The notes under the pieces: generated by a model
Seen by the model: only the letters and a program-made list of their open reading frames with translations
Databases searched by the model: none
What the model was told of the DNA's origin: nothing
Part shown: one piece after another, positions 1 to 64,000 of the stretch
Numbering within the stretch: the stretch's first letter is position 1
Layout: each line of letters opens with the position of its first letter
Position numbers and translations under genes: made by a program
Origin: a virus
Length of the DNA: 64,000 nucleotides
Direction: 5' to 3' (one strand)
IMG/VR virus record: IMGVR_UViG_3300037461_001787
Span: 1 to 64,000 of that record

Positions 1-92
1 TGCCGTCCCCAACTCATAGACCGCCGCCGCAAATCGCTTTGGATGTGGCGCAGAAGCGATTTGCGGCGGCGGTCTATGAGTTGGGGACGGCA
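1..92. repeat. Perfect 39-bp inverted repeat at the sequence end (1-39 vs 54-92)
   Basis: 1-39 is the exact reverse complement of 54-92; probably a fold-back assembly artefact. Confidence 0.9.
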
Positions 93-308
93 GGATCATG
101 GAAAGCTGCTTTTGGTGCGTTGGGCAAAACGTGCTTGCGGTTGCTGGGTTATTATATTCCGCATCCTGCAATCCCGTCGCTGGATTCTGCGGATGTGGAG
201 GCGGTGCGGGTATTCCAACGGATGGCGGGGATTCAGGGGGATGGGCGCCCGGGGCATGTGACCCGTCATGAGGTGTTCTCTCGCATGGCCGATAGGGGAT
301 TTATCTAA
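40..308 (+). CDS. 5'-truncated protein with C-terminal peptidoglycan-binding domain (probable endolysin end)
   Basis: AVRVFQRMAGIQGDGRPGHVT matches the PG_binding_1 pattern (AV..FQ...GL..DG..G..T). The start is lost at the window edge and fold-back repeat. Confidence 0.6.
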
Positions 309-364
309 TAAAATAAACTATATATAGGGGGAAATGAAAGTTGCATTTTGCATGTTTTATTTGC

Positions 365-393
365 TTGCATTATACGGCGCAAAGCCGTATACT
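365..393 (+). promoter_or_regulatory. sigma70-like promoter with palindromic operator (P1)
   Basis: TTGCAT-17nt-TATACT; TATACGGC-gcaaa-GCCGTATA at 371-391; AAAGGAG RBS before ATG 425. Confidence 0.8.
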
Positions 394-424
394 AAAGGTA
401 GAACCAATCGAAAGGAGAGCGAGC

Positions 425-751
425 ATGAATTTCAGAATCGAGACGGATGAAGGACAGGTGGTGCTGAAGTTTGCAGCGCATAAAACCGATCCGGCGAAAG
501 CCGTGATTAAGGTGCCGGTGAACTACGATCCAGGTATCGCTTACGTGGCACAGTGGTGCCAGGCGCTGGGAGTGACCGAGCTGGGGGCCTCTTGGCCTGG
601 TAATATCTATTGGATGCAGGAGGTGAATCGGGAGCAGCTGTTGGCGGCGATTGGGAAGCTGCTCGGTGGGGAACCATTGCCCGAGGCGAATTTCTTGCAA
701 TCAATGGGGCCGGATGAAGCGGATTACCAGGAAGGAGGTTTGGGATCATGA
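425..751 (+). CDS. hypothetical protein
   Basis: RBS AAAGGAG with ATG 425, downstream of P1. Confidence 0.7.
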   Translation: MNFRIETDEGQVVLKFAAHKTDPAKAVIKVPVNYDPGIAYVAQWCQALGVTELGASWPGNIYWMQEVNREQLLAAIGKLLGGEPLPEANFLQSMGPDEADYQEGGLGS

Positions 752-981
752 ATACGCCAGTCATGCTGAGCGAAGTTCTGGAGTCTGGAAAACGGGCCGT
801 CCACATTGAAGGTCGTCACTTTCTGGACGGGCCGCAAGCGGTCCGTCGGTACGTGACGGTAAAGGTGGAGGGGAGTTTTGGAGGGGATCCTGATGTGCGG
901 GATTTCTTGGTCAATCTACAACGTAGGGCTGAGCCGGGGGCGCTGTTTCCTCGGGATGGTTGGATTCTGCTAGAGGATTAG
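748..981 (+). CDS. hypothetical protein
   Basis: ATGA overlap with the previous ORF; GGAGG RBS. Confidence 0.6.
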   Translation: MNTPVMLSEVLESGKRAVHIEGRHFLDGPQAVRRYVTVKVEGSFGGDPDVRDFLVNLQRRAEPGALFPRDGWILLED

Positions 982-992
982 AGGATTACGAG

Positions 993-2297
993 ATGAATGA
1001 AACGCACTGGGAGCGCGTGCAGCGCTCCATCGGGGTACTCCGTCTGCAGTTTGCTCGCCGGTTATCTAATCTAAAAGAAATGTCAGAAGCGGAGTTAGCG
1101 GTCTTGCTCCAGGTGCTGTGGGAGGAGATGGTTGCGGAGGCGAGAGTCGCTGCCTCGGCTCCGGCGGTGGCGTCTATTTCTCAGGGGGGTGTAGCCTACT
1201 ACATACCCAAATTTTCTGCGCTGTTGTACGAGTGGGTAACGATCGCGTTGAGGGGGTTGCCGCTATCGTATGTCGGATTGGTCTGCGCGCCAGAGGTCCG
1301 GCAATTCATTGAGAGTTATGCCCGGAACGCAGCAATAGCACCTAGCGCTCTGTCGTTTGCGTTGGTGGTCACTTACTTTATGGTCGCTTATGAGCGCGAG
1401 GGCAAGCGGACGTATGTGGTCTCACCGGGATTGGCAGAGCAGTTGCGGCACACGGAATTGCGCGGTCTATCTTGCGAGGATCTCCGGTTGCCATTTCCGG
1501 CGGTGTATATCGATGTCCCGGTGCAAGCTGACCTCAAAGTCTGGAACCATGATAGCGGTTGGCATCGGCTGCAGGCTATTTACATTGTGGAAGATCCGGA
1601 CATCCTGGGGGAAGCACAGCAGTTGGATTTTCTGGAATTGGAACGGGAGGCGTGGGGGCTCCAGCCGGGGCAATTGCTGCGTGGATGGAGGTTGATGTTG
1701 GTGGGCGAATGCAAGGATCCGGGCAATGAAGAAATGCTGGGCGATGATGCAGTCTATTACTATCGTGTGGCGTTACCGGATGGGTTGGCAGTGGAGGCAG
1801 CGATTGAGCAGACCCGTGCGAACGCTTATCGGGGATGCGCGGACGAGTTGGCGCGCGTGGCGGCGCTAGACCCCAGTGAGTCGTGGAAGCAGGTGTTCGC
1901 GTGGGTCATGAACCTGATGATGTATGTGATTTGCGTGGAGCCCAATGCGGAACGTTGGATGCTGAACAAAGAGGCGCGGCAGCTTTGGGAGAGGATCCAA
2001 AAGACGCCTAAGGGGAGCCCCAAACGAAAGCGGTTGCACGCGGAGTTGCAACAGCTGGATCCACGGTGGCGCTATTCGATTGGCCAAGGGATTGTGGTTC
2101 GGCGCGGACGAGAGCGCGCAGAGGCGCAGAGGGGCCAGGAGCGCGGGCCGATGGCGGTGGTCAGTTGGGTGGCGGGGCATTGGAAGCGCGTGGCGCATGG
2201 TCCGGGGCGTGCTCAGCGGCGGTGGCAGTTTATTGCGCCGTATAGGAGGGGCCCGGAAGGAATCAGTGAAATCTGGAAGCCGCACCATGCCGAATGA
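993..2297 (+). CDS. uncharacterised phage protein with C-terminal V(R/A)GHW(R/K)...GP...I.PY..GP motif
   Basis: Long ORF; C-terminal WVAGHWKRVAHGPGRAQRRWQFIAPYRRGP is a motif I recognise from many phage hypothetical proteins. Confidence 0.7.
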   Translation: MNETHWERVQRSIGVLRLQFARRLSNLKEMSEAELAVLLQVLWEEMVAEARVAASAPAVASISQGGVAYYIPKFSALLYEWVTIALRGLPLSYVGLVCAPEVRQFIESYARNAAIAPSALSFALVVTYFMVAYEREGKRTYVVSPGLAEQLRHTELRGLSCEDLRLPFPAVYIDVPVQADLKVWNHDSGWHRLQAIYIVEDPDILGEAQQLDFLELEREAWGLQPGQLLRGWRLMLVGECKDPGNEEMLGDDAVYYYRVALPDGLAVEAAIEQTRANAYRGCADELARVAALDPSESWKQVFAWVMNLMMYVICVEPNAERWMLNKEARQLWERIQKTPKGSPKRKRLHAELQQLDPRWRYSIGQGIVVRRGRERAEAQRGQERGPMAVVSWVAGHWKRVAHGPGRAQRRWQFIAPYRRGPEGISEIWKPHHAE

Positions 2298-2412
2298 CTT
2301 GTTTTTTTGGTGGTGGTGGGCTACAACCCTCGCGCACCTGTCGGTTCTTTTCCCTTCAATTTGCGATCGATGAGACCCAAATTAGTCGCGACGGGTGCAC
2401 TTTGGAGGCGCA

Positions 2413-2622
2413 ATGGATTGGCAGTGCGTGGAGCTGTCCGAGATTCCCCAGGCGTTAGCGGATGTCGAGCGCCGGATTGAGGCGGCTGAGGAATTGATTG
2501 TTGCGTTGTACGAGGTTATTGGCAAGCAGCAACGAATTCGAGAAGAATTGCGCGCTGAGTATCGGCGGGTAATTGCTATGGCGGCCAAAAAATATCTGGA
2601 ACGATTGGTGCGGTACGAGTAG
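2413..2622 (+). CDS. hypothetical coiled-coil protein
   Basis: GGAGG RBS with ATG 2413. Confidence 0.55.
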   Translation: MDWQCVELSEIPQALADVERRIEAAEELIVALYEVIGKQQRIREELRAEYRRVIAMAAKKYLERLVRYE

Positions 2623-2820
2623 ATTTTCTGGAAAGGAGGAATGGGTGGCGAAACATGAAGCTGATTACATTGATAGGGCATTTTTTTGGGCGCAATTGTT
2701 GGCAGCAATTTCTGCCCTGGGCATGTTGGCGATTTTTGCCTGGTTGATGGGATGGTTTTAGGCGGCGTGAGCTTACGAATTTTTGGCTCTCCAGTCCCGC
2801 GTAAAAGATATGGGTGCGAC

Positions 2821-2849
2821 TTGACATCTACGGCTTTTTGCCGTATATT
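2821..2849 (+). promoter_or_regulatory. sigma70-like promoter with palindromic operator (P2)
   Basis: TTGACA-17nt-TATATT; TACGGC-ttttt-GCCGTA at 2829-2845. Confidence 0.85.
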
Positions 2850-2878
2850 ATAGTAGTGGGGGACAAGGAGAGCGAGAT

Positions 2879-3931
2879 ATGGAAAATCAGCAAGATAGGA
2901 TTGAAGGAGTTGTGTGCGGTACGGCTATTGGGGATGCCCTGGGGTATCCGGTGGAATTCTTGGACATCGAAGCGATTCGCAAGCGCCATGGACGTGTGCT
3001 CGGATTTGTCGAGCTGCGCGTGATGCCGGGGCGTCCGGAGCCGGTGGCGCTCTACAGTGATGACACGCAGATGTTTATCGCGGTTGCGGAAGGGCTGTTG
3101 CGGGCGCGTACACAATCGAATCTGGATGAGGCCGCATATGCGGTGGCGGAGGAGCTGGTCCGCTGGGCGGATTCCCCGGAGAACAACCGGGCTCCAGGCG
3201 GGGCATGCATGCTCGGTTGCCGGAATTTGGCCATGGGGATGGATTGGCGCTCTGCGGGCAAGCGCAACGGTGGGGGCTGTGGAGCGGCGATGCGCTCTAT
3301 GGCTCAGGGCATCTGGCAGTGGGAAGATCCGTGCCAGGCGGCATACTGGGCGGGCGAGATGGCTCTGATGACCCACCGGTTGCCCATGGCGCAGGCGTCG
3401 GCAGCGGCGGTGGCGGCGATTGTGGCTGCGCTCCTGTGCGAGGCGGCGCCTCTGGAGGCGGCAGAGCGGGGTATCCAGGCGGCTGAGCGGTATGATGCGG
3501 AGACGGCGCGCATGCTGCGCCAGGCGGTCGAGCGGGCTGTGCGGGCGCGGCAGTTGATGGCGCCGCGCTCGAAAGTGATTGAAGCGCCGACCCTTTGCGG
3601 ATTGGGCACTGAGGTTTCGGATATCTTGGCGGGGGTGCTCAACCAGTGGCGGGGGTGGAGTGGACACGAAGCGGTTGCAGCTAGTTTGTTCTGTTTTCTG
3701 ACGTTTCAAGAGAGTTTTTCGGATACGGTGATTGCCGCAGTCAATTCTTCGGGCGATTCGGATTCGCTCGGGGCAATCGCGGGAGCTTTTTCGGGGGCGT
3801 ATCTGGGAGCCGGCAAGATTCCCATCGAGTGGCGCGAAAATGTGGAAAACGCCACGTTCCTTCACGAATTATCCAATAGGCTTGCGGATTACTTGCAAAA
3901 AACAGGGTCATTTTCTGCGCTGGCGACTTAA
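2879..3931 (+). CDS. ADP-ribosylglycohydrolase (ARH/DraG family)
   Basis: GDALGYPVEF, YSDDTQM, GCGAAMR, THR and GDSDSLGAIAGA motifs; AAGGAG RBS. Confidence 0.92.
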   Translation: MENQQDRIEGVVCGTAIGDALGYPVEFLDIEAIRKRHGRVLGFVELRVMPGRPEPVALYSDDTQMFIAVAEGLLRARTQSNLDEAAYAVAEELVRWADSPENNRAPGGACMLGCRNLAMGMDWRSAGKRNGGGCGAAMRSMAQGIWQWEDPCQAAYWAGEMALMTHRLPMAQASAAAVAAIVAALLCEAAPLEAAERGIQAAERYDAETARMLRQAVERAVRARQLMAPRSKVIEAPTLCGLGTEVSDILAGVLNQWRGWSGHEAVAASLFCFLTFQESFSDTVIAAVNSSGDSDSLGAIAGAFSGAYLGAGKIPIEWRENVENATFLHELSNRLADYLQKTGSFSALAT

Positions 3932-3956
3932 TCCGATGGGGGGATGGAGGCGTGTA

Positions 3957-4577
3957 ATGGAGGCGGAAGTCGCTGCTGGGTATTGTTGTGGCCGTTGCCG
4001 GCGGCATTGGGATACGTTTTTGCGCGCGGAGAGCTGTTGCGCAGCTGCCTGCGCGGATTGTGGGGTTGCGTTTGGCGCCCAAGCTGTCCGGTACTCGGGC
4101 GACGATGGCCAGGGGCGTTGCTGGGTTTGCTGGAGGAGCTACCAGGAGCGCTGCGAGGCCAAACGGTACGAGCAGGCCATCAGCTGTCCAGCCATAGGCT
4201 ATGCAGGCCCGGTTTATTACCAGAATCGAGAAAAATTCTATCCTTCTGCTTTGGAGGCTTTTGCCGCTGTGCAGGATGAGGTACTCGGCGGTGAAATCGA
4301 ACGCGTCCAGGTACGGTGTTACGTGTGCACGATCAAACCGTTTCGCCTCACTACAGCGGCGGTGCTCGCTCGGGCGTTGGAGGAGCACGCACCAGGCTCA
4401 GCGTTTGATGAGGAAGCTCGGTTGGTGATGTCGCGTTTTCTGGAATTGTGGAATGCGCGGTACGCTGATCAGGTGGAGTCGTGGATCCCAGATTTTTCCA
4501 GAAAAATTGTATTTCCAGATATTTGGGTGGGCAGTCCCTCGGTGGTAGAGGTGGAGGGAGAGGAGGATCTGTGTTAG
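3957..4577 (+). CDS. hypothetical Cys-rich (Zn-finger) protein
   Basis: CxxC pairs (CGRC, CADC, CWVC); GGAGG RBS. Confidence 0.6.
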   Translation: MEAEVAAGYCCGRCRRHWDTFLRAESCCAAACADCGVAFGAQAVRYSGDDGQGRCWVCWRSYQERCEAKRYEQAISCPAIGYAGPVYYQNREKFYPSALEAFAAVQDEVLGGEIERVQVRCYVCTIKPFRLTTAAVLARALEEHAPGSAFDEEARLVMSRFLELWNARYADQVESWIPDFSRKIVFPDIWVGSPSVVEVEGEEDLC

Positions 4578-4882
4578 TTCCAGAAAAACTTTTAGGCGAG
4601 AAAATCGAGAGTGAAGATCAGGCGCGAAATTGGGTCAGCGAATTGGTCCAAGACATGAAATTCTGGAGGGCGGAGTGCGATGTGCTTTTCCCGCATGACG
4701 CGGCCAAGACCGCCCAGCACCAACGCCGGGCGTGTTGGACGTTCCTGACCAAGCAGGGCAAGGTGGTGGGGGCTTTGCAAGCGCTGTTTCTAGCGGGTAA
4801 GATTAGCGAGTGCTGTTATCAGGAGTTGAATCAGACGGCGATTAATGCGCTTGCTCCAACATTGGTGGGCCATGCGCGCTAA
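4571..4882 (+). CDS. hypothetical protein
   Basis: GAGGAGG RBS with GTG 4571. Confidence 0.6.
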   Translation: MLVPEKLLGEKIESEDQARNWVSELVQDMKFWRAECDVLFPHDAAKTAQHQRRACWTFLTKQGKVVGALQALFLAGKISECCYQELNQTAINALAPTLVGHAR

Positions 4883-5069
4883 AGCCCCGACAGAATACAC
4901 ATACGAGGTACGGGTCATGGTGCCGGGACGGGGCGCCAAGGTATCGCATCTAACTGTGTCAGTGTTAGCGGATTCGGATCGAGCTTGTCAGGAAGAGGCG
5001 ATCCGACTATTGAAGGCGCATGGCGTAGTCATGCGCTGGGAGAAGATGGCGGGAAATAGTTATCGTTGA
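4872..5069 (+). CDS. hypothetical protein
   Basis: Packed in an operon-like run of overlapping ORFs. Confidence 0.5.
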   Translation: MRAKAPTEYTYEVRVMVPGRGAKVSHLTVSVLADSDRACQEEAIRLLKAHGVVMRWEKMAGNSYR

Positions 5070-5080
5070 GGGGGTGTGGA

Positions 5081-5374
5081 ATGGTTGTTTACGATCCGCG
5101 TAAGCAGAAGATCATCGATGAGGTTTCCCAAGTGTACAAGGTGGGCATGGCGCCCGAGCATGGTTCCGATTGGTATTGTGAGGTGCGGGCGTTTTCTTTT
5201 TCTGCTGCGGCACTGAGGGCTGCCGAGATGGCGCATTCGTCGTGGGCTTGGGAGGCGACGTGGCCGTTGCAGTTTCTTGTGACGGATGCGGGTGGGCGTT
5301 CACGTTGGGTCGTGGTGGAGAGGGAAATCCAACCGCGGTTTATGGTGCGGGAGATGAAGGAGGTCGGCAATTGA
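5081..5374 (+). CDS. hypothetical protein
   Basis: Operon packing; G-rich RBS. Confidence 0.55.
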   Translation: MVVYDPRKQKIIDEVSQVYKVGMAPEHGSDWYCEVRAFSFSAAALRAAEMAHSSWAWEATWPLQFLVTDAGGRSRWVVVEREIQPRFMVREMKEVGN

Positions 5375-5586
5375 TCACCATATGGACCATCTATGATCAT
5401 CCGCTCGATTTCCCAGAAAAATGGGTAGTCCGCGCGCAGGATATTGTTGGCGGGTTGGTGCTGCCGCGGCCGAATTGCACATGCCATGATTCATTGCAGG
5501 CGGCGCGGGAGGCTATTCCCCAAGGGACTATCCGCATAGATCGGTCTGCGCAAGATGCTCCATGCATTGCGGAGGTCTGGATATGA
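5371..5586 (+). CDS. hypothetical protein (WTIYDHP.DFP..WVVR family)
   Basis: AGGAGG RBS with TTG 5371; motif seen in small phage proteins. Confidence 0.6.
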   Translation: MITIWTIYDHPLDFPEKWVVRAQDIVGGLVLPRPNCTCHDSLQAAREAIPQGTIRIDRSAQDAPCIAEVWI

Positions 5587-5918
5587 GCCCAGAGATTGAG
5601 GCAGATAAATATGAGGCAGCGGAAGCAACGGTGAATTCTTTGTTGCGCTATATCAGTAGAGCAGCTGCGGCATATTGGGCGGGGACGGGGAGAGCGCCTA
5701 ACAGTGTTTATGTTTCACCGTACCTGGAGGGCGTTTTGCGAGGGGCCATAGGAGGTAGTGCGGTCAATTTGACGCTCTCTTTCTCCCAGTCGCTGGCTAA
5801 TGCGGGGTTGGTTCCAGAAAATTCGGATGGTATTCAAGTGCAGTTGGTGATCCGGCAGGCGCAGAATGCGCAAAGCTATTGGGGTTTTTTGTGCGTTGTT
5901 TGCGAGGTGCCGGCATGA
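5583..5918 (+). CDS. hypothetical protein
   Basis: GGAGG RBS; ATGA overlap. Confidence 0.55.
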   Translation: MSPEIEADKYEAAEATVNSLLRYISRAAAAYWAGTGRAPNSVYVSPYLEGVLRGAIGGSAVNLTLSFSQSLANAGLVPENSDGIQVQLVIRQAQNAQSYWGFLCVVCEVPA

Positions 5919-6586
5919 TGATTTGGGTGGAAGGGCTCATCGGTGCGGGCAAGACAACATTTTGCCATAAGGTCGCAAAAGCGATTCCAGAGATTCGTGT
6001 GTTGGAGGAACCGGTGCAGACCAATCCATATCTGGAACGTTTTTATTTGTCTCCCAAACGTTGGGCTTTTCCGATGCAGATTGACTTGCTTTTTCGTCGA
6101 TTCGTTATCCAGAAATTGGCTGCCTATGAGGCGCTCAATGGTGAGCCGTATCGTGCGGTGTTGATTGATCGTGGGATGCCTGGAGATAGGGTATTTGCGC
6201 AGCTCCATTATGCACGCGGCAATATGGATTTTCTGGAGTGGCAGACATACGGTCGAGTCTATAAGATGCTTGCGTGCTCTCTTTTGCCCCCATCGATATT
6301 GATCTATCTGCATGTGGATCCCAAACGGGCGATGGACCGGATTTGGGAGCGCAAGCGGGAAGCAGAGTTGGCCTTGGATCTGGAGTACCTTATTCAGCTG
6401 CAAAACGGGTACGAGCAAATGTTGTCGGAGCTGGCTGCGGGGAATCATCCCTGGGGTCGGCAAGTCGAAATCTGGAAAGTGGATTGGAATCAATGGGGGA
6501 TGGCAGGAGCGCTCATTGACGCGCTCCGGGATCGGGTGATCCGTGGATTGGGCCGAGCTGGTGAAAATGGTGCGCGAGCAGAATGA
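5915..6586 (+). CDS. deoxynucleoside kinase (dNK family)
   Basis: IWVEGLIGAGKTT P-loop, EEPV, RWAF.MQ, DR motif, lid region RI.ER.R.AE. Confidence 0.9.
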   Translation: MMIWVEGLIGAGKTTFCHKVAKAIPEIRVLEEPVQTNPYLERFYLSPKRWAFPMQIDLLFRRFVIQKLAAYEALNGEPYRAVLIDRGMPGDRVFAQLHYARGNMDFLEWQTYGRVYKMLACSLLPPSILIYLHVDPKRAMDRIWERKREAELALDLEYLIQLQNGYEQMLSELAAGNHPWGRQVEIWKVDWNQWGMAGALIDALRDRVIRGLGRAGENGARAE

Positions 6587-6855
6587 GGCACGGGAATGCA
6601 AACTGGATGTGGAGCTGGGCCAATGGGTGCATCGCTTTTTGCCCGGTTCTTGTCGGTGTCGATGCGGCGCATGCGTAGTGCGTCAGCCGGTGCGCAGAGC
6701 GCGCATCGGTTGGTACGGCAGGCCGGATCGGCGGCATGTCTAGGAGCGGACCAGGGCCGATTTCTGGAATGCGATGGTGTCGTGGGCAGGGTAGTTTGCA
6801 CTTTTTGCGGGATGGCGATAGGTTGCTCGTGTAGCCTCCTTTTGATAAGTGCGTT

Positions 6856-6892
6856 GAAAAACCCCACCGATGACACGCCGGTGGGGTTTTTC
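6856..6892. terminator. bidirectional intrinsic terminator-like hairpin
   Basis: GAAAAACCCCACCG-9nt-CGGTGGGGTTTTTC, perfect 14-bp stem with A/T tails. Confidence 0.75.
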
Positions 6893-6907
6893 GTGAAAGG
6901 AGTGGAA

Positions 6908-7267
6908 ATGCCGCAGGAGCGAATTTATTCAGCGCAAAAGATTGTTGAGGCCCTCGGGCAATTTGGCATTGAGCCGAAAGAGGCGGTGGCATTGCTGCAT
7001 GCGCAGGATATGCCCGCGTTGCAGCGACGATTGAAAGAGGAGTGGCATAAATTGGCTTTCCGGCTCCATCCCGATCGTGGCGGGGACGAGGCGGCATTCA
7101 AGCGGTTGTCCGCGCTTTATGATGCACTGGAGAAGCTTCGCCCGGTGCGTGTTGCTGCGCCTCAGCCGATGGATTTTGGGGTAGTGGTGGTCGTGGGCTT
7201 TGATGGCGCGACGATATATCACCGTCCTATTTGGGGGTCATCGAGTACCACTACTGGAGTTTGGTAG
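6908..7267 (+). CDS. J-domain (DnaJ-like) protein
   Basis: LAFRLHPDRGGDEAAFKRLSALYDAL with the HPD motif; AAGGAG RBS. Confidence 0.85.
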   Translation: MPQERIYSAQKIVEALGQFGIEPKEAVALLHAQDMPALQRRLKEEWHKLAFRLHPDRGGDEAAFKRLSALYDALEKLRPVRVAAPQPMDFGVVVVVGFDGATIYHRPIWGSSSTTTGVW

Positions 7268-7338
7268 TGTAGCAGTTCGGTAGGATCAATGCGGAAAGTT
7301 GCAGTCGAGAATCGTGCGGGATGCGGGTCATTTTTCAC

Positions 7339-7367
7339 TTGCTATCTACGGCAAAATGCCGTATACT
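7339..7367 (+). promoter_or_regulatory. sigma70-like promoter with palindromic operator (P3)
   Basis: TTGCTA-17nt-TATACT; TACGGC-aaaat-GCCGTA at 7347-7363. Confidence 0.8.
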
Positions 7368-7398
7368 GATTGTAGCACTTGTGAAAGGAGAGTGACCC

Positions 7399-8226
7399 AT
7401 GAAAATTACCGCCAAATTTGAAAGCACTTGCCCGAGCTGTGGGAAAACGATCAATTGCGGTGACGCCGTGGAGTGGGAGAAGGGAAAAAAGGCTGTCCAT
7501 GTTCGTTGCCCTACGGCGAAGGCCACGGCGAAGGCCACGGCGAAGGCGCCTCTCGCGTCAGTAGCAGGAGGCGCAAAGGTGGCCTCCGGGCACAACAAAC
7601 GTGCGGCTTCTTGTGATCGGTGTGGCGCATGGTTGGCGGCGGGGGAAGGGGTGCTGGTCCGCTGTTACGCGGATACTGGTTGCATGAAGCATTTCGATGA
7701 GGATGGGTGGCATGTGTACTGCCCGGCGAACAAGGCGGGGGAATGCAAAAAACAGCGCGAAGTAACACTGGCTGTGCAAAAGGCGGCTAAAGCCAAGGCG
7801 GCGGAAGAGAAAAAAGCGAAGGCTGCGCAAGAGGTCGCAGATCGCGCAGCGATCGACAATTTCCGGAAAAATTTGGGGGAGATGGGATACGTGCGGGCGA
7901 CGGGGGATGTTTTCCCCGAGGCGACAGGCCGAGCGGAAGTGTTTCGGAAAAAATGCGCGTTCGGGACAGTCATATTTTGCCGTCTGGAAGTGAGTGGACA
8001 GGAGATTTATTGGGAATCCGCCCATGGGTACGACGACTATCGGCATTACACTTGGGCGCCAGCGCCCATAGTAAATGCGTGGTTGGATCAGCGTATTGCC
8101 CAGTACGGGATTACCAAGGGCAGAGCAGCAGAGTGGCTGCAGAACTTTTCTGGCTGCGAAGGCGAGGAGCTATATCGGCGGGCGCTGGAGACTGGTGCGG
8201 ATGAGGCGGGGGAGAAGGTGGAGTGA
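7399..8226 (+). CDS. hypothetical protein with Zn-binding motifs
   Basis: AKF..TCPSCG..I..G...H..C and CDRCG motifs; AAAGGAG RBS; short ACGGCGAAGGCC tandem repeat near 7513-7548. Confidence 0.75.
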   Translation: MKITAKFESTCPSCGKTINCGDAVEWEKGKKAVHVRCPTAKATAKATAKAPLASVAGGAKVASGHNKRAASCDRCGAWLAAGEGVLVRCYADTGCMKHFDEDGWHVYCPANKAGECKKQREVTLAVQKAAKAKAAEEKKAKAAQEVADRAAIDNFRKNLGEMGYVRATGDVFPEATGRAEVFRKKCAFGTVIFCRLEVSGQEIYWESAHGYDDYRHYTWAPAPIVNAWLDQRIAQYGITKGRAAEWLQNFSGCEGEELYRRALETGADEAGEKVE

Positions 8227-8296
8227 TTTTCATCTGCTTTTTTCTTCATTTCTTCTTATTTACTTTTCATTTGCGGGGATTCAACGGAGGTGGTCT

Positions 8297-9130
8297 ATGC
8301 CGACACTTTCATCTAGTTTTCTGTGCTGGTTTTCTGGCAAGGCATTACAGCGCGCGACGGAGGCTTTTGCCCTGTTGGAGCGATCAGTCGCAATGGGCGA
8401 ATGGCTGCCCAAGGCATCTCAGCATTGTCGGGCGGCATTTCGGCAAGCCAATGAGCCGCGGAAGATCCTCAACCGCAATAGGTGGATTGAGCAGTTGCGC
8501 AATCCGGGTGATACCGATTACCGCAATGCGGGGCGGAGTATCCAGAGGGCGATAGCCTACGGGCAGTGGCAATGGCTGTCCGACGTGGATTTTCGAAGGC
8601 TTGTTTTAGATCCGGGAGACGCGACACTCTCAGCGGACGAGCAGCGGGTGGTTGCCGAGATCGCGCGGCTATGGGGAGACTTTCGGCCAATTTTGGCCGC
8701 GATGAGCGTGCTCGATCGGACGCGGCCCAGGCCGGTGTTCACTGCCTTGGGGGTCTCGCGGAGAATTTCTGGAACTTTGCGCGATCTAGGGGCGGTCAAG
8801 GTCGAGGTTTGCCAGATTGAGTACCAACGGATTGCGACGACCGATGCGAAGGGGGCGAAGAGTTGGCGCTGGGTGGCACGATTGCTTTGGCCGGAGGGGA
8901 CGGTGCACGGGAGTTCCCGCTATGGAGTTTCTCAGGCGGGCAATCGGCAATGTGAGGCCTGTGGGCACGCTATCCAAAATCCGGGCAACTGGGTGCCGTT
9001 GGTAGTTTGGCGCAAAGCCGCCCTTCCCCAGTCGCTTTGGGTTGGGAGGGAGTGCGCCAAGTCGCTTTTTGGGATCAAGATGGTTGGTGACTTTGGGCTG
9101 GCACAGGAGCAAGGGGATGCAGCGGTCTGA
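8297..9130 (+). CDS. hypothetical protein with C-terminal Zn-finger
   Basis: GGAGG RBS; CEACGH...VG.ECA motif. Confidence 0.7.
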   Translation: MPTLSSSFLCWFSGKALQRATEAFALLERSVAMGEWLPKASQHCRAAFRQANEPRKILNRNRWIEQLRNPGDTDYRNAGRSIQRAIAYGQWQWLSDVDFRRLVLDPGDATLSADEQRVVAEIARLWGDFRPILAAMSVLDRTRPRPVFTALGVSRRISGTLRDLGAVKVEVCQIEYQRIATTDAKGAKSWRWVARLLWPEGTVHGSSRYGVSQAGNRQCEACGHAIQNPGNWVPLVVWRKAALPQSLWVGRECAKSLFGIKMVGDFGLAQEQGDAAV

Positions 9131-9326
9131 GAAGAAATATCGTGCGATTCGAAATGAGCTAGTGTTCAAAATTCTGGAATACGGGCATGCGTGCGCGGAA
9201 GAACGTCAGCGCACCCCTTGCACGGATTGGCCTTTGGATTATTGGTCAGAGCAGCGCAGGAAGCTGCGCCGAGAGATTGTTGCGCGTGTAGATAGTTTGA
9301 TTGCGGACGCGCAAAAGCGCAAGTAA
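9117..9326 (+). CDS. hypothetical protein
   Basis: AGGAG RBS; operon packing. Confidence 0.5.
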   Translation: MQRSEKKYRAIRNELVFKILEYGHACAEERQRTPCTDWPLDYWSEQRRKLRREIVARVDSLIADAQKRK

Positions 9327-9341
9327 GCTGCTCTGAGAAAG

Positions 9342-9605
9342 GTGGAGGGTGTCGTGCGTGAAAAAGCGCCAAAGCCGCGCTGCTATTGTTGCAGCGAGTC
9401 GGCGAGGTATAGCGTGGAGCTGGTCAATCAGGATACGCGGATTTATCTGCCCAATCAGATGGTGCGTGGGCAGGGCCATCCTTGTTTGCGGGAAATTTGG
9501 TTTTGTGCTCGATGCATGCGGGCAGTGGAGGATGCGTTGAGGGCGACCATCAATTACCGAATCCGGGAATCGCGGCAAGAAAATGTTCCAGAAAACGAAG
9601 AATGA
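9342..9605 (+). CDS. hypothetical Zn-finger protein
   Basis: CYCC and CARC motifs. Confidence 0.5.
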   Translation: MEGVVREKAPKPRCYCCSESARYSVELVNQDTRIYLPNQMVRGQGHPCLREIWFCARCMRAVEDALRATINYRIRESRQENVPENEE

Positions 9606-10014
9606 GGGGAGCAGCGTGGTGCGCCAGATCAAATATTGCGCGGATGGGAAGGATGCGTTGGTGCAGAAAAAGGGATTGGTGCGTGATTTGGTATGCATGA
9701 TCAAGCAGTGCTCGCTTGATAAAGTGGATGCGCATGGGGCTATGATAGATTGCTTTATGCGCGAAGATGCTGCTTATATTTTGGGGAGGATTGAAGGTGC
9801 GCAGGTTCACGAGCTGCAAATCCGCAAAGAAAAATTAGAGGCGTTTTTGCGCGCATTGAGTTGGTACACGGATACTTTTCAGCCGAATACGGGGAAAGGG
9901 TTTCCAGAATTGTACCAAGAGGGGATCTGTCATCTTGAGCGCATCAATACTGAGATTGCGCGGATCATGACACTCCAAGAGGCAGCGGGATCGGCAGTTG
10001 CGCGGGGCAAATGA
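9583..10014 (+). CDS. hypothetical protein
   Basis: ORF continuity; start uncertain. Confidence 0.5.
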   Translation: MFQKTKNEGSSVVRQIKYCADGKDALVQKKGLVRDLVCMIKQCSLDKVDAHGAMIDCFMREDAAYILGRIEGAQVHELQIRKEKLEAFLRALSWYTDTFQPNTGKGFPELYQEGICHLERINTEIARIMTLQEAAGSAVARGK

Positions 10015-10079
10015 TCGAGTTGTTGCGCGGTTCTTTTTCCATTTGAAATTCCAGAAAAAATTGGGGGCTCTTTTCGCGC

Positions 10080-10108
10080 TTGACATATACGGCATAATGC
10101 CGTATTAT
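10080..10108 (+). promoter_or_regulatory. sigma70-like promoter with palindromic operator (P4)
   Basis: TTGACA-17nt-TATTAT; TACGGC-ataat-GCCGTA at 10088-10104. Confidence 0.85.
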
Positions 10109-10147
10109 GGGGGTATAGGGTCAAGCTGCGAGTGAGAGGAGATCGGC

Positions 10148-10948
10148 ATGAACAAACTCAGGAGAGATGCGAGCCGGCAGACAACTAGATTGGATTTGCA
10201 TGTGCACACCCGGGGCTCCGATGGTACGGGTTCGCCTGAGGAGATTATCGCGAAGGCCATTGAGCGGGGACTGGATGGGCTCGTCATTTGCGATCATCAC
10301 CGGACAGTGACTGCCGAGGGTACGCGGGTGATCGAGTTGGGGCGGCAATATGGGCTCATCATGTTGCGCGGGTGCGAGTACAGCACCAAGCAGGGGCATT
10401 GCTTGGTTTACGGTTGCGATGTCGATGCGCTCAATCTCGGGCGCTATCCCGAGATGCAGGCGGTGATTGACGCGGCGGAGCGGGCAGGCGGCGTAGCTTT
10501 CCCGAGTCATCCGTATTACGGCTACCGCGAAACGTGTGGGGACCATGTGCGGCAGCTTCGGGGGTTGGTGGCATTCGAAACATTGAACGGTCAGAATGAA
10601 GTGCGGGCCCGGGAGACAAACGAAAAGGCCGAGGCGGTCGCGCAGGAGATGGGGTTGAGGGGGGTTGGCGGTAGTGATGCGCACAACCCTGAGCAGGTGG
10701 GGCTCATCTATACGGTGTTTTTGGGGTTGGTGCATACAGAGCGCGAGTTGGTCAAGGCGCTTCGCGCGGGGGGTTTTCGGGCACTGCGGAATCGGCGGGT
10801 GATAGAGGGCACAAAGTTGATTCGCTCGAAAGTCTTTCCAGAAAATTCGGTGATGTCACTTCCGGTGAGCAAACCCATTGATCCTCTGTTTTCTGGCCGA
10901 AATGTTTGGGGGGAGGAGATGACTGGCTGGACAAAGCAGCGAAGGTAG
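10148..10948 (+). CDS. PHP-family metal-dependent phosphoesterase
   Basis: DLHVHT, CDHH, GCE, GHCL, SHP and GGSDAH motifs; GAGGAG RBS. Confidence 0.9.
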   Translation: MNKLRRDASRQTTRLDLHVHTRGSDGTGSPEEIIAKAIERGLDGLVICDHHRTVTAEGTRVIELGRQYGLIMLRGCEYSTKQGHCLVYGCDVDALNLGRYPEMQAVIDAAERAGGVAFPSHPYYGYRETCGDHVRQLRGLVAFETLNGQNEVRARETNEKAEAVAQEMGLRGVGGSDAHNPEQVGLIYTVFLGLVHTERELVKALRAGGFRALRNRRVIEGTKLIRSKVFPENSVMSLPVSKPIDPLFSGRNVWGEEMTGWTKQRR

Positions 10949-10963
10949 GGGATTTTAGCGGGC

Positions 10964-12973
10964 ATGAGCCCGAAGAAAATATCACCCCCGTTTTGTAGCC
11001 CTCCAGTGCGAACCCCGGTCAGAGGCCCGGTGCGAACCCCGGTGCGGATTGTTACTACCGCATTGCCCATCCTTGCTGCGAGAAGCATCATCGAGGATGA
11101 CCCGGCGAGTCTTATCCCGGGGTTCAGTCCCGAGGAGTTGTTGAGTGGGGATATCAATGAGGGGGCGTTGCGCGATGAGCGGTTGCTTATTGAGCGGCTG
11201 CGCCGGAAGCTGTTGCGCCTCTCGGACGACCAGCCGTTGGCTGGGATTCCAGAAAATGTCTGTGAGGCGGAGCCGCTGGGTATCGAGCGGATTTTGGCAT
11301 CCCCTCCAGAATTTGCGGTGACCGAGGAGGAGATTGTCGATGCGGTGCGGGATGCGACTGATTCGGACGATCCAGACCCGCATTGGGAAGAGGCGACTTG
11401 GCAGATGATCCGCAGTTCCTGCGCGTTCATGGCGCAGGAGCTTCTCCGCGGTCCGCCCGAGCCGCCCTACAACGGCAAGTTTTTCATCTCAGAGCACCAT
11501 CAAGAATGGGACAAACTTGTGTACGAGTACAAGCGGCTTTGCGTTCTCGCCAGCCGTGACCATGGCAAAACTTATTTCTTCGATTTTGCGTTTCCGATTT
11601 GGCAGATCCTCCGACAGCCGTGGGGGAGCGGTTTCATCTTTAGCGCTACACAGCCGCAAGCCGAGCGTATTCTCGGGGACATCAAGTATGAGATTGAGAC
11701 CAATCCCAAGCTCCAGTGGCTGCTTCCTTCCAGAAAGGACAGATGGTCGAGCACAAGCATCCGAATGAGTAACGGGCATCGCATTTTTGCGCGTGGGTTT
11801 GGGACAAAGGTTAGAGGCGCGCACCCGGATTGGATAGTCTGTGACGACGTGCTCAATGACGAGACGATGTACTCTGAGACGGTGCGGCAGAAACAGATTG
11901 ATTATTTCTACACGGCCATCACCAACATGATTGTGCCAAGCGGGCAGATTGTGGTGGTGGGGACGCCTTTCCATCAGGGCGATCTGTATGCGAGCTTGCG
12001 GGAAAATACGGAGTACCACTTCGAGAAATACCAAGCTCTCGATGCAGAGGGGAAAGCGCTCTGGCCAGACCGTTACAATGAGGAGCTGCTCAAGAGGCGT
12101 AAAGCGGAGATTGGGGCCATCCGGTTCACGCGCGAGTTTCTCTGCGAGCCGATAGCCGATGACATGAGCTTGTTCCCGCAATCGCTCTTTCGCGGGGAGC
12201 CCATTGAGCAGATGGCGCTGACGCTTGGGCTGCCCAAGGAGTATTGGGATAGGTTGGGAGTGCGGATTTTCATCGGAGTTGATTTTGCCATGAGTTCAAG
12301 CGTGCAGGCGGATTACACGGTCATCTTTATCATGGGGCTGGACAAGTTTGGCAATCGGTGGGTCATCGACATCATCCGCGAAAAGGGATTGCCCTATCAG
12401 GAGCAGTTGAGCCTCATCAACGGGGTGGGGCGCAAGTATGATCCTGCGCTTATTTTTCTGGAATCGAATCAGATGCAGCGCATCTTTGGAGACGAGCTGA
12501 TCCGCTTGACGGATCTGCCGATCAAGGAGTTTATAACCGGTGTCCAGAAAAACAGTTTGGACAAGGGAGTGCCCAGTTTACGGGTGCTTTTGGAGAATAA
12601 AAAATTTCGTATTCCTCGTGGGGATAAGCGTTCTGTGGAGTTGACCGAGACGTGGATTTCGGAGATGCGGAGCTTTACTTGGTCTGAGGGCAAACTTCAA
12701 TCTGTAGGGGGTCATGATGATACGGTGATGGCGTGCTGGATTTGCGATCAAGCAGTCAGGCACGGTGGATTTGAATTCAGTTTTGGCGAGGAGTACAAGG
12801 CGCTCAGCCCAAGCGAGATGGCGGAGTTGATGAAAGAGTTGACTGGGGAGGAGCCGGCGAAGAAAAATAAGGGCAACGGAAAAGATGCAGAGCCTACAAG
12901 CATGCCTGCGAATTTGGTGCCGGATGAAGCGAGTGGCGCAAGCTGGGCAATAACAGACGTTGGCCGGTACTAG
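10964..12973 (+). CDS. terL: terminase large subunit
   Basis: Walker A ASRDHGKT, RGAHPD.IVCDD Walker B, VGTP coupling motif, RNase H-like nuclease IGVDFA...D, HDDTVMA. Start uncertain. Confidence 0.93.
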   Translation: MSPKKISPPFCSPPVRTPVRGPVRTPVRIVTTALPILAARSIIEDDPASLIPGFSPEELLSGDINEGALRDERLLIERLRRKLLRLSDDQPLAGIPENVCEAEPLGIERILASPPEFAVTEEEIVDAVRDATDSDDPDPHWEEATWQMIRSSCAFMAQELLRGPPEPPYNGKFFISEHHQEWDKLVYEYKRLCVLASRDHGKTYFFDFAFPIWQILRQPWGSGFIFSATQPQAERILGDIKYEIETNPKLQWLLPSRKDRWSSTSIRMSNGHRIFARGFGTKVRGAHPDWIVCDDVLNDETMYSETVRQKQIDYFYTAITNMIVPSGQIVVVGTPFHQGDLYASLRENTEYHFEKYQALDAEGKALWPDRYNEELLKRRKAEIGAIRFTREFLCEPIADDMSLFPQSLFRGEPIEQMALTLGLPKEYWDRLGVRIFIGVDFAMSSSVQADYTVIFIMGLDKFGNRWVIDIIREKGLPYQEQLSLINGVGRKYDPALIFLESNQMQRIFGDELIRLTDLPIKEFITGVQKNSLDKGVPSLRVLLENKKFRIPRGDKRSVELTETWISEMRSFTWSEGKLQSVGGHDDTVMACWICDQAVRHGGFEFSFGEEYKALSPSEMAELMKELTGEEPAKKNKGNGKDAEPTSMPANLVPDEASGASWAITDVGRY

Positions 12974-13096
12974 AGCTGGGCGGAAAACGTGGATACGGGT
13001 AGAGTGAAGGAAGCAACATGGGGGCTGAGCAGCGGAAGGCGATTGTGCTCGCTCTCATCGTCAGAAGTTGCTCAGCCCCCTTTAGAGGGCCAAGTC

Positions 13097-13303
13097 ATGG
13101 CGGATATCCATTTTGTGCGTGTGACCATTCAGCCGAGTGGTTGCGAGCTGGATCTGGCTGCACACGATTTACCGGCTGCGCGTTTGATTTCGGAGTACCT
13201 CCAGATCAAAGGCGTTGAGTGCCGGATGCAGACCCGGTTTTTTCACGACGGGGAAAAGTGCCCGACTTGCGGACGGGAGATAGCGGAGGGTGTAAATGCG
13301 TAA
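13097..13303 (+). CDS. hypothetical protein with CPTC motif
   Basis: GAGGG RBS with ATG. Confidence 0.45.
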   Translation: MADIHFVRVTIQPSGCELDLAAHDLPAARLISEYLQIKGVECRMQTRFFHDGEKCPTCGREIAEGVNA

Positions 13304-13468
13304 GGGGCAGATAAGTTTGGTGGCGTTGTTGACACTGTTGGCGGCAATGGTTCTTATTTGGGCGATGGTATCCCAGAAATTGGACATCCAGGCAAAGCGA
13401 TTGGCGGAGATTGAATCACGCGCGTGCAGTTGCCCGCCTGCGTTACTTCCATGACTGCGAGGTGCTGA

Positions 13469-13948
13469 ATGCTGATTTCAGAAGAAGGCGCATGCCAACA
13501 GATTCAGGAGCTGTCAAAAATCCCGGACAATTTGGTGGAAGCTGCGCATCGATTTGCCGATCGGTTGTGCTGCCCGCATTGCGAGGGCAGGGGCGGTTGG
13601 GCTGCGAAGGATGCTCCGGCAGTGTTGGATTGCATCCATTGCAATGGCAAGGGTTGGTTGAGGCGAAAGACGTTAGAAGAGCGCTTGACAGAGGCGGGGA
13701 AATACGTGCCTGCGAATTTCGCGGTGTTGCTTGGGGCGCTTATCGCTCATGCTGATTTTTTGGGGCTGCAGCGCGTGTGGCATTGGGATGAGCAGAAGAG
13801 GGACGGCATTGGGTGGGTTGTGACGCTTTGGCCGCGTAAGCTTTGGCGTTACCATACGCAACCGAAGGCATCCATCATCGAGGCAATTCTGGACGCTCTC
13901 CAGTATTTGGAAAATCCAATCGAGCCGCGGGGGATCAGTGACGGTTGA
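13469..13948 (+). CDS. hypothetical protein with CxxCxGxG Zn-finger repeats
   Basis: CPHCEGRG and CIHCNGKG (DnaJ-type Zn-finger motifs). Confidence 0.65.
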   Translation: MLISEEGACQQIQELSKIPDNLVEAAHRFADRLCCPHCEGRGGWAAKDAPAVLDCIHCNGKGWLRRKTLEERLTEAGKYVPANFAVLLGALIAHADFLGLQRVWHWDEQKRDGIGWVVTLWPRKLWRYHTQPKASIIEAILDALQYLENPIEPRGISDG

Positions 13949-14321
13949 CATTATTCAGAATTTACTTCGAGTGGTTGATGAACAAGTCACTAACTCCACT
14001 TTGTGGCGTGTGGATAAATCCGCGCAGTCTGCGTTGCTGGCCAGGGAAATTCAGCGGCTGCATGAGATGATTTTCCAGCTACAAGATTGGGAGGCGCGAT
14101 TGGCTGATGCGGAGCGGGAGCTGGAGGCAGCGCGGCGAGCGTTGCACACGATTGGGATCGAGGAAGCAAAGCTGCGTTACGAGTTGGGGTTGATGCGGAG
14201 CGCATTCATGGTTTATGGGGCGCATTGCACGCCATGCTTTGGTGTGCCGTGCAATTGTGGATTCGAACATGAGCAGAATCGAGCGCGCGCTGGATTGCTG
14301 CGCAACGGCATAAGCGTCTGA
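13938..14321 (+). CDS. hypothetical coiled-coil protein
   Basis: Operon packing; HC...C.CG C-terminus. Confidence 0.55.
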   Translation: MTVDIIQNLLRVVDEQVTNSTLWRVDKSAQSALLAREIQRLHEMIFQLQDWEARLADAERELEAARRALHTIGIEEAKLRYELGLMRSAFMVYGAHCTPCFGVPCNCGFEHEQNRARAGLLRNGISV

Positions 14322-14393
14322 CCGGTGGGGGTTGTCTTTTCCGGGTTGGGCGCCGATACTGGCATCCAGAACCAGCTAAGAGGAGTGAACGAC

Positions 14394-15557
14394 ATGCCGG
14401 CGAACGTGGTCCATTCCGCGGAGCAAGAACGTTTGTGGGAAAAAGCCAAGGCCCAGGCCGAGGAGCAGGGACGGGCCAAGGATTGGCAGTACATCATGGG
14501 CATCTTCAAGCGTATGGGTGGGCTCGAAAAGAGCTATGTTGTCCCATCGCGTTTCAGGGCATCCACGGTACCCGGACAGGTGCCTAGTCGAGAGCGTTTG
14601 GCGGCGATGCGCGAGCAGCGTGATCTGGAGCAAATGCCCCGGCGGCCTGACCTCGTGCAGCTGTTGCAGAACACGGACCCGATGGGTTCTGCATCGAGCG
14701 TGGTTCGAGGTCTCGGTTTCGATGCGCGGGCTTCTGGAAGCTGGGAGCGGTTTCTGGAAAAGGCGGCGGCTTCTGCGCCCAATGAGCTGGTGCTGCGCCA
14801 GGCCGTTGTCGCGCAAGCGCGGGAAGACCATCTGCAACCGGAGCTGCGCCAGGCCATTCTGGAACGGGCGCTGTCTTTCTGGAGAACAATGCGCAAGTCG
14901 ATGGTGCAGGTGGTGACGGTTGATGAGCTGAAAAAGGCAGGACCCTACGCAAATGCGGGCATGCAAAAGGCGTCGCCTCCTGAGACATGGACGGTGGAGA
15001 TCGATTGCTCGCCAGCCGGCGCGCAGTCGCTTGTCAAGCTCATTGGGAAGGTCAAGCAATTGGGCAATCCAGGGCATTCGTTTGGCATCGTTCTCGACCC
15101 GGACAACGCCAAAGAGCAGGCGGGTTGGGATGGCGATGGGCCTGAGCGTATTTTCGAAATTCGGACACGCAAATCACAGCCGTTCCAGAAAAGCGATCCG
15201 CGTGGCGGCGCTTACCATCGCCGGGTCCCTCAAGAGGGCGGTGGTTATCGTTACATCTACGATCCGGAGAAGTATCAGGCTCGATCGGATGCGCATGTGG
15301 ATGGCCGCGAAGCGCGCAAAGCGTATCTGCATTCGCGGATCGCCCGCGAGGTTGAAGGCTGTGGGCTAGATGGTTGTGACCCGCAGATGGTGTTGGAAAA
15401 ATTTTCTGGAAAATTCTCAGCTGAGGAAATCAAGGAGGCGTTCAAGAGCGGTTGCGGCGGAAAGCTGGAATTCAAAAAGGGGCGGTTCTATGTTAGGGCT
15501 GGTGCCACTGAGGCCACCGCGAAGTCGGTACAGGGTAAGTTTTGCATAAGGAGATAA
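14394..15557 (+). CDS. putative head-associated multidomain protein with several x-x-K|S/A sites
   Basis: AGGAG RBS; lies between terminase and portal; LEKS, LEKA, MRKS, LKKA, MQKA and FQKS sites. Confidence 0.75.
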   Translation: MPANVVHSAEQERLWEKAKAQAEEQGRAKDWQYIMGIFKRMGGLEKSYVVPSRFRASTVPGQVPSRERLAAMREQRDLEQMPRRPDLVQLLQNTDPMGSASSVVRGLGFDARASGSWERFLEKAAASAPNELVLRQAVVAQAREDHLQPELRQAILERALSFWRTMRKSMVQVVTVDELKKAGPYANAGMQKASPPETWTVEIDCSPAGAQSLVKLIGKVKQLGNPGHSFGIVLDPDNAKEQAGWDGDGPERIFEIRTRKSQPFQKSDPRGGAYHRRVPQEGGGYRYIYDPEKYQARSDAHVDGREARKAYLHSRIAREVEGCGLDGCDPQMVLEKFSGKFSAEEIKEAFKSGCGGKLEFKKGRFYVRAGATEATAKSVQGKFCIRR

Positions 15558-15559
15558 GC

Positions 15560-17830
15560 ATGGCGGCGCGGTTTTTTCTGCGGTCGGAGTTGCGTAAAGC
15601 GCAGGGCCCTTTCATCGGGCCGAAGGGCGGCAAATGGGCTGATGCGGCGCATACCATCCCCTGGAAGGAACCCGGTGCTGCGGGGGGTGGTGCAGGCAAT
15701 GCTTTGGTGGCTCAGGGGGACAAGCTCATCAGCGAGCTGAGTCATTATCTGAGCGGCAAGGGCAAAGGCATATCACCGCAGGACTACGACAATCTCGATA
15801 CGGTAGTGGGGCAGTTGCGTGATACTCGGGATCAGCTCAAGACTGCAACCGATAAGGCGCATCAAAAAATGCAGTCTACTGGGGACCAGGATGATGCAGA
15901 GCATGCCAATCACCTTGCGCACGCTCTGCATCGGGTGGAGACGGCGCTGGGGATCAAGAAGCCTTCTGCGTCGTCTGTGCCGAAAGCGGATGTGCCGAAG
16001 CCGAAGGCGGCCAAGCAGGCACCTATTGGCAAGGCCAATGAGCACAACATCGATGCGGTGCCGGCGGGCATGGCCCGCGCTTGGCATCAACGTTGGAAGA
16101 ACGGGATCACGCCGGAGCCAATTTCCGGAACTTTGCACAAGCAGATCGCGAATTATCTGGTTCGCCATCATGATCGGGGGATGAATGCCGAAGACCACAT
16201 GGCGGCGGCAAAGTTCCATGAGCAGTACGGCGACGATGTTTATTCTGGAGAGAAGCTCCCCAGTCTGCCGCACAAACTCGCGCGCAGTCAGCGGCGGCAT
16301 TTGCATTCGACGCTTGCCAATCTGCATGAGAAGATGGCCACGAATCCAGATTTTGTGGGCAAGGTCTACGCGATCGCTGGAAAGAAGCCCAAAGTGAAAA
16401 AGTCATTTTCAGGATTGGACGGCATACAAGAGTACGCAAACAATTCTCGGTTTGAGGAGGTTGAGATGGGACAGGACTTTTTGAAAAAGGGATTTCCGCC
16501 TCCGGTGGCTTCGTCTCCGGCGGCTCCAGCAATGGCGGGCGGCGCTGCACAGGGTGGTAGTTCGATTCGGCGTTGGAAGGGGCCTGCAGGGAAATGGCTC
16601 TATGAGCACGACAACCCCGATCACAAGGCAGCTATCGATGCGTCCAATGCTGCCGAGACCAATCCGGGGACAGCGGGAGACCTCATCAACGCGCATCAGG
16701 CCGCAGCGGCTGCGCACCTCAAGGCTGCCCAGTCGATGCATCAGGATCCACAGGCGGCAGCGGAGCACGCGCAGGTTGCTGCCGATCATGCAAAGGCGGC
16801 GGCTGTGGTGCACGCGAATTATTTCACAGGCAAGGATGCGGCGGGCGCATCCGCGCAACCGGGACAGGCGCCAGTAGCGTCTGCGCCCGGGCAGCAACCG
16901 GGTACGGCACCTGCACAGCCTCCGATGCCGGGGAAATCGATTGCTCCGGGACAGACGCCAGTACCCCCGACGGACATGAAGACCACACCCAGCAACCCGG
17001 GCGGAGGTCAGCCCCCAATCGCGCCGTCTCAGCCGGGTGGGGCGATTCCGCCCGCAAAGTCGCAAGCAGAAAAAATGAAAAAGTTCCAGAAATCGATCGA
17101 TGGGATTGATGGGCTGAGTGCATATCTGGCCAAGGCCCAGGGCATGCCTGAGGGTGGCCCGCAGGAGCAGCTCGGTACGGGCGAAGAGCAGGGCGGCAAA
17201 GTCGATGGTGTGGGTCAGCAGTCAGGCGATGGCGATTCAGGCGGCAAAGGTTCCGGCGCGCCGGGTGTTGCGCATGAGAAATTGTCAGAAGACGACGAGG
17301 AAGACGAAGGGCAGATGAAGCCGCACAAAAAGCCGATCGAGACTGCGAAGTCGATGGCGGTGCCTGCCCATCAGCGGGAGATGGTTGCCCGTGAGCATGC
17401 TGTTGCGGTCTCGCAGCTCCAGAAAAGCGATGACGTGGTTGTAGGCTTGGGGGTCGGGCGCAAGCTCCCTCTCTCTGCGCCCGTTCCCCGGGCCATTTCT
17501 TGGCGGCAAGGCAAAGATGGTTTTGTGACCTACTCGAATCAAAGCGATTTGGATGTGGAGCGGCTGACCAAATCGGGCGAGTTTTACGTTGGCGATGCTC
17601 CCCAGATTTCACGGGTCGCACCACTTGTTGCGCAACAAGTCCAATGCCCGAGCTGTCAGAGTCGGATGGCGAAGTCGCTTGCGGTTTGCCCGGAATGCGG
17701 GGAAGGCGCCCAGCGCGCGGTGCCAAGGGTTATTTCGGATGGGGAGAGTGCTCCCAAGAGCGAGTACAACCGCCCGGGTCTGTTGCGGCCGGCGCGTCAC
17801 CGCGGAGATATTTACTTCCCGGGGAAGTGA
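15560..17830 (+). CDS. putative head-internal polyprotein (tag motif, His/Ala-rich helices, Pro/Gly-rich region, C-terminal Zn ribbon)
   Basis: AAGGAG RBS; LRK|AQGPFIGPKGGKWADAAHTIPW tag; CPSC..CPEC; many K|S sites. Confidence 0.8.
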   Translation: MAARFFLRSELRKAQGPFIGPKGGKWADAAHTIPWKEPGAAGGGAGNALVAQGDKLISELSHYLSGKGKGISPQDYDNLDTVVGQLRDTRDQLKTATDKAHQKMQSTGDQDDAEHANHLAHALHRVETALGIKKPSASSVPKADVPKPKAAKQAPIGKANEHNIDAVPAGMARAWHQRWKNGITPEPISGTLHKQIANYLVRHHDRGMNAEDHMAAAKFHEQYGDDVYSGEKLPSLPHKLARSQRRHLHSTLANLHEKMATNPDFVGKVYAIAGKKPKVKKSFSGLDGIQEYANNSRFEEVEMGQDFLKKGFPPPVASSPAAPAMAGGAAQGGSSIRRWKGPAGKWLYEHDNPDHKAAIDASNAAETNPGTAGDLINAHQAAAAAHLKAAQSMHQDPQAAAEHAQVAADHAKAAAVVHANYFTGKDAAGASAQPGQAPVASAPGQQPGTAPAQPPMPGKSIAPGQTPVPPTDMKTTPSNPGGGQPPIAPSQPGGAIPPAKSQAEKMKKFQKSIDGIDGLSAYLAKAQGMPEGGPQEQLGTGEEQGGKVDGVGQQSGDGDSGGKGSGAPGVAHEKLSEDDEEDEGQMKPHKKPIETAKSMAVPAHQREMVAREHAVAVSQLQKSDDVVVGLGVGRKLPLSAPVPRAISWRQGKDGFVTYSNQSDLDVERLTKSGEFYVGDAPQISRVAPLVAQQVQCPSCQSRMAKSLAVCPECGEGAQRAVPRVISDGESAPKSEYNRPGLLRPARHRGDIYFPGK

Positions 17831-17839
17831 GGAAGCTCG

Positions 17840-19510
17840 ATGGGCATGCTCGACAATTTGCAGCGGCTGGGGTGGAGTGCAGCTCAGCTCGCTGCGGCTG
17901 GATTCCAGAAAGCGGCAACGGCGCTTGCCCCTATGCCGACTGATGATGGCGCAGATACGATTCCGGGCGGCATGAATGCGGATACTGCGTTGACAAATCC
18001 GGTGCCGACCGAGAAGGCGGAAAAGGATCCGAAGGCGTTATTTTTTGATCCTTTCGCTATCATCGAGCAGTTGGGGTTCAAAGACCGTCCTTCCATGGTC
18101 ACTTATGGGACGCTCAAAGCGATCATGTGGCGCGTGCCGATCGTGCAGGCTATCGTGCAGACGCGCATTCAACAGATAGCGGCGTTTTGCCGACCGCAGC
18201 ACGATCGGTACCAATTGGGGTATCGATTGAAGCTGCGTGAGCAGGAGAAAGAGCCTAGTCGCATCGAGCGGCAATGGATGACGCAAATGGAAGGGATCAT
18301 CAATCGCACGGGCGTGACCGATAACCCGCGCGGTCGAGATAGCTTCGAGCGGTTTCTGCGGAAGATTGCCTGGGACAGCATGGTGTACGATCAAATGTGC
18401 TTTGAAGTTGTCCCGAATAAGCGAGGTCAGCCCGCTGAGTGGTATGCGGTCGATGCGGCAACGATTCGACTGGCCGATAGCGCGAGCACGTATCTCAATG
18501 AGGATCTCGATACGGCCATTCGCTACGTCCAGATTTACGACGGGATGATTATCGCCGAGTATACTTGCGATGAGTTGTGCTTTGCCATCCGCAATCCGCG
18601 GACGGACATCAAGCTCCATGGCTACGGAGTGAGCGAGCTTGAGATGCTCATCCCGACGGTGACCAGCATCCTCTACGCTTTCGACTATAACCAAAAGTTC
18701 TTCAGCCAGGGCAGCGCAGCGAAGGGCATCATCAATTTCAAAGGCACGGTTCCAGAAAAACAGTTGCAGGCTTTTCGGCGCCATTGGTATCAAATGCTGA
18801 GCGGAGTCGAGAACGCTTGGCGGACGCCGATCACAAACTCCGACGAGCTGCAGTATGTCAATCTGCAGCAGTCCAGCCGCGACATGGAATTCAACGCCTA
18901 TATGGATTTTCTGATCAAGATCACCTGCGCGATTTACACAATCGATCCGGCGGAAATCAATTTCAAGTATGGCAACGTTGGTCAGAAATCAGGCCTGCAA
19001 GAGTCGTCCAACAAAGAGAAGGTGGTCGAATCGAAAGAACGCGGTTTGCGCCCGTTGTTGCGCGGTATCGCCCAGGCGATCAACCAGTACATCATCTGGC
19101 CGATCAACGAGGAGTTCGAGTTTGACTTTGTTGGGTTGGACGCCAAAACGAAAGATGAGATCGCCGACCTCAACATGAAGCGCGTGAAAAGCTTTTGCAC
19201 AGTGGACGAAATCCGTGCAGAAGACGATCTGCCTCCGTTGCCGAATGGCGGGGGAGAATTGTTGCTGGATCCCACCTGGCTGCAATTCAACGCGCAGAAG
19301 CAAGCGATGTCGCAGGGCGGGATGCCCGGGGCTGGATCGCAGATGGGCGAAGGCGATTCTGATATCTCTCCCGATGGCACAACACCGGGGAATGGAAATC
19401 CGATCGACTTCGATTCGCTCATCCGTCAGTATGATCAACAGGGCGCAGATGACGGCGCTTTGGCGGACGAGGCCAGCAAGTCAACGCGCAAGTGGATTGT
19501 GAACCTCTAA
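17840..19510 (+). CDS. portal protein
   Basis: YDQ..FE.V, VDA.TIR, NPRTD...GYG.SELE, FFSQG...KG, DMEF...AIY.IDP.EI.F, SK.RGL.PLL motifs typical of SPO1/Twort-like portals. Confidence 0.93.
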   Translation: MGMLDNLQRLGWSAAQLAAAGFQKAATALAPMPTDDGADTIPGGMNADTALTNPVPTEKAEKDPKALFFDPFAIIEQLGFKDRPSMVTYGTLKAIMWRVPIVQAIVQTRIQQIAAFCRPQHDRYQLGYRLKLREQEKEPSRIERQWMTQMEGIINRTGVTDNPRGRDSFERFLRKIAWDSMVYDQMCFEVVPNKRGQPAEWYAVDAATIRLADSASTYLNEDLDTAIRYVQIYDGMIIAEYTCDELCFAIRNPRTDIKLHGYGVSELEMLIPTVTSILYAFDYNQKFFSQGSAAKGIINFKGTVPEKQLQAFRRHWYQMLSGVENAWRTPITNSDELQYVNLQQSSRDMEFNAYMDFLIKITCAIYTIDPAEINFKYGNVGQKSGLQESSNKEKVVESKERGLRPLLRGIAQAINQYIIWPINEEFEFDFVGLDAKTKDEIADLNMKRVKSFCTVDEIRAEDDLPPLPNGGGELLLDPTWLQFNAQKQAMSQGGMPGAGSQMGEGDSDISPDGTTPGNGNPIDFDSLIRQYDQQGADDGALADEASKSTRKWIVNL

Positions 19511-19520
19511 GGAGATCGAT

Positions 19521-19910
19521 ATGCGACTGAGGCACAAAGTTATCGTGAAGGTATCCGACGATGCCGACATGAAGGATTTGCTGTTTGCGACAGATGAGCA
19601 GCTCGCCGAGGTGATTATTGACAGTTGGACCAAATCGCTATCGGGTAAGGTTACTGTAGCGATGAACACTGCCGAGAATCTCTGCTTGGGCGATATCGCC
19701 TTGGTCAAAGGGATCTACCTCAAGGCCAACAAGGACGTTACGATCAAGCTCAATGGGAGCGCAGATCCGATCGTGCTCAAGCGCTCGGGGACCTCCACCA
19801 ATCATTTCGCCAAACTCTTTTTAGAAGCTGCCATCACCCAGGTCAATATTGCTGCGCCAGCGACAGAGGATGCGGCGATTGTTTACTGCATTTGGGGTGT
19901 GGATAGCTAA
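19521..19910 (+). CDS. hypothetical virion-associated beta-rich protein
   Basis: AAGGAG RBS; directly after the portal. Confidence 0.7.
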   Translation: MRLRHKVIVKVSDDADMKDLLFATDEQLAEVIIDSWTKSLSGKVTVAMNTAENLCLGDIALVKGIYLKANKDVTIKLNGSADPIVLKRSGTSTNHFAKLFLEAAITQVNIAAPATEDAAIVYCIWGVDS

Positions 19911-19935
19911 GCGCGCGCAGCGCAGGGAGATGTCG

Positions 19936-22900
19936 ATGCGCCTTGAGCTACAGGCTACTCCGGAAGAGATCCGGGAAAAGTCGGGTCAGTTGTTAGAGCG
20001 CTTGGGCGAGCTGTTGAGCGGCGACGTTCCAGAATTTACGGATGCGCTGGAAAAAGCGTTGCCGGCAAAAGAGCAAGAGCTGAAGTATCCAGTGCTGCGC
20101 GAGCTGGCGGCAAAGTCGCGTGAGTTGTACGCTCATCAGGTGGATCGCATGATCCGAGAGATTGCCGAGGTCATCGACGAGGCAGTGGACATCCAGAAAT
20201 CGATGGAAGCTGATTTTCTGGAAAAAGGTGGGCCGTATATAGGCCCCAAAGGCGGGAAGTGGGCTGACCCGCAGCACACCATCCATTGGACGGGCGATGA
20301 GTCCGAGCAGTCGCGGCAGATGGCCCAGCATTCAGGACCTCCTGAAGGGGTCAAGCCGCTACCCGACGAAGCGGCCAAGGCGTTGCTCATTTCCATGGGT
20401 GATCTGCTTTACGGCTTGCAGCATGGGCTGCACAACATCCAAGATGATTCTGGATTCAATCATTACGATTTTAGTTATTGGCACAGTGTCCGCGGAAATC
20501 TTTCTGGAATGCGCAAGATGCTCAAAAAGTACAAGGGGCAGATCGATTCGCATCTCGGATCCAAGGCATACTATGAGGCTGGCCTCCACCTGGTCGAAAA
20601 AACCACGGGGGTCAAAGTACAGCCCCAGTACCATGCGACCTTTGGTTCATTGATGCTGCCTTTGGATGGGTATTTCAAAGGTGACTTCAAACAGTATTGC
20701 AGTGCGGTGAAGGCGTATGGGGCGCAGTTCGACGGCAACAAGAAATGCTTTTTCATCCCCAAGCTCAAGCTCGCCGGTTTTGATTTTGCCGCGTACAAAG
20801 CGGACATGGCGAAATTCGGCATCGAGGTAGCCGATCCCATCGGGGTGCCAGCCAAGCCCAGTACGTCTGGGGAAGTTGCGATTCCGCATGCGGCTCCGTC
20901 TCCGTCTGCGCCCAAAAGCGTGGAAGAGATTATTTCTGGAATTCACTCCAACCATGTCAAGGACACGATCGTAGTGCGGTTGCGTGAGGATGGGATTTTT
21001 GAGTTTCACTCGCCTTACGCACCTGCGTTCAATGCGTTGTTTGCAAACAAGGGCGGGCAGCTTTCTGGAATTACCAAATACAATCCTATCACCCATGCGC
21101 GTGAGACCTTCGATCTCGATCTCACGGAAGAGGCCATTGAGAAACTCAAAGCGCTTTTCCCGAAGTGGAAGATTGTCACGCAGGGCGTGAAAGAAGCGCG
21201 GATCAAACGCGATCAGGAGATCGCGGAACTGCAAAAGCCTATTCCTGAAGTGCAGGAGAAGTTGGATCCGGCGTTCAAGCTGATGAGTTACCAGAATGAG
21301 GGCGTGCGTTTTCTGGATAAGGCAGATGGCAATGCACTTATCGGTGACGAAATGGGGTTGGGGAAAGCGGCGAGTGTGGATGAACGTATCCTCACGCCGC
21401 AAGGGTGGAAACGGTTCGGGGATTTGCAGGTGGGGGATGAGGTCATCGATCCTGAGACGGGAAAGGCTGCTCGGGTAGCGGGTGTCTACCCCCAAGGCAT
21501 GCGAGAAGTTTGGGAGCTTGCCACCAAGGACGGGGAGACCATTGAATGCGATGCAGAGCACCTCTGGCATGTTTACACTGCGATGGATCGCTACAGAGAG
21601 AACGGCGGGAAGGTGCTCACTACCGCCCAGCTTTTGGCGGAGGGGGTGCGCACGGGTCACGGTAAGGGGCAGTACCGCTGGTATCTGCCAGTAGCGGTGG
21701 CGCAGGAATTCGAGTTTCGGGGGGCGCTGCCAGTGCCTCCGTATGTGCTGGGGGTGCTCATCGGGGATGGAGCGATAGCGCATTCGGCAGTGGGGTGGAC
21801 GAAACCGGATGTAGAAATCGTCGATCGGGTAGCGTCCCTTCTCCCAGAAGGTTGTGCGGTTGCGCCGCATGAAGTGGCTCCAGATAAGTGCCCGACCTGG
21901 GGCATTTCTGGAATCGGGGGGAAGAACGCGATACTTGATGGGCTGAGGGAGCTGGGGTTGCAGGGATGCACGTCGCTGGAGAAGTTTATTCCAGAAAGAT
22001 ATTTATTCGCCTCGATTGAAGACCGCAAGCAATTGCTCGCAGGCCTGATGGACACCGATGGGGATACACCAGTAGGGGCAACGTGCATCTATAGTACCTC
22101 GTCCAAGCGGCTGGCAGAGGATGTGATTTTTCTCGCCCGGTCATTGGGGTGTATGGCTTCTCTTTCCACCAAGAAGGCTCCCCGCTACCGCCACAACGGA
22201 GAGGTGCGAATCGGCCAACCGAGCTACCGGGTCAATATTCGCGCAGCGTTCAATCCGTATTTTCTGGAACGTAAGGCTGAGCATTGGGAGGAGTCCAGTC
22301 TGGCGCGGCCAGTGGCAGACATTCGACGCACTGATCGGCAAGTGGAAATGCAGTGCATTGCCGTGGAATCAGTGAACAATACCTTTATCCTTCACGGCCA
22401 CGTCGTCACGCACAACACCATCCAGACGCTTGCCTGGGCGGCGAAGAACAACAAAAAGGTGCTGGTGGTTTGTCCGAAAGTTGTGCGTAAGAATTGGCTG
22501 GAAGAGGCCCATAAGTTTTTTCCTGAGCACTTCAAGGGTGCCGAGCTTGTTGCTGCACAGCTCAAGAAAGGGCAGGTGCCGGACCTTTCCGATGTCAACA
22601 TCGCCACGGTCAACTACGAGTCGCTTTCCAAGTTCGAAGAGGCGATCAAGGCAGCGGGATTCGACACGATCGTGATCGATGAAAGCCACCGGGCAAAAAA
22701 TCCGAAAGCGCAAGTGACGCAGAATCTCCAGAAAATCGGTGCAGGGATGAAGCACCATATTCTGCTTTCTGGAACGGCGATCAAAAACAAGAAGGAAGAG
22801 CTATTCACGCAGCTCGATATGGTCGCGCCGGGGAAATTTACCAAGAATGCGATCAAGACGGCTTCGATCGGCGGTCTGTGGCTGGACATGCATGCGTTCT

Positions 22901-25371
22901 ATCTTGCCCGGGCGAAGGCCACGGTGCTCAAAGATTTGCCTGAGAAAACCACTTCGATCGTCAAACACCCGGTGGTGGGATTGCCTGACATGGGCGATGA
23001 GAATTCGGTTGGAGCGATCAGCAAGCTCAAGGCGGAAATCGCCAAGGGCAAGGTGCCGGTGACCAAGGCGATGGTGCAGGAGATCCTGGATACCTCGGAT
23101 TCGCATGTCATCGTCTTCACCGATTCGGTTGAGGCGGCCAAGCAGATCCAGGAGGCTTTCGGCGATGAGGCCATCTTGCATCACGGGCAGTTGAGCGACA
23201 AAGATCGCGATGCGGCGGTCAAAGAGTTCCAGAAAAAGGATGAGGCCGGAAACTTCATTTCGAAAAAGCGCGTCTTTGTCACCACTCGCCAGTCGATGGC
23301 GGTTGGCGCGACGTTGACGGCGGCCGATAAGGTGGTTTTCAACGATCTGCCTTGGACTGCGGCGGATGTCAGGCAGGCCGAAGATCGTGCGCATCGCATC
23401 GGGCAGAAGAATGCGGTCAATGTTTACTGGATGACCGCTGAAGGAAATCTGTTCGATGAAAACGTGAACGACATTCTCAAGCGCAAGTATGAGCTAGGGC
23501 AGAAGCTCAATCAGGGCAAGCAGCTCACTGCGGCAGAGATGGAGTGGATGAGCAAGCCCATTACTGCTGCGGAGTTGCTGGCGCAGATCCACGGCCAGGC
23601 GGCGGGTCCGAAAGAAGGGGCAAGTGCGGAGGGAGCAGAGGAGCCCCCCGCTCCTCAGGTTCCAGCTGCGGAGGATATGGCGCACCCCGAGCTGGCTCCA
23701 CCATTGCCCGAGCCGCAGGAGACGCCAAGTGAGACGCTGCCTGGCTCTGCGGTGGTCATCGACGTGCCGATGCCTGAGCTGGTTGCAGCTGCTCCAGTTC
23801 CAGAAAAGCTGAAGGAGCCTGTGCCTGAGCCGGTTCCAGAAAAACCGAAGGAGCCTGTCAAAGTACCTGTTGCGGAACCTGAGCCGGTAGCGGAGCCAAC
23901 ATTGCTTGGCCCTGGTTCCGCGCCGGTTCAGGTATCTTTTGAGACGTTCATTGGCAAGCATGGCGTGAAGATCCGTGAGCATAAATCGGATCCGACGAAG
24001 GTGATGATCAAGGTTCCGAAGCACGAGAGTGTGGCATTGGAGAAGCTCAAAGACTACGGGGTGACCGAGACGCCTTTCGAGGGCGGGCAGTATCACTTGA
24101 TCGCGACATCAAAGCAGAAGGTCAAGGATCTGCTATTCGCCAAGTCGTTTTCCGCTTTTCTGGAATGGGATGTCCCGGTGCAGCTCAATCTGTTCAAAGC
24201 CGCTGCGGTCGGTGGCCCGTTCATCGGACCGCGCGGCGGCAAGTGGGCGGACCCTGAGCACACCATCTCTTGGCAGGAGGGCGGCGGGCAAACTCCGGTC
24301 GCGGCTGGGCAGCAACCTGAGTCGCCAAAGCCTGCGGCCGAGTCTCCACCCATTTTCTGGAACGCGGAGCAGAATATCGAGCCTTACGTGGGCGCGACCT
24401 TCACTCCGGATCCGACGCATGACGCAGATGGGGATGGGGTGGCCGATGCGGCCCGCGTGGGCGTGCCGGCATTCCAGGTTCCGCCGTTGCCCCCGATTGG
24501 GCGGTTGCCCAATTTGACCGCGGCTGAGCGCGAGATGGAGGACAAGTTTGCATCGACCTACGAGCAGTACCCGGAAGAAATGGCGGACGCCTTCTATCAG
24601 GAGGCGGCAAAAAACAACTACGTCTTTGAGACGGACGCGGCCAAAGCGCTCATGCCTGAGTGGAGTCGTCCTGATTTGCCTCCTGATCAAAAGGGACAAC
24701 CGATCAATCCAGAGCGCGCCCAAACGCGGGCGCTGTTCAACACGGCGATGCACCAGACGGCCAATGCGATCGCCAAGCGCGCGTTCATCAAGCGCCTAGA
24801 TGAGATCGCGAAGATGCCTCCCGAGAAGCGGACCATCCTGGTCACTTCCGGCGGGGTTGCTGGCGGCAAGGGCTCAGCGCTGGCTGCCAAGCCAGAACTT
24901 GCCCAGTCGGTCTCGGCGACCTGGGATGCCGCGGGGGAACAGAATGCTACTGAGAATCCATGGCTGCTCGCCGAATGCGAGAAGCGGGGAATCAAGCCTG
25001 TGTTTCTGTTCGTCGCTGCGGACCCAGCCAAGACTTGGCCTGGGGCTGTCGAGCGCGCCAAAGGCATTGGGCGCATGGTCGATGCCCGGGTGTTTGCGGA
25101 TTCCTATGCGCATGGGGCGAAGAACTTTGCTGCTTTTCATGAGAAGAACAAAGATCGTGCGACTTTCATCTTTGCGAAGGCAGCGAAGGGCCAGCCGGCA
25201 CAATTTTTGGACAAGATGCCTCCCGAGGCGCTCTCGACTTCTGCGGACCAGGTTTACGAGGACGCCATGCAGTATGTCGAGAAAAACAAGGCTTCGCTGC
25301 CCCCGCACATTGTCACGGGAGCTACCGCGGGCCAGCGCATTTGGGGTGCGGCAGGAGGAGCGAGCGCATGA
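19936..25371 (+). CDS. polyvalent protein: SNF2-family helicase (intein-split) plus C-terminal zeta-toxin-like P-loop kinase
   Basis: YQ.EG, GDEMGLGK[intein]T, DESH, LSGT, RAHRIGQ helicase motifs; second P-loop TSGGVAGGKGS...RA..IGRMV; two copies of the GPxIGPxGGKWAD tag. Confidence 0.88.
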   Translation: MRLELQATPEEIREKSGQLLERLGELLSGDVPEFTDALEKALPAKEQELKYPVLRELAAKSRELYAHQVDRMIREIAEVIDEAVDIQKSMEADFLEKGGPYIGPKGGKWADPQHTIHWTGDESEQSRQMAQHSGPPEGVKPLPDEAAKALLISMGDLLYGLQHGLHNIQDDSGFNHYDFSYWHSVRGNLSGMRKMLKKYKGQIDSHLGSKAYYEAGLHLVEKTTGVKVQPQYHATFGSLMLPLDGYFKGDFKQYCSAVKAYGAQFDGNKKCFFIPKLKLAGFDFAAYKADMAKFGIEVADPIGVPAKPSTSGEVAIPHAAPSPSAPKSVEEIISGIHSNHVKDTIVVRLREDGIFEFHSPYAPAFNALFANKGGQLSGITKYNPITHARETFDLDLTEEAIEKLKALFPKWKIVTQGVKEARIKRDQEIAELQKPIPEVQEKLDPAFKLMSYQNEGVRFLDKADGNALIGDEMGLGKAASVDERILTPQGWKRFGDLQVGDEVIDPETGKAARVAGVYPQGMREVWELATKDGETIECDAEHLWHVYTAMDRYRENGGKVLTTAQLLAEGVRTGHGKGQYRWYLPVAVAQEFEFRGALPVPPYVLGVLIGDGAIAHSAVGWTKPDVEIVDRVASLLPEGCAVAPHEVAPDKCPTWGISGIGGKNAILDGLRELGLQGCTSLEKFIPERYLFASIEDRKQLLAGLMDTDGDTPVGATCIYSTSSKRLAEDVIFLARSLGCMASLSTKKAPRYRHNGEVRIGQPSYRVNIRAAFNPYFLERKAEHWEESSLARPVADIRRTDRQVEMQCIAVESVNNTFILHGHVVTHNTIQTLAWAAKNNKKVLVVCPKVVRKNWLEEAHKFFPEHFKGAELVAAQLKKGQVPDLSDVNIATVNYESLSKFEEAIKAAGFDTIVIDESHRAKNPKAQVTQNLQKIGAGMKHHILLSGTAIKNKKEELFTQLDMVAPGKFTKNAIKTASIGGLWLDMHAFYLARAKATVLKDLPEKTTSIVKHPVVGLPDMGDENSVGAISKLKAEIAKGKVPVTKAMVQEILDTSDSHVIVFTDSVEAAKQIQEAFGDEAILHHGQLSDKDRDAAVKEFQKKDEAGNFISKKRVFVTTRQSMAVGATLTAADKVVFNDLPWTAADVRQAEDRAHRIGQKNAVNVYWMTAEGNLFDENVNDILKRKYELGQKLNQGKQLTAAEMEWMSKPITAAELLAQIHGQAAGPKEGASAEGAEEPPAPQVPAAEDMAHPELAPPLPEPQETPSETLPGSAVVIDVPMPELVAAAPVPEKLKEPVPEPVPEKPKEPVKVPVAEPEPVAEPTLLGPGSAPVQVSFETFIGKHGVKIREHKSDPTKVMIKVPKHESVALEKLKDYGVTETPFEGGQYHLIATSKQKVKDLLFAKSFSAFLEWDVPVQLNLFKAAAVGGPFIGPRGGKWADPEHTISWQEGGGQTPVAAGQQPESPKPAAESPPIFWNAEQNIEPYVGATFTPDPTHDADGDGVADAARVGVPAFQVPPLPPIGRLPNLTAAEREMEDKFASTYEQYPEEMADAFYQEAAKNNYVFETDAAKALMPEWSRPDLPPDQKGQPINPERAQTRALFNTAMHQTANAIAKRAFIKRLDEIAKMPPEKRTILVTSGGVAGGKGSALAAKPELAQSVSATWDAAGEQNATENPWLLAECEKRGIKPVFLFVAADPAKTWPGAVERAKGIGRMVDARVFADSYAHGAKNFAAFHEKNKDRATFIFAKAAKGQPAQFLDKMPPEALSTSADQVYEDAMQYVEKNKASLPPHIVTGATAGQRIWGAAGGASA
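21367..22416 (+). mobile_element. class 3 intein with LAGLIDADG homing endonuclease, inserted in the helicase Walker A motif (GK|T)
   Basis: Starts with Ala; block B CDAEHLW, block F MQCIAV, block G VVTHN followed by Thr+1; LGVLIGDG and LAGLMDTDG endonuclease motifs; 350 aa. Confidence 0.92.
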
Positions 25372-26699
25372 AGCATGAGCCGCAGAACGGTACGCGAGTA
25401 GATGGCTCCACTGTCGAGCAGATCAAAAAGTTCTTCGCTGCGGGATTGGCCGCTGTGGACGCCGATCCGCAGAAGTACATCGAATGGGAGCGCGACCGCG
25501 ACAACAACACTCCGCCTTTTGTTCCGCCCGGGCAATCGAGCCAGCCGTTGAAAAAGTCGGGGCCCTATGTGGGGCCGAAAGGCGGTCTCTGGGCCGACCC
25601 GCAGCACACTCAGCATTGGAGCCCTACGCCAATTTCTGGAACGCTTTCGACCTGGGCGCAGCAGTTGGGCGGTAAAGTCGTGCCGCACAAAAGTAACCCG
25701 AGTTTGGTGGTTGTGAAAATTCCCCATGCGCAGGCCAAGGCACTTGCGCAATTCAAGCAGAGCCAAGGGATCGAAGCTCCGATCATTCCTGGCGGGAATT
25801 ATTTGCTCTTGATGTTACCTACGACCTTTCAACCTGCATTGAAGGGAGCGCACGGTGAACAGTCAACAAAGGCGAAAAGCGTTGCGGGAGAAGTACCATC
25901 TCCGAAAGCACCAGCTGGCCCAGATCCGATATCGGGATCCGGATCCGGCGCCGGTGCCGCTCACCCCGGCCATCAAACCCTTGATCACTTCTCCGGTGCA
26001 GCGGACTCGCTGGCAGAGGCTCATGCTTGGGTGGCTGAGCGGGCTCCACATTTGGATGTCCATTATCCAGACTTGGCTACCGCCAATGCGACGAACAAAG
26101 CCCTGAGCGAGCAGCATCCCGAAGTGGTTAAGCATTTGCGCTTTCTCGGCACCCCGGAACAGTTGCACGTTTGGGCAAAAAAGCATCCAGAAGAAAACCA
26201 GATTGCGCTTTCTGGAAATCATCCGATGGATTTGACCAAGAGCAGCCCGCTTGCGAGCGCATGCATTGCGCTTGCTCATCCTTACGATCAAAAGCCGTAC
26301 AAACGCTCGGTGATGTTGGTACAACCGAAATTTTTCAATGAAGGGTACGCTACTGCGACCAAACTGGATAACCATTTCACTGTTGGGCAAGGGCTCATCT
26401 CGACTATTCGCCATGAGTGCGGTCACGTTGAGGCATTTGTTCTTCGCCATCTGCGGCCAAAGGGGGCGAAGCTCTCTTGTTGGGAAATCTGGAAAAAGCA
26501 TTGCGTCCCTCAGCTCAAGCAGAACAAGAAAGCGCTCATGCAATCGATTAGCGAGTATGCTGCGACCAATCCGCATGAGTGTTGGGCAGAGGTCTCGGTA
26601 GCGCGACGGAGTGGATTGCCTTTGCCCGAATGGGTGCACAAGGCCATTGCCGAGATGCAAATCGATAGCGCAAAGTGGCATGAGTTGCGCCATGAGTGA
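25368..26699 (+). CDS. zincin-like metallopeptidase effector (MPTase type) with tag motif
   Basis: HECGH plus ISEYAATN.HE.WAE; LKK|SGPYVGPKGGLWADPQHTQHW tag; ATGA overlap and GGAGG RBS. Confidence 0.82.
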   Translation: MKHEPQNGTRVDGSTVEQIKKFFAAGLAAVDADPQKYIEWERDRDNNTPPFVPPGQSSQPLKKSGPYVGPKGGLWADPQHTQHWSPTPISGTLSTWAQQLGGKVVPHKSNPSLVVVKIPHAQAKALAQFKQSQGIEAPIIPGGNYLLLMLPTTFQPALKGAHGEQSTKAKSVAGEVPSPKAPAGPDPISGSGSGAGAAHPGHQTLDHFSGAADSLAEAHAWVAERAPHLDVHYPDLATANATNKALSEQHPEVVKHLRFLGTPEQLHVWAKKHPEENQIALSGNHPMDLTKSSPLASACIALAHPYDQKPYKRSVMLVQPKFFNEGYATATKLDNHFTVGQGLISTIRHECGHVEAFVLRHLRPKGAKLSCWEIWKKHCVPQLKQNKKALMQSISEYAATNPHECWAEVSVARRSGLPLPEWVHKAIAEMQIDSAKWHELRHE

Positions 26700-26976
26700 C
26701 ACTCCAGTGCATTGCGCAGATGGCTGCCCGGCATGGGTTGCTGAAGGTTACGTGCCTGGATGCCGATTCTGGAATACGGTGAACCGTTCAAATGCTACAG
26801 TCTGCAAGATGCGCGACGTGATGCGGGTGATGGAGCAAGGATTGAAGGTGCTCCAGTTTTTGGCTGGTGGAGAGGAGAGCGAGTTATGCAAACAAGCCAA
26901 TGTGGCAGCTGTGCTAGATACCGTGGCGCGCTTTCGTGCGATCGATACCCCACCGGTATCCCCGAAGACATCTTGA
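26692..26976 (+). CDS. hypothetical Cys-rich protein
   Basis: Overlaps the peptidase stop codon; also overlaps the next ORF by about 90 nt. Confidence 0.35.
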   Translation: MSDTPVHCADGCPAWVAEGYVPGCRFWNTVNRSNATVCKMRDVMRVMEQGLKVLQFLAGGEESELCKQANVAAVLDTVARFRAIDTPPVSPKTS

Positions 26977-27209
26977 CCGGGGCGCAATCGGACGATGAAG
27001 GGTATCTACCGATCACAAGCTTGGAGAAGGCTTTCGAGGATTTCACGATGCCGATTGTCGAGCGAGATGGCGCGCTTTACGCGCGGGTCAAGCAAGTGCT
27101 TTTGAATTTGGGGTACCAGGAGAGTGATTTTCTGGAAGGCGGAGTGCTAGAGGGGTTTTCGACCAACCAGCTTCTGGAGATTTGCGACAAGGCGCGCGAC
27201 GCGAGGTAA
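26886..27209 (+). CDS. small CxxC...C..(Y/F)P.GIP..I protein
   Basis: GAGGAG RBS; QCGSC...CDRYPTGIPEDIL motif, which I recall from genes next to MuF/peptidase genes; contains LEK|A. Confidence 0.65.
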   Translation: MQTSQCGSCARYRGALSCDRYPTGIPEDILTGAQSDDEGYLPITSLEKAFEDFTMPIVERDGALYARVKQVLLNLGYQESDFLEGGVLEGFSTNQLLEICDKARDAR

Positions 27210-27212
27210 GCC

Positions 27213-30200
27213 ATGCTATTGACCCCCGAGCAGTTGCAGAAAATTTCGGCCATTGTGGAAAAGTACCACAACGCCTTTATCGTCTCAGCCATTGGGCCCG
27301 AGGCCGTTCCGCCTGAAATTTTGCAAGCGTTGGAGAAAGAGGGGCTCATCGAAGGGCATCTCAATTCGATTGAACAGGCTTATCTTTATGGCCAGATTTT
27401 GGGGATGATCCAAAACAACGCCACAGCCAAGATGGGATTCGATGCTTTCCAGAAATATCTGCGACAGCATCCGGTACCGCTCTCGGAGCCTGAGCAGCGG
27501 GCGGTGAAGTTTGCGCAGCTTCAGGCGGCGGGGTACATCAAAGGCCTGGGCAACAAGGTGAGCCAGACGACTGGGCAGTTGCTGATCAACGCGGATAAGG
27601 CGCTAGAAGCAAAGCTCCAGAAAATTGTGCGTGATAAAACCGCCGAGAATATCGCCAAGCGGGAGACGGCCAAGCAGCTGAAAACGGATCTCGGTTGGGC
27701 CAGTGAAGACTGGACCCGTGATTGGGACCGAATCGCAGTGACGGAAAAACAGAATTCCATGCAGTTCGGCATGGCTGATCATTTGGCGAGTCGCTTTGGC
27801 CCCAAGGGATTGGTGGCCAAGCGCACCATGCCCGACGCCTGCAAGCATTGCAAGCGGCTCTACGATGGACCCGACGGCAATCCGCGCATCTTCCCGCTGT
27901 CGGTGTTGCTCTCGAACGGCACCAACGTGGGCAAGAAGGTCAATGATTGGCAGGCGGTCATCGGAACGGTCCATCCCCACTGTGCGGTCATCGGGACGAT
28001 GGTGCAGACCCCGCATGGCGAGATTGCGATTGAGCGTTTGGCGCCGGGCGATAGTATTTTGACCCGCCACGGTGTTGGCGTGGTGAGCCACGCTTGGCGA
28101 TCGTGGTACGAGGGGCAGATTGTGGAGCTGACGCTTTCGACCGGGCGGGTGTTGCGGGTGACCCCCAATCACCTGCTATTTTGCATGCCCGAATGGCGCG
28201 AGGCAGGTTCGCTGAAAGCAGGGGGTGAGTTGCGCGAATTGACCGACAGCTCGATTGGGAAACTGTCCACTATACTCAACACGCGCAAGGTTCCAGCCGG
28301 TTTCGACAAATTCGATTCCGCGGCGGTTTTGCATGGCTTTGCTGCGAATGAGGTGCCAGTTACGGTCATCTATCTGGATGGTGAGTTTTATTTGCGTGAA
28401 GGCCCGATTGACATGGAGAATGTTGAGTGGGTTGCGGGTGACCGGCGAAAAGGCAAGGAGCTGCGGGTTGCGGAGCAACCTGCATTCCGTTTTCGTTTTC
28501 ATCCCACCACTGAGGGATTGCGCACGGGGGATCAAGTTTTCTCGCGAGTTTCGCTTTCGGCGCTAGGAAGCATAGGGTGCTTCCAGGAAGCTCTCATCAC
28601 TTTTTGTCCCGAGTTCTGGGGTGCACGCGATAGCGTAGCCACCTCCCGAGACCTCCAGCCTGCGGCTTATCGCTTGCACGGGGCGCAGCTTCTCAAAGTG
28701 CGGATGCAAGAGAGCGGGGATATTGAGTTTGATCCGGTAGGAGCGATCATCTCTGAATTCGGGCCCCATGATGCGGCCCAGTTCGTTCGCCCGGTCGCGA
28801 TTGCTGACGTTCGCGTGCTGGGCTACAAGGGCGTTGTTTACAATTTCACAGTTCCGGGAAGTCATACCTATGTGACCGAAGGCGTGATTTCGCACAATTG
28901 TCAATGTCAGCTCATCCGCGTACCGGATGGCTACGGCTTTGACGAACAAGGTGCGCTTGTTCCGGGCGGCCAAGGCGGCAAGGTGTACAAGAGCGAAGAG
29001 GCGCTTGCCCGGGCGTTGCTGCGCGAAGACGATCTCCAGAAATCGATTTCTGGAAAGGACCCTGTGATCGCGCTTTGGGAACTGCCCATCCACATCGAAA
29101 ACAAGGTGGGTACTGAGCGTATCTGGCATACCCCGGACGGGGGCACGGATTCGACTTTCATGCTTTGCGCCTACGGGGAGATCGTGGGCAGCGAAGGCGC
29201 TGATGGAGACCCGCTCGATGTTTTCATTGGCCCGGATCCCGATGCTGCGATGGTCTACATTATCGAGCAGCAAAATCCTGAAACGGGAATCTGGGATGAG
29301 CAGAAGTGCCTGATGGGCTTCTCCAACCAGGAGCAAGCCGAGGCGGCCTACCGGTTGCACTACAACCGGCCCGAGCGCTTCTACCTGCAAACCAATCCCA
29401 TGGTGCTTGACGCTTTTCAGCGTTGGGTGGGGATCAACCGTTTGGCGTCGGCCGAAGAGCGCCCGGCTGTACGGCTGGTCATTCCGTTGGGACCGAAGAT
29501 GGGGAAATCTCAAGTGCCGGCGGAAATGGGGGCTGCGGACTCCCCAGCCGGAAATCGCGCAGGCGGGCACGGCACTGCAACGAACTATCTGGTCGAGACG
29601 CCTAAGCGGCGCGTTCCAGAAAAAGGCAAAACTCCGGGCATCGATCCGACTGATTTGATCCACGATTGGACCGAAGATGAGGAAGTCGGAGACAATCTGA
29701 AGCGCGACAAGGAGGTCTACGACGTATCTGAGCCGCTGCGTAATGTCTATCCGATCCATCTTCCCGCTCAGGCAATCACCGGCCAGGATTCGGCGCGAGA
29801 AGGGACCGAAGAGCGCAGGCGGTACGTCATCGGCAATTGCGCGAAGACAGCGCTTCGCCCCCAGGATAAGGTCGAGCTGGAGAAGTCATTCGCCATGCAC
29901 GGGGTTATTGCGACGGGCCCGCGGGGAGGGAAGATCATTGGCTGGGATGGGCCCAATCCCATCTACTATCGAGAGGGGAAGGAGACCAATACCCCGGGCT
30001 GGATGCAGCGGTTGGTGAGCCACATGGGCGGCAAAATTGTTCCGCACCTTGAAAACCAAGATTTGATCGTGCTCAAGGTCGATCCCCAGCATGAGGGAGC
30101 GTTGGAGCAGATTCGCAAGCACTTCCAGGTTCAAAATCCGATTATCAAGGGCAAGCGCTACACCATTTTGGAAGTGAAAAAGACGGTGTTCGAACAGATG

Positions 30201-31553
30201 GAGAATGAGGACCCCTATAAGGTATTCCCTGTCACTCCTCCGAAGCATATCGAGCTGTCAAAGTTTGGGAAGGTGATTACCAAAGAGACTGAGCGGCAGG
30301 GCGAGTTTGAAGTGGCGGGGCATGAGGCGATCAAACCACCGCCAGTGTTCAAAGGATTCTTGTGCAAGGGCGCGCGGGTTACGTTGCAGGTGAAGGGGTT
30401 CGAGGGCGAAGGCGCTATATTCCATGGGAATGATCAATTTGGGCAGCCGATCTTCAAATTGGATCATCCACACGGCAAATTGACGGAAATCATTCAGCCG
30501 GATTTCAAAAAGGTGAAATCCGTGGAATCTGGCCCGTCGCACTACAAGCCTTCAACCGCGAAGGTAGCGGATAAGGACATCATCAAACCGACCGCGCATC
30601 AGCAGGCGTTGCTCGATGAGCTGATCGAAAAGACTGCGGTAGTTGGCGGTCATGTTGCCAAGGAATATTCCGACTGGCTGTGGAAGCACGGCCGGGAAGG
30701 CTACGTAGTGGGTGGCGCTATCCGCGATTTGATTTCTATGACTGCGCCGGGGCAAAATCACGCGGACAAAGACATCCTGGAAAAACTCAAGGATGTGGAT
30801 TACGTCATCACGGGTAGCGGCGATACCTCCCGCCAGTGCTTGGTGGCGGTCGCGGGGGGAGACATGGGCGACCTGGCTTGCAATGCCGGTTCAGATAAAT
30901 GGATGACCCATTCGGCGTTATTTTCTGGACCGGGGATCGACATGACGGGCATGGTGTCATTCACGACTTCCGATGGTGAGGGTTGGAAGAATCCGGTCAA
31001 TGGTCAGGAGTGTCCAAATATTCGGGTTGACCACGAAATCCAGAAGGACACAGCGCGGCGTGATTTTACCGTAAACACCCTTTACTACGATCCGCAGAAC
31101 AAGGTCATTATTGACGTGACCGGCATGGGCATCGCTGATGCGCAAGCGCATGTGCTGCGATTGGCGGTTCCGATTTCAGAGATGCCTACCACGCATTCTA
31201 TTTCACTCCGTTATTACAAGTTTCGCTTGCGGGGTTGGGATGGGGATGCCAGTACCCATGCACAATGCCGCAAGCATTTTGACGAGGTTTTCGGCAATCT
31301 CCCGACACAAGCAAAGGCGGGTGTTCTGTACCGGACGATTTGCAAGAAAGGTGGAACACCCGAAGAAAATCTGGAAAAGCTCCGCGCGCTGATGAAGGTT
31401 GATGGCGATGAGGCGCTGTTTGACAAGCATATTCAAAAAGTCTGGAATGCTTTGCTCGAAGACATAAAGAGTATCACGAGTGAATATGCCAAAAAGGAAT
31501 CGGATGCCAAGGCCAAAGCGGAAGAAGCAAAGAAGCAGTTGAAGAAGCATTGA
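27213..31553 (+). CDS. polyvalent protein: MuF-like head morphogenesis domain (intein-split), inorganic pyrophosphatase, and class II (CCA/poly(A)-type) nucleotidyltransferase
   Basis: RIAVTE, CKHC, HPH[intein]CQC (MuF); YG.I.G.EGADGDPLDVF...DE.K (pyrophosphatase); VVGGAIRD, DVD, RRDFTVN (nucleotidyltransferase). Confidence 0.88.
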   Translation: MLLTPEQLQKISAIVEKYHNAFIVSAIGPEAVPPEILQALEKEGLIEGHLNSIEQAYLYGQILGMIQNNATAKMGFDAFQKYLRQHPVPLSEPEQRAVKFAQLQAAGYIKGLGNKVSQTTGQLLINADKALEAKLQKIVRDKTAENIAKRETAKQLKTDLGWASEDWTRDWDRIAVTEKQNSMQFGMADHLASRFGPKGLVAKRTMPDACKHCKRLYDGPDGNPRIFPLSVLLSNGTNVGKKVNDWQAVIGTVHPHCAVIGTMVQTPHGEIAIERLAPGDSILTRHGVGVVSHAWRSWYEGQIVELTLSTGRVLRVTPNHLLFCMPEWREAGSLKAGGELRELTDSSIGKLSTILNTRKVPAGFDKFDSAAVLHGFAANEVPVTVIYLDGEFYLREGPIDMENVEWVAGDRRKGKELRVAEQPAFRFRFHPTTEGLRTGDQVFSRVSLSALGSIGCFQEALITFCPEFWGARDSVATSRDLQPAAYRLHGAQLLKVRMQESGDIEFDPVGAIISEFGPHDAAQFVRPVAIADVRVLGYKGVVYNFTVPGSHTYVTEGVISHNCQCQLIRVPDGYGFDEQGALVPGGQGGKVYKSEEALARALLREDDLQKSISGKDPVIALWELPIHIENKVGTERIWHTPDGGTDSTFMLCAYGEIVGSEGADGDPLDVFIGPDPDAAMVYIIEQQNPETGIWDEQKCLMGFSNQEQAEAAYRLHYNRPERFYLQTNPMVLDAFQRWVGINRLASAEERPAVRLVIPLGPKMGKSQVPAEMGAADSPAGNRAGGHGTATNYLVETPKRRVPEKGKTPGIDPTDLIHDWTEDEEVGDNLKRDKEVYDVSEPLRNVYPIHLPAQAITGQDSAREGTEERRRYVIGNCAKTALRPQDKVELEKSFAMHGVIATGPRGGKIIGWDGPNPIYYREGKETNTPGWMQRLVSHMGGKIVPHLENQDLIVLKVDPQHEGALEQIRKHFQVQNPIIKGKRYTILEVKKTVFEQMENEDPYKVFPVTPPKHIELSKFGKVITKETERQGEFEVAGHEAIKPPPVFKGFLCKGARVTLQVKGFEGEGAIFHGNDQFGQPIFKLDHPHGKLTEIIQPDFKKVKSVESGPSHYKPSTAKVADKDIIKPTAHQQALLDELIEKTAVVGGHVAKEYSDWLWKHGREGYVVGGAIRDLISMTAPGQNHADKDILEKLKDVDYVITGSGDTSRQCLVAVAGGDMGDLACNAGSDKWMTHSALFSGPGIDMTGMVSFTTSDGEGWKNPVNGQECPNIRVDHEIQKDTARRDFTVNTLYYDPQNKVIIDVTGMGIADAQAHVLRLAVPISEMPTTHSISLRYYKFRLRGWDGDASTHAQCRKHFDEVFGNLPTQAKAGVLYRTICKKGGTPEENLEKLRALMKVDGDEALFDKHIQKVWNALLEDIKSITSEYAKKESDAKAKAEEAKKQLKKH
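27981..28898 (+). mobile_element. intein in the MuF HPxC motif, with an inverted endonuclease relic in its centre
   Basis: Cys1 CAVIGT, block B VTPNH, block F VYNFTV, block G ISHN followed by Cys+1; 306 aa; no LAGLIDADG motif. Confidence 0.9.
28270..28430 (-). pseudogene. degenerate DUF559/Vsr-like (PD-(D/E)XK) endonuclease relic, antisense within the intein
   Basis: Minus strand reads HVNRAFTQIKLTIQIDDRNWH...QNRRGIEFVETGWNLARV, compared with the family pattern D.AFP..KLAIE.DG..WH...D..RD..L...GW.V.R. Confidence 0.65.
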
Positions 31554-31567
31554 TCACGGGGAGTGCT

Positions 31568-31861
31568 ATGAACAACGAGAGCGATATGGCGTTGGTGTTG
31601 GTCCCGCGGGGCGATGGCAGTTACGAGCCATTGTTGACTGGGGATACGCTGAAGGACGATATTTTTTGGACCGATGATATCATCTTTCCACACGAGGATG
31701 AGGTGCCGGTCCACTTCGAGGGCGTGACCAGAAAGCTGCCGGTCATCCGCTCACAACCGTCTGGGCGTGAGCCGAGCTACTACGTCGCGCACAGCGTTGC
31801 TTGGAGGTTCATCAATGAAATACGTGATGCCGCTCAAAAAAGCCCTCGCGAAAGCAACTGA
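31568..31861 (+). CDS. hypothetical acidic protein (possible partner or immunity protein)
   Basis: GGGAG RBS; directly follows the nucleotidyltransferase domain. Confidence 0.6.
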   Translation: MNNESDMALVLVPRGDGSYEPLLTGDTLKDDIFWTDDIIFPHEDEVPVHFEGVTRKLPVIRSQPSGREPSYYVAHSVAWRFINEIRDAAQKSPRESN

Positions 31862-32036
31862 GGACAGCGAGGGGTTGCTCACCCCATACGGCATGGCCGT
31901 CGCTCACCGCTATGCCCAGGCCTGGGTGACTCGGGGGCTGCGAGATTTGGAGTTGGAGCGTGAACATCCTGAATTGGCAGGTCTTTTCTGGGATATTAGG
32001 GTTGACCCTGAGCTGGCTCGCGCACATGCGGTTTGA
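31815..32036 (+). CDS. hypothetical protein with LKK|A and LAK|A sites
   Basis: GGAGG RBS with ATG. Confidence 0.55.
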   Translation: MKYVMPLKKALAKATEDSEGLLTPYGMAVAHRYAQAWVTRGLRDLELEREHPELAGLFWDIRVDPELARAHAV

Positions 32037-32084
32037 TGGTGGTGTGTTGGTTTCTGGAAAAATCTCATGATTGGAGATAACTCC

Positions 32085-35000
32085 ATGCTTCCTATGACTA
32101 AATTTTATTTTCTGGAACCTGAACCATTGATCAAGGCCCTCATCAAGATGAAGCCGGTGAAGGTGCAGCTCGGAAGCTGGAAGGGCCTGACCATTATCGG
32201 TATTGGTCCCAGAAACGGGAAGATTGTGGGATACCGTAGTGATGGTAAGCCGATTTACGCTGGTTCTCATGCGGCAGAGCAGTTGGCTCTGATACAAAAA
32301 CAGAAACATACTTACACTCCCGCACAGCAAGATGTGGAACTGGTCAAGTGGCTCCAGGCGCTCGGGCTGCAGGGAGCGGTGGATGCCGAGCAGGTGCATC
32401 TGAGCAAAGAGGGAGCTACGTTGCTCCAGACTGCGTTCGGCGTGACGCCAGCGGCCCTCGGAGGGGGGAAGTGGGGAATTGGCAAGGCTCTACTACTTCC
32501 CCATCTAGGAGAGCCTCTAAAGCCCACTGAGGAGCATATCACGGGATGGGCAGCGCAGATGGCTGCGGGAGATCAGGATGAGGTTTTCCCACCTCTGCAC
32601 ACTTTGAAGGAAATACCTGCGGGGAAGTTTGTTGGCTCGCACAACAATCAGTTATTTTTGGACAAGAGTGGGAAAAAATGGGTATTCAAGCCTGCTGACC
32701 CTACTATTGCGCGAGCAGAGGAAGCTGCTTCCAGAATTGGGCGGTTGTTGCTGGGCGATCGCATTCCCGCTGCCAAATATGTGGATGTAAAAGGAAAAGG
32801 TGGGGTGCTCATCCAAGTTCTGGATGGGGAAGTATGGCAGGAATCGTCGAGCCAACATTCTGACCCACAGTTGTCCTACCTCAAAAAATACGCAGAGCAG
32901 GTGGTGCAGCATGAGGTGGTCGATTGGCTGATCAGCAATCATGATTCCCACGCGGGCAATTTTTTGGCCGACGGGGAGAAGCTGGTAGCCATCGACAAGG
33001 GGCAGGCGTGGAAATGGATTGGGAACGACGTGCTTGATCCAGCGTATAAAGGGAGCAACCCAAGTTATCAGATTTACAATAAATTTTGGGAATCGGTGAA
33101 GCAAGGGAAAATCGGATCCGTTGGGCTCGTGGAGGCCGTAGCTGAAATAGTGAATCGTGCGGAAAAGATTTCTCCCGAGCAGTTTGCGTTACTCGTAGCG
33201 CCTTATGTATCGACGTGGGCGGGTGGGAAGGATGCCGACCCACATGAGCGTCTCCAGAAAATGGTTTCCAGATTGACCAATCTGAGGGGCGACTTCGAGC
33301 AATTTTTGAGTTCACAGCTTCAAAAACCGATCACACTGCCTAAGCCATCGGCGGTGCAGGTGAATTGGGAAACTCCGCCGGTACAGCCGCTGGGGGAAGA
33401 AAAAGGCAAAGTAAAACAGGAAGAAAAGCCGCAACCAGTCCAATTGACGACGCCGGCGTCAGAAAGCCAGCCTATTTTGCAGGAAGTGGAACATACTCCC
33501 GTTTTGTCGGCCAAACCAGCGGCGGGTTGGCCGCTGACGAAAAAGGGTGCGAAGACGGTGCAGGTAACTGTGCACCATCCGGGGCAGGTGCCTCCCACCA
33601 ATTGGCCGGTGGGGACGCCTGGGCCCGCTATGCATCTTACTTGCGGGTACAAAGGGGCACAGTATTCCTTGATGGTCGGGGAGGACATGGCGGCCAAAAA
33701 GCCGATCTTCACGGTGACCTATCCCAACGGTGACAAGGCGGATTTTAGCTCGCTGAATGCGGCGGGAGATTCGCTCTATCTGTACAATAAGGGGCTGCCT
33801 CTCAATCTGACTGCGACTGAAAAAAAGAAGCAGGGCATCAGCTTGGGCAGCAAGGTCTTTCAGCTCAAGCTCTTTGAGCAGGAGTTGGCCGAAGCTTACG
33901 GGAAGAAGGATGAGCCGGTGCCGGTAGCGGTGGCGACCCCCGAGCAGCTCGAAGAGCAGAAGGTCATTGAGCCCGAGCAAAAGCAGGCGACGGCGTTCCA
34001 GTTGCTGACCACGGCACAGCCAGCAGGCACGGTGCTGTCGATGTACGATCCAGCGCTGCCGCAGGAAATCAAAGAGTTCACGCTTGCGCATTCTGGCAAG
34101 AATCAGTTGAGCGGGGATTGGGATTTGGCGCTCACGCCCGGGCAAGTGGTGATTGGCAAGCACGACTTTTTTGGAGGTCCGGTTATTTTTGCAGCGAGGT
34201 TGTCGAAGGAAGGTAAGCCCGAGCTTTGGGGTTGGTGGGAAGGAGTCGAAGGAGCGCCGCAAAGCGGCCAATGGACGGGCGCGACGGCAAAGGTATTTCT
34301 GGAAAGTTTGGGGTTGAAAAACAACCCCGCCCTCGCCCAGGCCAAAAAGGAGTACGAGCAGGCGGTGCAGTTTGAGGCATCGCATTCTGACCCTATTGGT
34401 TCTCCACCGGAGGTAGTGCTTCCAGAAAGCGCGACAGTTCCAGAAACCGCGCCGAAGTTCACGGCGGGACCGCTTGCCGCGGGCACAACGATCAAGGTCA
34501 AAAAGAAGGTTCCGGGATACGACAAAAAGCAAGAGGTCGTGCTCACCGCGCTGCAGAATGGCAAGTTGCTGGTCGAAATTCCGGGGCAAACCGCACAGAC
34601 TTTTGACACGCTTTCGGCTGCAAGTGATCATGTCTGGGTTGTCCAGAAAGGATACACCGATGCGGCAGATTACAAAGCTCAAAACAAAACTAATAAAGTA
34701 CCCTCTGGGGGTGGCTGGAAGTTTTGGGGTGTCAGCCCGACGACAGCAACAGTTGGCGCGGGCGATCAATTGGGTGCTGGAGCTGTTGCTGCTCCTTCTG
34801 TTGCTGGGAATGATCTACCAGCTGTTGGAGCACCCGCCGAAGTTCCTGCTCCCGCTGGAGTGACGGCTCCTGCAGAGGCCAAAGAACAGGGCAAGGTGCC
34901 GTTCGATGCAGCGCTTGGAGAAAAGGACAGCCAAGGCTGGCAGGCGTTGAAAACGGCAACTACCCCAGTGATTGATGCGTTGCCAGCGGGGACAGTTCTT

Positions 35001-38000
35001 TCGTGGCCGAGCCATTGGCAGCAGGGCAACCACCAGGCCAAGAAAGAGGCAGATGGAAGTTGGGACTTTATTGCTGCGCCAAATCCTCAGATGGGCCCAT
35101 TTGGGAAGCAGAGCCTGTATCAGCTAATGGCTTATGTGTCCCTATCCGTTGGCGCAGGCCATCAGCCAAAAGTGAAGTTGCCGAATGAAGGCGGGCCGGA
35201 AGCTGCATCGGCTGCGCCAGTTCCAGAAAATTCCAAAACTGATCAGCAGGTGGCGTTGGTTGACGAAATCAAAGCCACAGTGAAGTTGCCGAAGCTTGCC
35301 GGGTTTGCGAAAACGGTTCAGTTGTTGAAGGATTTGCCCACGGGGATTGTGCTCAAAACAAAATCTGGTCTGGGGACGCAGTACGCTTACGCGAAGCAAG
35401 CCGATGGCACATGGTCAGTGAGTGGAGGGCTTACGACCGTTTCTAATTTTGCGATCGATGCCCTTGCGGCTGATTTGTGTTCTGAGAATGAGATTATTGT
35501 CGGCTTCACCCCCGCAAGCGAAGTAGCGCCGATTGTCCCTACGAGCGAAAAGTTCCCCACGGACGTGGTGGCGTTTTCTCAGTTGCCTGTCGGGACCTTT
35601 GTGCAGACCAAGGCGAATTGGGGCGCGATCACCAAATGCGTCAAAAAAGCGGACAACAAATGGGAAGTCACATTGGAGTCGGGGGAGTCGGTTACCTATA
35701 GCGACATAGATGCGTTCAATCTGATCAGCGCTGAAAAACTCGACACCTGGAATCCGAAAGGAGAGGTTTTATTCGCGCCAGAACAGGCGCCAGAATCGGG
35801 AGCATCCAACTGGCCATGGTTTGAGCTGCATCCAACAGAGGCAGCGGATAAAGTCAAACCGGATATCGAGGTCGGGGGAAAAGAATTCGACAAGCTGCCA
35901 GCGGGTACCAAACTACAGTTTGTGAAAGACAAGGGGCCGAATGCCCTCTTGCACACGGCGGTCAAGAACGACGAAGGAAAATGGGATTTCAAGTTTGCGC
36001 AAGGCATCAAAGAGACCTATTCCAATGCTACTGCAAAGATTGCGCTGGGGCATCTCAATGTGGGCATCAAACAGCTTGTCGGGCCGGGCAAAGATTTCAT
36101 CGAAGATGCAGCACCAAAACTGCAAGAGCCTAGCATTCCCCCAGGTCTCATTGCGCAGGATGTAGCTACGTTGCCATTGAACATTGAGAATTTTGTGGGT
36201 TTGCCTGTTGGCACTGTGGTGACAACGATCAGCAACGTGGGCTCGGGTTGGACTTACACCAAAACCGATACGGATACGTGGCAAGCGCAAAAGGGGGGAA
36301 CAGAGAACATTTTTTCTGGAATGATGAGCGCAACAGTTTTGGGGGATCTGAAGGACGAGCACATATTGACGTATGCCATCCCGTCTGTTGCGGATATTCC
36401 TGCCCCAATAAAGCCAGCGCAGAAGCTCGATAGCATCGTGAGCTACGTTGATCTGCCCGCGGCGGCTAAAGACGCTATGACCACAGTGATGGTCAATATT
36501 TTGAAGCTTCACAAAAACGATCCGACCAAATTGCAAAAGCCGAGCAATTGGCCGGCATGGGTACCGCCCACAGCGCTTATTCTCAAGGGCGTGATCGACG
36601 GCAAAGAGTTTTACGTTTTCAATTCGGCGATGGCCAAGAACAATGACGGATCACCGGCTACGCAATTTCGGTTTTCTGTGGTGCTGCCTGACGGCACTTT
36701 TTACACTGGAGTGCCAGATGAAAAGCCAATAATGGCGTTGGGCTCAGCCATGCAGCAGGCCGGAATTACGGCCAGTGGCATCGACGCCAAAGAGGCGCTC
36801 GGGTTGTATGGGGTGAGTTTTCCAACGGGCGCGACTGAAGCGGATCCATTTCTGGAAAAAGCATCTCCTGCTATTGGAGCGCTCAAACCGGTAGAGCAGA
36901 TGACCCCGGTGGAGAAGACCGCCAAAGTCAAAACCAACATGCCGCTCAAGCAAGCGCTCAAAATGCATCCGGGCCTGCAAGCGGGAACGCTCAAGGTGAA
37001 AAAGGCCAAGGGCGATGCGATGTATATTTGCTTGGATGGTGTCGAAGGGGCCAGCACCAAACTCTACGAGGCTCTCCAGGACCTCGGAGTGGCGCACGCG
37101 ATCAAGAATGTTGGTGGCATGCCCAAAGTCAACGCGAAGGGAGCTTTTGTAACGGTCGATAATTGGGTGCTTGATCAGGAAGTGACTGTGGAGACCACAG
37201 CGCTTGCTGCTTCCAGCGCGCAACATGCGCCGAGCGATCCCAATTGGCAGACGATGCCCAAAGCCAAAACGAAAAAGCAAACCAAGAAGCAGATCCAAGC
37301 GGCCAAAGAAGCGCAGCAGAAAATGGCAGAGGCCAAGGCCAAGGCTGGGCAGATCAAGGTCTGGGGAGAGCAGCATCCGCCAGTTTCCGATGCGGCTGAT
37401 CTGCAGTTGCTCGCTTATGTGCAGAAGGGATTTGATCTGTTTGGTATCCCTTACGGGGCCATTGCTCGGGCGGGGGATGGCAAGATATTTCTGGGCCACA
37501 AGACGCACTACGAGCAGCTTAAGAAATATTTGACGCAGCTCGATGCGGGTAAGGGCGCGGTTGTCCCGGTGAAGACTCCGCTGGGCGAGATGCTCTCGGT
37601 TGATCTTGTGCAGCTCAAACCGGCGTTGGAGAGCTTTAGTGGTCTGCCGATTGGTGGAGTGATCAAAGGGCCTGACGGGAAGGAATACCCGGCTGGAACT
37701 ACGTTCCAGAAAAAGGTGGTTGAGACCACGGTTGCGCAGTTGTTACCCGGAGAGCCGGGATTCTACAAGATCATGGATCACAAGGCTGAGCCCAACGTGC
37801 TTGGCTTGATCAAGATTTCTGGGACTGGCGCTGAGCAGATCGCGCAAATGAAAGCGATGATCGAGAAGTATGGGCTCGAAGGGCCTTTCCCGGCGCCGAA
37901 GGCTTCAGAGAATTCCATTATTCACTCGGTCTACAAAAAGTCGCTCCAGAAAATCTGGAAGACGGAGGAAGTGCATACGCCTACGATCCCAGAACAGCCG

Positions 38001-39398
38001 GCGGCTTTTGTCGCGGGGTCGTTGCCTTATTCTGAGCCCGCGAAGGTATGGGAGGAAGTTGGGGATGGGTCGGGGGATCTGGCCAATATCGCGGCGGTGA
38101 AACCGGCGTTGTTTGGGACCGTGTTGCGCATTGGCGCTCCAGGACAATTGCGTGATTTCAGCATTCGCTACCGTAAGGTCAAGGATCCCAATGGCAAACT
38201 CTACTATGAGTTCACTGGGGATCTGGTGACCTTCAATGGGTTGGGTACGGGATTGCAGTCGGGGACGGTCAAATACGCTTCTACCCAAAACAAGCCGATG
38301 TCTGGGATGGGTGAGAAGAGCGTCAAGGTGATGGACTATGATCCAGCCACGGGCGTGCATACAGAAGCGTCGGAAATCGGTGACGGACCTGACCCCAAAG
38401 GATTTTTCGGTACCACTGAGGCGGGCAGCTCGATTTCAGTTGTTCCGCCCAGCAGTGATCAAGATACGCTAAAAAACACATTCCGCGTGCGTATCCCGAT
38501 GGAGTTGGATCCGGTGGCGGAGTTGCGTGCGGCATTCCAGAAAATGGGTAAGGACCCCGATTTGGTGCTGGCTTCGATCAACGAAGACAGTGATCGCATT
38601 TTCAAAAAATCAATGTACGTTCGCGGTCTGATGGGAGCCAGTGGGTGGAATGAGGGGCAATTTACTCCGGAATTGATGCACAATGAGGAGTGGCTGGATG
38701 CACAGCTTGCAAAATTCGGGGCCAAAACGAAGGCCCAGAATTTGAAAGTGGTGAAAACATTCGATAACCAAGTTTCTGTAGTGGCTGATGATGTCGAGAA
38801 GTTCGCAGAGTGGAACTTCGCCTATGTGGGCTCAAAGTCGTTTGGGACAACACTCCAGCTGCTACAAGGTTCAGGCTGGTCCAGTCGGCGCAATCGATTG
38901 CTGCACGGAGTCTGGAACGGGGGGCAATCAGCGGGAGCTGATTTCCAAAACGGAGGAGCGAAAGGGACTTTCTTTCGCATCGCAGGTCCGGGGAAAGCGA
39001 TGCTCAGTTCCTATGAATGCCAGATCATTGTTCATCCACGGGTATTTCAGCGCACTGACTGGTGGCGATACAACCAAGATGGGTACGGCAACACCTCCTC
39101 ATACAACCAACATGGTGCTCCTGTGGCTAAATCTCCCAAACGGTATACGGGGGAATTGTCCACCACCAATGAGATCATTTTTGAAGGCGGTGTTTCCGCC
39201 CAGGACATTGTTGCGGTGGTCGTAAACGATGACACGCAACGCGCGGACATGATAGCCAAGCTCCAGGCGGCGGGGATTACTGAGCTGAATGGAAAACCGC
39301 TCAACGAGGTAATTATTCCGGAAGTCTACAAAGGCGCCAATGCATATGGAAACTCGGATGCCTTTGCCAAGGTGTTGGGGATCAAGAAAGGCGAGTAG
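32085..39398 (+). CDS. giant polyvalent protein: HipA/PI3K-like kinase, RAMA-like domain(s), 5 LP.GT..K..D..W repeats, C-terminal putative ADP-ribosyltransferase-like domain
   Basis: WVFKP, AE..A, DWLISNHDSHAGNFL, AIDKG kinase motifs; FDTLSAAS...GW.FW; C-terminal S..AD..GGA..FFR...NEIIF. The kinase is well supported; the ART call is tentative. Confidence 0.8.
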   Translation: MLPMTKFYFLEPEPLIKALIKMKPVKVQLGSWKGLTIIGIGPRNGKIVGYRSDGKPIYAGSHAAEQLALIQKQKHTYTPAQQDVELVKWLQALGLQGAVDAEQVHLSKEGATLLQTAFGVTPAALGGGKWGIGKALLLPHLGEPLKPTEEHITGWAAQMAAGDQDEVFPPLHTLKEIPAGKFVGSHNNQLFLDKSGKKWVFKPADPTIARAEEAASRIGRLLLGDRIPAAKYVDVKGKGGVLIQVLDGEVWQESSSQHSDPQLSYLKKYAEQVVQHEVVDWLISNHDSHAGNFLADGEKLVAIDKGQAWKWIGNDVLDPAYKGSNPSYQIYNKFWESVKQGKIGSVGLVEAVAEIVNRAEKISPEQFALLVAPYVSTWAGGKDADPHERLQKMVSRLTNLRGDFEQFLSSQLQKPITLPKPSAVQVNWETPPVQPLGEEKGKVKQEEKPQPVQLTTPASESQPILQEVEHTPVLSAKPAAGWPLTKKGAKTVQVTVHHPGQVPPTNWPVGTPGPAMHLTCGYKGAQYSLMVGEDMAAKKPIFTVTYPNGDKADFSSLNAAGDSLYLYNKGLPLNLTATEKKKQGISLGSKVFQLKLFEQELAEAYGKKDEPVPVAVATPEQLEEQKVIEPEQKQATAFQLLTTAQPAGTVLSMYDPALPQEIKEFTLAHSGKNQLSGDWDLALTPGQVVIGKHDFFGGPVIFAARLSKEGKPELWGWWEGVEGAPQSGQWTGATAKVFLESLGLKNNPALAQAKKEYEQAVQFEASHSDPIGSPPEVVLPESATVPETAPKFTAGPLAAGTTIKVKKKVPGYDKKQEVVLTALQNGKLLVEIPGQTAQTFDTLSAASDHVWVVQKGYTDAADYKAQNKTNKVPSGGGWKFWGVSPTTATVGAGDQLGAGAVAAPSVAGNDLPAVGAPAEVPAPAGVTAPAEAKEQGKVPFDAALGEKDSQGWQALKTATTPVIDALPAGTVLSWPSHWQQGNHQAKKEADGSWDFIAAPNPQMGPFGKQSLYQLMAYVSLSVGAGHQPKVKLPNEGGPEAASAAPVPENSKTDQQVALVDEIKATVKLPKLAGFAKTVQLLKDLPTGIVLKTKSGLGTQYAYAKQADGTWSVSGGLTTVSNFAIDALAADLCSENEIIVGFTPASEVAPIVPTSEKFPTDVVAFSQLPVGTFVQTKANWGAITKCVKKADNKWEVTLESGESVTYSDIDAFNLISAEKLDTWNPKGEVLFAPEQAPESGASNWPWFELHPTEAADKVKPDIEVGGKEFDKLPAGTKLQFVKDKGPNALLHTAVKNDEGKWDFKFAQGIKETYSNATAKIALGHLNVGIKQLVGPGKDFIEDAAPKLQEPSIPPGLIAQDVATLPLNIENFVGLPVGTVVTTISNVGSGWTYTKTDTDTWQAQKGGTENIFSGMMSATVLGDLKDEHILTYAIPSVADIPAPIKPAQKLDSIVSYVDLPAAAKDAMTTVMVNILKLHKNDPTKLQKPSNWPAWVPPTALILKGVIDGKEFYVFNSAMAKNNDGSPATQFRFSVVLPDGTFYTGVPDEKPIMALGSAMQQAGITASGIDAKEALGLYGVSFPTGATEADPFLEKASPAIGALKPVEQMTPVEKTAKVKTNMPLKQALKMHPGLQAGTLKVKKAKGDAMYICLDGVEGASTKLYEALQDLGVAHAIKNVGGMPKVNAKGAFVTVDNWVLDQEVTVETTALAASSAQHAPSDPNWQTMPKAKTKKQTKKQIQAAKEAQQKMAEAKAKAGQIKVWGEQHPPVSDAADLQLLAYVQKGFDLFGIPYGAIARAGDGKIFLGHKTHYEQLKKYLTQLDAGKGAVVPVKTPLGEMLSVDLVQLKPALESFSGLPIGGVIKGPDGKEYPAGTTFQKKVVETTVAQLLPGEPGFYKIMDHKAEPNVLGLIKISGTGAEQIAQMKAMIEKYGLEGPFPAPKASENSIIHSVYKKSLQKIWKTEEVHTPTIPEQPAAFVAGSLPYSEPAKVWEEVGDGSGDLANIAAVKPALFGTVLRIGAPGQLRDFSIRYRKVKDPNGKLYYEFTGDLVTFNGLGTGLQSGTVKYASTQNKPMSGMGEKSVKVMDYDPATGVHTEASEIGDGPDPKGFFGTTEAGSSISVVPPSSDQDTLKNTFRVRIPMELDPVAELRAAFQKMGKDPDLVLASINEDSDRIFKKSMYVRGLMGASGWNEGQFTPELMHNEEWLDAQLAKFGAKTKAQNLKVVKTFDNQVSVVADDVEKFAEWNFAYVGSKSFGTTLQLLQGSGWSSRRNRLLHGVWNGGQSAGADFQNGGAKGTFFRIAGPGKAMLSSYECQIIVHPRVFQRTDWWRYNQDGYGNTSSYNQHGAPVAKSPKRYTGELSTTNEIIFEGGVSAQDIVAVVVNDDTQRADMIAKLQAAGITELNGKPLNEVIIPEVYKGANAYGNSDAFAKVLGIKKGE

Positions 39399-39400
39399 CT

Positions 39401-39736
39401 ATGCGCACTGATTTGGCCTACGAGGTACACTGTGTTTCCGATCCTGCGTCAGCCATTGGGCGTATCGGAACGATCATCCCGCGGCCAGGTGGAATCTTGC
39501 TCGCGACGGATGGTCATTCGCAATTTCTGGAAATAGACGACCCGGATGATCAGCTCATCGATGACGAATCGACGGGATACGTGGAAATCACCACAGCCAA
39601 GGGCCGTTATTTTCTGAATGCCATTGATCGTGACGCGGGCGAGGAACTTTCCCCTTTTTTCCAGAACGCTCCGGCCGAGTTTGACAGCGATGAGGCGGCC
39701 CAGGCTTTTTACCAAAAATTATTGGCGCAATTATGA
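39401..39736 (+). CDS. hypothetical acidic protein (possible partner or immunity protein)
   Basis: Starts 2 nt after the giant ORF; D/E-rich. Confidence 0.65.
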   Translation: MRTDLAYEVHCVSDPASAIGRIGTIIPRPGGILLATDGHSQFLEIDDPDDQLIDDESTGYVEITTAKGRYFLNAIDRDAGEELSPFFQNAPAEFDSDEAAQAFYQKLLAQL

Positions 39737-39942
39737 GATGCCCGCACTGTGACAATCACCTGCTCCAGAAATCTGGAAGTCGGGTGCGGGTGCGGACACA
39801 AGGGCCCATTGAGTTTGAGGGGGCGCATTGTCGGGCAAAATGCTATTGGTGTGGTTCGGCGGTGGACTTGCCGCTCAAAATCCAAGAGGGTGCTCCTATC
39901 GCCCGAGAGCAGTTTCTTCTATCTTCACGGAAAAGAGATTGA
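39733..39942 (+). CDS. small Zn-ribbon protein (Mu Com-like)
   Basis: MRCPHCD.HLL...KCYWCG pattern. Confidence 0.6.
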   Translation: MRCPHCDNHLLQKSGSRVRVRTQGPIEFEGAHCRAKCYWCGSAVDLPLKIQEGAPIAREQFLLSSRKRD

Positions 39943-39966
39943 CAGAATTCTGGAATCGGATACGTT
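39939..39966 (+). promoter_or_regulatory. possible sigma70-like promoter for the head genes
   Basis: TTGACA-16nt-TACGTT; the spacer contains TTCTGGAA. Confidence 0.45.
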
Positions 39967-40069
39967 GAAATCAATCAGAGAAGCGCGGCGATAGGCCCGT
40001 TAAGGTTACTACCGGTCGGGGCGGACGCTTTGCAGTACGAGCGGTCCGCCCTTACTTTTAGGAGCAAAG

Positions 40070-40900
40070 ATGGAGTCATTCGCTTTCGATGTGCCGGTAG
40101 ATTTTTTCGAAAAGGCCGATGCCGAGCCGGGTAAAGAGCGACGTATTGGCGGCATCGCGACCATCGAGACCAAAGACCGTCAGGGGGAAGTGATTCTCGC
40201 CCGCGGCGTGGATTTCAGTGATTTTGTCCAAAATGGTTGGTTCAACGACAACCATTCGAAGCGCACCACCGACATTCTCGGTTACCCCGAGCGGGCCCGG
40301 TTTTTTCGCAAAGGGGAAGAGCTGCCCAGTGGAGAGAAAGCTCAGGCTGCGGGGCATTGGGTAGAGGGTTATTTGCTTGCGACCCCCGAAGCCGATCGAG
40401 TCTGGGAATTGGGCAAGGCGCTTGCACAAACCAAGCGGCGGCTGGGGTTTTCGGTGGAAGGGAAGATTGAGAAGCGTGTTGGCCCAGCGCAAAAGACCAT
40501 TGCCAAGGCGTTGGTGAGGAATATTGCCATTACCAATTGTCCTGTTAATGCTGGGGCTCGGATGGAAATTCTGGCCAAGAGCCTCTACCACCTCGGGCTG
40601 GACGCGCCGGTGGAAAAGTCACTCGGCATGGGCGTTGTTTCTGGGAATCCTCCGGTTCCGCCGGCGATGATGGGCCCGCAGAGCGGCATGGGCGCCGGAC
40701 GGGTGCTTGCTGGCCAAAGCCTGGAACACGATGAGATCGATACTGTCTCTGACGAGGACGAGAAAAAGAAAAAACGGCGCATCAAGAAGTCACTGACCGA
40801 TAGCGAGGCGTATGCGTGGCTGCGCGCCCGGCTGCCCCACGCCAAACCGGAACAAATCGGGCGCATCATCACGCTGACCCGCGAGCGCAAGCGGCGGTAA
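40070..40900 (+). CDS. prohead (capsid maturation) protease
   Basis: DRQGEVI, FNDNH (His), LGFSVEG (Ser), IAIT..PVN motifs; located upstream of scaffold and capsid. Confidence 0.9.
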   Translation: MESFAFDVPVDFFEKADAEPGKERRIGGIATIETKDRQGEVILARGVDFSDFVQNGWFNDNHSKRTTDILGYPERARFFRKGEELPSGEKAQAAGHWVEGYLLATPEADRVWELGKALAQTKRRLGFSVEGKIEKRVGPAQKTIAKALVRNIAITNCPVNAGARMEILAKSLYHLGLDAPVEKSLGMGVVSGNPPVPPAMMGPQSGMGAGRVLAGQSLEHDEIDTVSDEDEKKKKRRIKKSLTDSEAYAWLRARLPHAKPEQIGRIITLTRERKRR

Positions 40901-40921
40901 GCATATGCGAAGGAGATAGGT

Positions 40922-41806
40922 ATGGCAGACAAGTTGAAGAAAGCGCAAGACGAGGAAGAGGAAGGTGGGGGGATGGACAACCCCGATGAGCAGATGGCCG
41001 CTGAGGAAGATTCGGAGAAGGGTTGTGGCGCGAAGAAAAGCGCTTGCGGCACAGCCGAGAAGGGTTGTGGCACAGCCGAGAAGGGCTGCAAAAAGTCGGA
41101 TGAGCTGACAGAGGATGATCTGCAGAAGTCCCTTGATCAGCTCTCGGCATTGACGGAAGACAAGACCATCTCCCGCAAGCAGCAATTGCTTACCAAGGCT
41201 CAGGGGAGCGAGCTGAGCAAGAGCGAGCAAAACGAGCTGTTTGAGTTGCTTGGCAAGAGCGAGCAGACCAAGCAGTCGCTCAGCGGTGAAGTCACAAAGG
41301 GCTTGGGCAATAATGACACCTTGCAAAAGGCACTTGATGTTTCCGATTTTCTGCAAGAGCAGCACTCCGAGCTGATCAAATCACTCGGAGTGCTGGCTGA
41401 GGCACTGGAGAAGAGCGATTCGCGGCAGCATGAGTTCAATCTGGTGCTCGCCCGCGCGGTCTCGGGCATTGGCCAGTTGACGAAGAGCCTGGGTGAGCGA
41501 GTCGGCGTCATCGAGGCGCAACCGGCACGCGGTCCCAAGAGTCGCGGAGTTGCTGGCGCCCAGCCGCTGGAGAAGAGTTTTGTCGGCGCCAATGCTCAGG
41601 GAACGCAGCTGAGCAAGGCCGCGGTGCTCGATGAGCTGGAAAACATGGTCCAGGAGTCGATGCAGAAATCCCTCGGTGGGATGACCGAAGATGGTTTCGA
41701 TTTGGTCACCGCCAGCTCAAAGTACGAGCAATTCAACCTCATCAGCCAAGGCCTGCTCGACCAGGTGCAGAAGCGCATCCAGGAGCGAAAGGTCGCTGCC
41801 CGCTGA
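40922..41806 (+). CDS. scaffolding protein
   Basis: Acidic and helical; between protease and capsid; 13 [LVM]-x-K-[SAG] sites. Confidence 0.8.
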   Translation: MADKLKKAQDEEEEGGGMDNPDEQMAAEEDSEKGCGAKKSACGTAEKGCGTAEKGCKKSDELTEDDLQKSLDQLSALTEDKTISRKQQLLTKAQGSELSKSEQNELFELLGKSEQTKQSLSGEVTKGLGNNDTLQKALDVSDFLQEQHSELIKSLGVLAEALEKSDSRQHEFNLVLARAVSGIGQLTKSLGERVGVIEAQPARGPKSRGVAGAQPLEKSFVGANAQGTQLSKAAVLDELENMVQESMQKSLGGMTEDGFDLVTASSKYEQFNLISQGLLDQVQKRIQERKVAAR

Positions 41807-41863
41807 GCATCCGGGCCAGCAAACTTTAGGTAATTTTGCCCAAGCGGGCAGGAGGAAAAATTC

Positions 41864-43294
41864 ATGTTCGGATTGAACCAGGTGAGCTGGAAAGACTATG
41901 AGGGCGTCGAAGGTTTTGGCGCCGCTACCCAGCAGGATGTGGACGAGTTGAACAAAGCGCTGACCGCCGGTCAGGCCATCCAGGGCCCGGGAGGCACTGC
42001 GGGGGATGGCTTCGCGCTGCGCGTCGAATCGCTGGAACGGACCCTGAAAAACACCACGTACAAGATGGAGCACATTCGGTTCTGGAAGGCCTTGCCCAAG
42101 TTGCCAGCTTACAACACGGTCGAAGAGCACAATGAGATGAGCCAGTACGGGGCGAACCCGGATGCGGGATTCATCTCGGAAGGCGATCTGCCCGAAGAGG
42201 ACGATTCGATCTACACCCGTAAGTACGCAGTGGTGAAGTACCTCGGCACCACGCGGAAGGTCACCCACGTCATGTCGCTGATCAAGCCTGCCCACGGCAA
42301 CGTGGTCGCGCAAGAGACGGTCAACGGAACCATGCACCTGCTGCGCGTGATGGAGCGGGCCCTGTTCTACGGAGACAGCAGCTTGTCCGCTCTCCAGTTC
42401 GACGGCTTCGAGAAGTTGATGAAGGATTTGTGCCCGACAACCAACGTCATCGATCTGCGTGGTTTGCCGTTGAGTGAGGACGTGCTCACCGATTCAGCGC
42501 TGACCATTCAGGACGCGCCCAACTACGGCACGCCCACCCATCTGTATCTCAATCCCAAGGTCAAGACGGATCTGGTCAAGACTTTCTTCCCCAAAGAACG
42601 CCACGACACGTTCCAGAAACAGGGTGGATTCGTCGGTCTCGACATCAAGGGCTTCACGTCCCCTGCGGGTGACGTGCTCTTCGAACCCGATGTGTTCATC
42701 ACCGATGGTGGCGGCGCGAATGCCAATGCGGTTGGCGATGCGTCAAAGCGTCCGGGTTCGCCGTCTTTCACGACCAATCCGACCACGCCGGCTGAGACCA
42801 CCGGGAAGTTCACGGCGGACGATGCCGGTGACTATCGCTATGCGGTGGTCGCGGTGAATCGCTACGGGCGTTCGGCTGCGGTGGCTTACGGTTCCGCAGT
42901 GACCGCTCACACGGGAGATAAGGTCACTTTTGGTCTGACCCCTTCGAGCGCGACAACGGGCTGGTACGAGATCTATCGGACGCCGAAGAACGGCGCGATC
43001 GGCACAGCACGCCTTATCATGCGCGTTCCCAATGCGGCAGGCGCGGGTGAGACCACCATCAACGATCTCAACTGGAACCTGCCGGGCTGCACAAGCGCGT
43101 TCTTGTTCCAGCTCAATCTGGAGAGCATGAGCTTCAAACAGCTCGCTCCCATGGTCAAAATTCCGTTGGCGACCATCGACAGCTCGATTCGCTGGATGCA
43201 GCTGCTCTATGGCGTGCCTGTGCTCTACACCCCGGGCAAGAACGTCCTGATCCGCAATATCGGAAGAGCCGCAGGATACGTGGGCGCTCCGTAA
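41864..43294 (+). CDS. major capsid protein
   Basis: K|ALTAG...ALRVESLE, E.D..Y.RK...VKYL, E.ALFYGD.SL..LQFDG motifs resembling SPO1/Twort/K-like capsids. Confidence 0.93.
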   Translation: MFGLNQVSWKDYEGVEGFGAATQQDVDELNKALTAGQAIQGPGGTAGDGFALRVESLERTLKNTTYKMEHIRFWKALPKLPAYNTVEEHNEMSQYGANPDAGFISEGDLPEEDDSIYTRKYAVVKYLGTTRKVTHVMSLIKPAHGNVVAQETVNGTMHLLRVMERALFYGDSSLSALQFDGFEKLMKDLCPTTNVIDLRGLPLSEDVLTDSALTIQDAPNYGTPTHLYLNPKVKTDLVKTFFPKERHDTFQKQGGFVGLDIKGFTSPAGDVLFEPDVFITDGGGANANAVGDASKRPGSPSFTTNPTTPAETTGKFTADDAGDYRYAVVAVNRYGRSAAVAYGSAVTAHTGDKVTFGLTPSSATTGWYEIYRTPKNGAIGTARLIMRVPNAAGAGETTINDLNWNLPGCTSAFLFQLNLESMSFKQLAPMVKIPLATIDSSIRWMQLLYGVPVLYTPGKNVLIRNIGRAAGYVGAP

Positions 43295-43321
43295 GGTTTG
43301 AAGCGGCCGAGTATTGATCTG

Positions 43322-43380
43322 CTGGAAGGGGTACCGGGTTTTGCGGAAATGCTGCTTTTCCTGGTCCCCTTTCCAGATTT
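43322..43380 (+). terminator. stem-loop after the capsid gene
   Basis: CTGGAAGGGG-T-ACCGGG pairs imperfectly with CCTGGT-CCCC-T-TTCCAG. Confidence 0.45.
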
Positions 43381-43398
43381 CCAGAAAGTGAGAAAAGC

Positions 43399-44013
43399 AT
43401 GGAAAATACAATTTCCGATGCGGTGAAAAACCGCATTCCCTCGGTCGAAGAAGAAGAATTTATCCACCAGGCAATGACTGGCGCGCTTTCCGTGTTCATG
43501 GGCACCCCAGTGGTGGCGGATACAGATCGGATTGTCACCACGGTGCTGTTCGCCAATGGCACTTTGAGCATCGCCGCTCAGCCCGATTGCCCCCGCAATG
43601 TCACTGCGACGTTGACCGATGCAGATGACAGCGTGGTGGGTACTCTGACGATCACGGGCAAGGATCCGATGGGGCGCACCATCGTGGAAGTGATGAGCCC
43701 TGATGGCGAGGGCGCCGGCAAGACACTGACGGGCACCAAAATATTCGCCAAGATCGATTCAGTGATGATCAGCGGCGCATCTGGCGGCGAAGCGGATGTG
43801 GACATGCTGGTAGTTGGCGTGGGTACCGTCATCGGGCTGCCGGTCGATCTGCCTGCAGATGATGGCGTGCGCCATGTGTTTCTTGGTGGCGCCAGGCAAG
43901 CGACCCCTACGGTGGCTATTGGCATCTCGACCAGCGGCATCGATGCGTCGGCTGGGACGTACAATGGCGCGAAGGTGCTGCATGCTTTCGTCCAGCCGAT
44001 TGCGCGGGTCTGA
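43399..44013 (+). CDS. virion structural protein (capsid decoration-like)
   Basis: Immediately after the capsid gene; T/A/G-rich beta composition; PRNVT motif. Confidence 0.7.
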   Translation: MENTISDAVKNRIPSVEEEEFIHQAMTGALSVFMGTPVVADTDRIVTTVLFANGTLSIAAQPDCPRNVTATLTDADDSVVGTLTITGKDPMGRTIVEVMSPDGEGAGKTLTGTKIFAKIDSVMISGASGGEADVDMLVVGVGTVIGLPVDLPADDGVRHVFLGGARQATPTVAIGISTSGIDASAGTYNGAKVLHAFVQPIARV

Positions 44014-44035
44014 TTCCAGAAAAGGAGAGCGAGCG

Positions 44036-44335
44036 ATGAAGTTGCAAAATATACTCCCGCACATGGCCAACAGCTCGGTGCTGGTCAACGGGCGCACGTA
44101 TGAGATTGATGGGCACGGCGTGATCTTGGGCGATGTGGTGCTGGAAGATGCCCAAAAGTTGCTTGTCAATCGTGCTGCGTGGCGGGTGGTAGTCGAGCGT
44201 CAAGCGGTGGCTGAACCGATAGCGGTACCGCCGGCGCCTGGCCCAGACCCCGTGCTGGAAGGGAAGGAGCCAGCTGAGCCTCTGCCGGTTCCAGAAATCA
44301 AACCCGCGGGAGGATTGCTACGTAGAAAAAAGTAG
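44036..44335 (+). CDS. hypothetical protein
   Basis: AAAGGAG RBS. Confidence 0.65.
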   Translation: MKLQNILPHMANSSVLVNGRTYEIDGHGVILGDVVLEDAQKLLVNRAAWRVVVERQAVAEPIAVPPAPGPDPVLEGKEPAEPLPVPEIKPAGGLLRRKK

Positions 44336-44382
44336 CGTTCCAGAAAAATCCAGAAAGCCCTTGAGGCTGCTAGGAGCATAGC

Positions 44383-44724
44383 ATGGCAACGAGTACCATT
44401 CCGAAAAACGCGCAAGAGTACATTCCCTACTTGAAGGATCAGGGAATCCCCAATGTGACCGGCGCCGCGGCAAAGGGCGTCTCGATTCAAGTGCATCAGG
44501 TAGCCATGCCGTCTGACGGCATCGTGGTTTTTGCGACCCACGGATTGATGGACATGGCTGATGGGTCCTACGTGGTTCTGATCCACAATCACACGACAGA
44601 GGCGAAACAAGGCAAATCTGCTTTGGCGGATCGCAAGGCCACTCAGCTCACCATCGTCGGTCCGGCAGAGGGAGAGATCTTGGACGTGGTGCTTGTCGGC
44701 AAGCTCAAGGGCCAAATCGCCTGA
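44383..44724 (+). CDS. hypothetical virion protein
   Basis: AGGAG RBS. Confidence 0.7.
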   Translation: MATSTIPKNAQEYIPYLKDQGIPNVTGAAAKGVSIQVHQVAMPSDGIVVFATHGLMDMADGSYVVLIHNHTTEAKQGKSALADRKATQLTIVGPAEGEILDVVLVGKLKGQIA

Positions 44725-44741
44725 GCTGAAAGGAGCCAGGC

Positions 44742-45053
44742 ATGAGTGTCCTGGAGACCAGAGGCGGGGCACCTCATGTGTTCCGTGAGACCATCGATAA
44801 CAGCACTGGTCGGGTGCACGCTTTTCCGTTTGTCTCGAAGTACCTGAAGGTGCGTGCGGCGACCAACCCGTGCAAACTCTATTTCTCCGAAGCTGACTGG
44901 ATTGCCGATGCCAATTACGTGGTCGTGCCGGTCGCTGGAACTTCTACTCCCAATGGGGAGTGGGAGGGTCCGGTGGAGGCCTCCGCGGTGTGGCTCAAAG
45001 GAAGTGGCGGAAGTAGCGCGATAGAGCTGGTGGCTTTCCAGCGCCGCGGATAG
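44742..45053 (+). CDS. hypothetical virion protein
   Basis: AAGGAG RBS. Confidence 0.7.
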   Translation: MSVLETRGGAPHVFRETIDNSTGRVHAFPFVSKYLKVRAATNPCKLYFSEADWIADANYVVVPVAGTSTPNGEWEGPVEASAVWLKGSGGSSAIELVAFQRRG

Positions 45054-45086
45054 ACTAGGGCCAAACCCGATTTCGGGAGGTGTCTA

Positions 45087-45683
45087 GTGGGTCCGCGCCA
45101 ATTGCTGCGTCTATACGAGACGCGAAAATCGGAATCCTTCAACGATCAAAAGACCCCCAACGAAATTCAGCTTGCTGAAAGTGCAGCGCAGACCCATCAA
45201 GACTTTCTGGAATACATGCTATCGCAGATCCGACAGATCATCGGGACTGCGAGATGGCATGATCCGGTTCCTATTTCGATTGCACAGCTCCTCGCTTCTC
45301 AGAACGCTTTCGCGGCCAATTGTTTGAGCGCGGACAGAGTGGGCGATTGCGTTTACTCAAGTGCGCCACCAGCGAGTGGCGTGGTGCAGGTGACGCGCTG
45401 CGACCCGTTCAACTACGCAACACTCCCGGCTATCGGGGTCATCGTTTCAAAATCGACATCGACCAATTGCGTGGTGCAATACGGGGGCATTCTCACTGGT
45501 GTCTATGGTGGATTGGAGCGGCCATTGCCTGTGTTTCTGGCTTCTGATGGCGGACTCACGCACGCGGTTCCAACCGCGGATGTTGGCCATCCGGTCTGGC
45601 TCCAGCACATGGGTTCCGCGGTGGGGGAGAGCGTGATCGCGTTGAACCCTTCTCCTGTGCTGACAAAGTTGGTTCGAGATTGA
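45087..45683 (+). CDS. virion protein with capsid-cement/DUF2190-like C-terminal domain
   Basis: VGDCVY, PAIGV, VFL..DG.LT motifs; GGGAGG RBS. Confidence 0.6.
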   Translation: MGPRQLLRLYETRKSESFNDQKTPNEIQLAESAAQTHQDFLEYMLSQIRQIIGTARWHDPVPISIAQLLASQNAFAANCLSADRVGDCVYSSAPPASGVVQVTRCDPFNYATLPAIGVIVSKSTSTNCVVQYGGILTGVYGGLERPLPVFLASDGGLTHAVPTADVGHPVWLQHMGSAVGESVIALNPSPVLTKLVRD

Positions 45684-45716
45684 CGTTTGGACAATAACCC
45701 CATGCGGAGGTGACAA

Positions 45717-46142
45717 ATGGACGATTTGCGGACTCCACTTCGCCGGCTGGAGCCAGAGGTATCTTTGGTCTTGGGCCAGGACCCCCTCGGGGCCAAAGAA
45801 AGCCCAAAAACCGCGGAGCAGGAAAAGGACAGCGGTTTTCGGGAGCGAATCGAAGACCCGGTAGGTGTGCTGCGATTGGCGCTTTTGCAGGAGCGGATGC
45901 TGCGCATTCAGGCGGAGAAGCAAACCCGGCCAGCTTGGTATGAGGCACGAATTGCGCAGGCAATTCGCCAATTGAATGAGGAGCGCAATCGAAAAATGGC
46001 GGAGCTGCAGCAGGAAGAGGCAGAATCTACTGCCGAAATGAAAATGATGCGTGAATTTCTAGCAGAAAAGCATGGGATTGACCTATCCTCGTACTCATAT
46101 GACGACGCTACCGGGACTCTGCTTTTGCTTCCGCAGGACTAG
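45717..46142 (+). CDS. hypothetical coiled-coil protein
   Basis: GGAGG RBS. Confidence 0.65.
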   Translation: MDDLRTPLRRLEPEVSLVLGQDPLGAKESPKTAEQEKDSGFRERIEDPVGVLRLALLQERMLRIQAEKQTRPAWYEARIAQAIRQLNEERNRKMAELQQEEAESTAEMKMMREFLAEKHGIDLSSYSYDDATGTLLLLPQD

Positions 46143-46254
46143 GCATTTTCCATTTTCTGGAACCTGGGCAGCGCGTATTTACCTTTGAATTAAAAGAGTT
46201 TTGATATTGCTGAATGCTGCGCGCGCATCTCAACCCTTTGCAAAGGAGATTTGA

Positions 46255-47862
46255 ATGGCAATCAAGAAATTCCTTTTCATGGACGGCACTTACGGTTACC
46301 AACATGAGCAAGAATCGACGGACGGCCTCAAGCTCCCCAGTCTGGTTCTGGGCGCGGGTTCCGAATCCGCTGGCAATATCCAGATGTCGGGTACGGGAAA
46401 GGTAATTGGTCTGGCCAACGGTACCGATGCGGCCGATGCAATCAACAAGAGCCAGCTGGATGCGGCGATAGCGGGCTATGAATGGCAGGCGCCAGTTTCG
46501 GTGCTGAAAATGAAGTCGGATGTCGCACGCACACCCACGGGAGCGATCATCGAAGGTTCGGGTGGAACTGGAATCGTCAATCTGACCACGGGCAATGCTT
46601 TCACCGTGGCCATCGACGGCGAAACCCCGGTGGTTGTCACTCTCGCCTCTGCTCCGGCTGATGTGGCAGCGGCAATCGCGGCCATCAATTCGCTCTATGC
46701 GGCGGGTGGCGGAACGGGTGGAACCATCGCGGTCGATGGCGGTGGCGGACAGATCGACATCAAGAGCAACACCACAGGCACGGGTTCGAGCGTGGCGCTC
46801 ACCTCGGTGCACGCCAACTGGGCTGAGGTCGGCATCACTGCTGGTACCGACGCTGGCACCAACGATTTGCCCACCGCGGGTGCTGCGGGCGAGGCGTGGG
46901 TCGTCAATGGCTGGGGCACTGGCTACAACAACGGCGACATCGTGGAGTGGGACGGGAGCACCTGGAATGTGGTGCTGTCCAATTCTGGTGGGGAGCCCCC
47001 CAATGCTACCCGTGTAGCGGTCATCAGCGCCAGTGCGGCTGGCTCGTTTGCGGCTCATGAGAATACCATCGGGACGTACAATGCGACGACCGACACTTGG
47101 TCTTTCTTGGCTGCGACGGACGGGGACGCGGTGCTGGTCTCGGGCGAGAACAGTGTTTACGAAAACATCGGTTTCGTATACGACACTGGCTCAAGTTGGG
47201 TGGCTTTTACGGGTCCAGCCAGCATTCCGGATGCGACTGGTGCCTCCGGTGGTGGGATCAAAGGCAAGGCGACCTTTGACACTGACAAAGGGCTTGCGGT
47301 TGCTTCGGGCGTGGTTTCGGCCAAGCTCGCTGCAGCGGGTTCGGGTACTGGCGGTTTGGAATTCAACGGCTCGGGTGCGATGCAGCTGGATCTGGATGCC
47401 AGTGGAGCGCTGGATCTGAGCGCCAGTGGGCTCGCCGTGAAGGTGGATGGCTCGACCATCACGATCAATGGTTCCAATCAGCTGACAGCCGCTGTGGCGG
47501 AGTCGGAGCGGACGGAAAAGGATTACGCTGTTGGTGAAGCCATTGCCAAGGGTGATCCGGTCTATTTCTCGGCGAATGACACTGTGTCCAAGGCCGATGC
47601 GGGCAATGAGACGAAAGCACGCACGGTCGGTATTGCGCGCATCGCCATCCCCAGCGGCAGCGGGCCCGTGTGCTTCTCGGGTTTGGTCACGGGTGTGCTC
47701 ACCACGGCTACGGTCAACACCCCTTACTACTTGGCTTCTGGCGGCGGCTTGACCGCCACTCGGCCGACGGGTAACGTCCGCATTATCCGCATTGGGTATG
47801 CGGCCAGCGCGTCCGATCTGTTGGTCCAGATTACCGACTTTGGCCGTGGTGTTGCTGCGTAA
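46255..47862 (+). CDS. fibre or decoration protein (Gly/Ala/Thr-rich)
   Basis: LANGT..DAINK.QL neck-like motif, EWDG.TW repeats, C-terminal GEAIAKGDPVY (DUF2190-like). Confidence 0.7.
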   Translation: MAIKKFLFMDGTYGYQHEQESTDGLKLPSLVLGAGSESAGNIQMSGTGKVIGLANGTDAADAINKSQLDAAIAGYEWQAPVSVLKMKSDVARTPTGAIIEGSGGTGIVNLTTGNAFTVAIDGETPVVVTLASAPADVAAAIAAINSLYAAGGGTGGTIAVDGGGGQIDIKSNTTGTGSSVALTSVHANWAEVGITAGTDAGTNDLPTAGAAGEAWVVNGWGTGYNNGDIVEWDGSTWNVVLSNSGGEPPNATRVAVISASAAGSFAAHENTIGTYNATTDTWSFLAATDGDAVLVSGENSVYENIGFVYDTGSSWVAFTGPASIPDATGASGGGIKGKATFDTDKGLAVASGVVSAKLAAAGSGTGGLEFNGSGAMQLDLDASGALDLSASGLAVKVDGSTITINGSNQLTAAVAESERTEKDYAVGEAIAKGDPVYFSANDTVSKADAGNETKARTVGIARIAIPSGSGPVCFSGLVTGVLTTATVNTPYYLASGGGLTATRPTGNVRIIRIGYAASASDLLVQITDFGRGVAA

Positions 47863-47944
47863 GGGAGTTGACACCCCGGGCATTGGTTTTGGTGTTCTTT
47901 TCCGCTTCCTTGTCCATCTCCAGATAATCGAGTAAGTTGAGGGC

Positions 47945-48505
47945 ATGGCGAAAGATCGTGTGCACCCGCTCAAGCTCGAAGACTCCCCTAGTGGTGGCGT
48001 GGAGCTGGATCCGTATCCCACTGGCTTGGATCCCAATGAGGATTATGTCGATGTGCACGGTATCACTTTCCAGGACGCGACTTCTAATGACGAGGACGTT
48101 TCGATTGAGCGCGATGATTCTGGAAATTTGGTTTTGACTGACAAGATTTCTGGAATCTGGAAACTCTCCGATTTGAGCGGCGGGGGGCTCACGGAGATAA
48201 CGCACCCAGCAGTTCGGCAGCTCATTCATTTCGTTGACAATGGTCCGGCAGAGGGCTTTGCGTCTGGAGCTTACCGCGAGATCACAGGGACGGTGTTTCC
48301 GACGGCGGTAATTTGGTATGACCAGGCTGGCGTGGGGAAGAAAAAGATTGTTGAGAAGCTGATCACCTGGACGGGCGCAACGCCGACAACCATTGTCTGG
48401 AAGGTTTACGATGCTGCGGAAGTTTTGATCGCAACGTTGACCGATACGATTACGTATTCAGGGATGTTCGAGACTTCGCGGGCTCGGACAATTACGGTGG
48501 CCTAG
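47945..48505 (+). CDS. hypothetical virion protein
   Basis: Lies in the structural module; GAGGG RBS. Confidence 0.7.
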   Translation: MAKDRVHPLKLEDSPSGGVELDPYPTGLDPNEDYVDVHGITFQDATSNDEDVSIERDDSGNLVLTDKISGIWKLSDLSGGGLTEITHPAVRQLIHFVDNGPAEGFASGAYREITGTVFPTAVIWYDQAGVGKKKIVEKLITWTGATPTTIVWKVYDAAEVLIATLTDTITYSGMFETSRARTITVA

Positions 48506-49705
48506 ATGGGCGAGGGACCAAGCGCAGTTCTTGTCGATCCGGTATCGGGCACCACGTTGGCTGTTGCGACCGATGGTTCCGACAAAAAGTTGGACATCAC
48601 GACCAAGGTTCGTGATTCGGACGGAGCCGTCATTGACCCGGCAACTGAAGATGGCAATTTGGCGACGCTCGCTGCAGTGGATTTCGCGACGGAGGCAACG
48701 CTTGCCGCGATCAAGGATACCGATGGGGTAAAGAAGATCACTGATCCATTGCCCGCAGGAGACAACAACATTGGGAATGTCGATCTGGCATCTGCCATTC
48801 CGTCTGGGACGAATGAGATCGGAAAAGCTGCGCAGGGTACTCGCGCTGCGGCAGCGGCCGGGTGGCCGGTTTACGTGGTTGATGACGTGGGTAACAAAGT
48901 TGGTGTTGTGCTAGATGGTGCGATCTACCGATTGCAGACCGATACCAAGCTTGTCACCGGGACTGCGGAAATTGGAAAAGTGGCCCAAGGGACGCGGGCC
49001 GCTGCGGCCGCAGGGTGGCCGGTTTATGCTGTGGATGCCAGTGGAAATGCGGTTGGGGTCATACTCGACGGCGCGGTTTATCGTTTTGCGACCGACGCGA
49101 AGATCAGCAAGGGCGATTCGACTTTGGTGCATCTGGACGCGATCGATACGGCCTCTGGAAGAGGGCGGCTAAAAACAACGCTGTACACGCAAGATGGGAT
49201 TCCAGTTTCGTTTGGATCCACTCCCCCCAATCCTGAATCGATCAAGAATGCCTTCATCAAAAATGGGACGAATGATTCACTGCTGGTCAATGGCAGTGTC
49301 ACGCCCGTTGTTTTCTCATACAATGCGGATGCGACCCGTGACATTTCGATCCAAGAGTTGAAGTTCGTCATGGGGGCAAATGGAATTACGTTTGGCACTG
49401 ATAAATTCGGGGTTATTAATGCATTGACCAATGGGTTGCTTATCGAGTTGGTCTCAGACGGCAACACAGGAACGGTGGCGGTACTCAACATCAATGAATG
49501 CTTTGTGCATCTAGCGTCCCCTGGTGGATTTATTTGGGTGGTGTCGTCCAAGGATATGATGGCATCTGCGTACACCATCGGGGGTAGTCTGCGACTCAAA
49601 GCAGGCACCAATGACATGGTAAAAGTGACGGTGCGTGACAATCTATCTTCCGCAGCAACGTATTTCAAATGCTGCGTGAAGGGTAACCTTCTGGAAAGCA
49701 CATGA
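48506..49705 (+). CDS. virion protein with an internal 51-aa tandem repeat
   Basis: EIGK.AQGTRAAAAAGWPVY...GV.LDGA.YR occurs twice, 153 nt apart (about 48815 and 48968). Confidence 0.72.
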   Translation: MGEGPSAVLVDPVSGTTLAVATDGSDKKLDITTKVRDSDGAVIDPATEDGNLATLAAVDFATEATLAAIKDTDGVKKITDPLPAGDNNIGNVDLASAIPSGTNEIGKAAQGTRAAAAAGWPVYVVDDVGNKVGVVLDGAIYRLQTDTKLVTGTAEIGKVAQGTRAAAAAGWPVYAVDASGNAVGVILDGAVYRFATDAKISKGDSTLVHLDAIDTASGRGRLKTTLYTQDGIPVSFGSTPPNPESIKNAFIKNGTNDSLLVNGSVTPVVFSYNADATRDISIQELKFVMGANGITFGTDKFGVINALTNGLLIELVSDGNTGTVAVLNINECFVHLASPGGFIWVVSSKDMMASAYTIGGSLRLKAGTNDMVKVTVRDNLSSAATYFKCCVKGNLLEST

Positions 49706-49712
49706 GGGTGCA

Positions 49713-50558
49713 ATGAGCCCTGTAGCGATTTCAAGTGAGACGCCGATCCCGATCGTTGGCGATGTGCATCAGATGCCGTTAGACGGCCGACGCCACGATT
49801 GTTACACTTCTGACTTTTGCAAGAAGGAAACGTGGTGGCAAGACAGCTCGCGGGTGACGAATGAGACGCTGGCTGATTCCGGCGATCACACCACTTATAC
49901 TCCAGCAACAAGCCGTTACTGGGTAGACGTGATGCACGGCAAGCTTTTCCGTGAACGGGATTTGCGCGAGGATTATGCTCCAGTCATCAAGGTCAATGGA
50001 GACGCCAAAACTGAAAACCCTGCAGGGCGCACCACGGGCGATTATTCGATTGATTACACAACGGGAGCGGTGACTTTCAATGTGGCTCTTCAGGCGAACG
50101 ATGTGGTCACTGCTAGCTATTCTTACGTGCGCACTTCACTGTTCAAGGCCCAGGTCCCCAGTGGTTATACCTGGACTTCGAACACGGTCAAGGTAATGTA
50201 CGCCAAGAACGTTGGAATGCGGGACAGCGTGTTTTTCCAGCTTTGGGGTGATGTTGGGTACGGGATGATGCCGCTTTCTGATCCGGAAATCTACCAGACA
50301 TTGGATGATCTGAAAAAGGACGCCTCGCGCATAGAATGGGAAGACGCTATTGAGAGCGGAGGCGGGGGCAGTTACGATGGCTGGCGAATGCCGGCCCAGC
50401 CGCGGGTTTTTCTGTACTATGATTATACCGCGCGCGCAGCTAATGCCCTCCACAGTTGTTATTCGATGGAGATTCGTTGCTGGTTGGAAAATGACATTCC
50501 CTTTGTGGGCGAAATGGGAGTGGCCTCTTTCTTTGGTCGTAAGGACGAAGAGTCATGA
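49713..50558 (+). CDS. hypothetical virion protein
   Basis: DYSIDYTTGAVTF...VTASYSY motif typical of tail and virion proteins. Confidence 0.7.
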   Translation: MSPVAISSETPIPIVGDVHQMPLDGRRHDCYTSDFCKKETWWQDSSRVTNETLADSGDHTTYTPATSRYWVDVMHGKLFRERDLREDYAPVIKVNGDAKTENPAGRTTGDYSIDYTTGAVTFNVALQANDVVTASYSYVRTSLFKAQVPSGYTWTSNTVKVMYAKNVGMRDSVFFQLWGDVGYGMMPLSDPEIYQTLDDLKKDASRIEWEDAIESGGGGSYDGWRMPAQPRVFLYYDYTARAANALHSCYSMEIRCWLENDIPFVGEMGVASFFGRKDEES

Positions 50559-50767
50559 GCGAAAACAAGCGTGAAAAGATGCGGGCCATCAAGCAGGAAA
50601 TGGATCATTTGATCAAAAATAGTCCAGTTGCTGTGACTGCGGTGCTTTCTACGGCTGCTATGCGTGAATGCTTGCGCTTGAATTGGGCGCAGCAGGATGG
50701 GGCTGCCAATTTTGTGCCAACGGAATTGGGCAAGGCAATGATGGGGCGAAAGGAAGATGGATCGTGA
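50555..50767 (+). CDS. hypothetical protein
   Basis: ATGA overlap. Confidence 0.5.
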   Translation: MSENKREKMRAIKQEMDHLIKNSPVAVTAVLSTAAMRECLRLNWAQQDGAANFVPTELGKAMMGRKEDGS

Positions 50768-51267
50768 GCAAGGTCTGGATCGTATTTGAGCGCGATAGAG
50801 GATTTTCTGCTTGGCTGATTCGAGCGGTCATGGGGTTCGAGTATAACCATTGCGCCATCCTCTATGAGTCAGATGATTGGGAGAGTCTATGGGTCGCAGA
50901 AGCCACCACGCGCGGGGTGCGCGCGGTGCCGCAAAAGAAGCGGATTTGGCGCCAACGATTCCGAGTTGAAGACCCGAAAATCTGGGAAGCAATGCGGGCT
51001 GAGGCTATTCATTTTGGCGAAAAATACGATTACGTGGGATTGGTCGTGTTTGGGTTGCTCATTCTTTTCTGGAAAATGTGCAAGAAGAAATTACGCCATC
51101 CATTGCGATCTTTTTCTGGCCTGTTTTGCTCGGAATACTTGGCCATGGTCTTGAAGCAGTTGGGATGCGCTGTTGAGGATCCGCAGTATGCGGATGTTCG
51201 CGCCATCTGGAATTTGTGCGTTCAGAATCCGACACAATTTGTCGAAGAGCCGATAACGATCACCTGA
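50764..51267 (+). CDS. permuted papain-like (YiiX/NlpC-P60) enzyme
   Basis: YNHCAI, EA...GV, GEKYD and FCSE, with His preceding Cys. Confidence 0.8.
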   Translation: MSKVWIVFERDRGFSAWLIRAVMGFEYNHCAILYESDDWESLWVAEATTRGVRAVPQKKRIWRQRFRVEDPKIWEAMRAEAIHFGEKYDYVGLVVFGLLILFWKMCKKKLRHPLRSFSGLFCSEYLAMVLKQLGCAVEDPQYADVRAIWNLCVQNPTQFVEEPITIT

Positions 51268-51280
51268 ATAGGAGGTAGCT

Positions 51281-51685
51281 TTGCGGGTACTCATCGCCGA
51301 CCATGACGTTGAGGCCAAGCAGCGTTACCGCGCATATTTGGAGCAGCATCATTTCGAAATTCTGGAAGCTGGAACGGTCGAAGGCGCCTTGGAGCATCTG
51401 GTCAATTTTCAGGTGGATTTGTTGCTGGTGGATTTGGGACTGGCGCGAGAAAATCAATGGCAGTTGATCGATTATATTCGCAAGGATCTACATCATGGGC
51501 CGATCGATTTGCCGATCATTATTCTGAGCAAGATAGAAGGTGTGGATTTGCAGCTCGACTACATGCGCCATGGGGTCAATGACTGGCTAGGCGAACCGAT
51601 CCAGCCCCTGGCTCGCCTGCTCGCGCGCATCTGGATTCTACTGGGGGAGAAAGGGAAAGCCGATGCAGCAATCGATCAGCCTTGA
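51281..51685 (+). CDS. single-domain response regulator receiver (degenerate)
   Basis: MRVLIADHD, DLLLVDLGL, PIIILS, G.NDWL.EP; GGAGG RBS with TTG start. Confidence 0.8.
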   Translation: MRVLIADHDVEAKQRYRAYLEQHHFEILEAGTVEGALEHLVNFQVDLLLVDLGLARENQWQLIDYIRKDLHHGPIDLPIIILSKIEGVDLQLDYMRHGVNDWLGEPIQPLARLLARIWILLGEKGKADAAIDQP

Positions 51686-52127
51686 GGTGGTGTTGGCGAT
51701 TGCGGGCGGCGTAGTTACGCTGATTTCTTCTATCGTGGGATTTTTGATGCGCTCGCTCCTCCAGACCCATCGAGAAAAAACCGAGCAGAAGTACATGGAG
51801 CTTGGCAACGTGATTTCTGGCCTCATCATTCAGCGCAAAGAATGTGAAGAACGTGAATTGCGGGCGGTTTCGCGACTGGATGAGACCATGGAGAAATTGC
51901 GGGATCGATGGGAGCAATTTGTGCGCGAAGATACAGCCATGGAATCAACGCGGGGGCGTAAAGTGGATGCGCTTTTCAACGTTGTCGATCACATTCGCGA
52001 AGAGATGCGTCAGTTGCGACCGGCATTGCTGCAGCGCTTGGAAGATCTGCACACCCGCAGCAAACTGGATCTGCGCCAGGAGCTACGCGACTATGTGCGA
52101 GAATTGTGCGAAAAAAACGATGCTTGA
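51663..52127 (+). CDS. N-terminal TM plus coiled-coil protein (possibly holin-related)
   Basis: Hydrophobic VVLAIAGGVVTLISSIVGFLM followed by a charged helix. Confidence 0.6.
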   Translation: MQQSISLEVVLAIAGGVVTLISSIVGFLMRSLLQTHREKTEQKYMELGNVISGLIIQRKECEERELRAVSRLDETMEKLRDRWEQFVREDTAMESTRGRKVDALFNVVDHIREEMRQLRPALLQRLEDLHTRSKLDLRQELRDYVRELCEKNDA

Positions 52128-52304
52128 CGCGGAGATCGAGACATCGCGGTATAGTCCGCTGCGATTTCATGCCGAGACCTTTCGGCACATGGATGATTTG
52201 CATGGGCAGTTAGAAGATCTGCTAGGAGAGTTACAACGGCTACGCAGCAATGACGAAGGATTGGATCTAATTTGGTACGCTAAAACCATAGTGGACAATT
52301 CGAA

Positions 52305-52550
52305 ATGGCACTAGTGATCACTCGCCGCACGGTTTACTGCCCACTCACCCCAGCCCCAGATGGGGTCACTCAGATTTTCTGGACAAGCGTGGAGTATATT
52401 TCTGGAACGGTATCGGTCTGGCGAAATGGGGTGCGTTTGGTAGCCAGCTGGGATACCGGATATGAGGAGCTGGGAAATCGCCAAGTGCGTTTCCGCGAGG
52501 CGCCTTTGATTGGGGATAGCTTGACTGCGAAGTTCGAGAGGAAACCATGA
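52305..52550 (+). CDS. small virion protein
   Basis: DGV...F, V.RNG, F.EAP..GDSL motif, paralogous to the next ORF. Confidence 0.65.
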   Translation: MALVITRRTVYCPLTPAPDGVTQIFWTSVEYISGTVSVWRNGVRLVASWDTGYEELGNRQVRFREAPLIGDSLTAKFERKP

Positions 52551-52987
52551 TCACGCTCAAGGAGACTGCCGGCGATACGCTGCTTGGGGCAGTCGATGGG
52601 GTCAACACGGAGTTTTACGTTTCTTTCGATTTTACTCCAGAAACGGTGCAGGTGTTCCTGAACGGGCGGCTGAAGATTCGCGATTGGGACGATGGATTTT
52701 TGGTGCAGGGTGCGCGCAAGGTGGTGATGAAGGAGCCCCCTCTCGCGGGAGATTCTCTGGAAATCGAGTACGCATCTACTGTGCGCACTGGAGGCGGCGC
52801 CGATGGGGGTTGCCCGAGCGCCCCGGAGGCCACTATCATGCAACCAGACACCCTCACGGGCGAGGACACCCCGGGGATGGGCAGTGCGGAATTAGGTTCC
52901 ATTTTGGCTGCCCAGTCCGAATCAGTGCCGGTGTTGGTGAATCTGTCGGAGCGACCGAGCTTGTTTGTCTCGGCGGTGGAGGATTAG
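52547..52987 (+). CDS. small virion protein
   Basis: DGVNTEF, VFLNG, PP.AGDSL..EY motif. Confidence 0.65.
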   Translation: MITLKETAGDTLLGAVDGVNTEFYVSFDFTPETVQVFLNGRLKIRDWDDGFLVQGARKVVMKEPPLAGDSLEIEYASTVRTGGGADGGCPSAPEATIMQPDTLTGEDTPGMGSAELGSILAAQSESVPVLVNLSERPSLFVSAVED

Positions 52988-54016
52988 ATGGCGGTCATCA
53001 CGCTAAAGATAGTCGTCGCAAATCTGGAAACAGTGCAGCGGACGTTCAACCAGATCAAAATCTATCGCTCCATCACTGGCATCGAGGGGGTTTACTCTGA
53101 GATCACGGGTCCCAGTTCGCGCATCGCGCTGGAGACGGGGAAGATGGTCTACGAGTATACCGATCAAGCTGGGGCTGCGGGCTATTACTACAAGTCGAGT
53201 TATTTTCATTCGGTCTCACTGCTGGAATCTTCGCTGTCTGCGGCGCAGCAGGGCGAAGGGGATTTCGCGCTGGACATCGTATCGGTCGCGGAGCTGAAAA
53301 CCAACTACCTCTATGGGCTCGATCTGACCGATGACCAGGGCAATGAAATGCCTGATTTGCTCTTCGAATGGTTCATAAAAAGCGCAGTGAGTTGGATGGA
53401 GCATAGGCTGCAAATTCCACTTCGCCCCAAACCAGTGACATCCGAATTACACGATTACTATGTGGAAGATTTTCGGCAGTATATTTGGATCAAAACTAAG
53501 GATTACCCAATCCTCGATGTCGATGAATTGCGCATCGTCATTCCTGGGGTTGGAGGGACTGTTTTGCAACAATTTGGGCGAGAAAATTTGCATGTCGAAA
53601 AAGAGGCGGGGCACGTTCAAGTGGTCCCAGGAACTACGGGAGCTGGGATGGTAATGATGGGCTCGGGAGTGCCTTGGGTACCCAATATGTTCGGGTCCCG
53701 CCGTTTTATTCCCGGAGCTTTTCAGATCGATTACACTGCAGGTTTTGAGAGTGGCGAGATCCCAATGGTTCTAAGAGATGCCATCGCCAAACAAGCTAGT
53801 TTTGGGCCATTAAATCCGCTGGGAGATTTGCTTGGCGGCGCAGGTATTGCGTCGCAGAATCTTTCGATTGATGGGCTTTCTCAAGGGTATACTACAACTT
53901 CATCTGCGACCATGGCTGGCTATGGCGCACGGCTTTTCCAGTATGAGAAAGAATTGAAGGCTGTCATTCCTACGTTGGAGAAATGGTACAAGGGATTGCG
54001 CATGGTGGTGGCATGA
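52988..54016 (+). CDS. head-tail connector/adaptor protein
   Basis: YTAGF...P..L..AI, GIAS..LSIDG.SQ..TT.SA...GYGAR motifs as in SPO1/K-like neck proteins. Confidence 0.75.
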   Translation: MAVITLKIVVANLETVQRTFNQIKIYRSITGIEGVYSEITGPSSRIALETGKMVYEYTDQAGAAGYYYKSSYFHSVSLLESSLSAAQQGEGDFALDIVSVAELKTNYLYGLDLTDDQGNEMPDLLFEWFIKSAVSWMEHRLQIPLRPKPVTSELHDYYVEDFRQYIWIKTKDYPILDVDELRIVIPGVGGTVLQQFGRENLHVEKEAGHVQVVPGTTGAGMVMMGSGVPWVPNMFGSRRFIPGAFQIDYTAGFESGEIPMVLRDAIAKQASFGPLNPLGDLLGGAGIASQNLSIDGLSQGYTTTSSATMAGYGARLFQYEKELKAVIPTLEKWYKGLRMVVA

Positions 54017-54837
54017 CCATCCGGCCGACCAGACCAGTCTTTCCAGTTTCTGGAATTCCGTCGGGAATGAAAGAGACGATGAGCCGGGCGGATTTTTTGA
54101 CCGACTCTTTCGCTTTTTTGGTCGAGACCAAAGGGTATTTGCTGTCCTGGGAGCGGGCGAGTATTTGCCCCTGTCGGCCGGTGGTTCCTACCACGGAACA
54201 GCCGGATCCCAATTGCGCACTTTGTAAAGGAGCGGGCTGGCTTTATTTCGGGCTGGAGACGCCTATCACCGATTTTTCTGACATTGGTGATCTGGACGAA
54301 GTGCAGCAGAAGATCGTGCAGCAGAATAACGCCATGGTCATCCGCGGGGTGATTACCAGCATCCAAAACGACTACAATCCTTGGGATCGTTTTGGCAACT
54401 GGATGTCTGGATCGATGATGCTGACCGTGCGGCATGAAAACAAGATCGGCTATTACGATCGATTGACCATTCTGGATAGTTCGATTGTCTACGTAGAAGT
54501 TCGCGACGCTACCGGCGACAACACTCTCCCGCTACGCTATTTGGCGACGGGGGTGAACTACCTGCGTAGTTTTGATCGGGTGTACAAAGCGGATGTGGAT
54601 TTTGACATCGTGGAAGGGCACATCCGATTTTACGAGGGCAAGGCGCCATCGAGTGGAGAGCGGTTGTCGATCCATTATATTTGCCATCCGACGGTATTGG
54701 TGGTGGAGCACCCGCATGTGATTCGCCAGACCACAATCCAGAAAAAAGTTCAGAAACCGAAAACTGTGCGAGGGGACCCAGCGGGGATGCCGATTCAAGC
54801 CATGGTGCGCTATGATTTCATCCCGGAGCCGTCATGA
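54013..54837 (+). CDS. neck/head-completion protein
   Basis: WE.A..CPC...P.P.C.LC.G.G motif as in SPO1/K-like neck proteins. Confidence 0.72.
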   Translation: MTIRPTRPVFPVSGIPSGMKETMSRADFLTDSFAFLVETKGYLLSWERASICPCRPVVPTTEQPDPNCALCKGAGWLYFGLETPITDFSDIGDLDEVQQKIVQQNNAMVIRGVITSIQNDYNPWDRFGNWMSGSMMLTVRHENKIGYYDRLTILDSSIVYVEVRDATGDNTLPLRYLATGVNYLRSFDRVYKADVDFDIVEGHIRFYEGKAPSSGERLSIHYICHPTVLVVEHPHVIRQTTIQKKVQKPKTVRGDPAGMPIQAMVRYDFIPEPS

Positions 54838-55673
54838 GCGTAAAGGTGCAAATGGTACAAGCGCTCATCCCGCCGGAATTGGTTGCGGGGTTGAGCAAAG
54901 GCGCGATCAACACGGTGCTGGGCGATATTGCGGCTGGGGCGCGAGCGGAGTGGGTGCGCCTCGGCTCTGAAATCAATTCGAGCTTTCGCAACGACTATAT
55001 CCGCGGCATCCAACCGGTGCAGATGATGGAGGGCGTAGCAGTAGTGGCGCTGGTCGGAGCCGTTCCGCATATGCTGGAAGACGGGGCCCCAAAGACTGAT
55101 TTGCGCGATACGTTGCTTGGCCCAAATGTTCCGATCGTGCCAGTTGGCGAGCGCGGCAAACATCAGAGCAAGCCAAAGGGCAAAAACGAAGAGGGCGGCC
55201 CTTACTTTTATCGGGCTATTCCGTTGCGGCATTCCACCCCAGGCACGACCAAGCAAATCGGCCAGCCAATGGGCTCTCCCTACGCCGGGCATGACGCGGT
55301 TGTGAATTCGAAAAAACTCGGCAAAACTGTCTATGCAGCGGCGAAGAAGCTCGCGCCTACTACGGGAATGCCGTATGGGGGCACAAGCTGGGGGGAAAAG
55401 CTCAATACGAGCGATTTTGGGATTCCGCTTCTGAAGCCCCACCACAAGAGCGATATCTACTCCGGCATGTACCGGATGCAGAAAACCTATGAAGCGGCTA
55501 CTCAAAATTACTACATGACTTTCCGCACCATTTCGACCCGCCCGCATCATCGGGATAGTTGGATTCGCAAGCCCTTCCCCGCGCGGCATTTGGCCAAACA
55601 AGTGGCGGCTTACGTCCAGAAAATCGCGCCAGCGGCTTTCCAGGCATACTATCAGGAGCAAGGCATCAAATGA
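54834..55673 (+). CDS. neck/tail-completion protein
   Basis: IP.RH, Y.TFRT.S...SW motifs; gene position. Confidence 0.65.
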   Translation: MSVKVQMVQALIPPELVAGLSKGAINTVLGDIAAGARAEWVRLGSEINSSFRNDYIRGIQPVQMMEGVAVVALVGAVPHMLEDGAPKTDLRDTLLGPNVPIVPVGERGKHQSKPKGKNEEGGPYFYRAIPLRHSTPGTTKQIGQPMGSPYAGHDAVVNSKKLGKTVYAAAKKLAPTTGMPYGGTSWGEKLNTSDFGIPLLKPHHKSDIYSGMYRMQKTYEAATQNYYMTFRTISTRPHHRDSWIRKPFPARHLAKQVAAYVQKIAPAAFQAYYQEQGIK

Positions 55674-56362
55674 TCCAGCGTTATCTATACGATTTGCTCA
55701 AAGAAGGTTTTGACAAGATTACTCAAGATCCGCTTTTGATCGAAGACATCTTTCTGGACAATTTTGGATTGGCGGAATCTGAGGTCAGGGCGATCAAGAC
55801 CTTTTACGCTGCGCACCCGGTGTACATTGTCAACGGCTACGCCCGTCAGGACAATAGGTATCCTGTGATCGCCATCACCTTGGGGTCCGAAGGAGAAGCG
55901 GAGACTGTTTTGGGCGACGACGCTGGAATGATCGATGATCCAGACGATCATTTGTACCAATGCGATGTCACCTCGGCACTTTGGAAACATACCTACTTTC
56001 TAACGGTGATCTCTGAGCATCCAGACGTGACAGCCTACTACTACGAGATGGCCAAACCCATCTTGCTGGCTGGTCTGGAATGGTTGACCACCAAAGGGCT
56101 TTCAGACTTCAGCCTGTCAGGGGAAGAATTGTTGTTAGAACCAACGTACATGCCGGAGCATTTGTTCCTGCGGCGGCTCATCTTTACGGCTCAGCGCGAG
56201 TTGTGGCAACCGGATCGGAAATCGCGGTTGCTCAAGGCGTTCAAGGTGGGGGGCATTGCGGTTGACAAATCCGGGAGCCCGAGTGATGTTGGTGGGGTCA
56301 ATACCAACGTAATTCCCTATCTTGACGACGGAGATGAGTCTGATGCCGGAGACCAAAGTTGA
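55670..56362 (+). CDS. tail terminator/completion protein
   Basis: Position before the sheath; YP.I.I.L..E.E...LG pattern. Confidence 0.6.
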   Translation: MIQRYLYDLLKEGFDKITQDPLLIEDIFLDNFGLAESEVRAIKTFYAAHPVYIVNGYARQDNRYPVIAITLGSEGEAETVLGDDAGMIDDPDDHLYQCDVTSALWKHTYFLTVISEHPDVTAYYYEMAKPILLAGLEWLTTKGLSDFSLSGEELLLEPTYMPEHLFLRRLIFTAQRELWQPDRKSRLLKAFKVGGIAVDKSGSPSDVGGVNTNVIPYLDDGDESDAGDQS

Positions 56363-56609
56363 AATTTCAGATCTGAAAGTTCCTGCCGATTCGGTCGGAG
56401 AGTCTGTTGTTGTTCCTACCGCGCCTGAGACTGTTGCGCCGCTACCCCGAGCCGCTGTGAGCTTTGAGGTTTGGGCCCGGTTGTCGGGCAAGCGCTTCGA
56501 CCAATTGGCCGGATTCCGCAACCACGTCAAACGTGGGAAAATTGGCCCGCTGACCGTCTTGGGGTGGCGTGAAGCGTTCCAGAAATTCATGAGCACCCCC
56601 ACCAAATAA
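56343..56609 (+). CDS. small protein upstream of the sheath
   Basis: Typical position; AGF...W...F pattern. Confidence 0.6.
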   Translation: MPETKVEISDLKVPADSVGESVVVPTAPETVAPLPRAAVSFEVWARLSGKRFDQLAGFRNHVKRGKIGPLTVLGWREAFQKFMSTPTK

Positions 56610-56619
56610 GGAGCGCGCG

Positions 56620-58926
56620 ATGGCGACCAGCATTTTCTTCAACGGCAGGTTGATCAGCGTCCCGGGCAGCTACTCCCAGATCGATGCATCGGGATTAGAG
56701 TCGGTGGGCCTGGGCGCTTCTGGCATCATCGGTGTGATTGGCACGGCTGAAGGCGGGAAGCCTGCCTCGGCGATGACCGAGCCAAATGAATTCTTGCGGC
56801 TGACCAAACCGGAGAAAGGAAAGCAGTTGTTCCGCTCAGGTGATCTGCGCGAGGTGGCGGATATGCTGTTCGCACCTTCGAAGGATCCGGATATCCTGGC
56901 CGGCGCGCAAGAAGTGGTAGCCATGAAAGTGAACCCGGCTACCCAATCCGCAGCGACACTGATCAACAGCTACGGCGATTCGATCGCACTTTCATCGATC
57001 GACTACGGGGCTTTCACCGGGCAGATCAATGTGTCCATCGATGACGGCACAACGCAGGGCAAGCTCATTACCATCACGTTCGAGGATGTGGTTGAGGCCG
57101 GGGACGATATCGGCGGTAACGTATTTTGCAAATTGAAATACGTCAAGCCGACCAACGGCTGGGACACGATGACCTCGGAAGTGGAATCGAGCGGGGCCAT
57201 TGTGGCGAAGGCCACTCGCGCTCAGTTGGGGCTCGATGGCGACATCACCAGCCAGCTTTCCAGCGACACGCTGGTGGATATCGTCTCGGCATCTGCTGCC
57301 GACGTGGGGCTCTCGGCCATTGTCTATGGTCTCACTGCAGGTGGTGCGGCCCAGATCGAGACGCTGGTGCTCAATGGCACAACGGCGGTCAACGGTGCGC
57401 TGACCTTCAGCAAGGTGCTTGGCATCCGCATTATCGGCACCACGGTTGGCACGGTGACCCTGACCAAGCATACTGGTGGCGCGACGGTACTGACCGTCGC
57501 TGCCGGAGCAAACGCCACCAAGGGTTTGGGCAAGTTTGCCTCTGGCTACGTCGCCAATCTACCGGTGACCGCGGTTTCCAGTGGCGCCAGCACCAAACGG
57601 TTGCTGCTCATCGGATTGAGCACCTCCGGAGCGGTTCAGGTAGAAAAGCTGACGCTCACCGGCACCACTCCGGTGGTCGGCGCAGCAAACTTCTCCGAGC
57701 TGCAATATCTCGCGATGGGCGAGGTAGAAGCGGCGCAAACCATCACTCTTTCGGCCAATGCCGGACGAACTTCAATAGCGGTGCAATCGACGCTCCAGAA
57801 ATGCGCCGATTACTACAACGCCCGCTACGCCTCCAGCGCGGGATTTGTCTTTACGCTGGTCACGGGAAAGACGAGTTTTTCCCCCCAAAATCTGGACGTG
57901 ACCACAGGGGCTCAGGGGCCTGTGAGCTGTCTCTCCCCGGCAGAGCCCAGCTACTACGCGGACCTCTGGACTTGCATTGATTGGATCAACACGCATTCGC
58001 AATACGTCTCTGCGGCGAAGGCCTCTGGGGCCAAGGGTGGCGCTCCGGCGAACACCACCACTCCCACGTTCTTGGCTGGTGGTGGGGAAGGCACCACTCT
58101 CTTTTCGCATTGGCAAAACGCGCTGAACCTGCTCAAAAAGGTGCGCGTCAATTCCATCGTGGTATTGACCGGAGATCCGGCGGTGCATGCTGCGCTCGAT
58201 GCGCATTGCGCGTATATGTGCGGGATCGGGCGGAATGAACGCGACGGCTTCGTGGGTTTACTCAACGCGGGGCTCACGGACGTGGCAACCAAGACAGAAG
58301 CCAAAAGCCAAGCGGTGGATCTGAACACACGGCACATCCGCGCTTTCCCTCAGTCGATCGAGCGTTACAACACTGCAGGGGAGCGAGAAGATTTTCTTCC
58401 CTATTTTACCGCGGCGATTGCTGCGGGCATGCAAGCGGGCGCGCCTCCAGGCACGTCGCTGACGTTCAAGTACGCCAATGTCCTTGCGCTGCGCCAGGAC
58501 AGTAGCTGGAATCCAGTGGATGACGCTGAGGAGATGATCCAGGGCGGTCTTTGCTTTCTGGAAAACATCGAAGGCGTGGGCCGGCGGTTTGTGCGCAACG
58601 TGACAACCCACCTTTCTTCCGACAATCTTGCTTTCATCGAAGGGTCGGTGAATGCAGCGGTGAACTTCGCTTGCTTCAATTTTCGGACAAATATGGAGAT
58701 GGCGGTTGGCAAGCGCGGGTTTGCTGGCACCATCAATGCGGCCAAGGGAGTCGCGCTGAACGCGTTGGGGCTGTTGGTCGATTCCATCGTGTTGGTGGCT
58801 TGGCGGAGCTTGGGAATCGAATTGGCGGTTGATGTGCTCGATGTGGAAGTGGAGATAGCGCCCATCATCCCGGTCAATTTTGTCAAAAACACGATCCACC
58901 TGGTGACGATCCGCCAGACGACATAA
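56620..58926 (+). CDS. contractile tail sheath protein
   Basis: FNGR....PG.YS.ID, IG.AEGG.P, F.SG.L, LT.K...., PIIP.NF motifs. Confidence 0.92.
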   Translation: MATSIFFNGRLISVPGSYSQIDASGLESVGLGASGIIGVIGTAEGGKPASAMTEPNEFLRLTKPEKGKQLFRSGDLREVADMLFAPSKDPDILAGAQEVVAMKVNPATQSAATLINSYGDSIALSSIDYGAFTGQINVSIDDGTTQGKLITITFEDVVEAGDDIGGNVFCKLKYVKPTNGWDTMTSEVESSGAIVAKATRAQLGLDGDITSQLSSDTLVDIVSASAADVGLSAIVYGLTAGGAAQIETLVLNGTTAVNGALTFSKVLGIRIIGTTVGTVTLTKHTGGATVLTVAAGANATKGLGKFASGYVANLPVTAVSSGASTKRLLLIGLSTSGAVQVEKLTLTGTTPVVGAANFSELQYLAMGEVEAAQTITLSANAGRTSIAVQSTLQKCADYYNARYASSAGFVFTLVTGKTSFSPQNLDVTTGAQGPVSCLSPAEPSYYADLWTCIDWINTHSQYVSAAKASGAKGGAPANTTTPTFLAGGGEGTTLFSHWQNALNLLKKVRVNSIVVLTGDPAVHAALDAHCAYMCGIGRNERDGFVGLLNAGLTDVATKTEAKSQAVDLNTRHIRAFPQSIERYNTAGEREDFLPYFTAAIAAGMQAGAPPGTSLTFKYANVLALRQDSSWNPVDDAEEMIQGGLCFLENIEGVGRRFVRNVTTHLSSDNLAFIEGSVNAAVNFACFNFRTNMEMAVGKRGFAGTINAAKGVALNALGLLVDSIVLVAWRSLGIELAVDVLDVEVEIAPIIPVNFVKNTIHLVTIRQTT

Positions 58927-58936
58927 GGAGTGATTC

Positions 58937-59386
58937 ATGGCTGCCAAAGGAAATCTTTTCACCGGTGCAAGGGCTCGATTTCTGATTGAAGGTGTCAAAG
59001 TCGGCTACGCAACCAGTGTCGCCATCACCGAAGAGATCGAATATCAGCCAGTTGAAGTGCTCGACAACATCGAGGTGGAGGAACACGTCCCGGTGGCGTA
59101 TCGAGTGCGATTTTCCGCGCGGAAGTTTCGGATTGTTGGCGAGACGCTCAAAAGCAGGGGCTGGTTCCCTGCCACCGGAAAGAATACGGACGAGCACCTG
59201 GCGAACATCCTTGACGCGGGGGTGCTTTCGGCGCAGATTGAAGACACCAAGACAAGCAAAGTCATCAGCTACCTGGATCAGGTGAAGATCGCCAGCCACA
59301 ATTGGACGGTGGACGCTCGCGGGATTGTGGGCGAGGATGTAGAATTCGTCGCCATCAGGACCAAAGACGAAAGCGAGTTGGTCTGA
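58937..59386 (+). CDS. tail tube protein
   Basis: 149 aa directly after the sheath; TGARA....G..VG.A...EHVP..Y motif. Confidence 0.88.
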   Translation: MAAKGNLFTGARARFLIEGVKVGYATSVAITEEIEYQPVEVLDNIEVEEHVPVAYRVRFSARKFRIVGETLKSRGWFPATGKNTDEHLANILDAGVLSAQIEDTKTSKVISYLDQVKIASHNWTVDARGIVGEDVEFVAIRTKDESELV

Positions 59387-59419
59387 GACAGAATGCTCGG
59401 GCCTATAGTCTGAGCGAGT

Positions 59420-59468
59420 AAAGGGCCCTGGATGTCTCCCCCCCGCATCCGGCGGCCCTTTCTTTTTT
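59420..59468 (+). terminator. intrinsic terminator after the tube gene
   Basis: AAAGGGCC-CTGGATG...CATCCGG-C-GGCCCTTT followed by CTTTTTT. Confidence 0.75.
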
Positions 59469-59532
59469 GAGGGATTGCTCTCTCCCAGCGCATCTCGTAT
59501 TCTCAGCGCAGACCCCAGGAAGGAGAGCGAGC

Positions 59533-60060
59533 ATGGCTGATAAGATTGGAATCCCCCCAGGTACGTATGAGAAGTTGACCAAACCGGAGCATCTTCGTTC
59601 CATGATTCCAGAGGAGTTGGAAACCATCAAGGAGGCCATTGGCCGCAGAATGGAAAGCTTGGCAGAAGGCGTTCCAGAAAACGAAAAGGAAGCTGACAAT
59701 CCACGATTGCAACGCGAGTATACTTTTGATTTTCGCTGGAAGGATGGACGGGGCAAAGTCTGGACAGGGAGCTTTACCAACCGCGTGCTCAGTATCCGTG
59801 ATCGGCAGTTGATGGGGATCATGCGTTCCAATTTAGGCGCGGGAATATCTCCAACGAATCTTGATGGGCTCACCGCTGAAATCAATCTGATGGTAGCGCA
59901 TCTATCTTTCAGTTTGGTTTCTCGGCCCAAGTGGGCTGAGGATTTGCTCGCGCTCGATGATGTCCGGCTGCTGCAAGAGATCTACACGGAGGTGGTCTCG
60001 CACGAGTCTACCTTTCTCGGATATGCGAAAAGTTCGCTATCGAGCGGAGCGGGAAGTTGA
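59533..60060 (+). CDS. tail assembly chaperone
   Basis: Between tube and tape measure; P.W pattern; AGGAG RBS. Confidence 0.75.
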   Translation: MADKIGIPPGTYEKLTKPEHLRSMIPEELETIKEAIGRRMESLAEGVPENEKEADNPRLQREYTFDFRWKDGRGKVWTGSFTNRVLSIRDRQLMGIMRSNLGAGISPTNLDGLTAEINLMVAHLSFSLVSRPKWAEDLLALDDVRLLQEIYTEVVSHESTFLGYAKSSLSSGAGS

Positions 60061-60370
60061 ATCGGGGCTGGCCGGACTAAAGCGCTGGTGGAGCGGGAAG
60101 TACAAGTTACCGCCCAATCATGCGCTATTTCTGGAACAGAGTGTGTCTGAGCTGAACCAGGAAATGATCGAGGATCTACTGACGCGCAAGCGCGAGATTC
60201 TTTCAGCGCTGGAAAACGACGAGTTGTCGATGAAAGAGCAGCAGGAGTTGAGCCGGCAGATGCGCGCGATATTGTCTGCGCTCGGCGACCCAGTTGAGAC
60301 GGAAGATGCGTTGGTTGATCAATGGGAGCGCGATCTGGAAGAAGGGCGCATACCTGATCTGGAGGCATAG
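60014..60370 (+). CDS. tail assembly chaperone, second part (probably reached by +1 frameshift)
   Basis: WW..KY.LPPNH..F motif; overlaps the first ORF in the +1 frame; no close RBS. Confidence 0.65.
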   Translation, partial: FSDMRKVRYRAEREVESGLAGLKRWWSGKYKLPPNHALFLEQSVSELNQEMIEDLLTRKREILSALENDELSMKEQQELSRQMRAILSALGDPVETEDALVDQWERDLEEGRIPDLEA

Positions 60371-60372
60371 CG

Positions 60373-62733
60373 ATGGCAGGCGAGATCCGTACCGGGGTAG
60401 TCATTGCCGCTGAAGCGCAGGGCTTTGATGAAGCGCTCCAGAAAATCCTCAAAGTCAATGAGTCAACGCTCAAGGGCATGAAGGAACAAGCCAAGAGCTA
60501 CGACGAAGCTCAGGCAAAGATTTTGGGACTTGAGGGCCAAATCGGAAAGCTCGCCAAAACCCAAGCCTCACTCTATGAATCGATGAGTGGGATCAAGGAC
60601 AAATCTTCTGCGGCCTACAAAGCTCTGGCCGAAAGCCTGAAGGACGTGCAGGGGCAGTCGGCAGATCTGGAAGGGGCGGTCAAAAATCTGGAAAAGGCCT
60701 ACGCCGCTGAAGCGCGTGCGGTGAAAGAATTGAACCGCGCGGAAGAGCAGTTGGCCAAGACGGAAGAACGGCGCCAGCAGAACGCTGCCAGAGAGCAAGA
60801 GCGCGAGGATCAGAAGCGCAGTCAAGCGGAACAGCAGGGCAAGTGGGCTTTCACCCAGGGCTTCGCGCAGACCGCAACCCCTTGGATGGCGCCATTGTTT
60901 CTGCAGCGCGGCCCAGGATTTTTGCGCCAAGCCGCGGGGCAGATGACTGGCGCTGCGGTACGCGGGGGGCTGCAGCGCGCCGGGGCTTTTGGGGGTGCAG
61001 TATTGCAAGCGCCATTTCAAGGCGCGCAAGGGTTAGCGAGCATGATGGGGGCGCTGCCCATCCCAGGCGCTGGAATTCTCGGCGGGCTGATGGGCACTGC
61101 GACCGGATATGCCGGGCGAGCGATGGAGTGGCATCGGCAACGGCTTGAAGCGCTCCCGTATATCGGCGGCGGGCTTGAGATGGGCCAAGGGCGCGGAACG
61201 TTGGATGCGCGAACCCAATCAATCCAGAAACAGTTCAATCTGGAATACAATGCCGCAGAGAAGACAGCGATTCGAGCGACAAGTGCTGCCCGAGCGTGGG
61301 ATAAAATTGGTGGAGCAGCTAGTCTTTTGCCCCTGAACATAAGCGGATCACTTCCAGAAAACATCGATCGGCTCGCAGGGAGAGGGCCTGGGTTTCGTGA
61401 TGCAAATAAAAGACTGCGGAGCGCCAAGCTTGCCGAGATAGAAGCCAGGAAAAAGTATCCCCTGGAATCATTGTTAGCACCCGTTCGCAAAAGAGCCGAG
61501 GTTGGGCTGGAAGCGGTGCGCGCAGAACGCGGGCAGCTCAACGCGCGATATCAAGAGCCTTACTACGCTGCTCAGCGCGAAGGCCTCCAGTTCGGCATGG
61601 CCAAAGATCAGGCGCTCCAAGCGATGACTGCAATCATTCGCGGAGGCGGTGGTGGCGGGCGCGAAATGCTGAGCCAAGGCATGCTCCAGACCGGATTTGC
61701 CGCGCAGACTCTTTTCGGGATCGGTCCTGAGACTTCTGGCGCGTTCCTGCAAGCGGGGCGTCGTGGAGGTATTGTTGGGGGTCCAGGGAGAGCCGACCAG
61801 CTGATGACGCAAGCGCTTGCTGATGGTCTCAAACTCGGGCTGGAAGGCAGTGAGCTAGTCGATTACATGCAGTCGATGGCCGAGGGCATCCAGCAATGGG
61901 AGACCACGGGTATCCCGATCGCTCCAGACGCCATCAAGGCCATGGCTACGAGCTTTTCGCAAGCGGGAATTTCTGGAACCCGGGCAGCACAGATGGCGCG
62001 TGGGGCGGCAGGTTATATCCAGAATATTGGGGCCCGGGGCCCGCAGGGCGGGCTTGATCTAATGCTGCTTAACAAGATGGGCGGTTACACTGGCGTGGGC
62101 GGTGCCGCGGAATATGAGAGAGCCGTGCTCCAGATGGAGGATCTGGGTGGAAAATTGCGGGAAGGTGGAGTAGGTGCAGTGGGAGCGGACAAAGGGTTGA
62201 GCGACACCATGCGCTCGATCATGGAGATGGGTGGAGGGGGCGCGACCGGCCGGTTTTTCTTGCGCAGTGTGCTCGGCAAACAGATGGGCATCCAGATGGG
62301 GCAGCGTGAAATAGGGTTACTGGAGAAGCAGCTCACCGGCGGGAAGCTCACTCCCGAAGAACAAAAGTACGTGGATGCGGAGGCCGCTCGGCGGGCTGAA
62401 GGAGAAGGGCGTGCAGGAATAGTCGGCACACCAGGAGGGCTTATCAAGACCGCAAAAGGTGCCGTTCCGGGAGATTTGCGCTCCCAGGCCGCTATCCAGA
62501 ATCAACAGATTGCCGCTGGCGAGCAGATGATTGGAATCGTGAACCGCATGGACAAAGCTGCAGTAGATCTCGTCAAAGCATTTGCCAATCTTGCTGGGGA
62601 TAGTGGGATCATCGCGGATTTGACCAAAAAGTTCGAAAATTTTGGAGAGGCAATCGAAAAGGCGACTGGACAGAGAGATGTAACTTTCGGTGACGTTTGG
62701 GAAGCTGGAAAACAAGCGTTGGGACTGAATTGA
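60373..62733 (+). CDS. tape measure protein
   Basis: Long Ala/Gly/Gln-rich helical ORF after the chaperones. Confidence 0.8.
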   Translation: MAGEIRTGVVIAAEAQGFDEALQKILKVNESTLKGMKEQAKSYDEAQAKILGLEGQIGKLAKTQASLYESMSGIKDKSSAAYKALAESLKDVQGQSADLEGAVKNLEKAYAAEARAVKELNRAEEQLAKTEERRQQNAAREQEREDQKRSQAEQQGKWAFTQGFAQTATPWMAPLFLQRGPGFLRQAAGQMTGAAVRGGLQRAGAFGGAVLQAPFQGAQGLASMMGALPIPGAGILGGLMGTATGYAGRAMEWHRQRLEALPYIGGGLEMGQGRGTLDARTQSIQKQFNLEYNAAEKTAIRATSAARAWDKIGGAASLLPLNISGSLPENIDRLAGRGPGFRDANKRLRSAKLAEIEARKKYPLESLLAPVRKRAEVGLEAVRAERGQLNARYQEPYYAAQREGLQFGMAKDQALQAMTAIIRGGGGGGREMLSQGMLQTGFAAQTLFGIGPETSGAFLQAGRRGGIVGGPGRADQLMTQALADGLKLGLEGSELVDYMQSMAEGIQQWETTGIPIAPDAIKAMATSFSQAGISGTRAAQMARGAAGYIQNIGARGPQGGLDLMLLNKMGGYTGVGGAAEYERAVLQMEDLGGKLREGGVGAVGADKGLSDTMRSIMEMGGGGATGRFFLRSVLGKQMGIQMGQREIGLLEKQLTGGKLTPEEQKYVDAEAARRAEGEGRAGIVGTPGGLIKTAKGAVPGDLRSQAAIQNQQIAAGEQMIGIVNRMDKAAVDLVKAFANLAGDSGIIADLTKKFENFGEAIEKATGQRDVTFGDVWEAGKQALGLN

Positions 62734-62734
62734 C

Positions 62735-64000
62735 ATGGCCAACGTTTATAAAACTGGATATCAAGGCAGTGAGACCAGCTGGGTGGAGGTCATTCTTTAC
62801 TCGCATGGCGATGATCCGTTGGTCATGCTGCCGGATGGAATGGGCCGATATCCATTTTCTGGAAAACGCGCAGACTCAAGGCACCCATCGCTGGTCTCGG
62901 TATCGACGCAAAAGATGCTTGGAGCTGCGAGCGGCTCTTTTACGATCGACATCAAACCGTCGCTTGCGGCAGCGAACCTTTTTCAACATATCTGCGATGA
63001 CGACTGGGTGGACATTGTTTTCTACCGCCACTCTCAGCCGTGGCATGTGATGCGCGGGTTGATTGACGAAATTAGACGCAACCGTTCGGTGGGGGGCTCT
63101 GGGGCGACAACGCGAAGCTACACGCTCACGGGGCGGGATTTTGCCAAGATTTGGGAGATCACCCCGGTGTGGTTTTCACCTTGTGGTGATAAGGACATGG
63201 TTTCTGATGCGTGGGCTACGATGATTTTTCAAGCGATCCCGAGTTTGCGCGGAACGCCGCCGGAGGCAGTCAAAGCGTTTCTCTGGAATTTTATGGAGGC
63301 AGTGACGGTCACTGCGGGGGTCAATTGGGAGATGCCTGCAGGCATGCCCAATGGGGGTGGATCATTTTTGAAATGGGTGCAGTTCAATGACAATCACTAC
63401 TATAACACCCCTGCGCGAAAGTCTTTCAATCCAAATTTTCTGGACCCGAATAACACTCTTTGGGCGACGGCACAACAGCATGCTGATCCAGCGTTTGTTG
63501 AGGTCTACGCGGACATGCTGCCGGATGGCGGGCCATTTGATGCGCGCTTGCAATCGGGGGAACCCCTTGCTCCAAAAGATGCGCGAATGACTGTGGTGGT
63601 GCGCGATCGGCCTTTTCCTGTGGTGGACCCATTGATCGATTCCTGGCCGATCAGTTGGGACGCGGTGCCGCAGTTCACGGTGTTTCGACAGCAAATCGTC
63701 ACTGACAATGTGGGGCGCTCGGGATTGGAGCGATTCAATGCTTTCTTTGTCGCTAGTCAGCTTCATCAAGAGGCTTTTGGCCAAAATTCACTCAACATTC
63801 TCACTCCGCTGGTAGACTTCCAGTCGCTGCATCGGCATGGGTTGCGACGTTTTGATGTGCAGTCTTCGATGAGCCCTGATCAGCTCGACTTCTCCAAACT
63901 TTGTGAACAACAGCGGCGAATTGCAAAAGATTGGCATTGTTTGAATCCATACTTTTTATCAGGAACCATCAATCTTGGTATTGGGAGACCGGATATCAAG
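62735..64000 (+). CDS. baseplate hub-like protein (3'-truncated by the window end)
   Basis: Reads MANVYKTG...SVSTQK...SGSFTI...DDWVDI...MRGLIDEIRR...TLTGRDFAK; follows the tape measure gene; absent from the ORF track, consistent with no stop codon in the window. Confidence 0.7.
   Translation, partial: MANVYKTGYQGSETSWVEVILYSHGDDPLVMLPDGMGRYPFSGKRADSRHPSLVSVSTQKMLGAASGSFTIDIKPSLAAANLFQHICDDDWVDIVFYRHSQPWHVMRGLIDEIRRNRSVGGSGATTRSYTLTGRDFAKIWEITPVWFSPCGDKDMVSDAWATMIFQAIPSLRGTPPEAVKAFLWNFMEAVTVTAGVNWEMPAGMPNGGGSFLKWVQFNDNHYYNTPARKSFNPNFLDPNNTLWATAQQHADPAFVEVYADMLPDGGPFDARLQSGEPLAPKDARMTVVVRDRPFPVVDPLIDSWPISWDAVPQFTVFRQQIVTDNVGRSGLERFNAFFVASQLHQEAFGQNSLNILTPLVDFQSLHRHGLRRFDVQSSMSPDQLDFSKLCEQQRRIAKDWHCLNPYFLSGTINLGIGRPDIK

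Follow-up and report, generated by a model that had tools for sequence, protein, structure and literature searches.

A few groups of bacteria carry hyper-abundant genome words (uptake sequences, HIP1 and Chi), and in one group of temperate mycobacteriophages dispersed repressor sites have been described. These sites, the stoperators of Cluster A phages, are found for the most part in short gaps between genes, follow the orientation of transcription and halt it in the lysogen. Cluster A stoperators reportedly number roughly 24–36 sites (∼0.5 per kb), and the word and its repressor are said to co-evolve into subcluster-specific variants. The orientation of Chi and KOPS follows the direction of replication, and their enrichment is just a few-fold. 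We know of no description of a large, apparently virulent phage carrying ∼110 selected copies of one 9-mer, nor of phage relatives that each carry a step-wise different word. Such a phage is described here. The stretch of DNA analyzed (the window, 64,000 nucleotides) belongs to G000, a phage genome of 109,277 bp. According to the sequencing runs, the phage comes from a wetland metagenome. A literature search for its word, TTCCAGAAA, returned primers alone, and searches for phage motifs and stoperators returned nothing relevant.

The DUS of Neisseriaceae and USS of Pasteurellaceae are asymmetric short words that occur ∼1 per kb, are ∼100-fold over-represented and form lineage dialects co-evolving with a receptor protein (PMC3630211, PMC3868556). 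The phage word resembles them: it too is short and asymmetric, with ∼1 copy per kb distributed over both strands and every frame, it is retained at orthologous sites, and its lineage dialects vary around a shared core (TCCAG, TCCGG and TGCGG cores by lineage). Its 112 copies, versus ∼1.5 expected, amount to 1.02 per kb, with 55 on the + strand and 57 on the − strand. However, DUS and USS are features of the chromosomes of competent bacteria, read during DNA uptake by a competence pilin (ComP or equivalent), whereas the carrier here is a phage in which no competence protein was seen.

HIP1 (GCGATCGC) is an octamer conserved beyond neutral expectation, as established by an orthologous-site test similar to the one used below (PMC5861425), and it is replaced by other words in different cyanobacterial lineages (PMC4390886). 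HIP1 and the alternative highly iterated palindromes of cyanobacteria are also hyper-abundant at ∼1 per kb, and some relatives of the phage too have a GC-framed palindrome, GCTCGAGC. Conservation of the phage word at orthologous places likewise exceeds neutral expectation (62% vs 5.2%, with a 9-bp footprint). HIP1 is a GC-rich palindrome of bacteria with quasi-periodic spacing and matching methyltransferases, whereas TTCCAGAAA is asymmetric and randomly spaced, the palindrome being only the second word of some relatives, and no cognate methyltransferase was detected in G000.

Stoperators are ∼13-bp asymmetric words to which the immunity repressor binds as a monomer (PMC9283540). As with these, many asymmetric copies are spread across the phage’s own genome in variants that track phage phylogeny, and the predicted reader would also be phage-encoded. 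Unlike stoperators, which are oriented and intergenic, the copies described here use both orientations equally, lie within genes at >80% of sites and are several times more numerous. Chi (RecBCD/AddAB) and KOPS (FtsK) are short, asymmetric, over-represented and species-specific words read by DNA-translocating machines, and the reverse complements of several phage dialects contain CTGG or GCTGG, as does E. coli Chi (GCTGGTGG). The polarity of Chi and KOPS is absent, with no orientation switch in G000 (p = 0.94), and enrichment here is 70–170-fold.

Results

The 8-mer TTCCAGAA/TTCTGGAA has 81 exact copies in the window (positions 1630 to 62864, one per 790 bp), 35 on the + strand and 46 on the − strand. 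Dinucleotide-preserving shuffles of the window gave 2.5 ± 1.7 copies, with a maximum of 7. An earlier sequence-only reading had counted about 80 copies on both strands and in every coding frame, all of which held. The positions that it listed were correct within a few bases apart from 34430, which was ∼10 off (the real copies are at 34420 and 34438), and 62837, which was 20 off (62857). Two further elements of its description, a near-palindromic form and A/T runs on both sides, gave way to the flank counts: A occupies position 9 in 68 of the 81 copies, extending these to TTCCAGAAA, and T is found on the 5′ side in merely 21 of 81, amounting to no T preference. The true unit is therefore given as TTCCAGAAA, an oriented, asymmetric 9-mer. 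Variant counts indicate that the TCCAGA core positions of this word are nearly invariant, and variants at positions 1, 2, 8 and 9 are each enriched 5–15 times. Across the whole of G000, the 8-mer has 135 copies and the 9-mer 112, with ∼1.2–1.7 expected, so that ∼1% of the genome is taken up by ∼110 copies of one 9-mer. Note that this 70-fold over-representation of TTCCAGAAA is opposite in sign to the under-representation of restriction targets.

Coding copies of TTCCAGAAA were compared with a codon shuffle that kept proteins and codon usage. There were 91 copies observed versus 4.7 ± 2.1 in the shuffles (maximum 10), which excludes codon or peptide bias as the cause, as had been argued from the sequence alone. 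All six frames are populated, unevenly (20, 22 and 9 copies on the + strand; 5, 26 and 30 on the − strand), with the favoured frames reading FQK, VPE, FLE and ISG. Frame usage and shuffle together bear out the earlier proposal of a genome-wide signal at the level of DNA.

Spacing of the word in the window is near exponential (CV 0.98); no periodicity was found there. Sites are evenly spread along genes and had no association with gene starts or ends. Although ∼95 of 96 G000 genes lie on one strand, word orientation is balanced, and a cumulative orientation walk along G000 did not rise above permutations; walks in G011, G016, G017 and G020 were not significant either. Given the random spacing, the even spread and the lack of strand or positional polarity, the word is a double-stranded DNA signal.

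Several individual sites are of note. Gene 10148-10948 has a sigma-70-like promoter (TTGACA-N17-TATTAT) in front of it, and a single intergenic copy (10049..10057, + strand) lies ∼35 bp further upstream. Tandem pairs occur immediately before the start of gene 43399-44013 (TCCAGAttTCCAGAAA, 43372..43387, + strand) and upstream of gene 44383-44724 (TTCCAGAAAAATCCAGAAAG, 44338..44357, + strand), the latter with starts 10 bp apart, or about one helical turn. An inverted pair forms a perfect 20-bp palindrome (TCCAGAAATCGATTTCTGGA, 29035..29055) within the coding sequence of gene 27213-31553. Direct pairs are found within the gene for a 2443-aa protein (34420..34446, + strand, 9 bp between the two 9-mers) and within gene 14325-15557 (14732..14759, − strand, starts 20 bp apart), which is the most motif-rich gene with 7 TCCAGAA cores versus 2.2 expected. 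Two copies (21906 on the − strand and 21989 on the + strand, spanning 21906..21996) fall in the LAGLIDADG/Hom_end part of the SNF2 helicase gene, whose intein-containing product has Hom_end at residues 714–797.

A scan of viral contigs for paired 9-mers added one relative painted with the word, G011, which has 66% nucleotide identity to G000. Low-GC viral contigs locally rich in CTGGA were also recovered; these are unpainted over their whole length and reflect an ascertainment effect. At orthologous places in G011, 45 of 72 word sites are identical, versus 5.2% of 9-mers drawn at random. Conservation extends over exactly 9 bp, and third-codon-position identity is 0.72 within the word versus 0.44 in the flanks. 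Orthologous states one or two mismatches from the word are nearly absent. The remaining 27 of 72 sites are lineage-specific; at these, ∼5 of 9 positions differ from the orthologous sequence, and they coincide with amino-acid changes (0.62 vs 0.33 in flanks). The word thus appears to be held in place by selection on the word itself, although this conservation could alternatively stem from biased conversion rather than from selection for binding. Relatives from other samples, assembled independently, have the same word at orthologous positions, which rules out an assembly artefact. Both intein copies, which the sequence-only reading had taken as a sign that the word is still being generated, are identical at the orthologous G011 place; they are therefore old and give no sign of ongoing generation. 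Turnover is evident from the lineage-specific sites instead.

We found 44 relatives in IMG/VR with lineage-specific words, their capsid protein being 45–90% identical. They make up a family of ∼100–113-kb phages, without a cultured member, in which step-wise related words extend over 44–67% GC; the closest cultured kin are SPO1-like phages (Herelleviridae; capsid protein 39% identical). Dialects of the family include TTCCAGAAA, TCCGGAAA, TCCAGMAATT, TCCAGACT, TGCGGAAT and GACGACAATC. A TCCAG core with a variable 3′ end is found in G000, G001, G002 and G017, a TCCGG core in G016 and a TGCGG core in G018. Some lineages have palindromic words: TCCGGA in G016, and GCTCGAGC in G018, G019 and G003. 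Some of the cores counted in G018 belong to a tandem peptide repeat. Lineage words are one step apart and track the capsid-protein tree, and an identical word, TCCAGAAA, occurs in relatives spanning 47% to 62% GC; for these reasons, painting is probably a trait of the phage family and not of one host. At orthologous sites in G002, 5 of 37 retain the TCCAG core with changed flanks, compared with 0.34% at random positions. The different dialects of related phages are the strongest fact of this analysis, and one that was beyond the reach of a reader with a single sequence.

The densest core cluster in G000 is the 79-bp spacer before a gene at positions 92,514-93,587, outside the window, in which two sites face two. 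In the encoded protein, a Cys-rich zinc ribbon at the N terminus is joined to a C-terminal DUF2924 domain (E 5e-9, above the Pfam cut-off) by a long histone-H1-like linker rich in Lys, Ala and Pro. Homologues with the same architecture are present in all seven of the other complete or near-complete genomes examined (G011, G002, G016, G017, G018, G019 and G020). In G011, the four cores before the gene are retained while the DNA between them is unrelated. G017 has an inverted word pair upstream of its DUF2924 gene and G016 has its own dialect, TCCGGAAAA, in that place; no clear copy of the own word was found upstream of the gene in G002, G018 or G019. Note that G000 and G011 are not independent as evidence for upstream cores, and that, with ∼2.8 TCCAGA cores per kb in G000, a core in front of a given gene is nothing unusual. 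The densest cluster was no guide in other genomes, the cluster of 9 cores in G018 being a tandem GYPQQ peptide repeat. Presence or absence of DUF2924 in unpainted relatives was likewise set aside as uninformative, since those contigs are merely 33–59% complete.

The AlphaFold model of this DUF2924 domain (pLDDT 79) has its best structural matches, which are weak, in DNA-binding modules: the C-terminal domain of CcrM bound to DNA (Z 5.2) and the MPND and GMEB1 SAND domains (Z 5.1 and 3.4); matches with Z under 8, as are these at ∼5, may reflect a common arrangement according to the tool’s warning. Foldseek gave no significant match of the model in the PDB. Three passing remarks on DUF2924 were found in the literature, but no study of its function. 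RAMA-like domains had been put forward as candidate motif binders; profile comparison finds no DUF2924/RAMA-like domain in the 2443-aa protein (hhalign probability 0.1%), nor does Pfam. The gene upstream of the quartet of sites has no Pfam hit in G000, and its G018 counterpart has sub-threshold matches to HTH/sigma region 4 (E 0.03); it is not yet a credible alternative reader.

To look for a bacterial or archaeal carrier of the word, 185,579 species genomes were queried for two 9-mer copies within 30 bp. None of the 8-kb loci of the 120 matches listed was painted. The five most promising genomes among the matches listed have 62–182 word copies in 1.4–7.4 Mb, or 0.01–0.07 per kb versus 1.0 in the phage. 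The suggestion that the enrichment might be shared with a candidate host thus found no painted bacterial genome among the matches listed. G000 itself carries terminase, portal and capsid genes, is apparently virulent and gives no hint of a temperate life style.

Discussion

Painting of this kind suggests that a phage protein reads the genome that encodes it, in a system not described before. Two options raised by the sequence-only reading lead, namely binding by a nucleoid-type protein of the phage and an element akin to HIP1 or DUS. We tentatively favour TTCCAGAAA as the recognition word for a phage-encoded, sequence-specific DNA-binding protein that marks the phage genome, a reading that is plausible while falling short of probable. 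The word would be written about once per kb into both strands and kept by selection, the reader would mark or coat phage DNA over its whole length, and reader specificity would drift together with the ∼100 sites to give each lineage its own dialect. We infer that a protein binds the word, that the DUF2924 protein is the binder and that the coating has a purpose. The DUF2924 protein is the best candidate, its link to the word being circumstantial; the reader may instead be another protein of the phage, one of the host, or an enzyme of recombination or repair. In the candidate, the DUF2924 domain would dock at the word, the basic H1-like linker would cover adjoining DNA, and the four sites just upstream would let the protein regulate its own gene. 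Coating may distinguish the phage DNA from that of the host, compact it, or protect it against nucleases or translocating defence enzymes. A more specific version is possible but rather doubtful: that the uncultured family has sequence-indexed chromatin, in which an H1-like DUF2924 (SAND/RAMA-like) protein on a private word lets phage DNA be told from that of the host for protection, compaction or selective processing, with mutually exclusive, co-evolving dialects. Such co-evolution of word and reader would resemble the uptake-sequence dialects that isolate Neisseria species.

The alternative that survives best, although we consider it unlikely, is a recombination or repair signal spreading by molecular drive, in which phage machinery (UvsX/RecA-like, SbcC-like and RuvC-like) or a mismatch-repair-like process converts near-matches and keeps matches. 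An occurrence of ∼1 per kb, 70–170-fold enriched on both strands and in all frames, with dialects sharing a core, is the signature of DUS/USS and HIP1 (PMC3630211, PMC5861425, PMC4390886). The lineage-specific sites, with ∼5 of 9 positions off the orthologue and coincident amino-acid changes (0.62 vs 0.33), point to a directional process, and UvsX-like, SbcC-like and RuvC-like proteins are encoded by the phage. However, we know of no sequence-reading component in enzymes of these types, and neither a methyltransferase nor Vsr was found in a search of the phage for these families. Signals of the Chi and KOPS type are polar and this word is not, and the conserved quartet before one gene is left unexplained.

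Distinctly less likely is that the word is a target of sequence-specific modification, e.g. methylation, carried out by an enzyme of the host or by one of the phage that went unrecognised, with the abundance of the word serving strand discrimination, protection or self-marking. HIP1-type words accompany matching methyltransferases (PMC4390886), the phage dialects resemble the sites of modification enzymes (asymmetric 7–9-mers, and palindromes such as TCCGGA in G016 and GCTCGAGC in G018, G019 and G003), and the DUF2924 model has a weak likeness to the C-terminal domain with which the methyltransferase CcrM binds DNA. Against this, the six frames of the genome, which is rated 100% complete, contain no N6/N4, C5 or D12 methyltransferase (PF01555, PF00145 and PF02086 are absent), and the Pfam matches of the 95 called proteins include none. 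A phage-written modification target, one of the options first raised, is thereby weakened, and a host enzyme fails to explain words that track phage phylogeny across hosts of very different GC.

A word belonging to the host, whose genome would be painted with an uptake sequence, Chi or HIP-like element that the phage mimics or inherited, is quite improbable. Chi, DUS/USS and HIP1 are all features of host genomes, and phages can gain from host self-marks; however, the 120 bacterial and archaeal matches listed include no painted genome, and a phage family at 44–67% GC with step-wise words would need many unrelated painted hosts. We give still less credence to a preferred start site for the phage’s DnaG-type primase, or for another single-strand-reading replication factor, at roughly the spacing of Okazaki fragments on each strand. 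One 9-mer per ∼2 kb per strand and the asymmetry of the word are consistent with this reading, and the phage encodes its own primase and a DnaB-like helicase. The E. coli DnaG start trinucleotide is CTG, which the reverse complement of the word contains, but the match is weak since any 9-mer holds seven trinucleotides. The DnaG-type primases known to us read 3 bases where the word has 9, and the conserved inverted quartet in the promoter-proximal spacer would be unexplained. Finally, the view that codon usage, recurrent peptides, repeats or assembly artefacts produced the enrichment has next to no chance of being correct: some frames are favoured and a tandem peptide repeat supplies part of the G018 core count, but this reading is refuted by the codon shuffle, by use of six frames and both strands and by a 9-bp footprint that includes third codon positions, and it is opposed by the concordance of independent assemblies and by dispersed, exponential spacing.

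The painted genome shows strong selection at the DNA level, within phage genes, that is sufficient to alter amino acids. In the relatives, word and protein vary as matched pairs in a natural series, which offers a route to the reader and its specificity rules. In metagenomes, the dialects could double as barcodes of lineage. Should the word serve as a mark of self on phage DNA, it would represent a new principle by which virus and host DNA are distinguished without base modification. If the reading as sequence-indexed chromatin is true, it would be a new kind of viral self-recognition, by sequence instead of base modification.

The word and the genome that carries it

Counting both strands, the 64-kb window contains 81 copies of the octamer TTCCAGAA, versus 2.5 ± 1.7 (maximum ≤7) in 100 dinucleotide-preserving shuffles, in agreement with the roughly 80 copies, with few expected, that were counted in the sequence-only reading. 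That reading had also described a near-palindrome flanked by A/T runs. Alignment of the copies instead gave an oriented 9-mer, TTCCAGAAA (“the word”), as the true unit; the base 3′ of the octamer was A in 68 of the 81 copies and the base 5′ of it showed no preference. When k-mers were counted and compared with a second-order Markov null, TTCCAGAAA, TCCAGAAA and TTCCAGAA were the top words (z of 40 to 55), with all others far below. The inner bases TCCAGA are near-invariant, and positions 1, 2, 8 and 9 accept variants, single-base neighbours that are themselves enriched 5- to 15-fold.

The virus record from whose first 64 kb the window is taken (G000) is 109,277 bp long, rated complete and derived from a wetland metagenome; its nearest cultured phages are SPO1/SP-10-like Herelleviridae with a capsid-protein identity of just 39%. 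G000 encodes a large terminase and a portal protein; a family A DNA polymerase, DnaB-like helicase, primase and clamp; a UvsX/RecA-like recombinase with SbcC-like and RuvC-like nucleases; and two SNF2 helicases, both intein-bearing. By a gene call based on codon usage, about 95 of 96 genes lie on the + strand, which has a strong G-over-C skew (0.07–0.26) that is maximal at both genome ends. Two near-identical sigma-70-like promoters (window 2790–2878 and 10085–10147; TTGACAt(a/c)tacggc...gccgTAT(A)TTAT) have an inverted repeat, acggc...gccgt, in the spacer separating their −35 and −10 boxes. A LAGLIDADG/Hom_end intein lies in an SNF2 helicase gene (window 19849–25371) and a Hint/Intein_splicing intein in the gene for a 1446-aa protein (window 27213–31553) that has both an InPase domain and a PolyA_pol nucleotidyltransferase head. 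More inteins are indicated beyond the window, located to gene sets, by Hom_end_hint/LAGLIDADG Pfam matches at 56–85 kb, a set that also includes a ResIII/Helicase_C helicase, and by Hint_2/Intein_splicing matches past 85 kb. Among other words in G000, GATC has 734 copies, CGATCG 72 and the rare CTAG 75; ATCGAT/CATCGA is ∼2-fold over-represented, and HIP1 GCGATCGC is not enriched (5 copies).

A double-stranded DNA signal

The whole of G000 contains 112 copies of the 9-mer (1.02 per kb; 1.2–1.7 copies expected), 55 on the + strand and 57 on the − strand, with no strand bias. All six reading frames are used (FQK, VPE, xSRK, FWK, FLE and ISG), the rarest being those that require Trp or Ser-Arg; the earlier description of a word in every coding frame and on both strands was thus accurate. 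Synonymous-codon shuffling that kept all proteins reduced the 91 coding copies to 4.7 ± 2.1, so the enrichment persists against a protein-preserving null (to which the octamer was also subjected), as does the claim that codon or peptide bias cannot explain it. Site spacing was exponential (CV 0.98), with no periodicity. Sites were spread evenly along gene length, with no excess at the starts or stops of G000 genes, and the orientation of successive sites along G000 was random (p = 0.94). Because transcription is one-directional, an RNA signal would be strand-specific, which the word is not. The word is a double-stranded DNA signal and not a coding by-product. Codon bias and artefact are excluded as its source.

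Conservation at orthologous sites

An IMG/VR scan for paired copies of the word yielded G011 (IMGVR_UViG_3300036979_001044), a contig of 96.8 kb that aligns collinearly with all of G000, with 76 proteins in common at 50–86% identity and 105 copies of TTCCAGAAA versus 1.3 expected. IMG/VR classes it as a provirus, yet it is collinear end to end with the window's phage and host flank is absent. Over 78.9 kb of codon-aligned sequence (65.7% identity), 45 of the 72 alignable G000 sites were identical in G011, versus 5.2% of random 9-mers; in the reverse direction the figure was 43 of 82. Conservation forms a sharp 9-bp box, with identity 0.79 inside and 0.655, the genome average, in the flanks. 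At third codon positions, identity was 0.72 within the word and 0.44 outside. Counterparts of non-identical sites differ at ∼5 of 9 bases, and one- or two-mismatch states are nearly missing (4 of 72; 37% expected for random 9-mers), which rules out decayed copies. Sites are thus either kept intact or gained and lost whole. Amino-acid differences were 0.62 per codon at lineage-specific sites versus 0.33 in flanks, and 0.06 at shared sites, where the protein is frozen. This pattern indicates that sites are under purifying selection combined with a directional gain process.

Words of related phages

Relatives were collected via the terminase and via the capsid protein (44 loci, 45–90% identity). 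Enrichment is present among them, as lineage-specific words that each occur on both strands. Phages of the clade nearest the window (capsid ≥85%) carry TTCCAGAAA at high density throughout. G016 (110 kb, 64% GC) has TCCGGAA(A) (228 versus 19 expected), G017 (106 kb, 52% GC) has TCCAG[A/C]AATT (36 and 28 versus ∼0.5 each), and G001 and two others have TCCAGACT (33 in 14 kb). The word of G002 (109 kb, with terminal repeats) is looser, TCCAGC[A/T][A/T] (50 and 49 versus 3.6 and 6.5). The most extreme dialect, the 10-mer GACGACAATC (58 versus 0.3), is that of G020 (IMGVR_UViG_3300025133_000099; 63.5 kb, capsid 45%). G018 (IMGVR_UViG_3300028840_002420; 113 kb) carries asymmetric TGCGGAAT / TTGCGGAA (58 and 57 versus 3.4 and 4.3) and a palindrome, GCTCGAGC (76 sites versus 9). 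The coexistence of GCTCGAGC with TGCGGAAT makes these seem two separate word systems within one phage; the palindrome also occurs in three further relatives (G019, G003 and L284). Note that the TCCGCA core count in G018 is inflated by ∼20 because of a long tandem GYPQQ-type peptide repeat (61,440–61,750) in a 541-aa open frame (60,166–61,788), downstream of the DUF2924 gene discussed below.

Words of neighbouring lineages are one step apart (a G in place of A at position 5 or of C at position 3 of the 9-mer, or changes in the 3′ tail). A quick tree of capsid proteins groups the TTCCAGAAA phages in a single clade, next to the TCCGGAA and TCCAGAA phages. In G002, 5 of 37 positions orthologous to G000 word sites retained the core TCCAG within different flanking sequence, versus 0.34% of random positions. 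Dispersing a word genome-wide is a trait of the phage family. TCCAGAAA was found in relatives spanning 47% to 62% GC and, as phage GC usually follows host GC, this range suggests that they have different hosts.

A candidate reader

The densest cluster of cores in G000 is outside the window, in a 79-bp spacer (92,435–92,513) laid out as TCTGGAttTCTGGA, 30 bp and TCCAGAaaaatTCCAGAaagga, and ending at the ribosome-binding site of gene 92,514–93,587. All four cores are conserved in G011, where the intervening sequence is unrelated. At the same location G017 has an inverted pair and G016 its own dialect, TCCGGAAAA; nothing convincing was found for the own words of G002, G018 and G019 upstream of their DUF2924 genes.

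The product of this gene is built of a zinc-ribbon head rich in Cys, a linker of 100–150 residues that is rich in Lys, Ala and Pro and resembles histone H1 tails, and, at the C terminus, a DUF2924 domain (E = 5e-9). G011 and the six other relatives with complete or near-complete genomes all encode proteins of the same build. A literature search found no functional study of DUF2924. Modelled with AlphaFold (pLDDT 79), the domain gave no Foldseek match; the top matches in exhaustive structural alignment, all weak, were the DNA-bound CcrM C-terminal domain (Z = 5.2) and the SAND-like or SAND domains of MPND (Z = 5.1) and GMEB1 (Z = 3.4), respectively, which agree in pointing towards DNA binding. 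In G018 (59,473–59,712) and G019 (37,053–37,292) the domain halves are swapped, the W.G..Y.SL...NWSG.KFF part preceding the L.PG..L.R...G...V.V part, in what looks like a circular permutation. The gene directly upstream is conserved in position (G000 91,886–92,434, outside the window; G018 58,207–58,674); that of G018 has sub-threshold HTH and sigma-70 region 4 matches (E = 0.03), and that of G000 has no Pfam match.

Explanations for the word

A reader (a protein recognising the word) that travels with the phage is the simpler explanation for the family-wide, step-wise pattern of words. Our tentative preference is that the word is a docking site at which a phage-encoded DNA-binding protein would mark the phage genome at intervals of about a kilobase. 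Of the proteins that can be named for this role, the DUF2924/H1-like one is the strongest candidate, although taken on its own its assignment is doubtful. Possible purposes of such marking would be distinguishing phage from host DNA, compaction, or a block to translocating nucleases.

The main rival, which we consider unlikely, is that recombination or repair drives the spread of the word, as proposed for uptake sequences and HIP1; this would account for the directional gains, but leaves the conserved four cores upstream of the DUF2924 gene unexplained. A modification target is less probable again. The three main DNA methyltransferase families were absent from all six frames of G000, and no methyltransferase appeared among the Pfam matches of its 95 called proteins; together these absences argue against a phage-borne methyltransferase as reader. 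An origin of the word in the host is improbable: when species genomes were scanned for paired copies, the matches listed were isolated ones and included no host sharing the word, the most promising genomes having 0.01–0.07 copies per kb and none of these carrying it at high density genome-wide. Least probable of all are start sites for primase, which G000 encodes.

The word resembles DUS/USS (PMC3630211) and HIP1 (PMC5861425, PMC4390886) in its density, enrichment and strand symmetry, in using all frames, in positional conservation and in having dialects. Unlike the phage word, however, DUS/USS and HIP1 are features of bacterial chromosomes, and the nearest phage system is the stoperators of Cluster A mycobacteriophages. 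Stoperators have fewer sites, which are mainly intergenic and aligned with transcription. Their reader is a repressor that acts as a monomer (PMC9283540, PMC6550527). If these phages do mark their own genomes with the word, the system would be of a new kind.

Follow-up and report, generated by a model that had tools for sequence, protein, structure and literature searches.

The DNA analysed here (the window) comprises 64,000 nt, positions 1 to 64,000 of the 109,277 bp IMG/VR record IMGVR_UViG_3300037461_001787. Judged by its gene content, the region belongs to an uncultured phage and forms its head module, with capsid genes of the SPO1 type; approximately 20 kb of predicted polyvalent effector genes are inserted between terL/portal and the prohead protease gene. 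Two elements recur in the encoded proteins: a short peptide, termed the tag, and the K-site, which we define as [LVIMF]-x-K-[SAG] (hydrophobic-x-Lys-[Ala/Gly/Ser]) and whose counts were compared with those in shuffled sequences. The principal ORFs are as follows.

10964-12973, + strand: large terminase (Pfam Terminase_6N and Terminase_6C), the upstream bound of the interval that holds the tags
14325-15557, + strand: 410-aa protein rich in K-sites (7 vs 1.6 expected, z 4.1)
15542-17830, + strand: tag-headed protein with a low-complexity middle and a conserved C-terminal zinc-ribbon domain
17840-19510, + strand: portal protein (Pfam Phage_portal, E 8.8e-28)
19849-25371, + strand: polyvalent protein with a K-site-rich leader, tag, SNF2 helicase, 60-aa module, tag and weak zeta-like P-loop module
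25341-26699, + strand: zincin-type protein with a leader, tag, 60-aa alpha/beta module and HExxH zincin-like module
27213-31553, + strand: MuF-like polyvalent protein with a MuF-like N-domain (aa 1-269), Hint intein, InPase, variant motif, 60-aa module and PolyA_pol-type nucleotidyltransferase
32067-39398, + strand: 2443-aa protein with a variant motif near its N-terminus and homologues in related loci L056 and L017
40070-40900, + strand: prohead maturation protease (phrog_1028, E 2.8e-33) with a K-site-rich tail
40922-41806, + strand: scaffold protein with 13 hydrophobic-x-K-[SAG] sites (phrog_15087)
41864-43294, + strand: SPO1-like major capsid protein (9vel Gp6.1, E 1.8e-84)

The portal protein is 60-90% identical across 66 tag-bearing loci, and the major capsid protein shares 39% identity with that of Bacillus phage SP-10. 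The product of ORF 14325-15557 has homologues in 18 related loci and no Pfam or PHROG match, and is possibly an extra internal or scaffold-like head protein. The small ORFs of the head module likewise gave no match to PHROG. A 129-aa protein is encoded at 19521-19910.

The tag is the peptide GP[FY][IV]GP[KR]GG[KL]WADxxHTxxW, present in four copies in three ORFs of the window. The initial annotation had placed four near-identical copies in these ORFs; their coordinates were reproduced and a profile of the tag detects each one. They are listed here with the residues that precede them, a slash marking the putative cleavage site.

15590-15664, + strand: junction and tag copy 1, LRK/AQ-GPFIGPKGGKWADAAHTIPW, profile E 1.6e-20
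20218-20289, + strand: junction and tag copy 2, LEK/G-GPYIGPKGGKWADPQHTIHW, profile E 1.2e-20
24190-24273, + strand: junction and tag copy 3, LFK/AAAVG-GPFIGPRGGKWADPEHTISW, profile E 3.5e-19
25548-25619, + strand: junction and tag copy 4, LKK/S-GPYVGPKGGLWADPQHTQHW, profile E 5.3e-16

Twelve positions are invariant across the four copies. When the profile was run over the whole 109,277 bp record, nothing beyond these copies was found even at E≤10. Three further stretches had been proposed as tag variants, and their letters are indeed present, but the profile misses all three, and they are rejected as true tags. The stretch near position 15183 matches only in PRGG. The other two are instances of a different motif that also recurs, GPRGGKI[IV]G[WY]...PIY, whose copies in the window have a K-site 12-25 residues upstream.

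29877-29970, + strand: variant motif, LEK/S ... TGPRGGKIIGW...PIYY, undetected by the tag profile
32127-32262, + strand: variant motif, LIK/A ... IGPRNGKIVGY...KPIY, undetected by the tag profile and recurring at the N-terminus of homologues

Tag-bearing proteins are numerous. Among 1.84e9 (1.84 billion) representative proteins, 796 clusters matched the profile at E≤1e-3, of which 535 did so at E≤1e-10, mostly with 2-5 copies per protein and exclusively from metagenomic sources; cluster look-ups of the tag-bearing representatives returned no informative names. IMG/VR contributed 142 confirmed copies. No match was obtained at E≤1 in isolate phage records or in plasmid records, and the 11 matches in cellular genomes all lie on MAG contigs, several of which carry head-gene homologues. 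ORFs 15542-17830 and 25341-26699 match nothing in Pfam or PHROG over their whole length, nor do the tag regions of the other tag-bearing ORFs, and a literature search for 'GPRGGKW' found no mention of it.

The K-site and the tag are closely coupled. As the initial annotation had stated for its main copies, all four tags in the window follow a K-site (LRK/A, LEK/G, LFK/A and LKK/S). Elsewhere, the site is located directly upstream of the tag in 109 of 122 distinct tag contexts and in 288 of the 327 tags of the representative-library set. Across more than 400 independent copies, approximately 88-89% have a K-site 0-3 residues upstream; we estimate that chance would place one directly before the tag in a few percent of cases. 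The site is a tightly spaced and integral part of the conserved motif. The initial annotation had proposed to check whether tag matches lie between terL and the capsid gene and always follow a K-site. Of the classifiable tags, 159 of 159 are situated between terL and the protease gene; some 7-11% of tags have no K-site nearby. In five near-complete genomes, the tags are clustered within one stretch of about 7-13 kb.

The same four-residue pattern abounds in the proteins of the capsid assembly machinery. The K-sites that had been described in the scaffold, in the protease, near the portal N-terminus (FQK24/A) and in the capsid leader were all found. The scaffold carries 13 where 1.7 are expected (z 9.4), and the protease carries seven where 1.3 are expected (z 5.2). 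Scaffold and protease tail alike are enriched 6-8 fold, here as well as in 7-8 related loci and Bacillus phage SP-10; scaffold values are z 6.7-9.6 in eight related loci and z 5.8 in SP-10, and those of protease tails are z 4-6. The pattern is not enriched in other proteins, the observed/expected ratio being 0.93 for ORFs outside 14.3-43.3 kb. This agrees with the proposal that K-sites are more frequent in head proteins, except that the giant ORFs show no enrichment over their full length (11 vs 8.8, 7 vs 5.5 and 16 vs 14.3); ORF 15542-17830 contains 10 sites vs 3.4 expected (z 3.6).

The protease and capsid sequences are consistent with these sites being substrates of the head protease. In an alignment of prohead proteases, His62 and Ser128 are invariant, as is a K-site, LAK170/S171, where the catalytic domain ends. 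The capsid leader (aa 1-31, 41864-41956) ends in LNK31/A32, and its L-x-K/A sequence is conserved. K31 aligns with K24 of the phage 812 capsid protein (5lii). A 439-aa chain of the latter (9row) matches this sequence from residue 25 onward, and we infer from this deposited chain length that residue 25 is the mature N-terminus. Furthermore, when a scoring matrix trained on scaffold sites alone was applied to other proteins, capsid K31 emerged as the best non-scaffold site. The next were K891 (13.3) and K610 (13.2) of the MuF-like protein (G1446), followed by K69 of D1840 and K19 of B762; two of the tag-preceding sites in the window scored moderately or fell outside the top 70. Collectively, a protease of the HK97/SPO1 type encoded beside scaffold and capsid genes, a capsid Lys aligned with the start of mature phage 812 capsid protein (as inferred from chain length) and the distribution of the K-site support the view that this pattern is a signature of the head-protease lineage, as far as sequence comparison can reveal it.

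The modules that accompany the tags likewise support, by domain content, a match to the known repertoire of polyvalent proteins of the Iyer type. ORF 15542-17830 probably starts at the ATG at 15560, which would give a 13-aa leader ending in LRK/A; the C-terminal 190 aa of its product are conserved in many loci. The polyvalent protein of ORF 19849-25371, whose true start is probably a Met near 19930, matches Pfam SNF2-rel_dom, Helicase_C and Hom_end, a LAGLIDADG intein splitting the SNF2 helicase. Its P-loop module matches Zeta_toxin at E 1e-3, under the Pfam cut-off. ORF 27213-31553 matches InPase (PF18823, E 1.9e-29), Intein_splicing and PolyA_pol. Its MuF-like N-domain is interrupted by the Hint intein, and Phage_Mu_F is matched weakly (E 0.01, in 5 of 13 homologues). 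The 2443-aa protein matches no family, although weak leads to PI3/4-kinase or HipA-like sequences lie at aa ~270-312. Tag-bearing ORFs of relatives add Zeta_toxin, ART-PolyVal, ddrB-ParB and DarA_C. Among the five enzyme labels given earlier to the modules, SNF2 and the PolyA_pol nucleotidyltransferase are thus firm from Pfam, whereas the zeta-like (E 1e-3) and HipA-like assignments are weak.

The fifth label, zincin peptidase, is based only on a conserved HExxH motif and a PHExWAE motif downstream of it. HExGH and PHExWAE are kept in an alignment of the ORF 25341-26699 product (E452) with related loci L074 and L056. An AF2 model gives its small module a pLDDT of 70-80, and a fold search of the model against the PDB found nothing significant, the weak best matches being zinc hydrolases. 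This module is of interest as a possible source of processing, because Iyer et al. (2017; PMC5512222) assign the processing of polyvalent proteins to MPTase domains. A zincin/MPTase-like peptidase of the cargo itself, here encoded by ORF 25341-26699 and itself headed by a tag, could free the modules before packaging or after injection with no involvement of the prohead protease. However, tags and K-sites are universal, but homologues of the zincin domain (aa 223-449) were detected in just two of 84 loci, and the site before the tag fits the head-protease code seen in the scaffold and the capsid leader. We consider processing by the cargo's own peptidase very unlikely.

The position of tags within proteins is strongly polar. 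Of 150 proteins, 52 have their first tag no more than 45 aa from the N-terminus, while only two have their last tag that close to the C-terminus. No tag falls inside a recognised domain of the tag-bearing ORFs; tags stand at the head of modules and hardly ever at their end. The leaders upstream of the K-site vary in sequence and range from 5 to more than 100 aa, such that the conserved element is downstream of the site, and some single-module proteins have leaders of only 5-15 residues before K-site and tag. Other ORFs begin directly with MSAGPF or MAGPY, which would, on reading the sequence, mimic the predicted cut product after removal of the initiator Met.

Modules are extensively reshuffled at the tags: when their downstream neighbours were compared, 814 pairs proved non-homologous and 31 homologous. 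The zincin module, for example, is a separate ORF here and the third cassette of a 1183-aa polyprotein in L074. The junction might be viewed as mainly a recombination linker for swaps between genes or phages, comparable to the pre-toxin motifs of polymorphic toxins and with no function for the peptide itself, and both the reshuffling exactly at tags and the cassette found as either a separate ORF or an internal module would suit such a role. The DNA of the four copies argues otherwise. They differ at synonymous sites, with a mean column identity of 76% and only short exact runs, which indicates conservation at the level of the peptide and rules out recent gene conversion or a DNA-level repeat as the origin of the tag. 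Moreover, its 12 invariant residues persist across phages whose capsid proteins share only 31-72% identity. A functionless linker is therefore highly improbable.

A shared peptide just after a likely capsid-protease site suggests that the enzymes are probably packed, cut apart and delivered. In the mechanism we propose, each cassette would consist of a hydrophobic-x-Lys/[Ala/Gly/Ser] site, a tag 0-3 residues further on with the 20-residue consensus GP[FY]IGP[RK]GGKWADxxHTIPW, a flexible linker and an enzyme or other module. Precursor polyproteins would enter the prohead, where the HK97/SPO1-type serine protease (40070-40900) would cut after Lys, as is presumed for the scaffold, its own tail and the capsid leader. 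Modules would be freed inside the shell, each product retaining the tag at its new N-terminus, and the enzymes would then be delivered to the host. We assign a probability of roughly 0.6 to the central proposal, based on sequence, that site-tag-linker-enzyme cassettes enter the prohead as cargo and are processed by the maturation protease. The polyprotein reading put forward in the initial annotation is partly supported, by the K-site coupling, head-module placement and polyvalent domains, though not in its tag variants or in two of its enzyme labels.

The coupling of site and tag could also arise if the proteins stay uncut, with L-x-K-[AGS] and tag together forming a repeated docking motif for a host factor, DNA or a virion part, and with the likeness to protease sites being coincidental or tolerated. 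The K-site is integral to the conserved motif and tightly spaced within it, and it is kept behind very short leaders, where a cut would shed only 5-15 residues. Yet scaffolds are 6-8 fold enriched in the same four-residue pattern, which also marks the site of capsid maturation, and an exposed, predicted disordered site beside an active prohead protease would be hard to protect. The polarity of tags, which head modules and almost never end them, and the resemblance of tag-initial ORFs to a cut product also speak against uncut proteins. We regard this explanation as unlikely.

If cassettes are cut as proposed, the tag that each product keeps probably serves as a docking address. The AF2 model of the ORF 25341-26699 product predicts disorder in the tag region (pLDDT 25-30). 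The tag may be a disordered short linear motif whose docking partner is highly conserved and probably belongs to the prohead or virion; each cassette would then direct by itself its loading into the capsid and/or its exit with the DNA. The tag had been suggested to be an ejection or DNA-binding address, but the 40 residues C-terminal to it, which are mainly disorder-prone, have a mean net charge of +1.35 vs a background of +0.66. This slight basicity does not support a basic DNA-binding tail as a general feature. A role in capsid loading seems at least as likely, because single-module proteins have leaders of only 5-15 residues. A predicted complex of the protease catalytic domain with the tag alignment scored 0.00, which speaks neither for nor against binding. 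More tentatively, and with the odds somewhat against it, the tag might be a general portable cargo signal of a large clade of uncultured phages, exposed N-terminally by the head protease or by Met removal and binding a conserved component of the virion; any protein attached to it would then be taken into the capsid and/or threaded out with the DNA.

The proteins that phages inject are their first weapons against host defences, yet they are hard to recognise from sequence. The 25-residue rule of Lys site plus tag marks hundreds of candidate head-cargo enzymes, including kinases, ADP-ribosyltransferases, helicases, ParB-like proteins and pyrophosphatases. If the cargo-signal reading is true, injected effectors could be read from sequence alone; if the tag is sufficient for loading, approximately 25 added residues would provide a compact handle for packing foreign proteins in phage capsids.

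Several known systems resemble this locus in part. Phage-type polyvalent proteins are giant multidomain proteins encoded beside portal and terminase genes and predicted to be packaged in the head and injected (Iyer, Burroughs, Anand, de Souza and Aravind, 2017; PMC5512222). The proteins examined here share with them InPase, SNF2, MuF-like, Zeta toxin, ART-PolyVal, ddrB-ParB, DarA_C and zincin domains. At least two unrelated domains are present per polypeptide (SNF2 and P-loop; MuF-like, InPase and PolyA_pol), repertoire domains occur both in the window (InPase at E 1.9e-29, MuF weakly) and in relatives, and the genes adjoin the portal and terminase head genes. The text of Iyer et al. does not mention a recurring tag or prohead-protease sites at module borders (PMC5512222). 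Our analysis suggests that in this clade the polyvalent proteins are genuine polyproteins processed by the capsid protease, in contrast to the 2017 proposal that peptidase domains of the proteins themselves do so.

T4 IPI-III and Alt have a short N-terminal capsid targeting sequence that is trimmed by the prohead protease gp21 at a hydrophobic-x-charged site, and they are injected with the DNA. In these single-module T4 proteins the address is upstream of the cut, which follows Glu, and is removed, whereas the conserved peptide described here is downstream of a Lys site, would be retained and recurs inside polyproteins; a conserved leader upstream of the cut was not found among the variable leaders. 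The P1 Dar system (DarB, DdrB and DarA) also comprises large antirestriction proteins packed in the head, with the 30 N-terminal residues of DarB sufficing for capsid targeting (PMC9024508), and ddrB-ParB and DarA_C domains occur in tag-bearing relatives as well. P1 differs in having no repeated tag, a different capsid lineage and a capsid protein cut after Glu120. In phiKZ and SPN3US (gp175/gp245), the prohead protease cuts many internal or ejected head proteins at a three-residue code, and all mapped cuts remove an N-terminal propeptide except for C-terminal self-cleavage of the protease (PMC10052503). Cleavage there follows Glu, and neither multi-module release nor a conserved retained tag was reported (PMC10052503). 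Head maturation of the HK97/SPO1 type (HK97 gp4/gp5; Herelleviridae such as 812, A511 and SPO1) involves a homologous protease, scaffold and capsid protein, with cleavage after Lys at the aligned capsid position. Bacillus phage SP-10 has the same K-site enrichment in scaffold and protease, but has no cargo genes separating its portal and protease genes, which lie side by side.

The window covers the first 64 kb of an IMG/VR virus record, with all genes on the + strand; the record, 109,277 bp long, is rated complete by CheckV. The head module is arranged as follows.

Gene order of the head module
10964-12973, + strand: terL
between terL and portal, + strand: three small ORFs, then the 410-aa protein (14325-15557) and the 762-aa protein (15542-17830)
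17840-19510, + strand: portal
19521-19910, + strand: 129-aa protein, directly 3' of the portal gene
between the 129-aa protein and the protease, + strand: four large ORFs of 1840 aa (19849-25371), 452 aa (25341-26699), 1446 aa (27213-31553) and 2443 aa (32067-39398), with small ORFs interspersed
40070-40900, + strand: prohead protease
40922-41806, + strand: scaffold
41864-43294, + strand: SPO1-like major capsid protein

Because the portal, protease, scaffold and capsid genes of a cultured relative, Bacillus phage SP-10, are mutually adjacent, the phage of the window carries about 20 kb of additional genes inside its head module. A 20-residue peptide (the tag, GP[FY][IV]GP[KR]GG[KL]WADxxHTxxW) occurs there four times, at the places reported in the initial annotation, with 12 invariant positions. 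The DNA of the four copies differs at synonymous sites, which argues for selection on the peptide rather than a recent DNA repeat. As had also been claimed, each copy is preceded by a lysine site, hydrophobic-x-Lys-[Ser/Ala/Gly] (K-site). A profile built from 126 tag copies finds the same four only in the whole 109,277-bp genome, even at E<=10, and recovers none of three imperfect copies that had been proposed as variants. Two of these are instances of another recurrent motif, GPRGGKI[IV]G[WY]...PIY, which is also N-terminal in homologues of the 2443-aa protein; in the third, near 15183, the match is limited to PRGG. The 410-aa protein contains LKK|AGPYANAGMQK|A (aa 204-214; 14934-14966), a sequence with a K-site on either side that looks like a decayed tag start.

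Back-translated pattern searches gave 142 tblastn-confirmed tag copies in IMG/VR and 11 in GTDB genomes, every one of the latter on MAG contigs. Neither isolate phage records nor plasmids yielded any match, and a literature search for the tag string found no paper containing it. Among 1.84 billion representative proteins the profile had 796 matches at E<=1e-3 (535 at E<=1e-10), most of them carrying 2-5 tag copies; the cluster members looked up came from metagenomic sources only, on contigs of up to 110 kb. Most tag loci encode homologues of the portal (60-90% identity), the protease and the capsid protein (31-72%) of the window, and the tag is therefore a property of a single large uncultured clade, whose genomes measure about 100-113 kb. 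The whole record and relatives (G000-G005) are 102-113 kb long and have an SPO1-like capsid protein, yet phages of the SPO1 type package about 130-150 kb; should the clade have kept the SPO1 shell size, spare inner volume would be available for protein cargo. Two further proteins recur in these loci. The beta-rich 129-aa protein, which has no family in Pfam or PHROG, is shared by 31 tag-bearing loci at 34-81% identity; it is a candidate for a head component specific to the clade and might be a partner of the tag. In the tag-headed 762-aa protein, the last ~190 aa (17258-17830) carry a CxxC...CxxC zinc ribbon and are conserved at 33-68% identity just 5' of the portal gene in many loci.

The initial annotation had suggested asking whether tags lie between terL and the capsid gene. 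All 159 classifiable tags are upstream of the protease gene, 49 in the terL-portal interval and at least 90 in the portal-protease interval, and no tag lies past the protease or the capsid gene. In five genomes of 95-100% completeness, tags cluster within a single stretch of roughly 7-13 kb. The tag heads a module: 52 of 150 proteins have their first tag no more than 45 aa from the N-terminus, and just 2 have their last tag that close to the C-terminus. Many tag ORFs have a leader of merely 5-15 residues ending in a K-site (e.g. MRYFEK|AGPF, MALVIPLRK|AGGPY), and a few begin MSAGPF or MAGPY, which minus the initiator Met would equal the predicted cut product.

The site [LIVMFWY]-x-K-[AGS], with its Lys 3-6 residues ahead of the aromatic residue, is present in 109 of 122 distinct IMG/VR contexts. 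In an independent set, the top-150 library proteins, a K-site lies within 9 residues of 288 of 327 tags. Many of the remaining library tags have a K-site slightly farther upstream. The logo of the tag-proximal site reads [D/S/E]-L-x-K|[A/G/S]-G. An extra K-site 6-22 residues upstream of it (40% of tag cases versus 16% for non-tag sites) hints at short excised spacers.

Compared with composition-preserving shuffles, K-sites are concentrated in the scaffold (13 observed, as first reported, versus 1.7 expected; z 9.4), the protease (7 versus 1.3; z 5.2) and the 410-aa and 762-aa proteins (z 4.1 and 3.6), while ORFs outside 14.3-43.3 kb have an observed/expected ratio of 0.93. Scaffold homologues from eight related loci are enriched in the same way (z 6.7-9.6), as are the protease tails (mostly z 3.4-4.9), and L-x-K|A is a conserved feature of the capsid leader. 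SP-10 is likewise enriched in its scaffold-like protein (z 5.8) and protease (z 6.4), with NLNK|ALE in the capsid leader. In an alignment with the capsid protein of phage 812 (5lii, 463 aa), capsid K31 of the window falls on K24. The sequence of chain 9row (439 aa) is identical to that protein from residue 25 onwards, so that, judged by chain length, the deposited mature protein starts just after Lys. HK97 gp5 and A511 Cps are cleaved after Lys. A position matrix trained on 78 scaffold sites only ranks capsid K31 as the highest-scoring non-scaffold site in the window, followed by two sites in the 1446-aa protein, K891 and K610 (the latter between intein and InPase), and then by K69 in the 1840-aa protein and K19 in the 762-aa protein. 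Of the sites that precede tags, two have lower scores or are not among the top 70. We consider cleavage by the head protease likely. At the end of the protease's catalytic domain, LAK170|S171 (40577-40582), invariant in 12 of 12 aligned homologues, is probably a self-cleavage site freeing the K-site-rich C-terminal tail.

The tag-headed proteins are polyvalent proteins in the sense of Iyer et al. 2017 (PMC5512222), the text of which does not mention a tag of this kind. Of the modules first assigned, SNF2 helicase, zincin-like and, behind a variant motif, PolyA_pol nucleotidyltransferase were recovered, whereas the zeta-like P-loop signal and, behind another variant motif, the HipA-like (or PI3/4-kinase) signal are weak. 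Tag-bearing ORFs of relatives encode Zeta_toxin, ART-PolyVal, PAPS_reduct, SNF2, ddrB-ParB, InPase and DarA_C, and in none does a tag interrupt a domain. Inter-tag segments form 1567 homologous pairs; the segment that follows is non-homologous in 814 of these and homologous in 31, with the caveat that the library representatives, by construction, share no more than 50% identity. Mosaicism of this kind would suit a junction that is a recombination linker and nothing else, a reading we consider highly improbable given the selection on the peptide. The zincin cassette is an ORF of its own here and the third cassette of a 1183-aa polyprotein in a related locus, L074. Iyer et al. 2017 ascribed polyvalent protein processing to MPTase domains; with the same site concentrated in scaffold and protease, cutting by the cargo's own zincin is very unlikely.

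Several other features of these proteins were observed. Two inteins lie among the head-module cargo genes: a LAGLIDADG intein splitting SNF2 (about 21400-22400; Hom_end and LAGLIDADG_3, aa 714-797), with intein-free homologues of the 1840-aa protein aligning to aa 17-516 and 857-1249, and a second (about 27980-28900; Hint_2 aa 257-287, Intein_splicing aa 290-562) at the Cys-rich end of the MuF-like domain. This domain, the weakly MuF-like first 269 aa of the 1446-aa protein, is conserved in 58 loci. An unnamed ~60-aa alpha/beta module (GGKVVPH...L.VVK.P; 25629-25820, 23923-24102 and 30006-30188) occurs in three cargo proteins, is duplicated in the related locus L056 and has no fold match in the PDB. 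The 2443-aa protein, searched at full length, has no Pfam or PHROG match; its sole leads are the weak PI3/4-kinase or HipA-like signals near aa 270-312, and homologues were seen in two loci only.

AF2 modelling of the 452-aa protein gives the tag region a pLDDT of 25-30, and the ~60-aa module behind it reaches 70-80. In the 40 residues that follow tags, disorder-prone residues are over-represented and hydrophobic ones under-represented, and the charge is only slightly basic. From the model and this flank, the tag resembles a short linear motif for docking, carried on a flexible tether. We regard it as unlikely that the whole element is a docking motif in proteins that stay uncut. We favour a cassette built of a cut site, a tag, a linker and a module, which the prohead protease would cut so that a functional tag stays at the new N-terminus; we assign this statement as a whole a probability of about 0.6. 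Single-cassette proteins with tiny, variable leaders still have the tag, the only conserved element able to address them to the prohead, and we therefore favour a role in capsid loading or docking, possibly plus exit, over a purely DNA-binding one.

The predicted system would work like the T4 internal, P1 Dar and phiKZ/SPN3US head proteins, whose cargo enters the prohead and undergoes trimming by the maturation protease (PMC9024508, PMC10052503). In contrast to those systems, the conserved address here lies downstream of the cut and would be retained, its repetition inside polyproteins is predicted to give several retained products per chain, the predicted cut falls after Lys, and the cargo is the polyvalent-protein repertoire.

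Follow-up and report, generated by a model that had tools for sequence, protein, structure and literature searches.

The predicted relic of an antisense Vsr-like homing endonuclease gene within an intein of a MuF-like phage head protein

Inteins and concealed homing endonuclease genes

Full inteins with an anti-sense VSR-like endonuclease have been described in the minor capsid (MuF-like) proteins of actinobacteriophages in a 2025 preprint (bioRxiv 10.1101/2025.01.02.630785), which also refers to previous anti-sense LAGLIDADG cases and expects antisense ORFs of this kind to gather stop codons once homing stops. The first link between inteins and the Vsr-like/EDxHD nuclease family came from 'fractured genes', where a free-standing endonuclease of this type is located between the halves of a split intein (Dassa et al. 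2009, PMC2677866; I-Bth0305I, PMC3239194); an antisense arrangement is unmentioned in the former (PMC2677866). A hidden, out-of-frame HNH endonuclease is found in a phage methylase insertion, the ShiLan domain (PMC11855218), while PhoVMA is a canonical large intein with a degenerate in-frame LAGLIDADG domain (PMC8966425).

The stretch of DNA analysed here (the window) comprises the first 64 kb of the 109-kb record of an uncultured phage with a G+C content of 55%. Like the class described in the preprint, it has a MuF-like head gene that contains a contiguous intein, with an opposite-strand nuclease inside the intein and a sense-strand centre lacking a recognizable fold, and the nuclease gene extends from a start at 28769 to a stop at 28176 in the register shared by all ten embedded loci identified in this study. 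It differs from that class in that the window copy appears to be the kind of relic predicted there, with an internal stop and lost catalytic residues, and in that the host is a MuF-like/InPase/nucleotidyltransferase fusion of an uncultured phage rather than an actinophage protein. The two-strand layout is already described in the 2025 preprint and only the decayed state is new here; the exact codon register and the stop-codon logic do not appear to be discussed in that text (bioRxiv 10.1101/2025.01.02.630785).

As in the 'fractured genes', a nuclease of the same superfamily accompanies a phage intein as a separate gene rather than as an in-frame domain, but in those systems the host gene is split into two parts and no coding sequence overlaps the nuclease, whereas the window intein is contiguous with both strands coding. 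The ShiLan nuclease is likewise a homing nuclease gene hidden beneath an in-frame host read-through of double-coding DNA; it is, however, encoded on the same strand in another frame, belongs to the HNH type and is found without an intein splicing domain. PhoVMA represents a comparable late stage of the homing cycle, in which the intein still splices while loss of active-site residues has disabled its nuclease, but that nuclease is an in-frame intein domain, while that of the window is a separate antisense gene whose decay is filtered by the sense frame.

We consider it highly probable that the window intein belongs to this known but rare class, that its antisense Vsr-like nuclease is dead, and that the central part of its sense translation is a tolerated spacer rather than a new domain. 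The homing endonuclease of the class (HTH plus Vsr/DUF559/EDxHD-like core) is a separate opposite-strand gene, lying codon against codon on the central spacer of the intein. By the established logic of the genetic code, which was checked on two stops in the window, a stop on one strand of such aligned codons can face only TTA, CTA or TCA on the opposite one, and since only these three leucine and serine codons need to be avoided, both frames can be kept open cheaply. In active copies, occurring at the same site (L025) and at a neighbouring site (L004), the nuclease presumably cuts intein-free alleles, into which the intein is then copied. In the window, the nuclease would have died through a premature TAG, replacement of Asp by Asn and of Glu by Gln, and the loss of further conserved residues. 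As the sense frame is needed by the head protein and could not be lost, this decay would have proceeded via sense-silent or tolerated substitutions and in-frame indels.

The intein and its host gene

The host gene (27213-31553, plus strand) encodes a 1446-aa head-protein fusion of unusual composition, with a MuF-like head N-terminal part, the intein, an InPase domain and a PolyA_pol-head/tRNA-nucleotidyltransferase-like domain. The N-extein (27213-27980, plus strand), which ends in ...GTVHPH, is unnamed by Pfam and PHROGs, but shares 47.6% identity with the L025 host protein up to the same junction. The Pfam Phage_Mu_F family does not match the host protein, which is designated MuF-like from its context and its Cys motif. 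The C-extein (28899-31553, plus strand) incorporates a CQCQ motif, followed by the InPase (PF18823; e-value: 1.9e-29) and PolyA_pol-head (PF01743; e-value: 1.9e-12) domains, and the PHROGs matches of this part are to a minor head protein and a tRNA nucleotidyltransferase. A repeated module, GP.GG..W.....GGK.VPH..NP.L.V.K, is common to an upstream ORF (window 25341-26699) and the C-extein (29900-30100), and caused the locus matches in L005 and L008 to run on into the adjacent gene.

The region 27981-28898 (plus strand; 306 aa), which the original prediction had delimited as an intein with normal splicing blocks, corresponds exactly to one. It begins with Cys1, carries the block B motif TPNH at residues 61-64 and ends in SHN at residues 304-306, with a Cys at the +1 position, such that the nucleophiles and blocks expected of an intein are in place. 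The Pfam Intein_splicing (PF14890; Bitscore: 47.8, against a cut-off of 35.8; e-value: 1.8e-12) and Hint_2 (e-value: 4.6e-6) families both match, and all Pfam and PDB-sequence intein matches are confined to the two ends containing the splicing blocks. By comparison against the same two databases, plus-strand residues ~85-265 have no match, in agreement with the earlier observation that the centre resembles nothing on this strand, and an AlphaFold2 model of the intein built from two sequences reached a mean pLDDT of 37, too low for interpretation.

One full-length homologue of the window intein, P0003 (56% identity), could be identified and is known as a protein only. The DNA encoding it was not recovered when the intein alignment was used to scan viral, metagenome and genome contigs, while a degenerate DNA pattern derived for it gave four matches, all attributable to chance. 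Nine phage loci were fetched with P0003, seven of which represent related phages in which the site is intein-free and uninterrupted (HPHC(Q/A/S)CQ). The same insertion site is occupied by an intein in P0003 and in L025 (GTVHPH/C...SHN/CRC, with slashes marking the junctions). The sequence thus identifies the window insert as a genuine intein, placed in-frame in a conserved host motif for which intein-free alleles exist; it appears splice-competent and is predicted to splice. A different intein is located 50 residues upstream in the same gene of L004 (PDA/CKHC). As the latter sits at a second site, and the seven relatives have neither intein, the Cys motif of the host gene appears to offer two homing sites.

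The nuclease gene on the opposite strand

A search for relatives whose antisense nuclease is intact had been proposed as a check on the original prediction, and such relatives were found in L025, L004, L014 and Gordonia phage Malisha. The L004 locus (L004:1628-2539; IMGVR_UViG_3300036979_001044) contains a second intein with an intact antisense nuclease in a close relative of the host gene. On the minus strand of this intein, in the shared register, lies an open gene for the 196-aa protein P0006, with an HTH-like N-terminus and the core NIDIAIPHLKIAIEVDGGGWH...GWIVLRV. Pfam assigns P0006 to MTES_1575 (PF18741; e-value: 6e-7) and DUF559 (PF04480; e-value: 4e-4; Bitscore: 20.6, equal to the cut-off), while a word-index search with the protein gave no match and AlphaFold2, run on the single sequence of the intact nuclease, yielded a mean pLDDT of 54, likewise too low for interpretation. 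L025, with its intein at the site used in the window, encodes an intact antisense nuclease of 206 aa; intact copies are further found in another MuF gene (L014) and, in the same intein and antisense nuclease layout, in gene 5 of Malisha (L108; OP434458.1). The Malisha gene is annotated in GenBank on its sense strand only, as a 'hypothetical protein', and the antisense HTH-plus-nuclease gene is unannotated; it starts within an antisense frame that spans 371 codons across the intein from stop to stop (L108:1998-3113, minus strand).

When viral contigs were searched with the intact nuclease, 80 loci were returned. In ten of these, representing nine distinct sequences, a long opposite-strand ORF completely encloses the nuclease ORF and is codon-aligned with it (10/10), while the remainder encode free-standing or fused nucleases. 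A Hint or intein-splicing domain is present in 9/9 further hosts scanned and Phage_Mu_F in 6/9; two hosts are fused to a portal protein and one (L025) to InPase. The Malisha host matches VG15, and those of L025 and L082 have no MuF-type match. The intein centre of P0004, an 844-aa helicase-like protein of NCBI source, is odd, low-complexity and charged, and could be the shadow of an antisense gene. The codon-aligned antisense position is the native layout in all ten embedded loci, as in the preprint class (bioRxiv 10.1101/2025.01.02.630785), and the proposal that the window nuclease had been inserted or flipped in reverse within the intein is therefore not supported.

The corresponding minus-strand sequence of the window (28179-28769), with its ATG at 28767-28769, is interpreted as a fossil homing endonuclease gene of 197 codons, collinear with its intact relatives of 196-206 aa, and matching P0006 in length. 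It consists of an HTH-like part, a linker and a nuclease core (28269-28511, minus strand; profile positions 133-212), and terminates at its natural stop, a TAG at 28176-28178 on the minus strand, which is read in the sense direction as the Leu codon CTA within block B and has the same relative place in L004 and L025. Both start and stop occupy the same positions relative to the splicing blocks as in intact genes. The peptide and its register are as originally predicted: plus-strand codons and the minus-strand ORF 28176-28535 start at positions divisible by 3, so that the same triplets are read on both strands.

For full-length comparison the fossil was read through its one internal stop (X). 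BlastP of the window antisense peptide against intact P0006 gave an e-value of 4e-7, pairwise comparisons of the relic with five independent intact copies ranged from 2e-5 to 1e-3, and the alignment with L026 crosses the internal stop (fossil residues 50-163). With Pfam, the antisense peptide alone matches only MTES_1575 (PF18741), at 12.8 bits against a cut-off of 38.2 (e-value: 0.12); no Pfam cut-off was reached and PF04480 was not matched. We take MTES_1575 to be part of the same Vsr/DUF559-like group. When the antisense peptide was compared by phmmer with 1.84 billion representatives, no nuclease was recovered, the only match being a tandem-repeat junk protein (P0005). A custom profile, constructed solely from the nine intact antisense nucleases embedded in other phage inteins, ranks the window ORF 28179-28562 (minus strand) first among 1,611 six-frame ORFs (hmmsearch; Bitscore: 19.7; e-value: 3.9e-5). 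The profile comparison proposed for the minus-strand peptide was thus negative with Pfam but positive with the dedicated profile, and the assignment to DUF559/Vsr-like nucleases is upheld by the latter and by the pairwise alignments. The HTH-like part is collinear with that of the relatives without reaching significance.

Long codon-aligned antisense ORFs are common in G+C-rich genes, and a nuclease motif could have been read into one of them. Many such ORFs occur in the window, including one of 398 aa over the extein (28563-29759, minus strand), and the Pfam e-value of 0.12 would by itself agree with a chance resemblance. Against the custom profile, however, the relic is the sole significant match among the 2,818 six-frame ORFs of the whole 109-kb record (e-value: 6.8e-5), and homologous intact genes share its place, strand and register in orthologous and paralogous inteins, which renders coincidence extremely unlikely. 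When synonymous plus-strand codons were resampled with the plus-strand protein held fixed, the profile score fell to 4.7 ± 7.2 bits, compared to the observed 19.7 bits, which only 32/1000 resampled sequences reached. This rarity suggests that the wobble sites still remember the nuclease and that its decay is incomplete. The sequence comparisons as a whole support the presence of a fossil HTH plus Vsr/DUF559-like homing endonuclease on the antisense strand of the window.

Several changes point to the loss of nuclease function. A premature TAG (28563-28565, minus strand), read in the sense direction as CTA (Leu195), separates the HTH-like part from the nuclease core, and is specific to the window lineage, since the aligned sense residue of P0003 is Ala. 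At profile column 166, the Asp of the 'niD' motif, predicted to be catalytic and present in 64/64 unique relatives, is replaced by Asn in the window (28407-28409, minus strand; sense ATT for Ile, where ATC would restore Asp). At column 177, the Glu of the IAIE motif is replaced by Gln (28374-28376, minus strand; sense CTG for Leu, where CTC would restore Glu); this Glu is invariant among the relatives, a figure inflated by the KIAIE[VC]D pattern used for their retrieval, although the VAVEV subgroup and Malisha retain it too. The columns of the Asp, a Gly, a later Asp and the Gly-Trp pair lie outside the retrieval pattern. Further conserved residues have been replaced in the relic (Ala by Thr, Gly by Asp, and a later Asp), while Gly-Trp, an Arg, a His and one Asp of the core are kept. 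The four sense-silent changes put forward earlier as restoring consensus residues, at ATT 28407-28409, CTG 28374-28376, GGT 28380-28382 and CGT 28395-28397, proved correct. The inactivating changes fall at sense wobble positions, and the predicted decay through sense-strand wobble is accordingly supported; with the shared register, the sense wobble position is the first position of the antisense codon, and wobble changes thus hit the nuclease.

A shortened protein, for instance one that binds DNA without cutting it, may conceivably still be produced from the 119-aa ORF 28176-28535 (minus strand), which persists with a possible TTG start, retains the core residues named above and has a codon choice that is not yet randomised. 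We regard this as very unlikely. The HTH part, being encoded upstream of the stop, would be absent from such a product, neither of the invariant acidic residues is preserved, and no similar protein was found in the databases. Furthermore, no promoter-like site was seen on either strand in 28000-29300 and no ribosome-binding motif precedes the old ATG. Instead of the open, expressible ORF expected of the antisense class, the relic combines an internal stop with the absence of both these signals. Several intact copies, unlike the relic, have GGAGG before the ATG. In L045, L057 (=L014), L082 and L095 this motif is located 6-8 nt before the antisense nuclease ATG, within sense codons of the C-terminal splicing block, such that the ribosome-binding site is itself double-coded. 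The window nuclease is, as judged from these features, a dead pseudogene relic and not a working family member.

Selection on the two strands

It was originally suggested that, after the death of the nuclease, the sense read-through became a sequence selected for itself, representing a new domain derived from an antisense frame. All 197 codons are open in the sense direction, the relic is as long as intact genes, the inactivating changes are sense-silent, and the 55% sense identity between the cores of the window and P0003 exceeds that expected after long neutral drift, all of which would suit such an origin. The only constraint evident on the sense centre, however, is freedom from stop codons, and the requirement for the head protein suffices to account for this openness. 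Moreover, sense identity between the window and P0003 decreases from 76% in the splicing blocks to 55% in the nuclease core and 42% in the HTH and linker part (50-55% for the centre overall), and the centre of P0003 contains a 17-residue in-frame indel. No family, solved structure or confident fold matches the sense centre. The notion of a newly selected sense protein was therefore not sustained and is considered unlikely.

The pattern of replacements likewise points to past selection on the nuclease. Half of the radical sense replacements in the centre (9/18; among them R>C twice, G>R, R>G, S>P and A>P) are silent on the antisense strand, compared to 9/47 (19%) in the exteins (Fisher p = 0.027). 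Single-step sense replacements are antisense-silent more often in the core (54%) than in the exteins (30%; p = 0.0015), although the small splicing-block control also reaches 52% (n = 18) and this excess is by itself weak. Smith-Waterman comparison with L025 gave z-scores of 7.1 for the sense and 8.4 for the antisense translation, with two-strand identity depending on the strand that is optimised. The log-ratio of sense to antisense codon usage is +0.19 to +0.24 per codon in the window relic, but the intact L004 region is sense-like too (+0.14). Under parsimony, the Glu and Gly lost in the window may still be present in P0003, but the Asp retained in the window cannot be encoded by it, which suggests that its nuclease decayed separately from an intact ancestor. 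Apart from the z-scores and the codon usage, which do not discriminate between the strands, this evidence taken together favours past selection on the nuclease combined with a loosely constrained sense spacer over a newly selected sense protein.

It is quite improbable that, since the death of the antisense nuclease, its sense shadow has persisted at full length and now begins to be selected in its own right, serving as a structured spacer in the folding of the two splicing halves. If true, this would represent a dated case in which protein sequence arose from a known gene's antisense frame.

With the sense centre as a tolerated spacer, the reading we prefer, the window provides a concrete end-stage example of inteins with an opposite-strand homing nuclease. 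Frameshifts would not be able to remove the dead nuclease, as the sense frame opposite it belongs to an essential head protein and has to remain open; decay would instead proceed by sense-silent changes. Along with L025, L004, the apparently also decayed P0003 and the empty alleles, it forms a set that would test how double-coding DNA evolves after one of its two genes is freed from selection. It further serves as a warning to annotators that 'unknown' intein centres are worth translating on the reverse strand.
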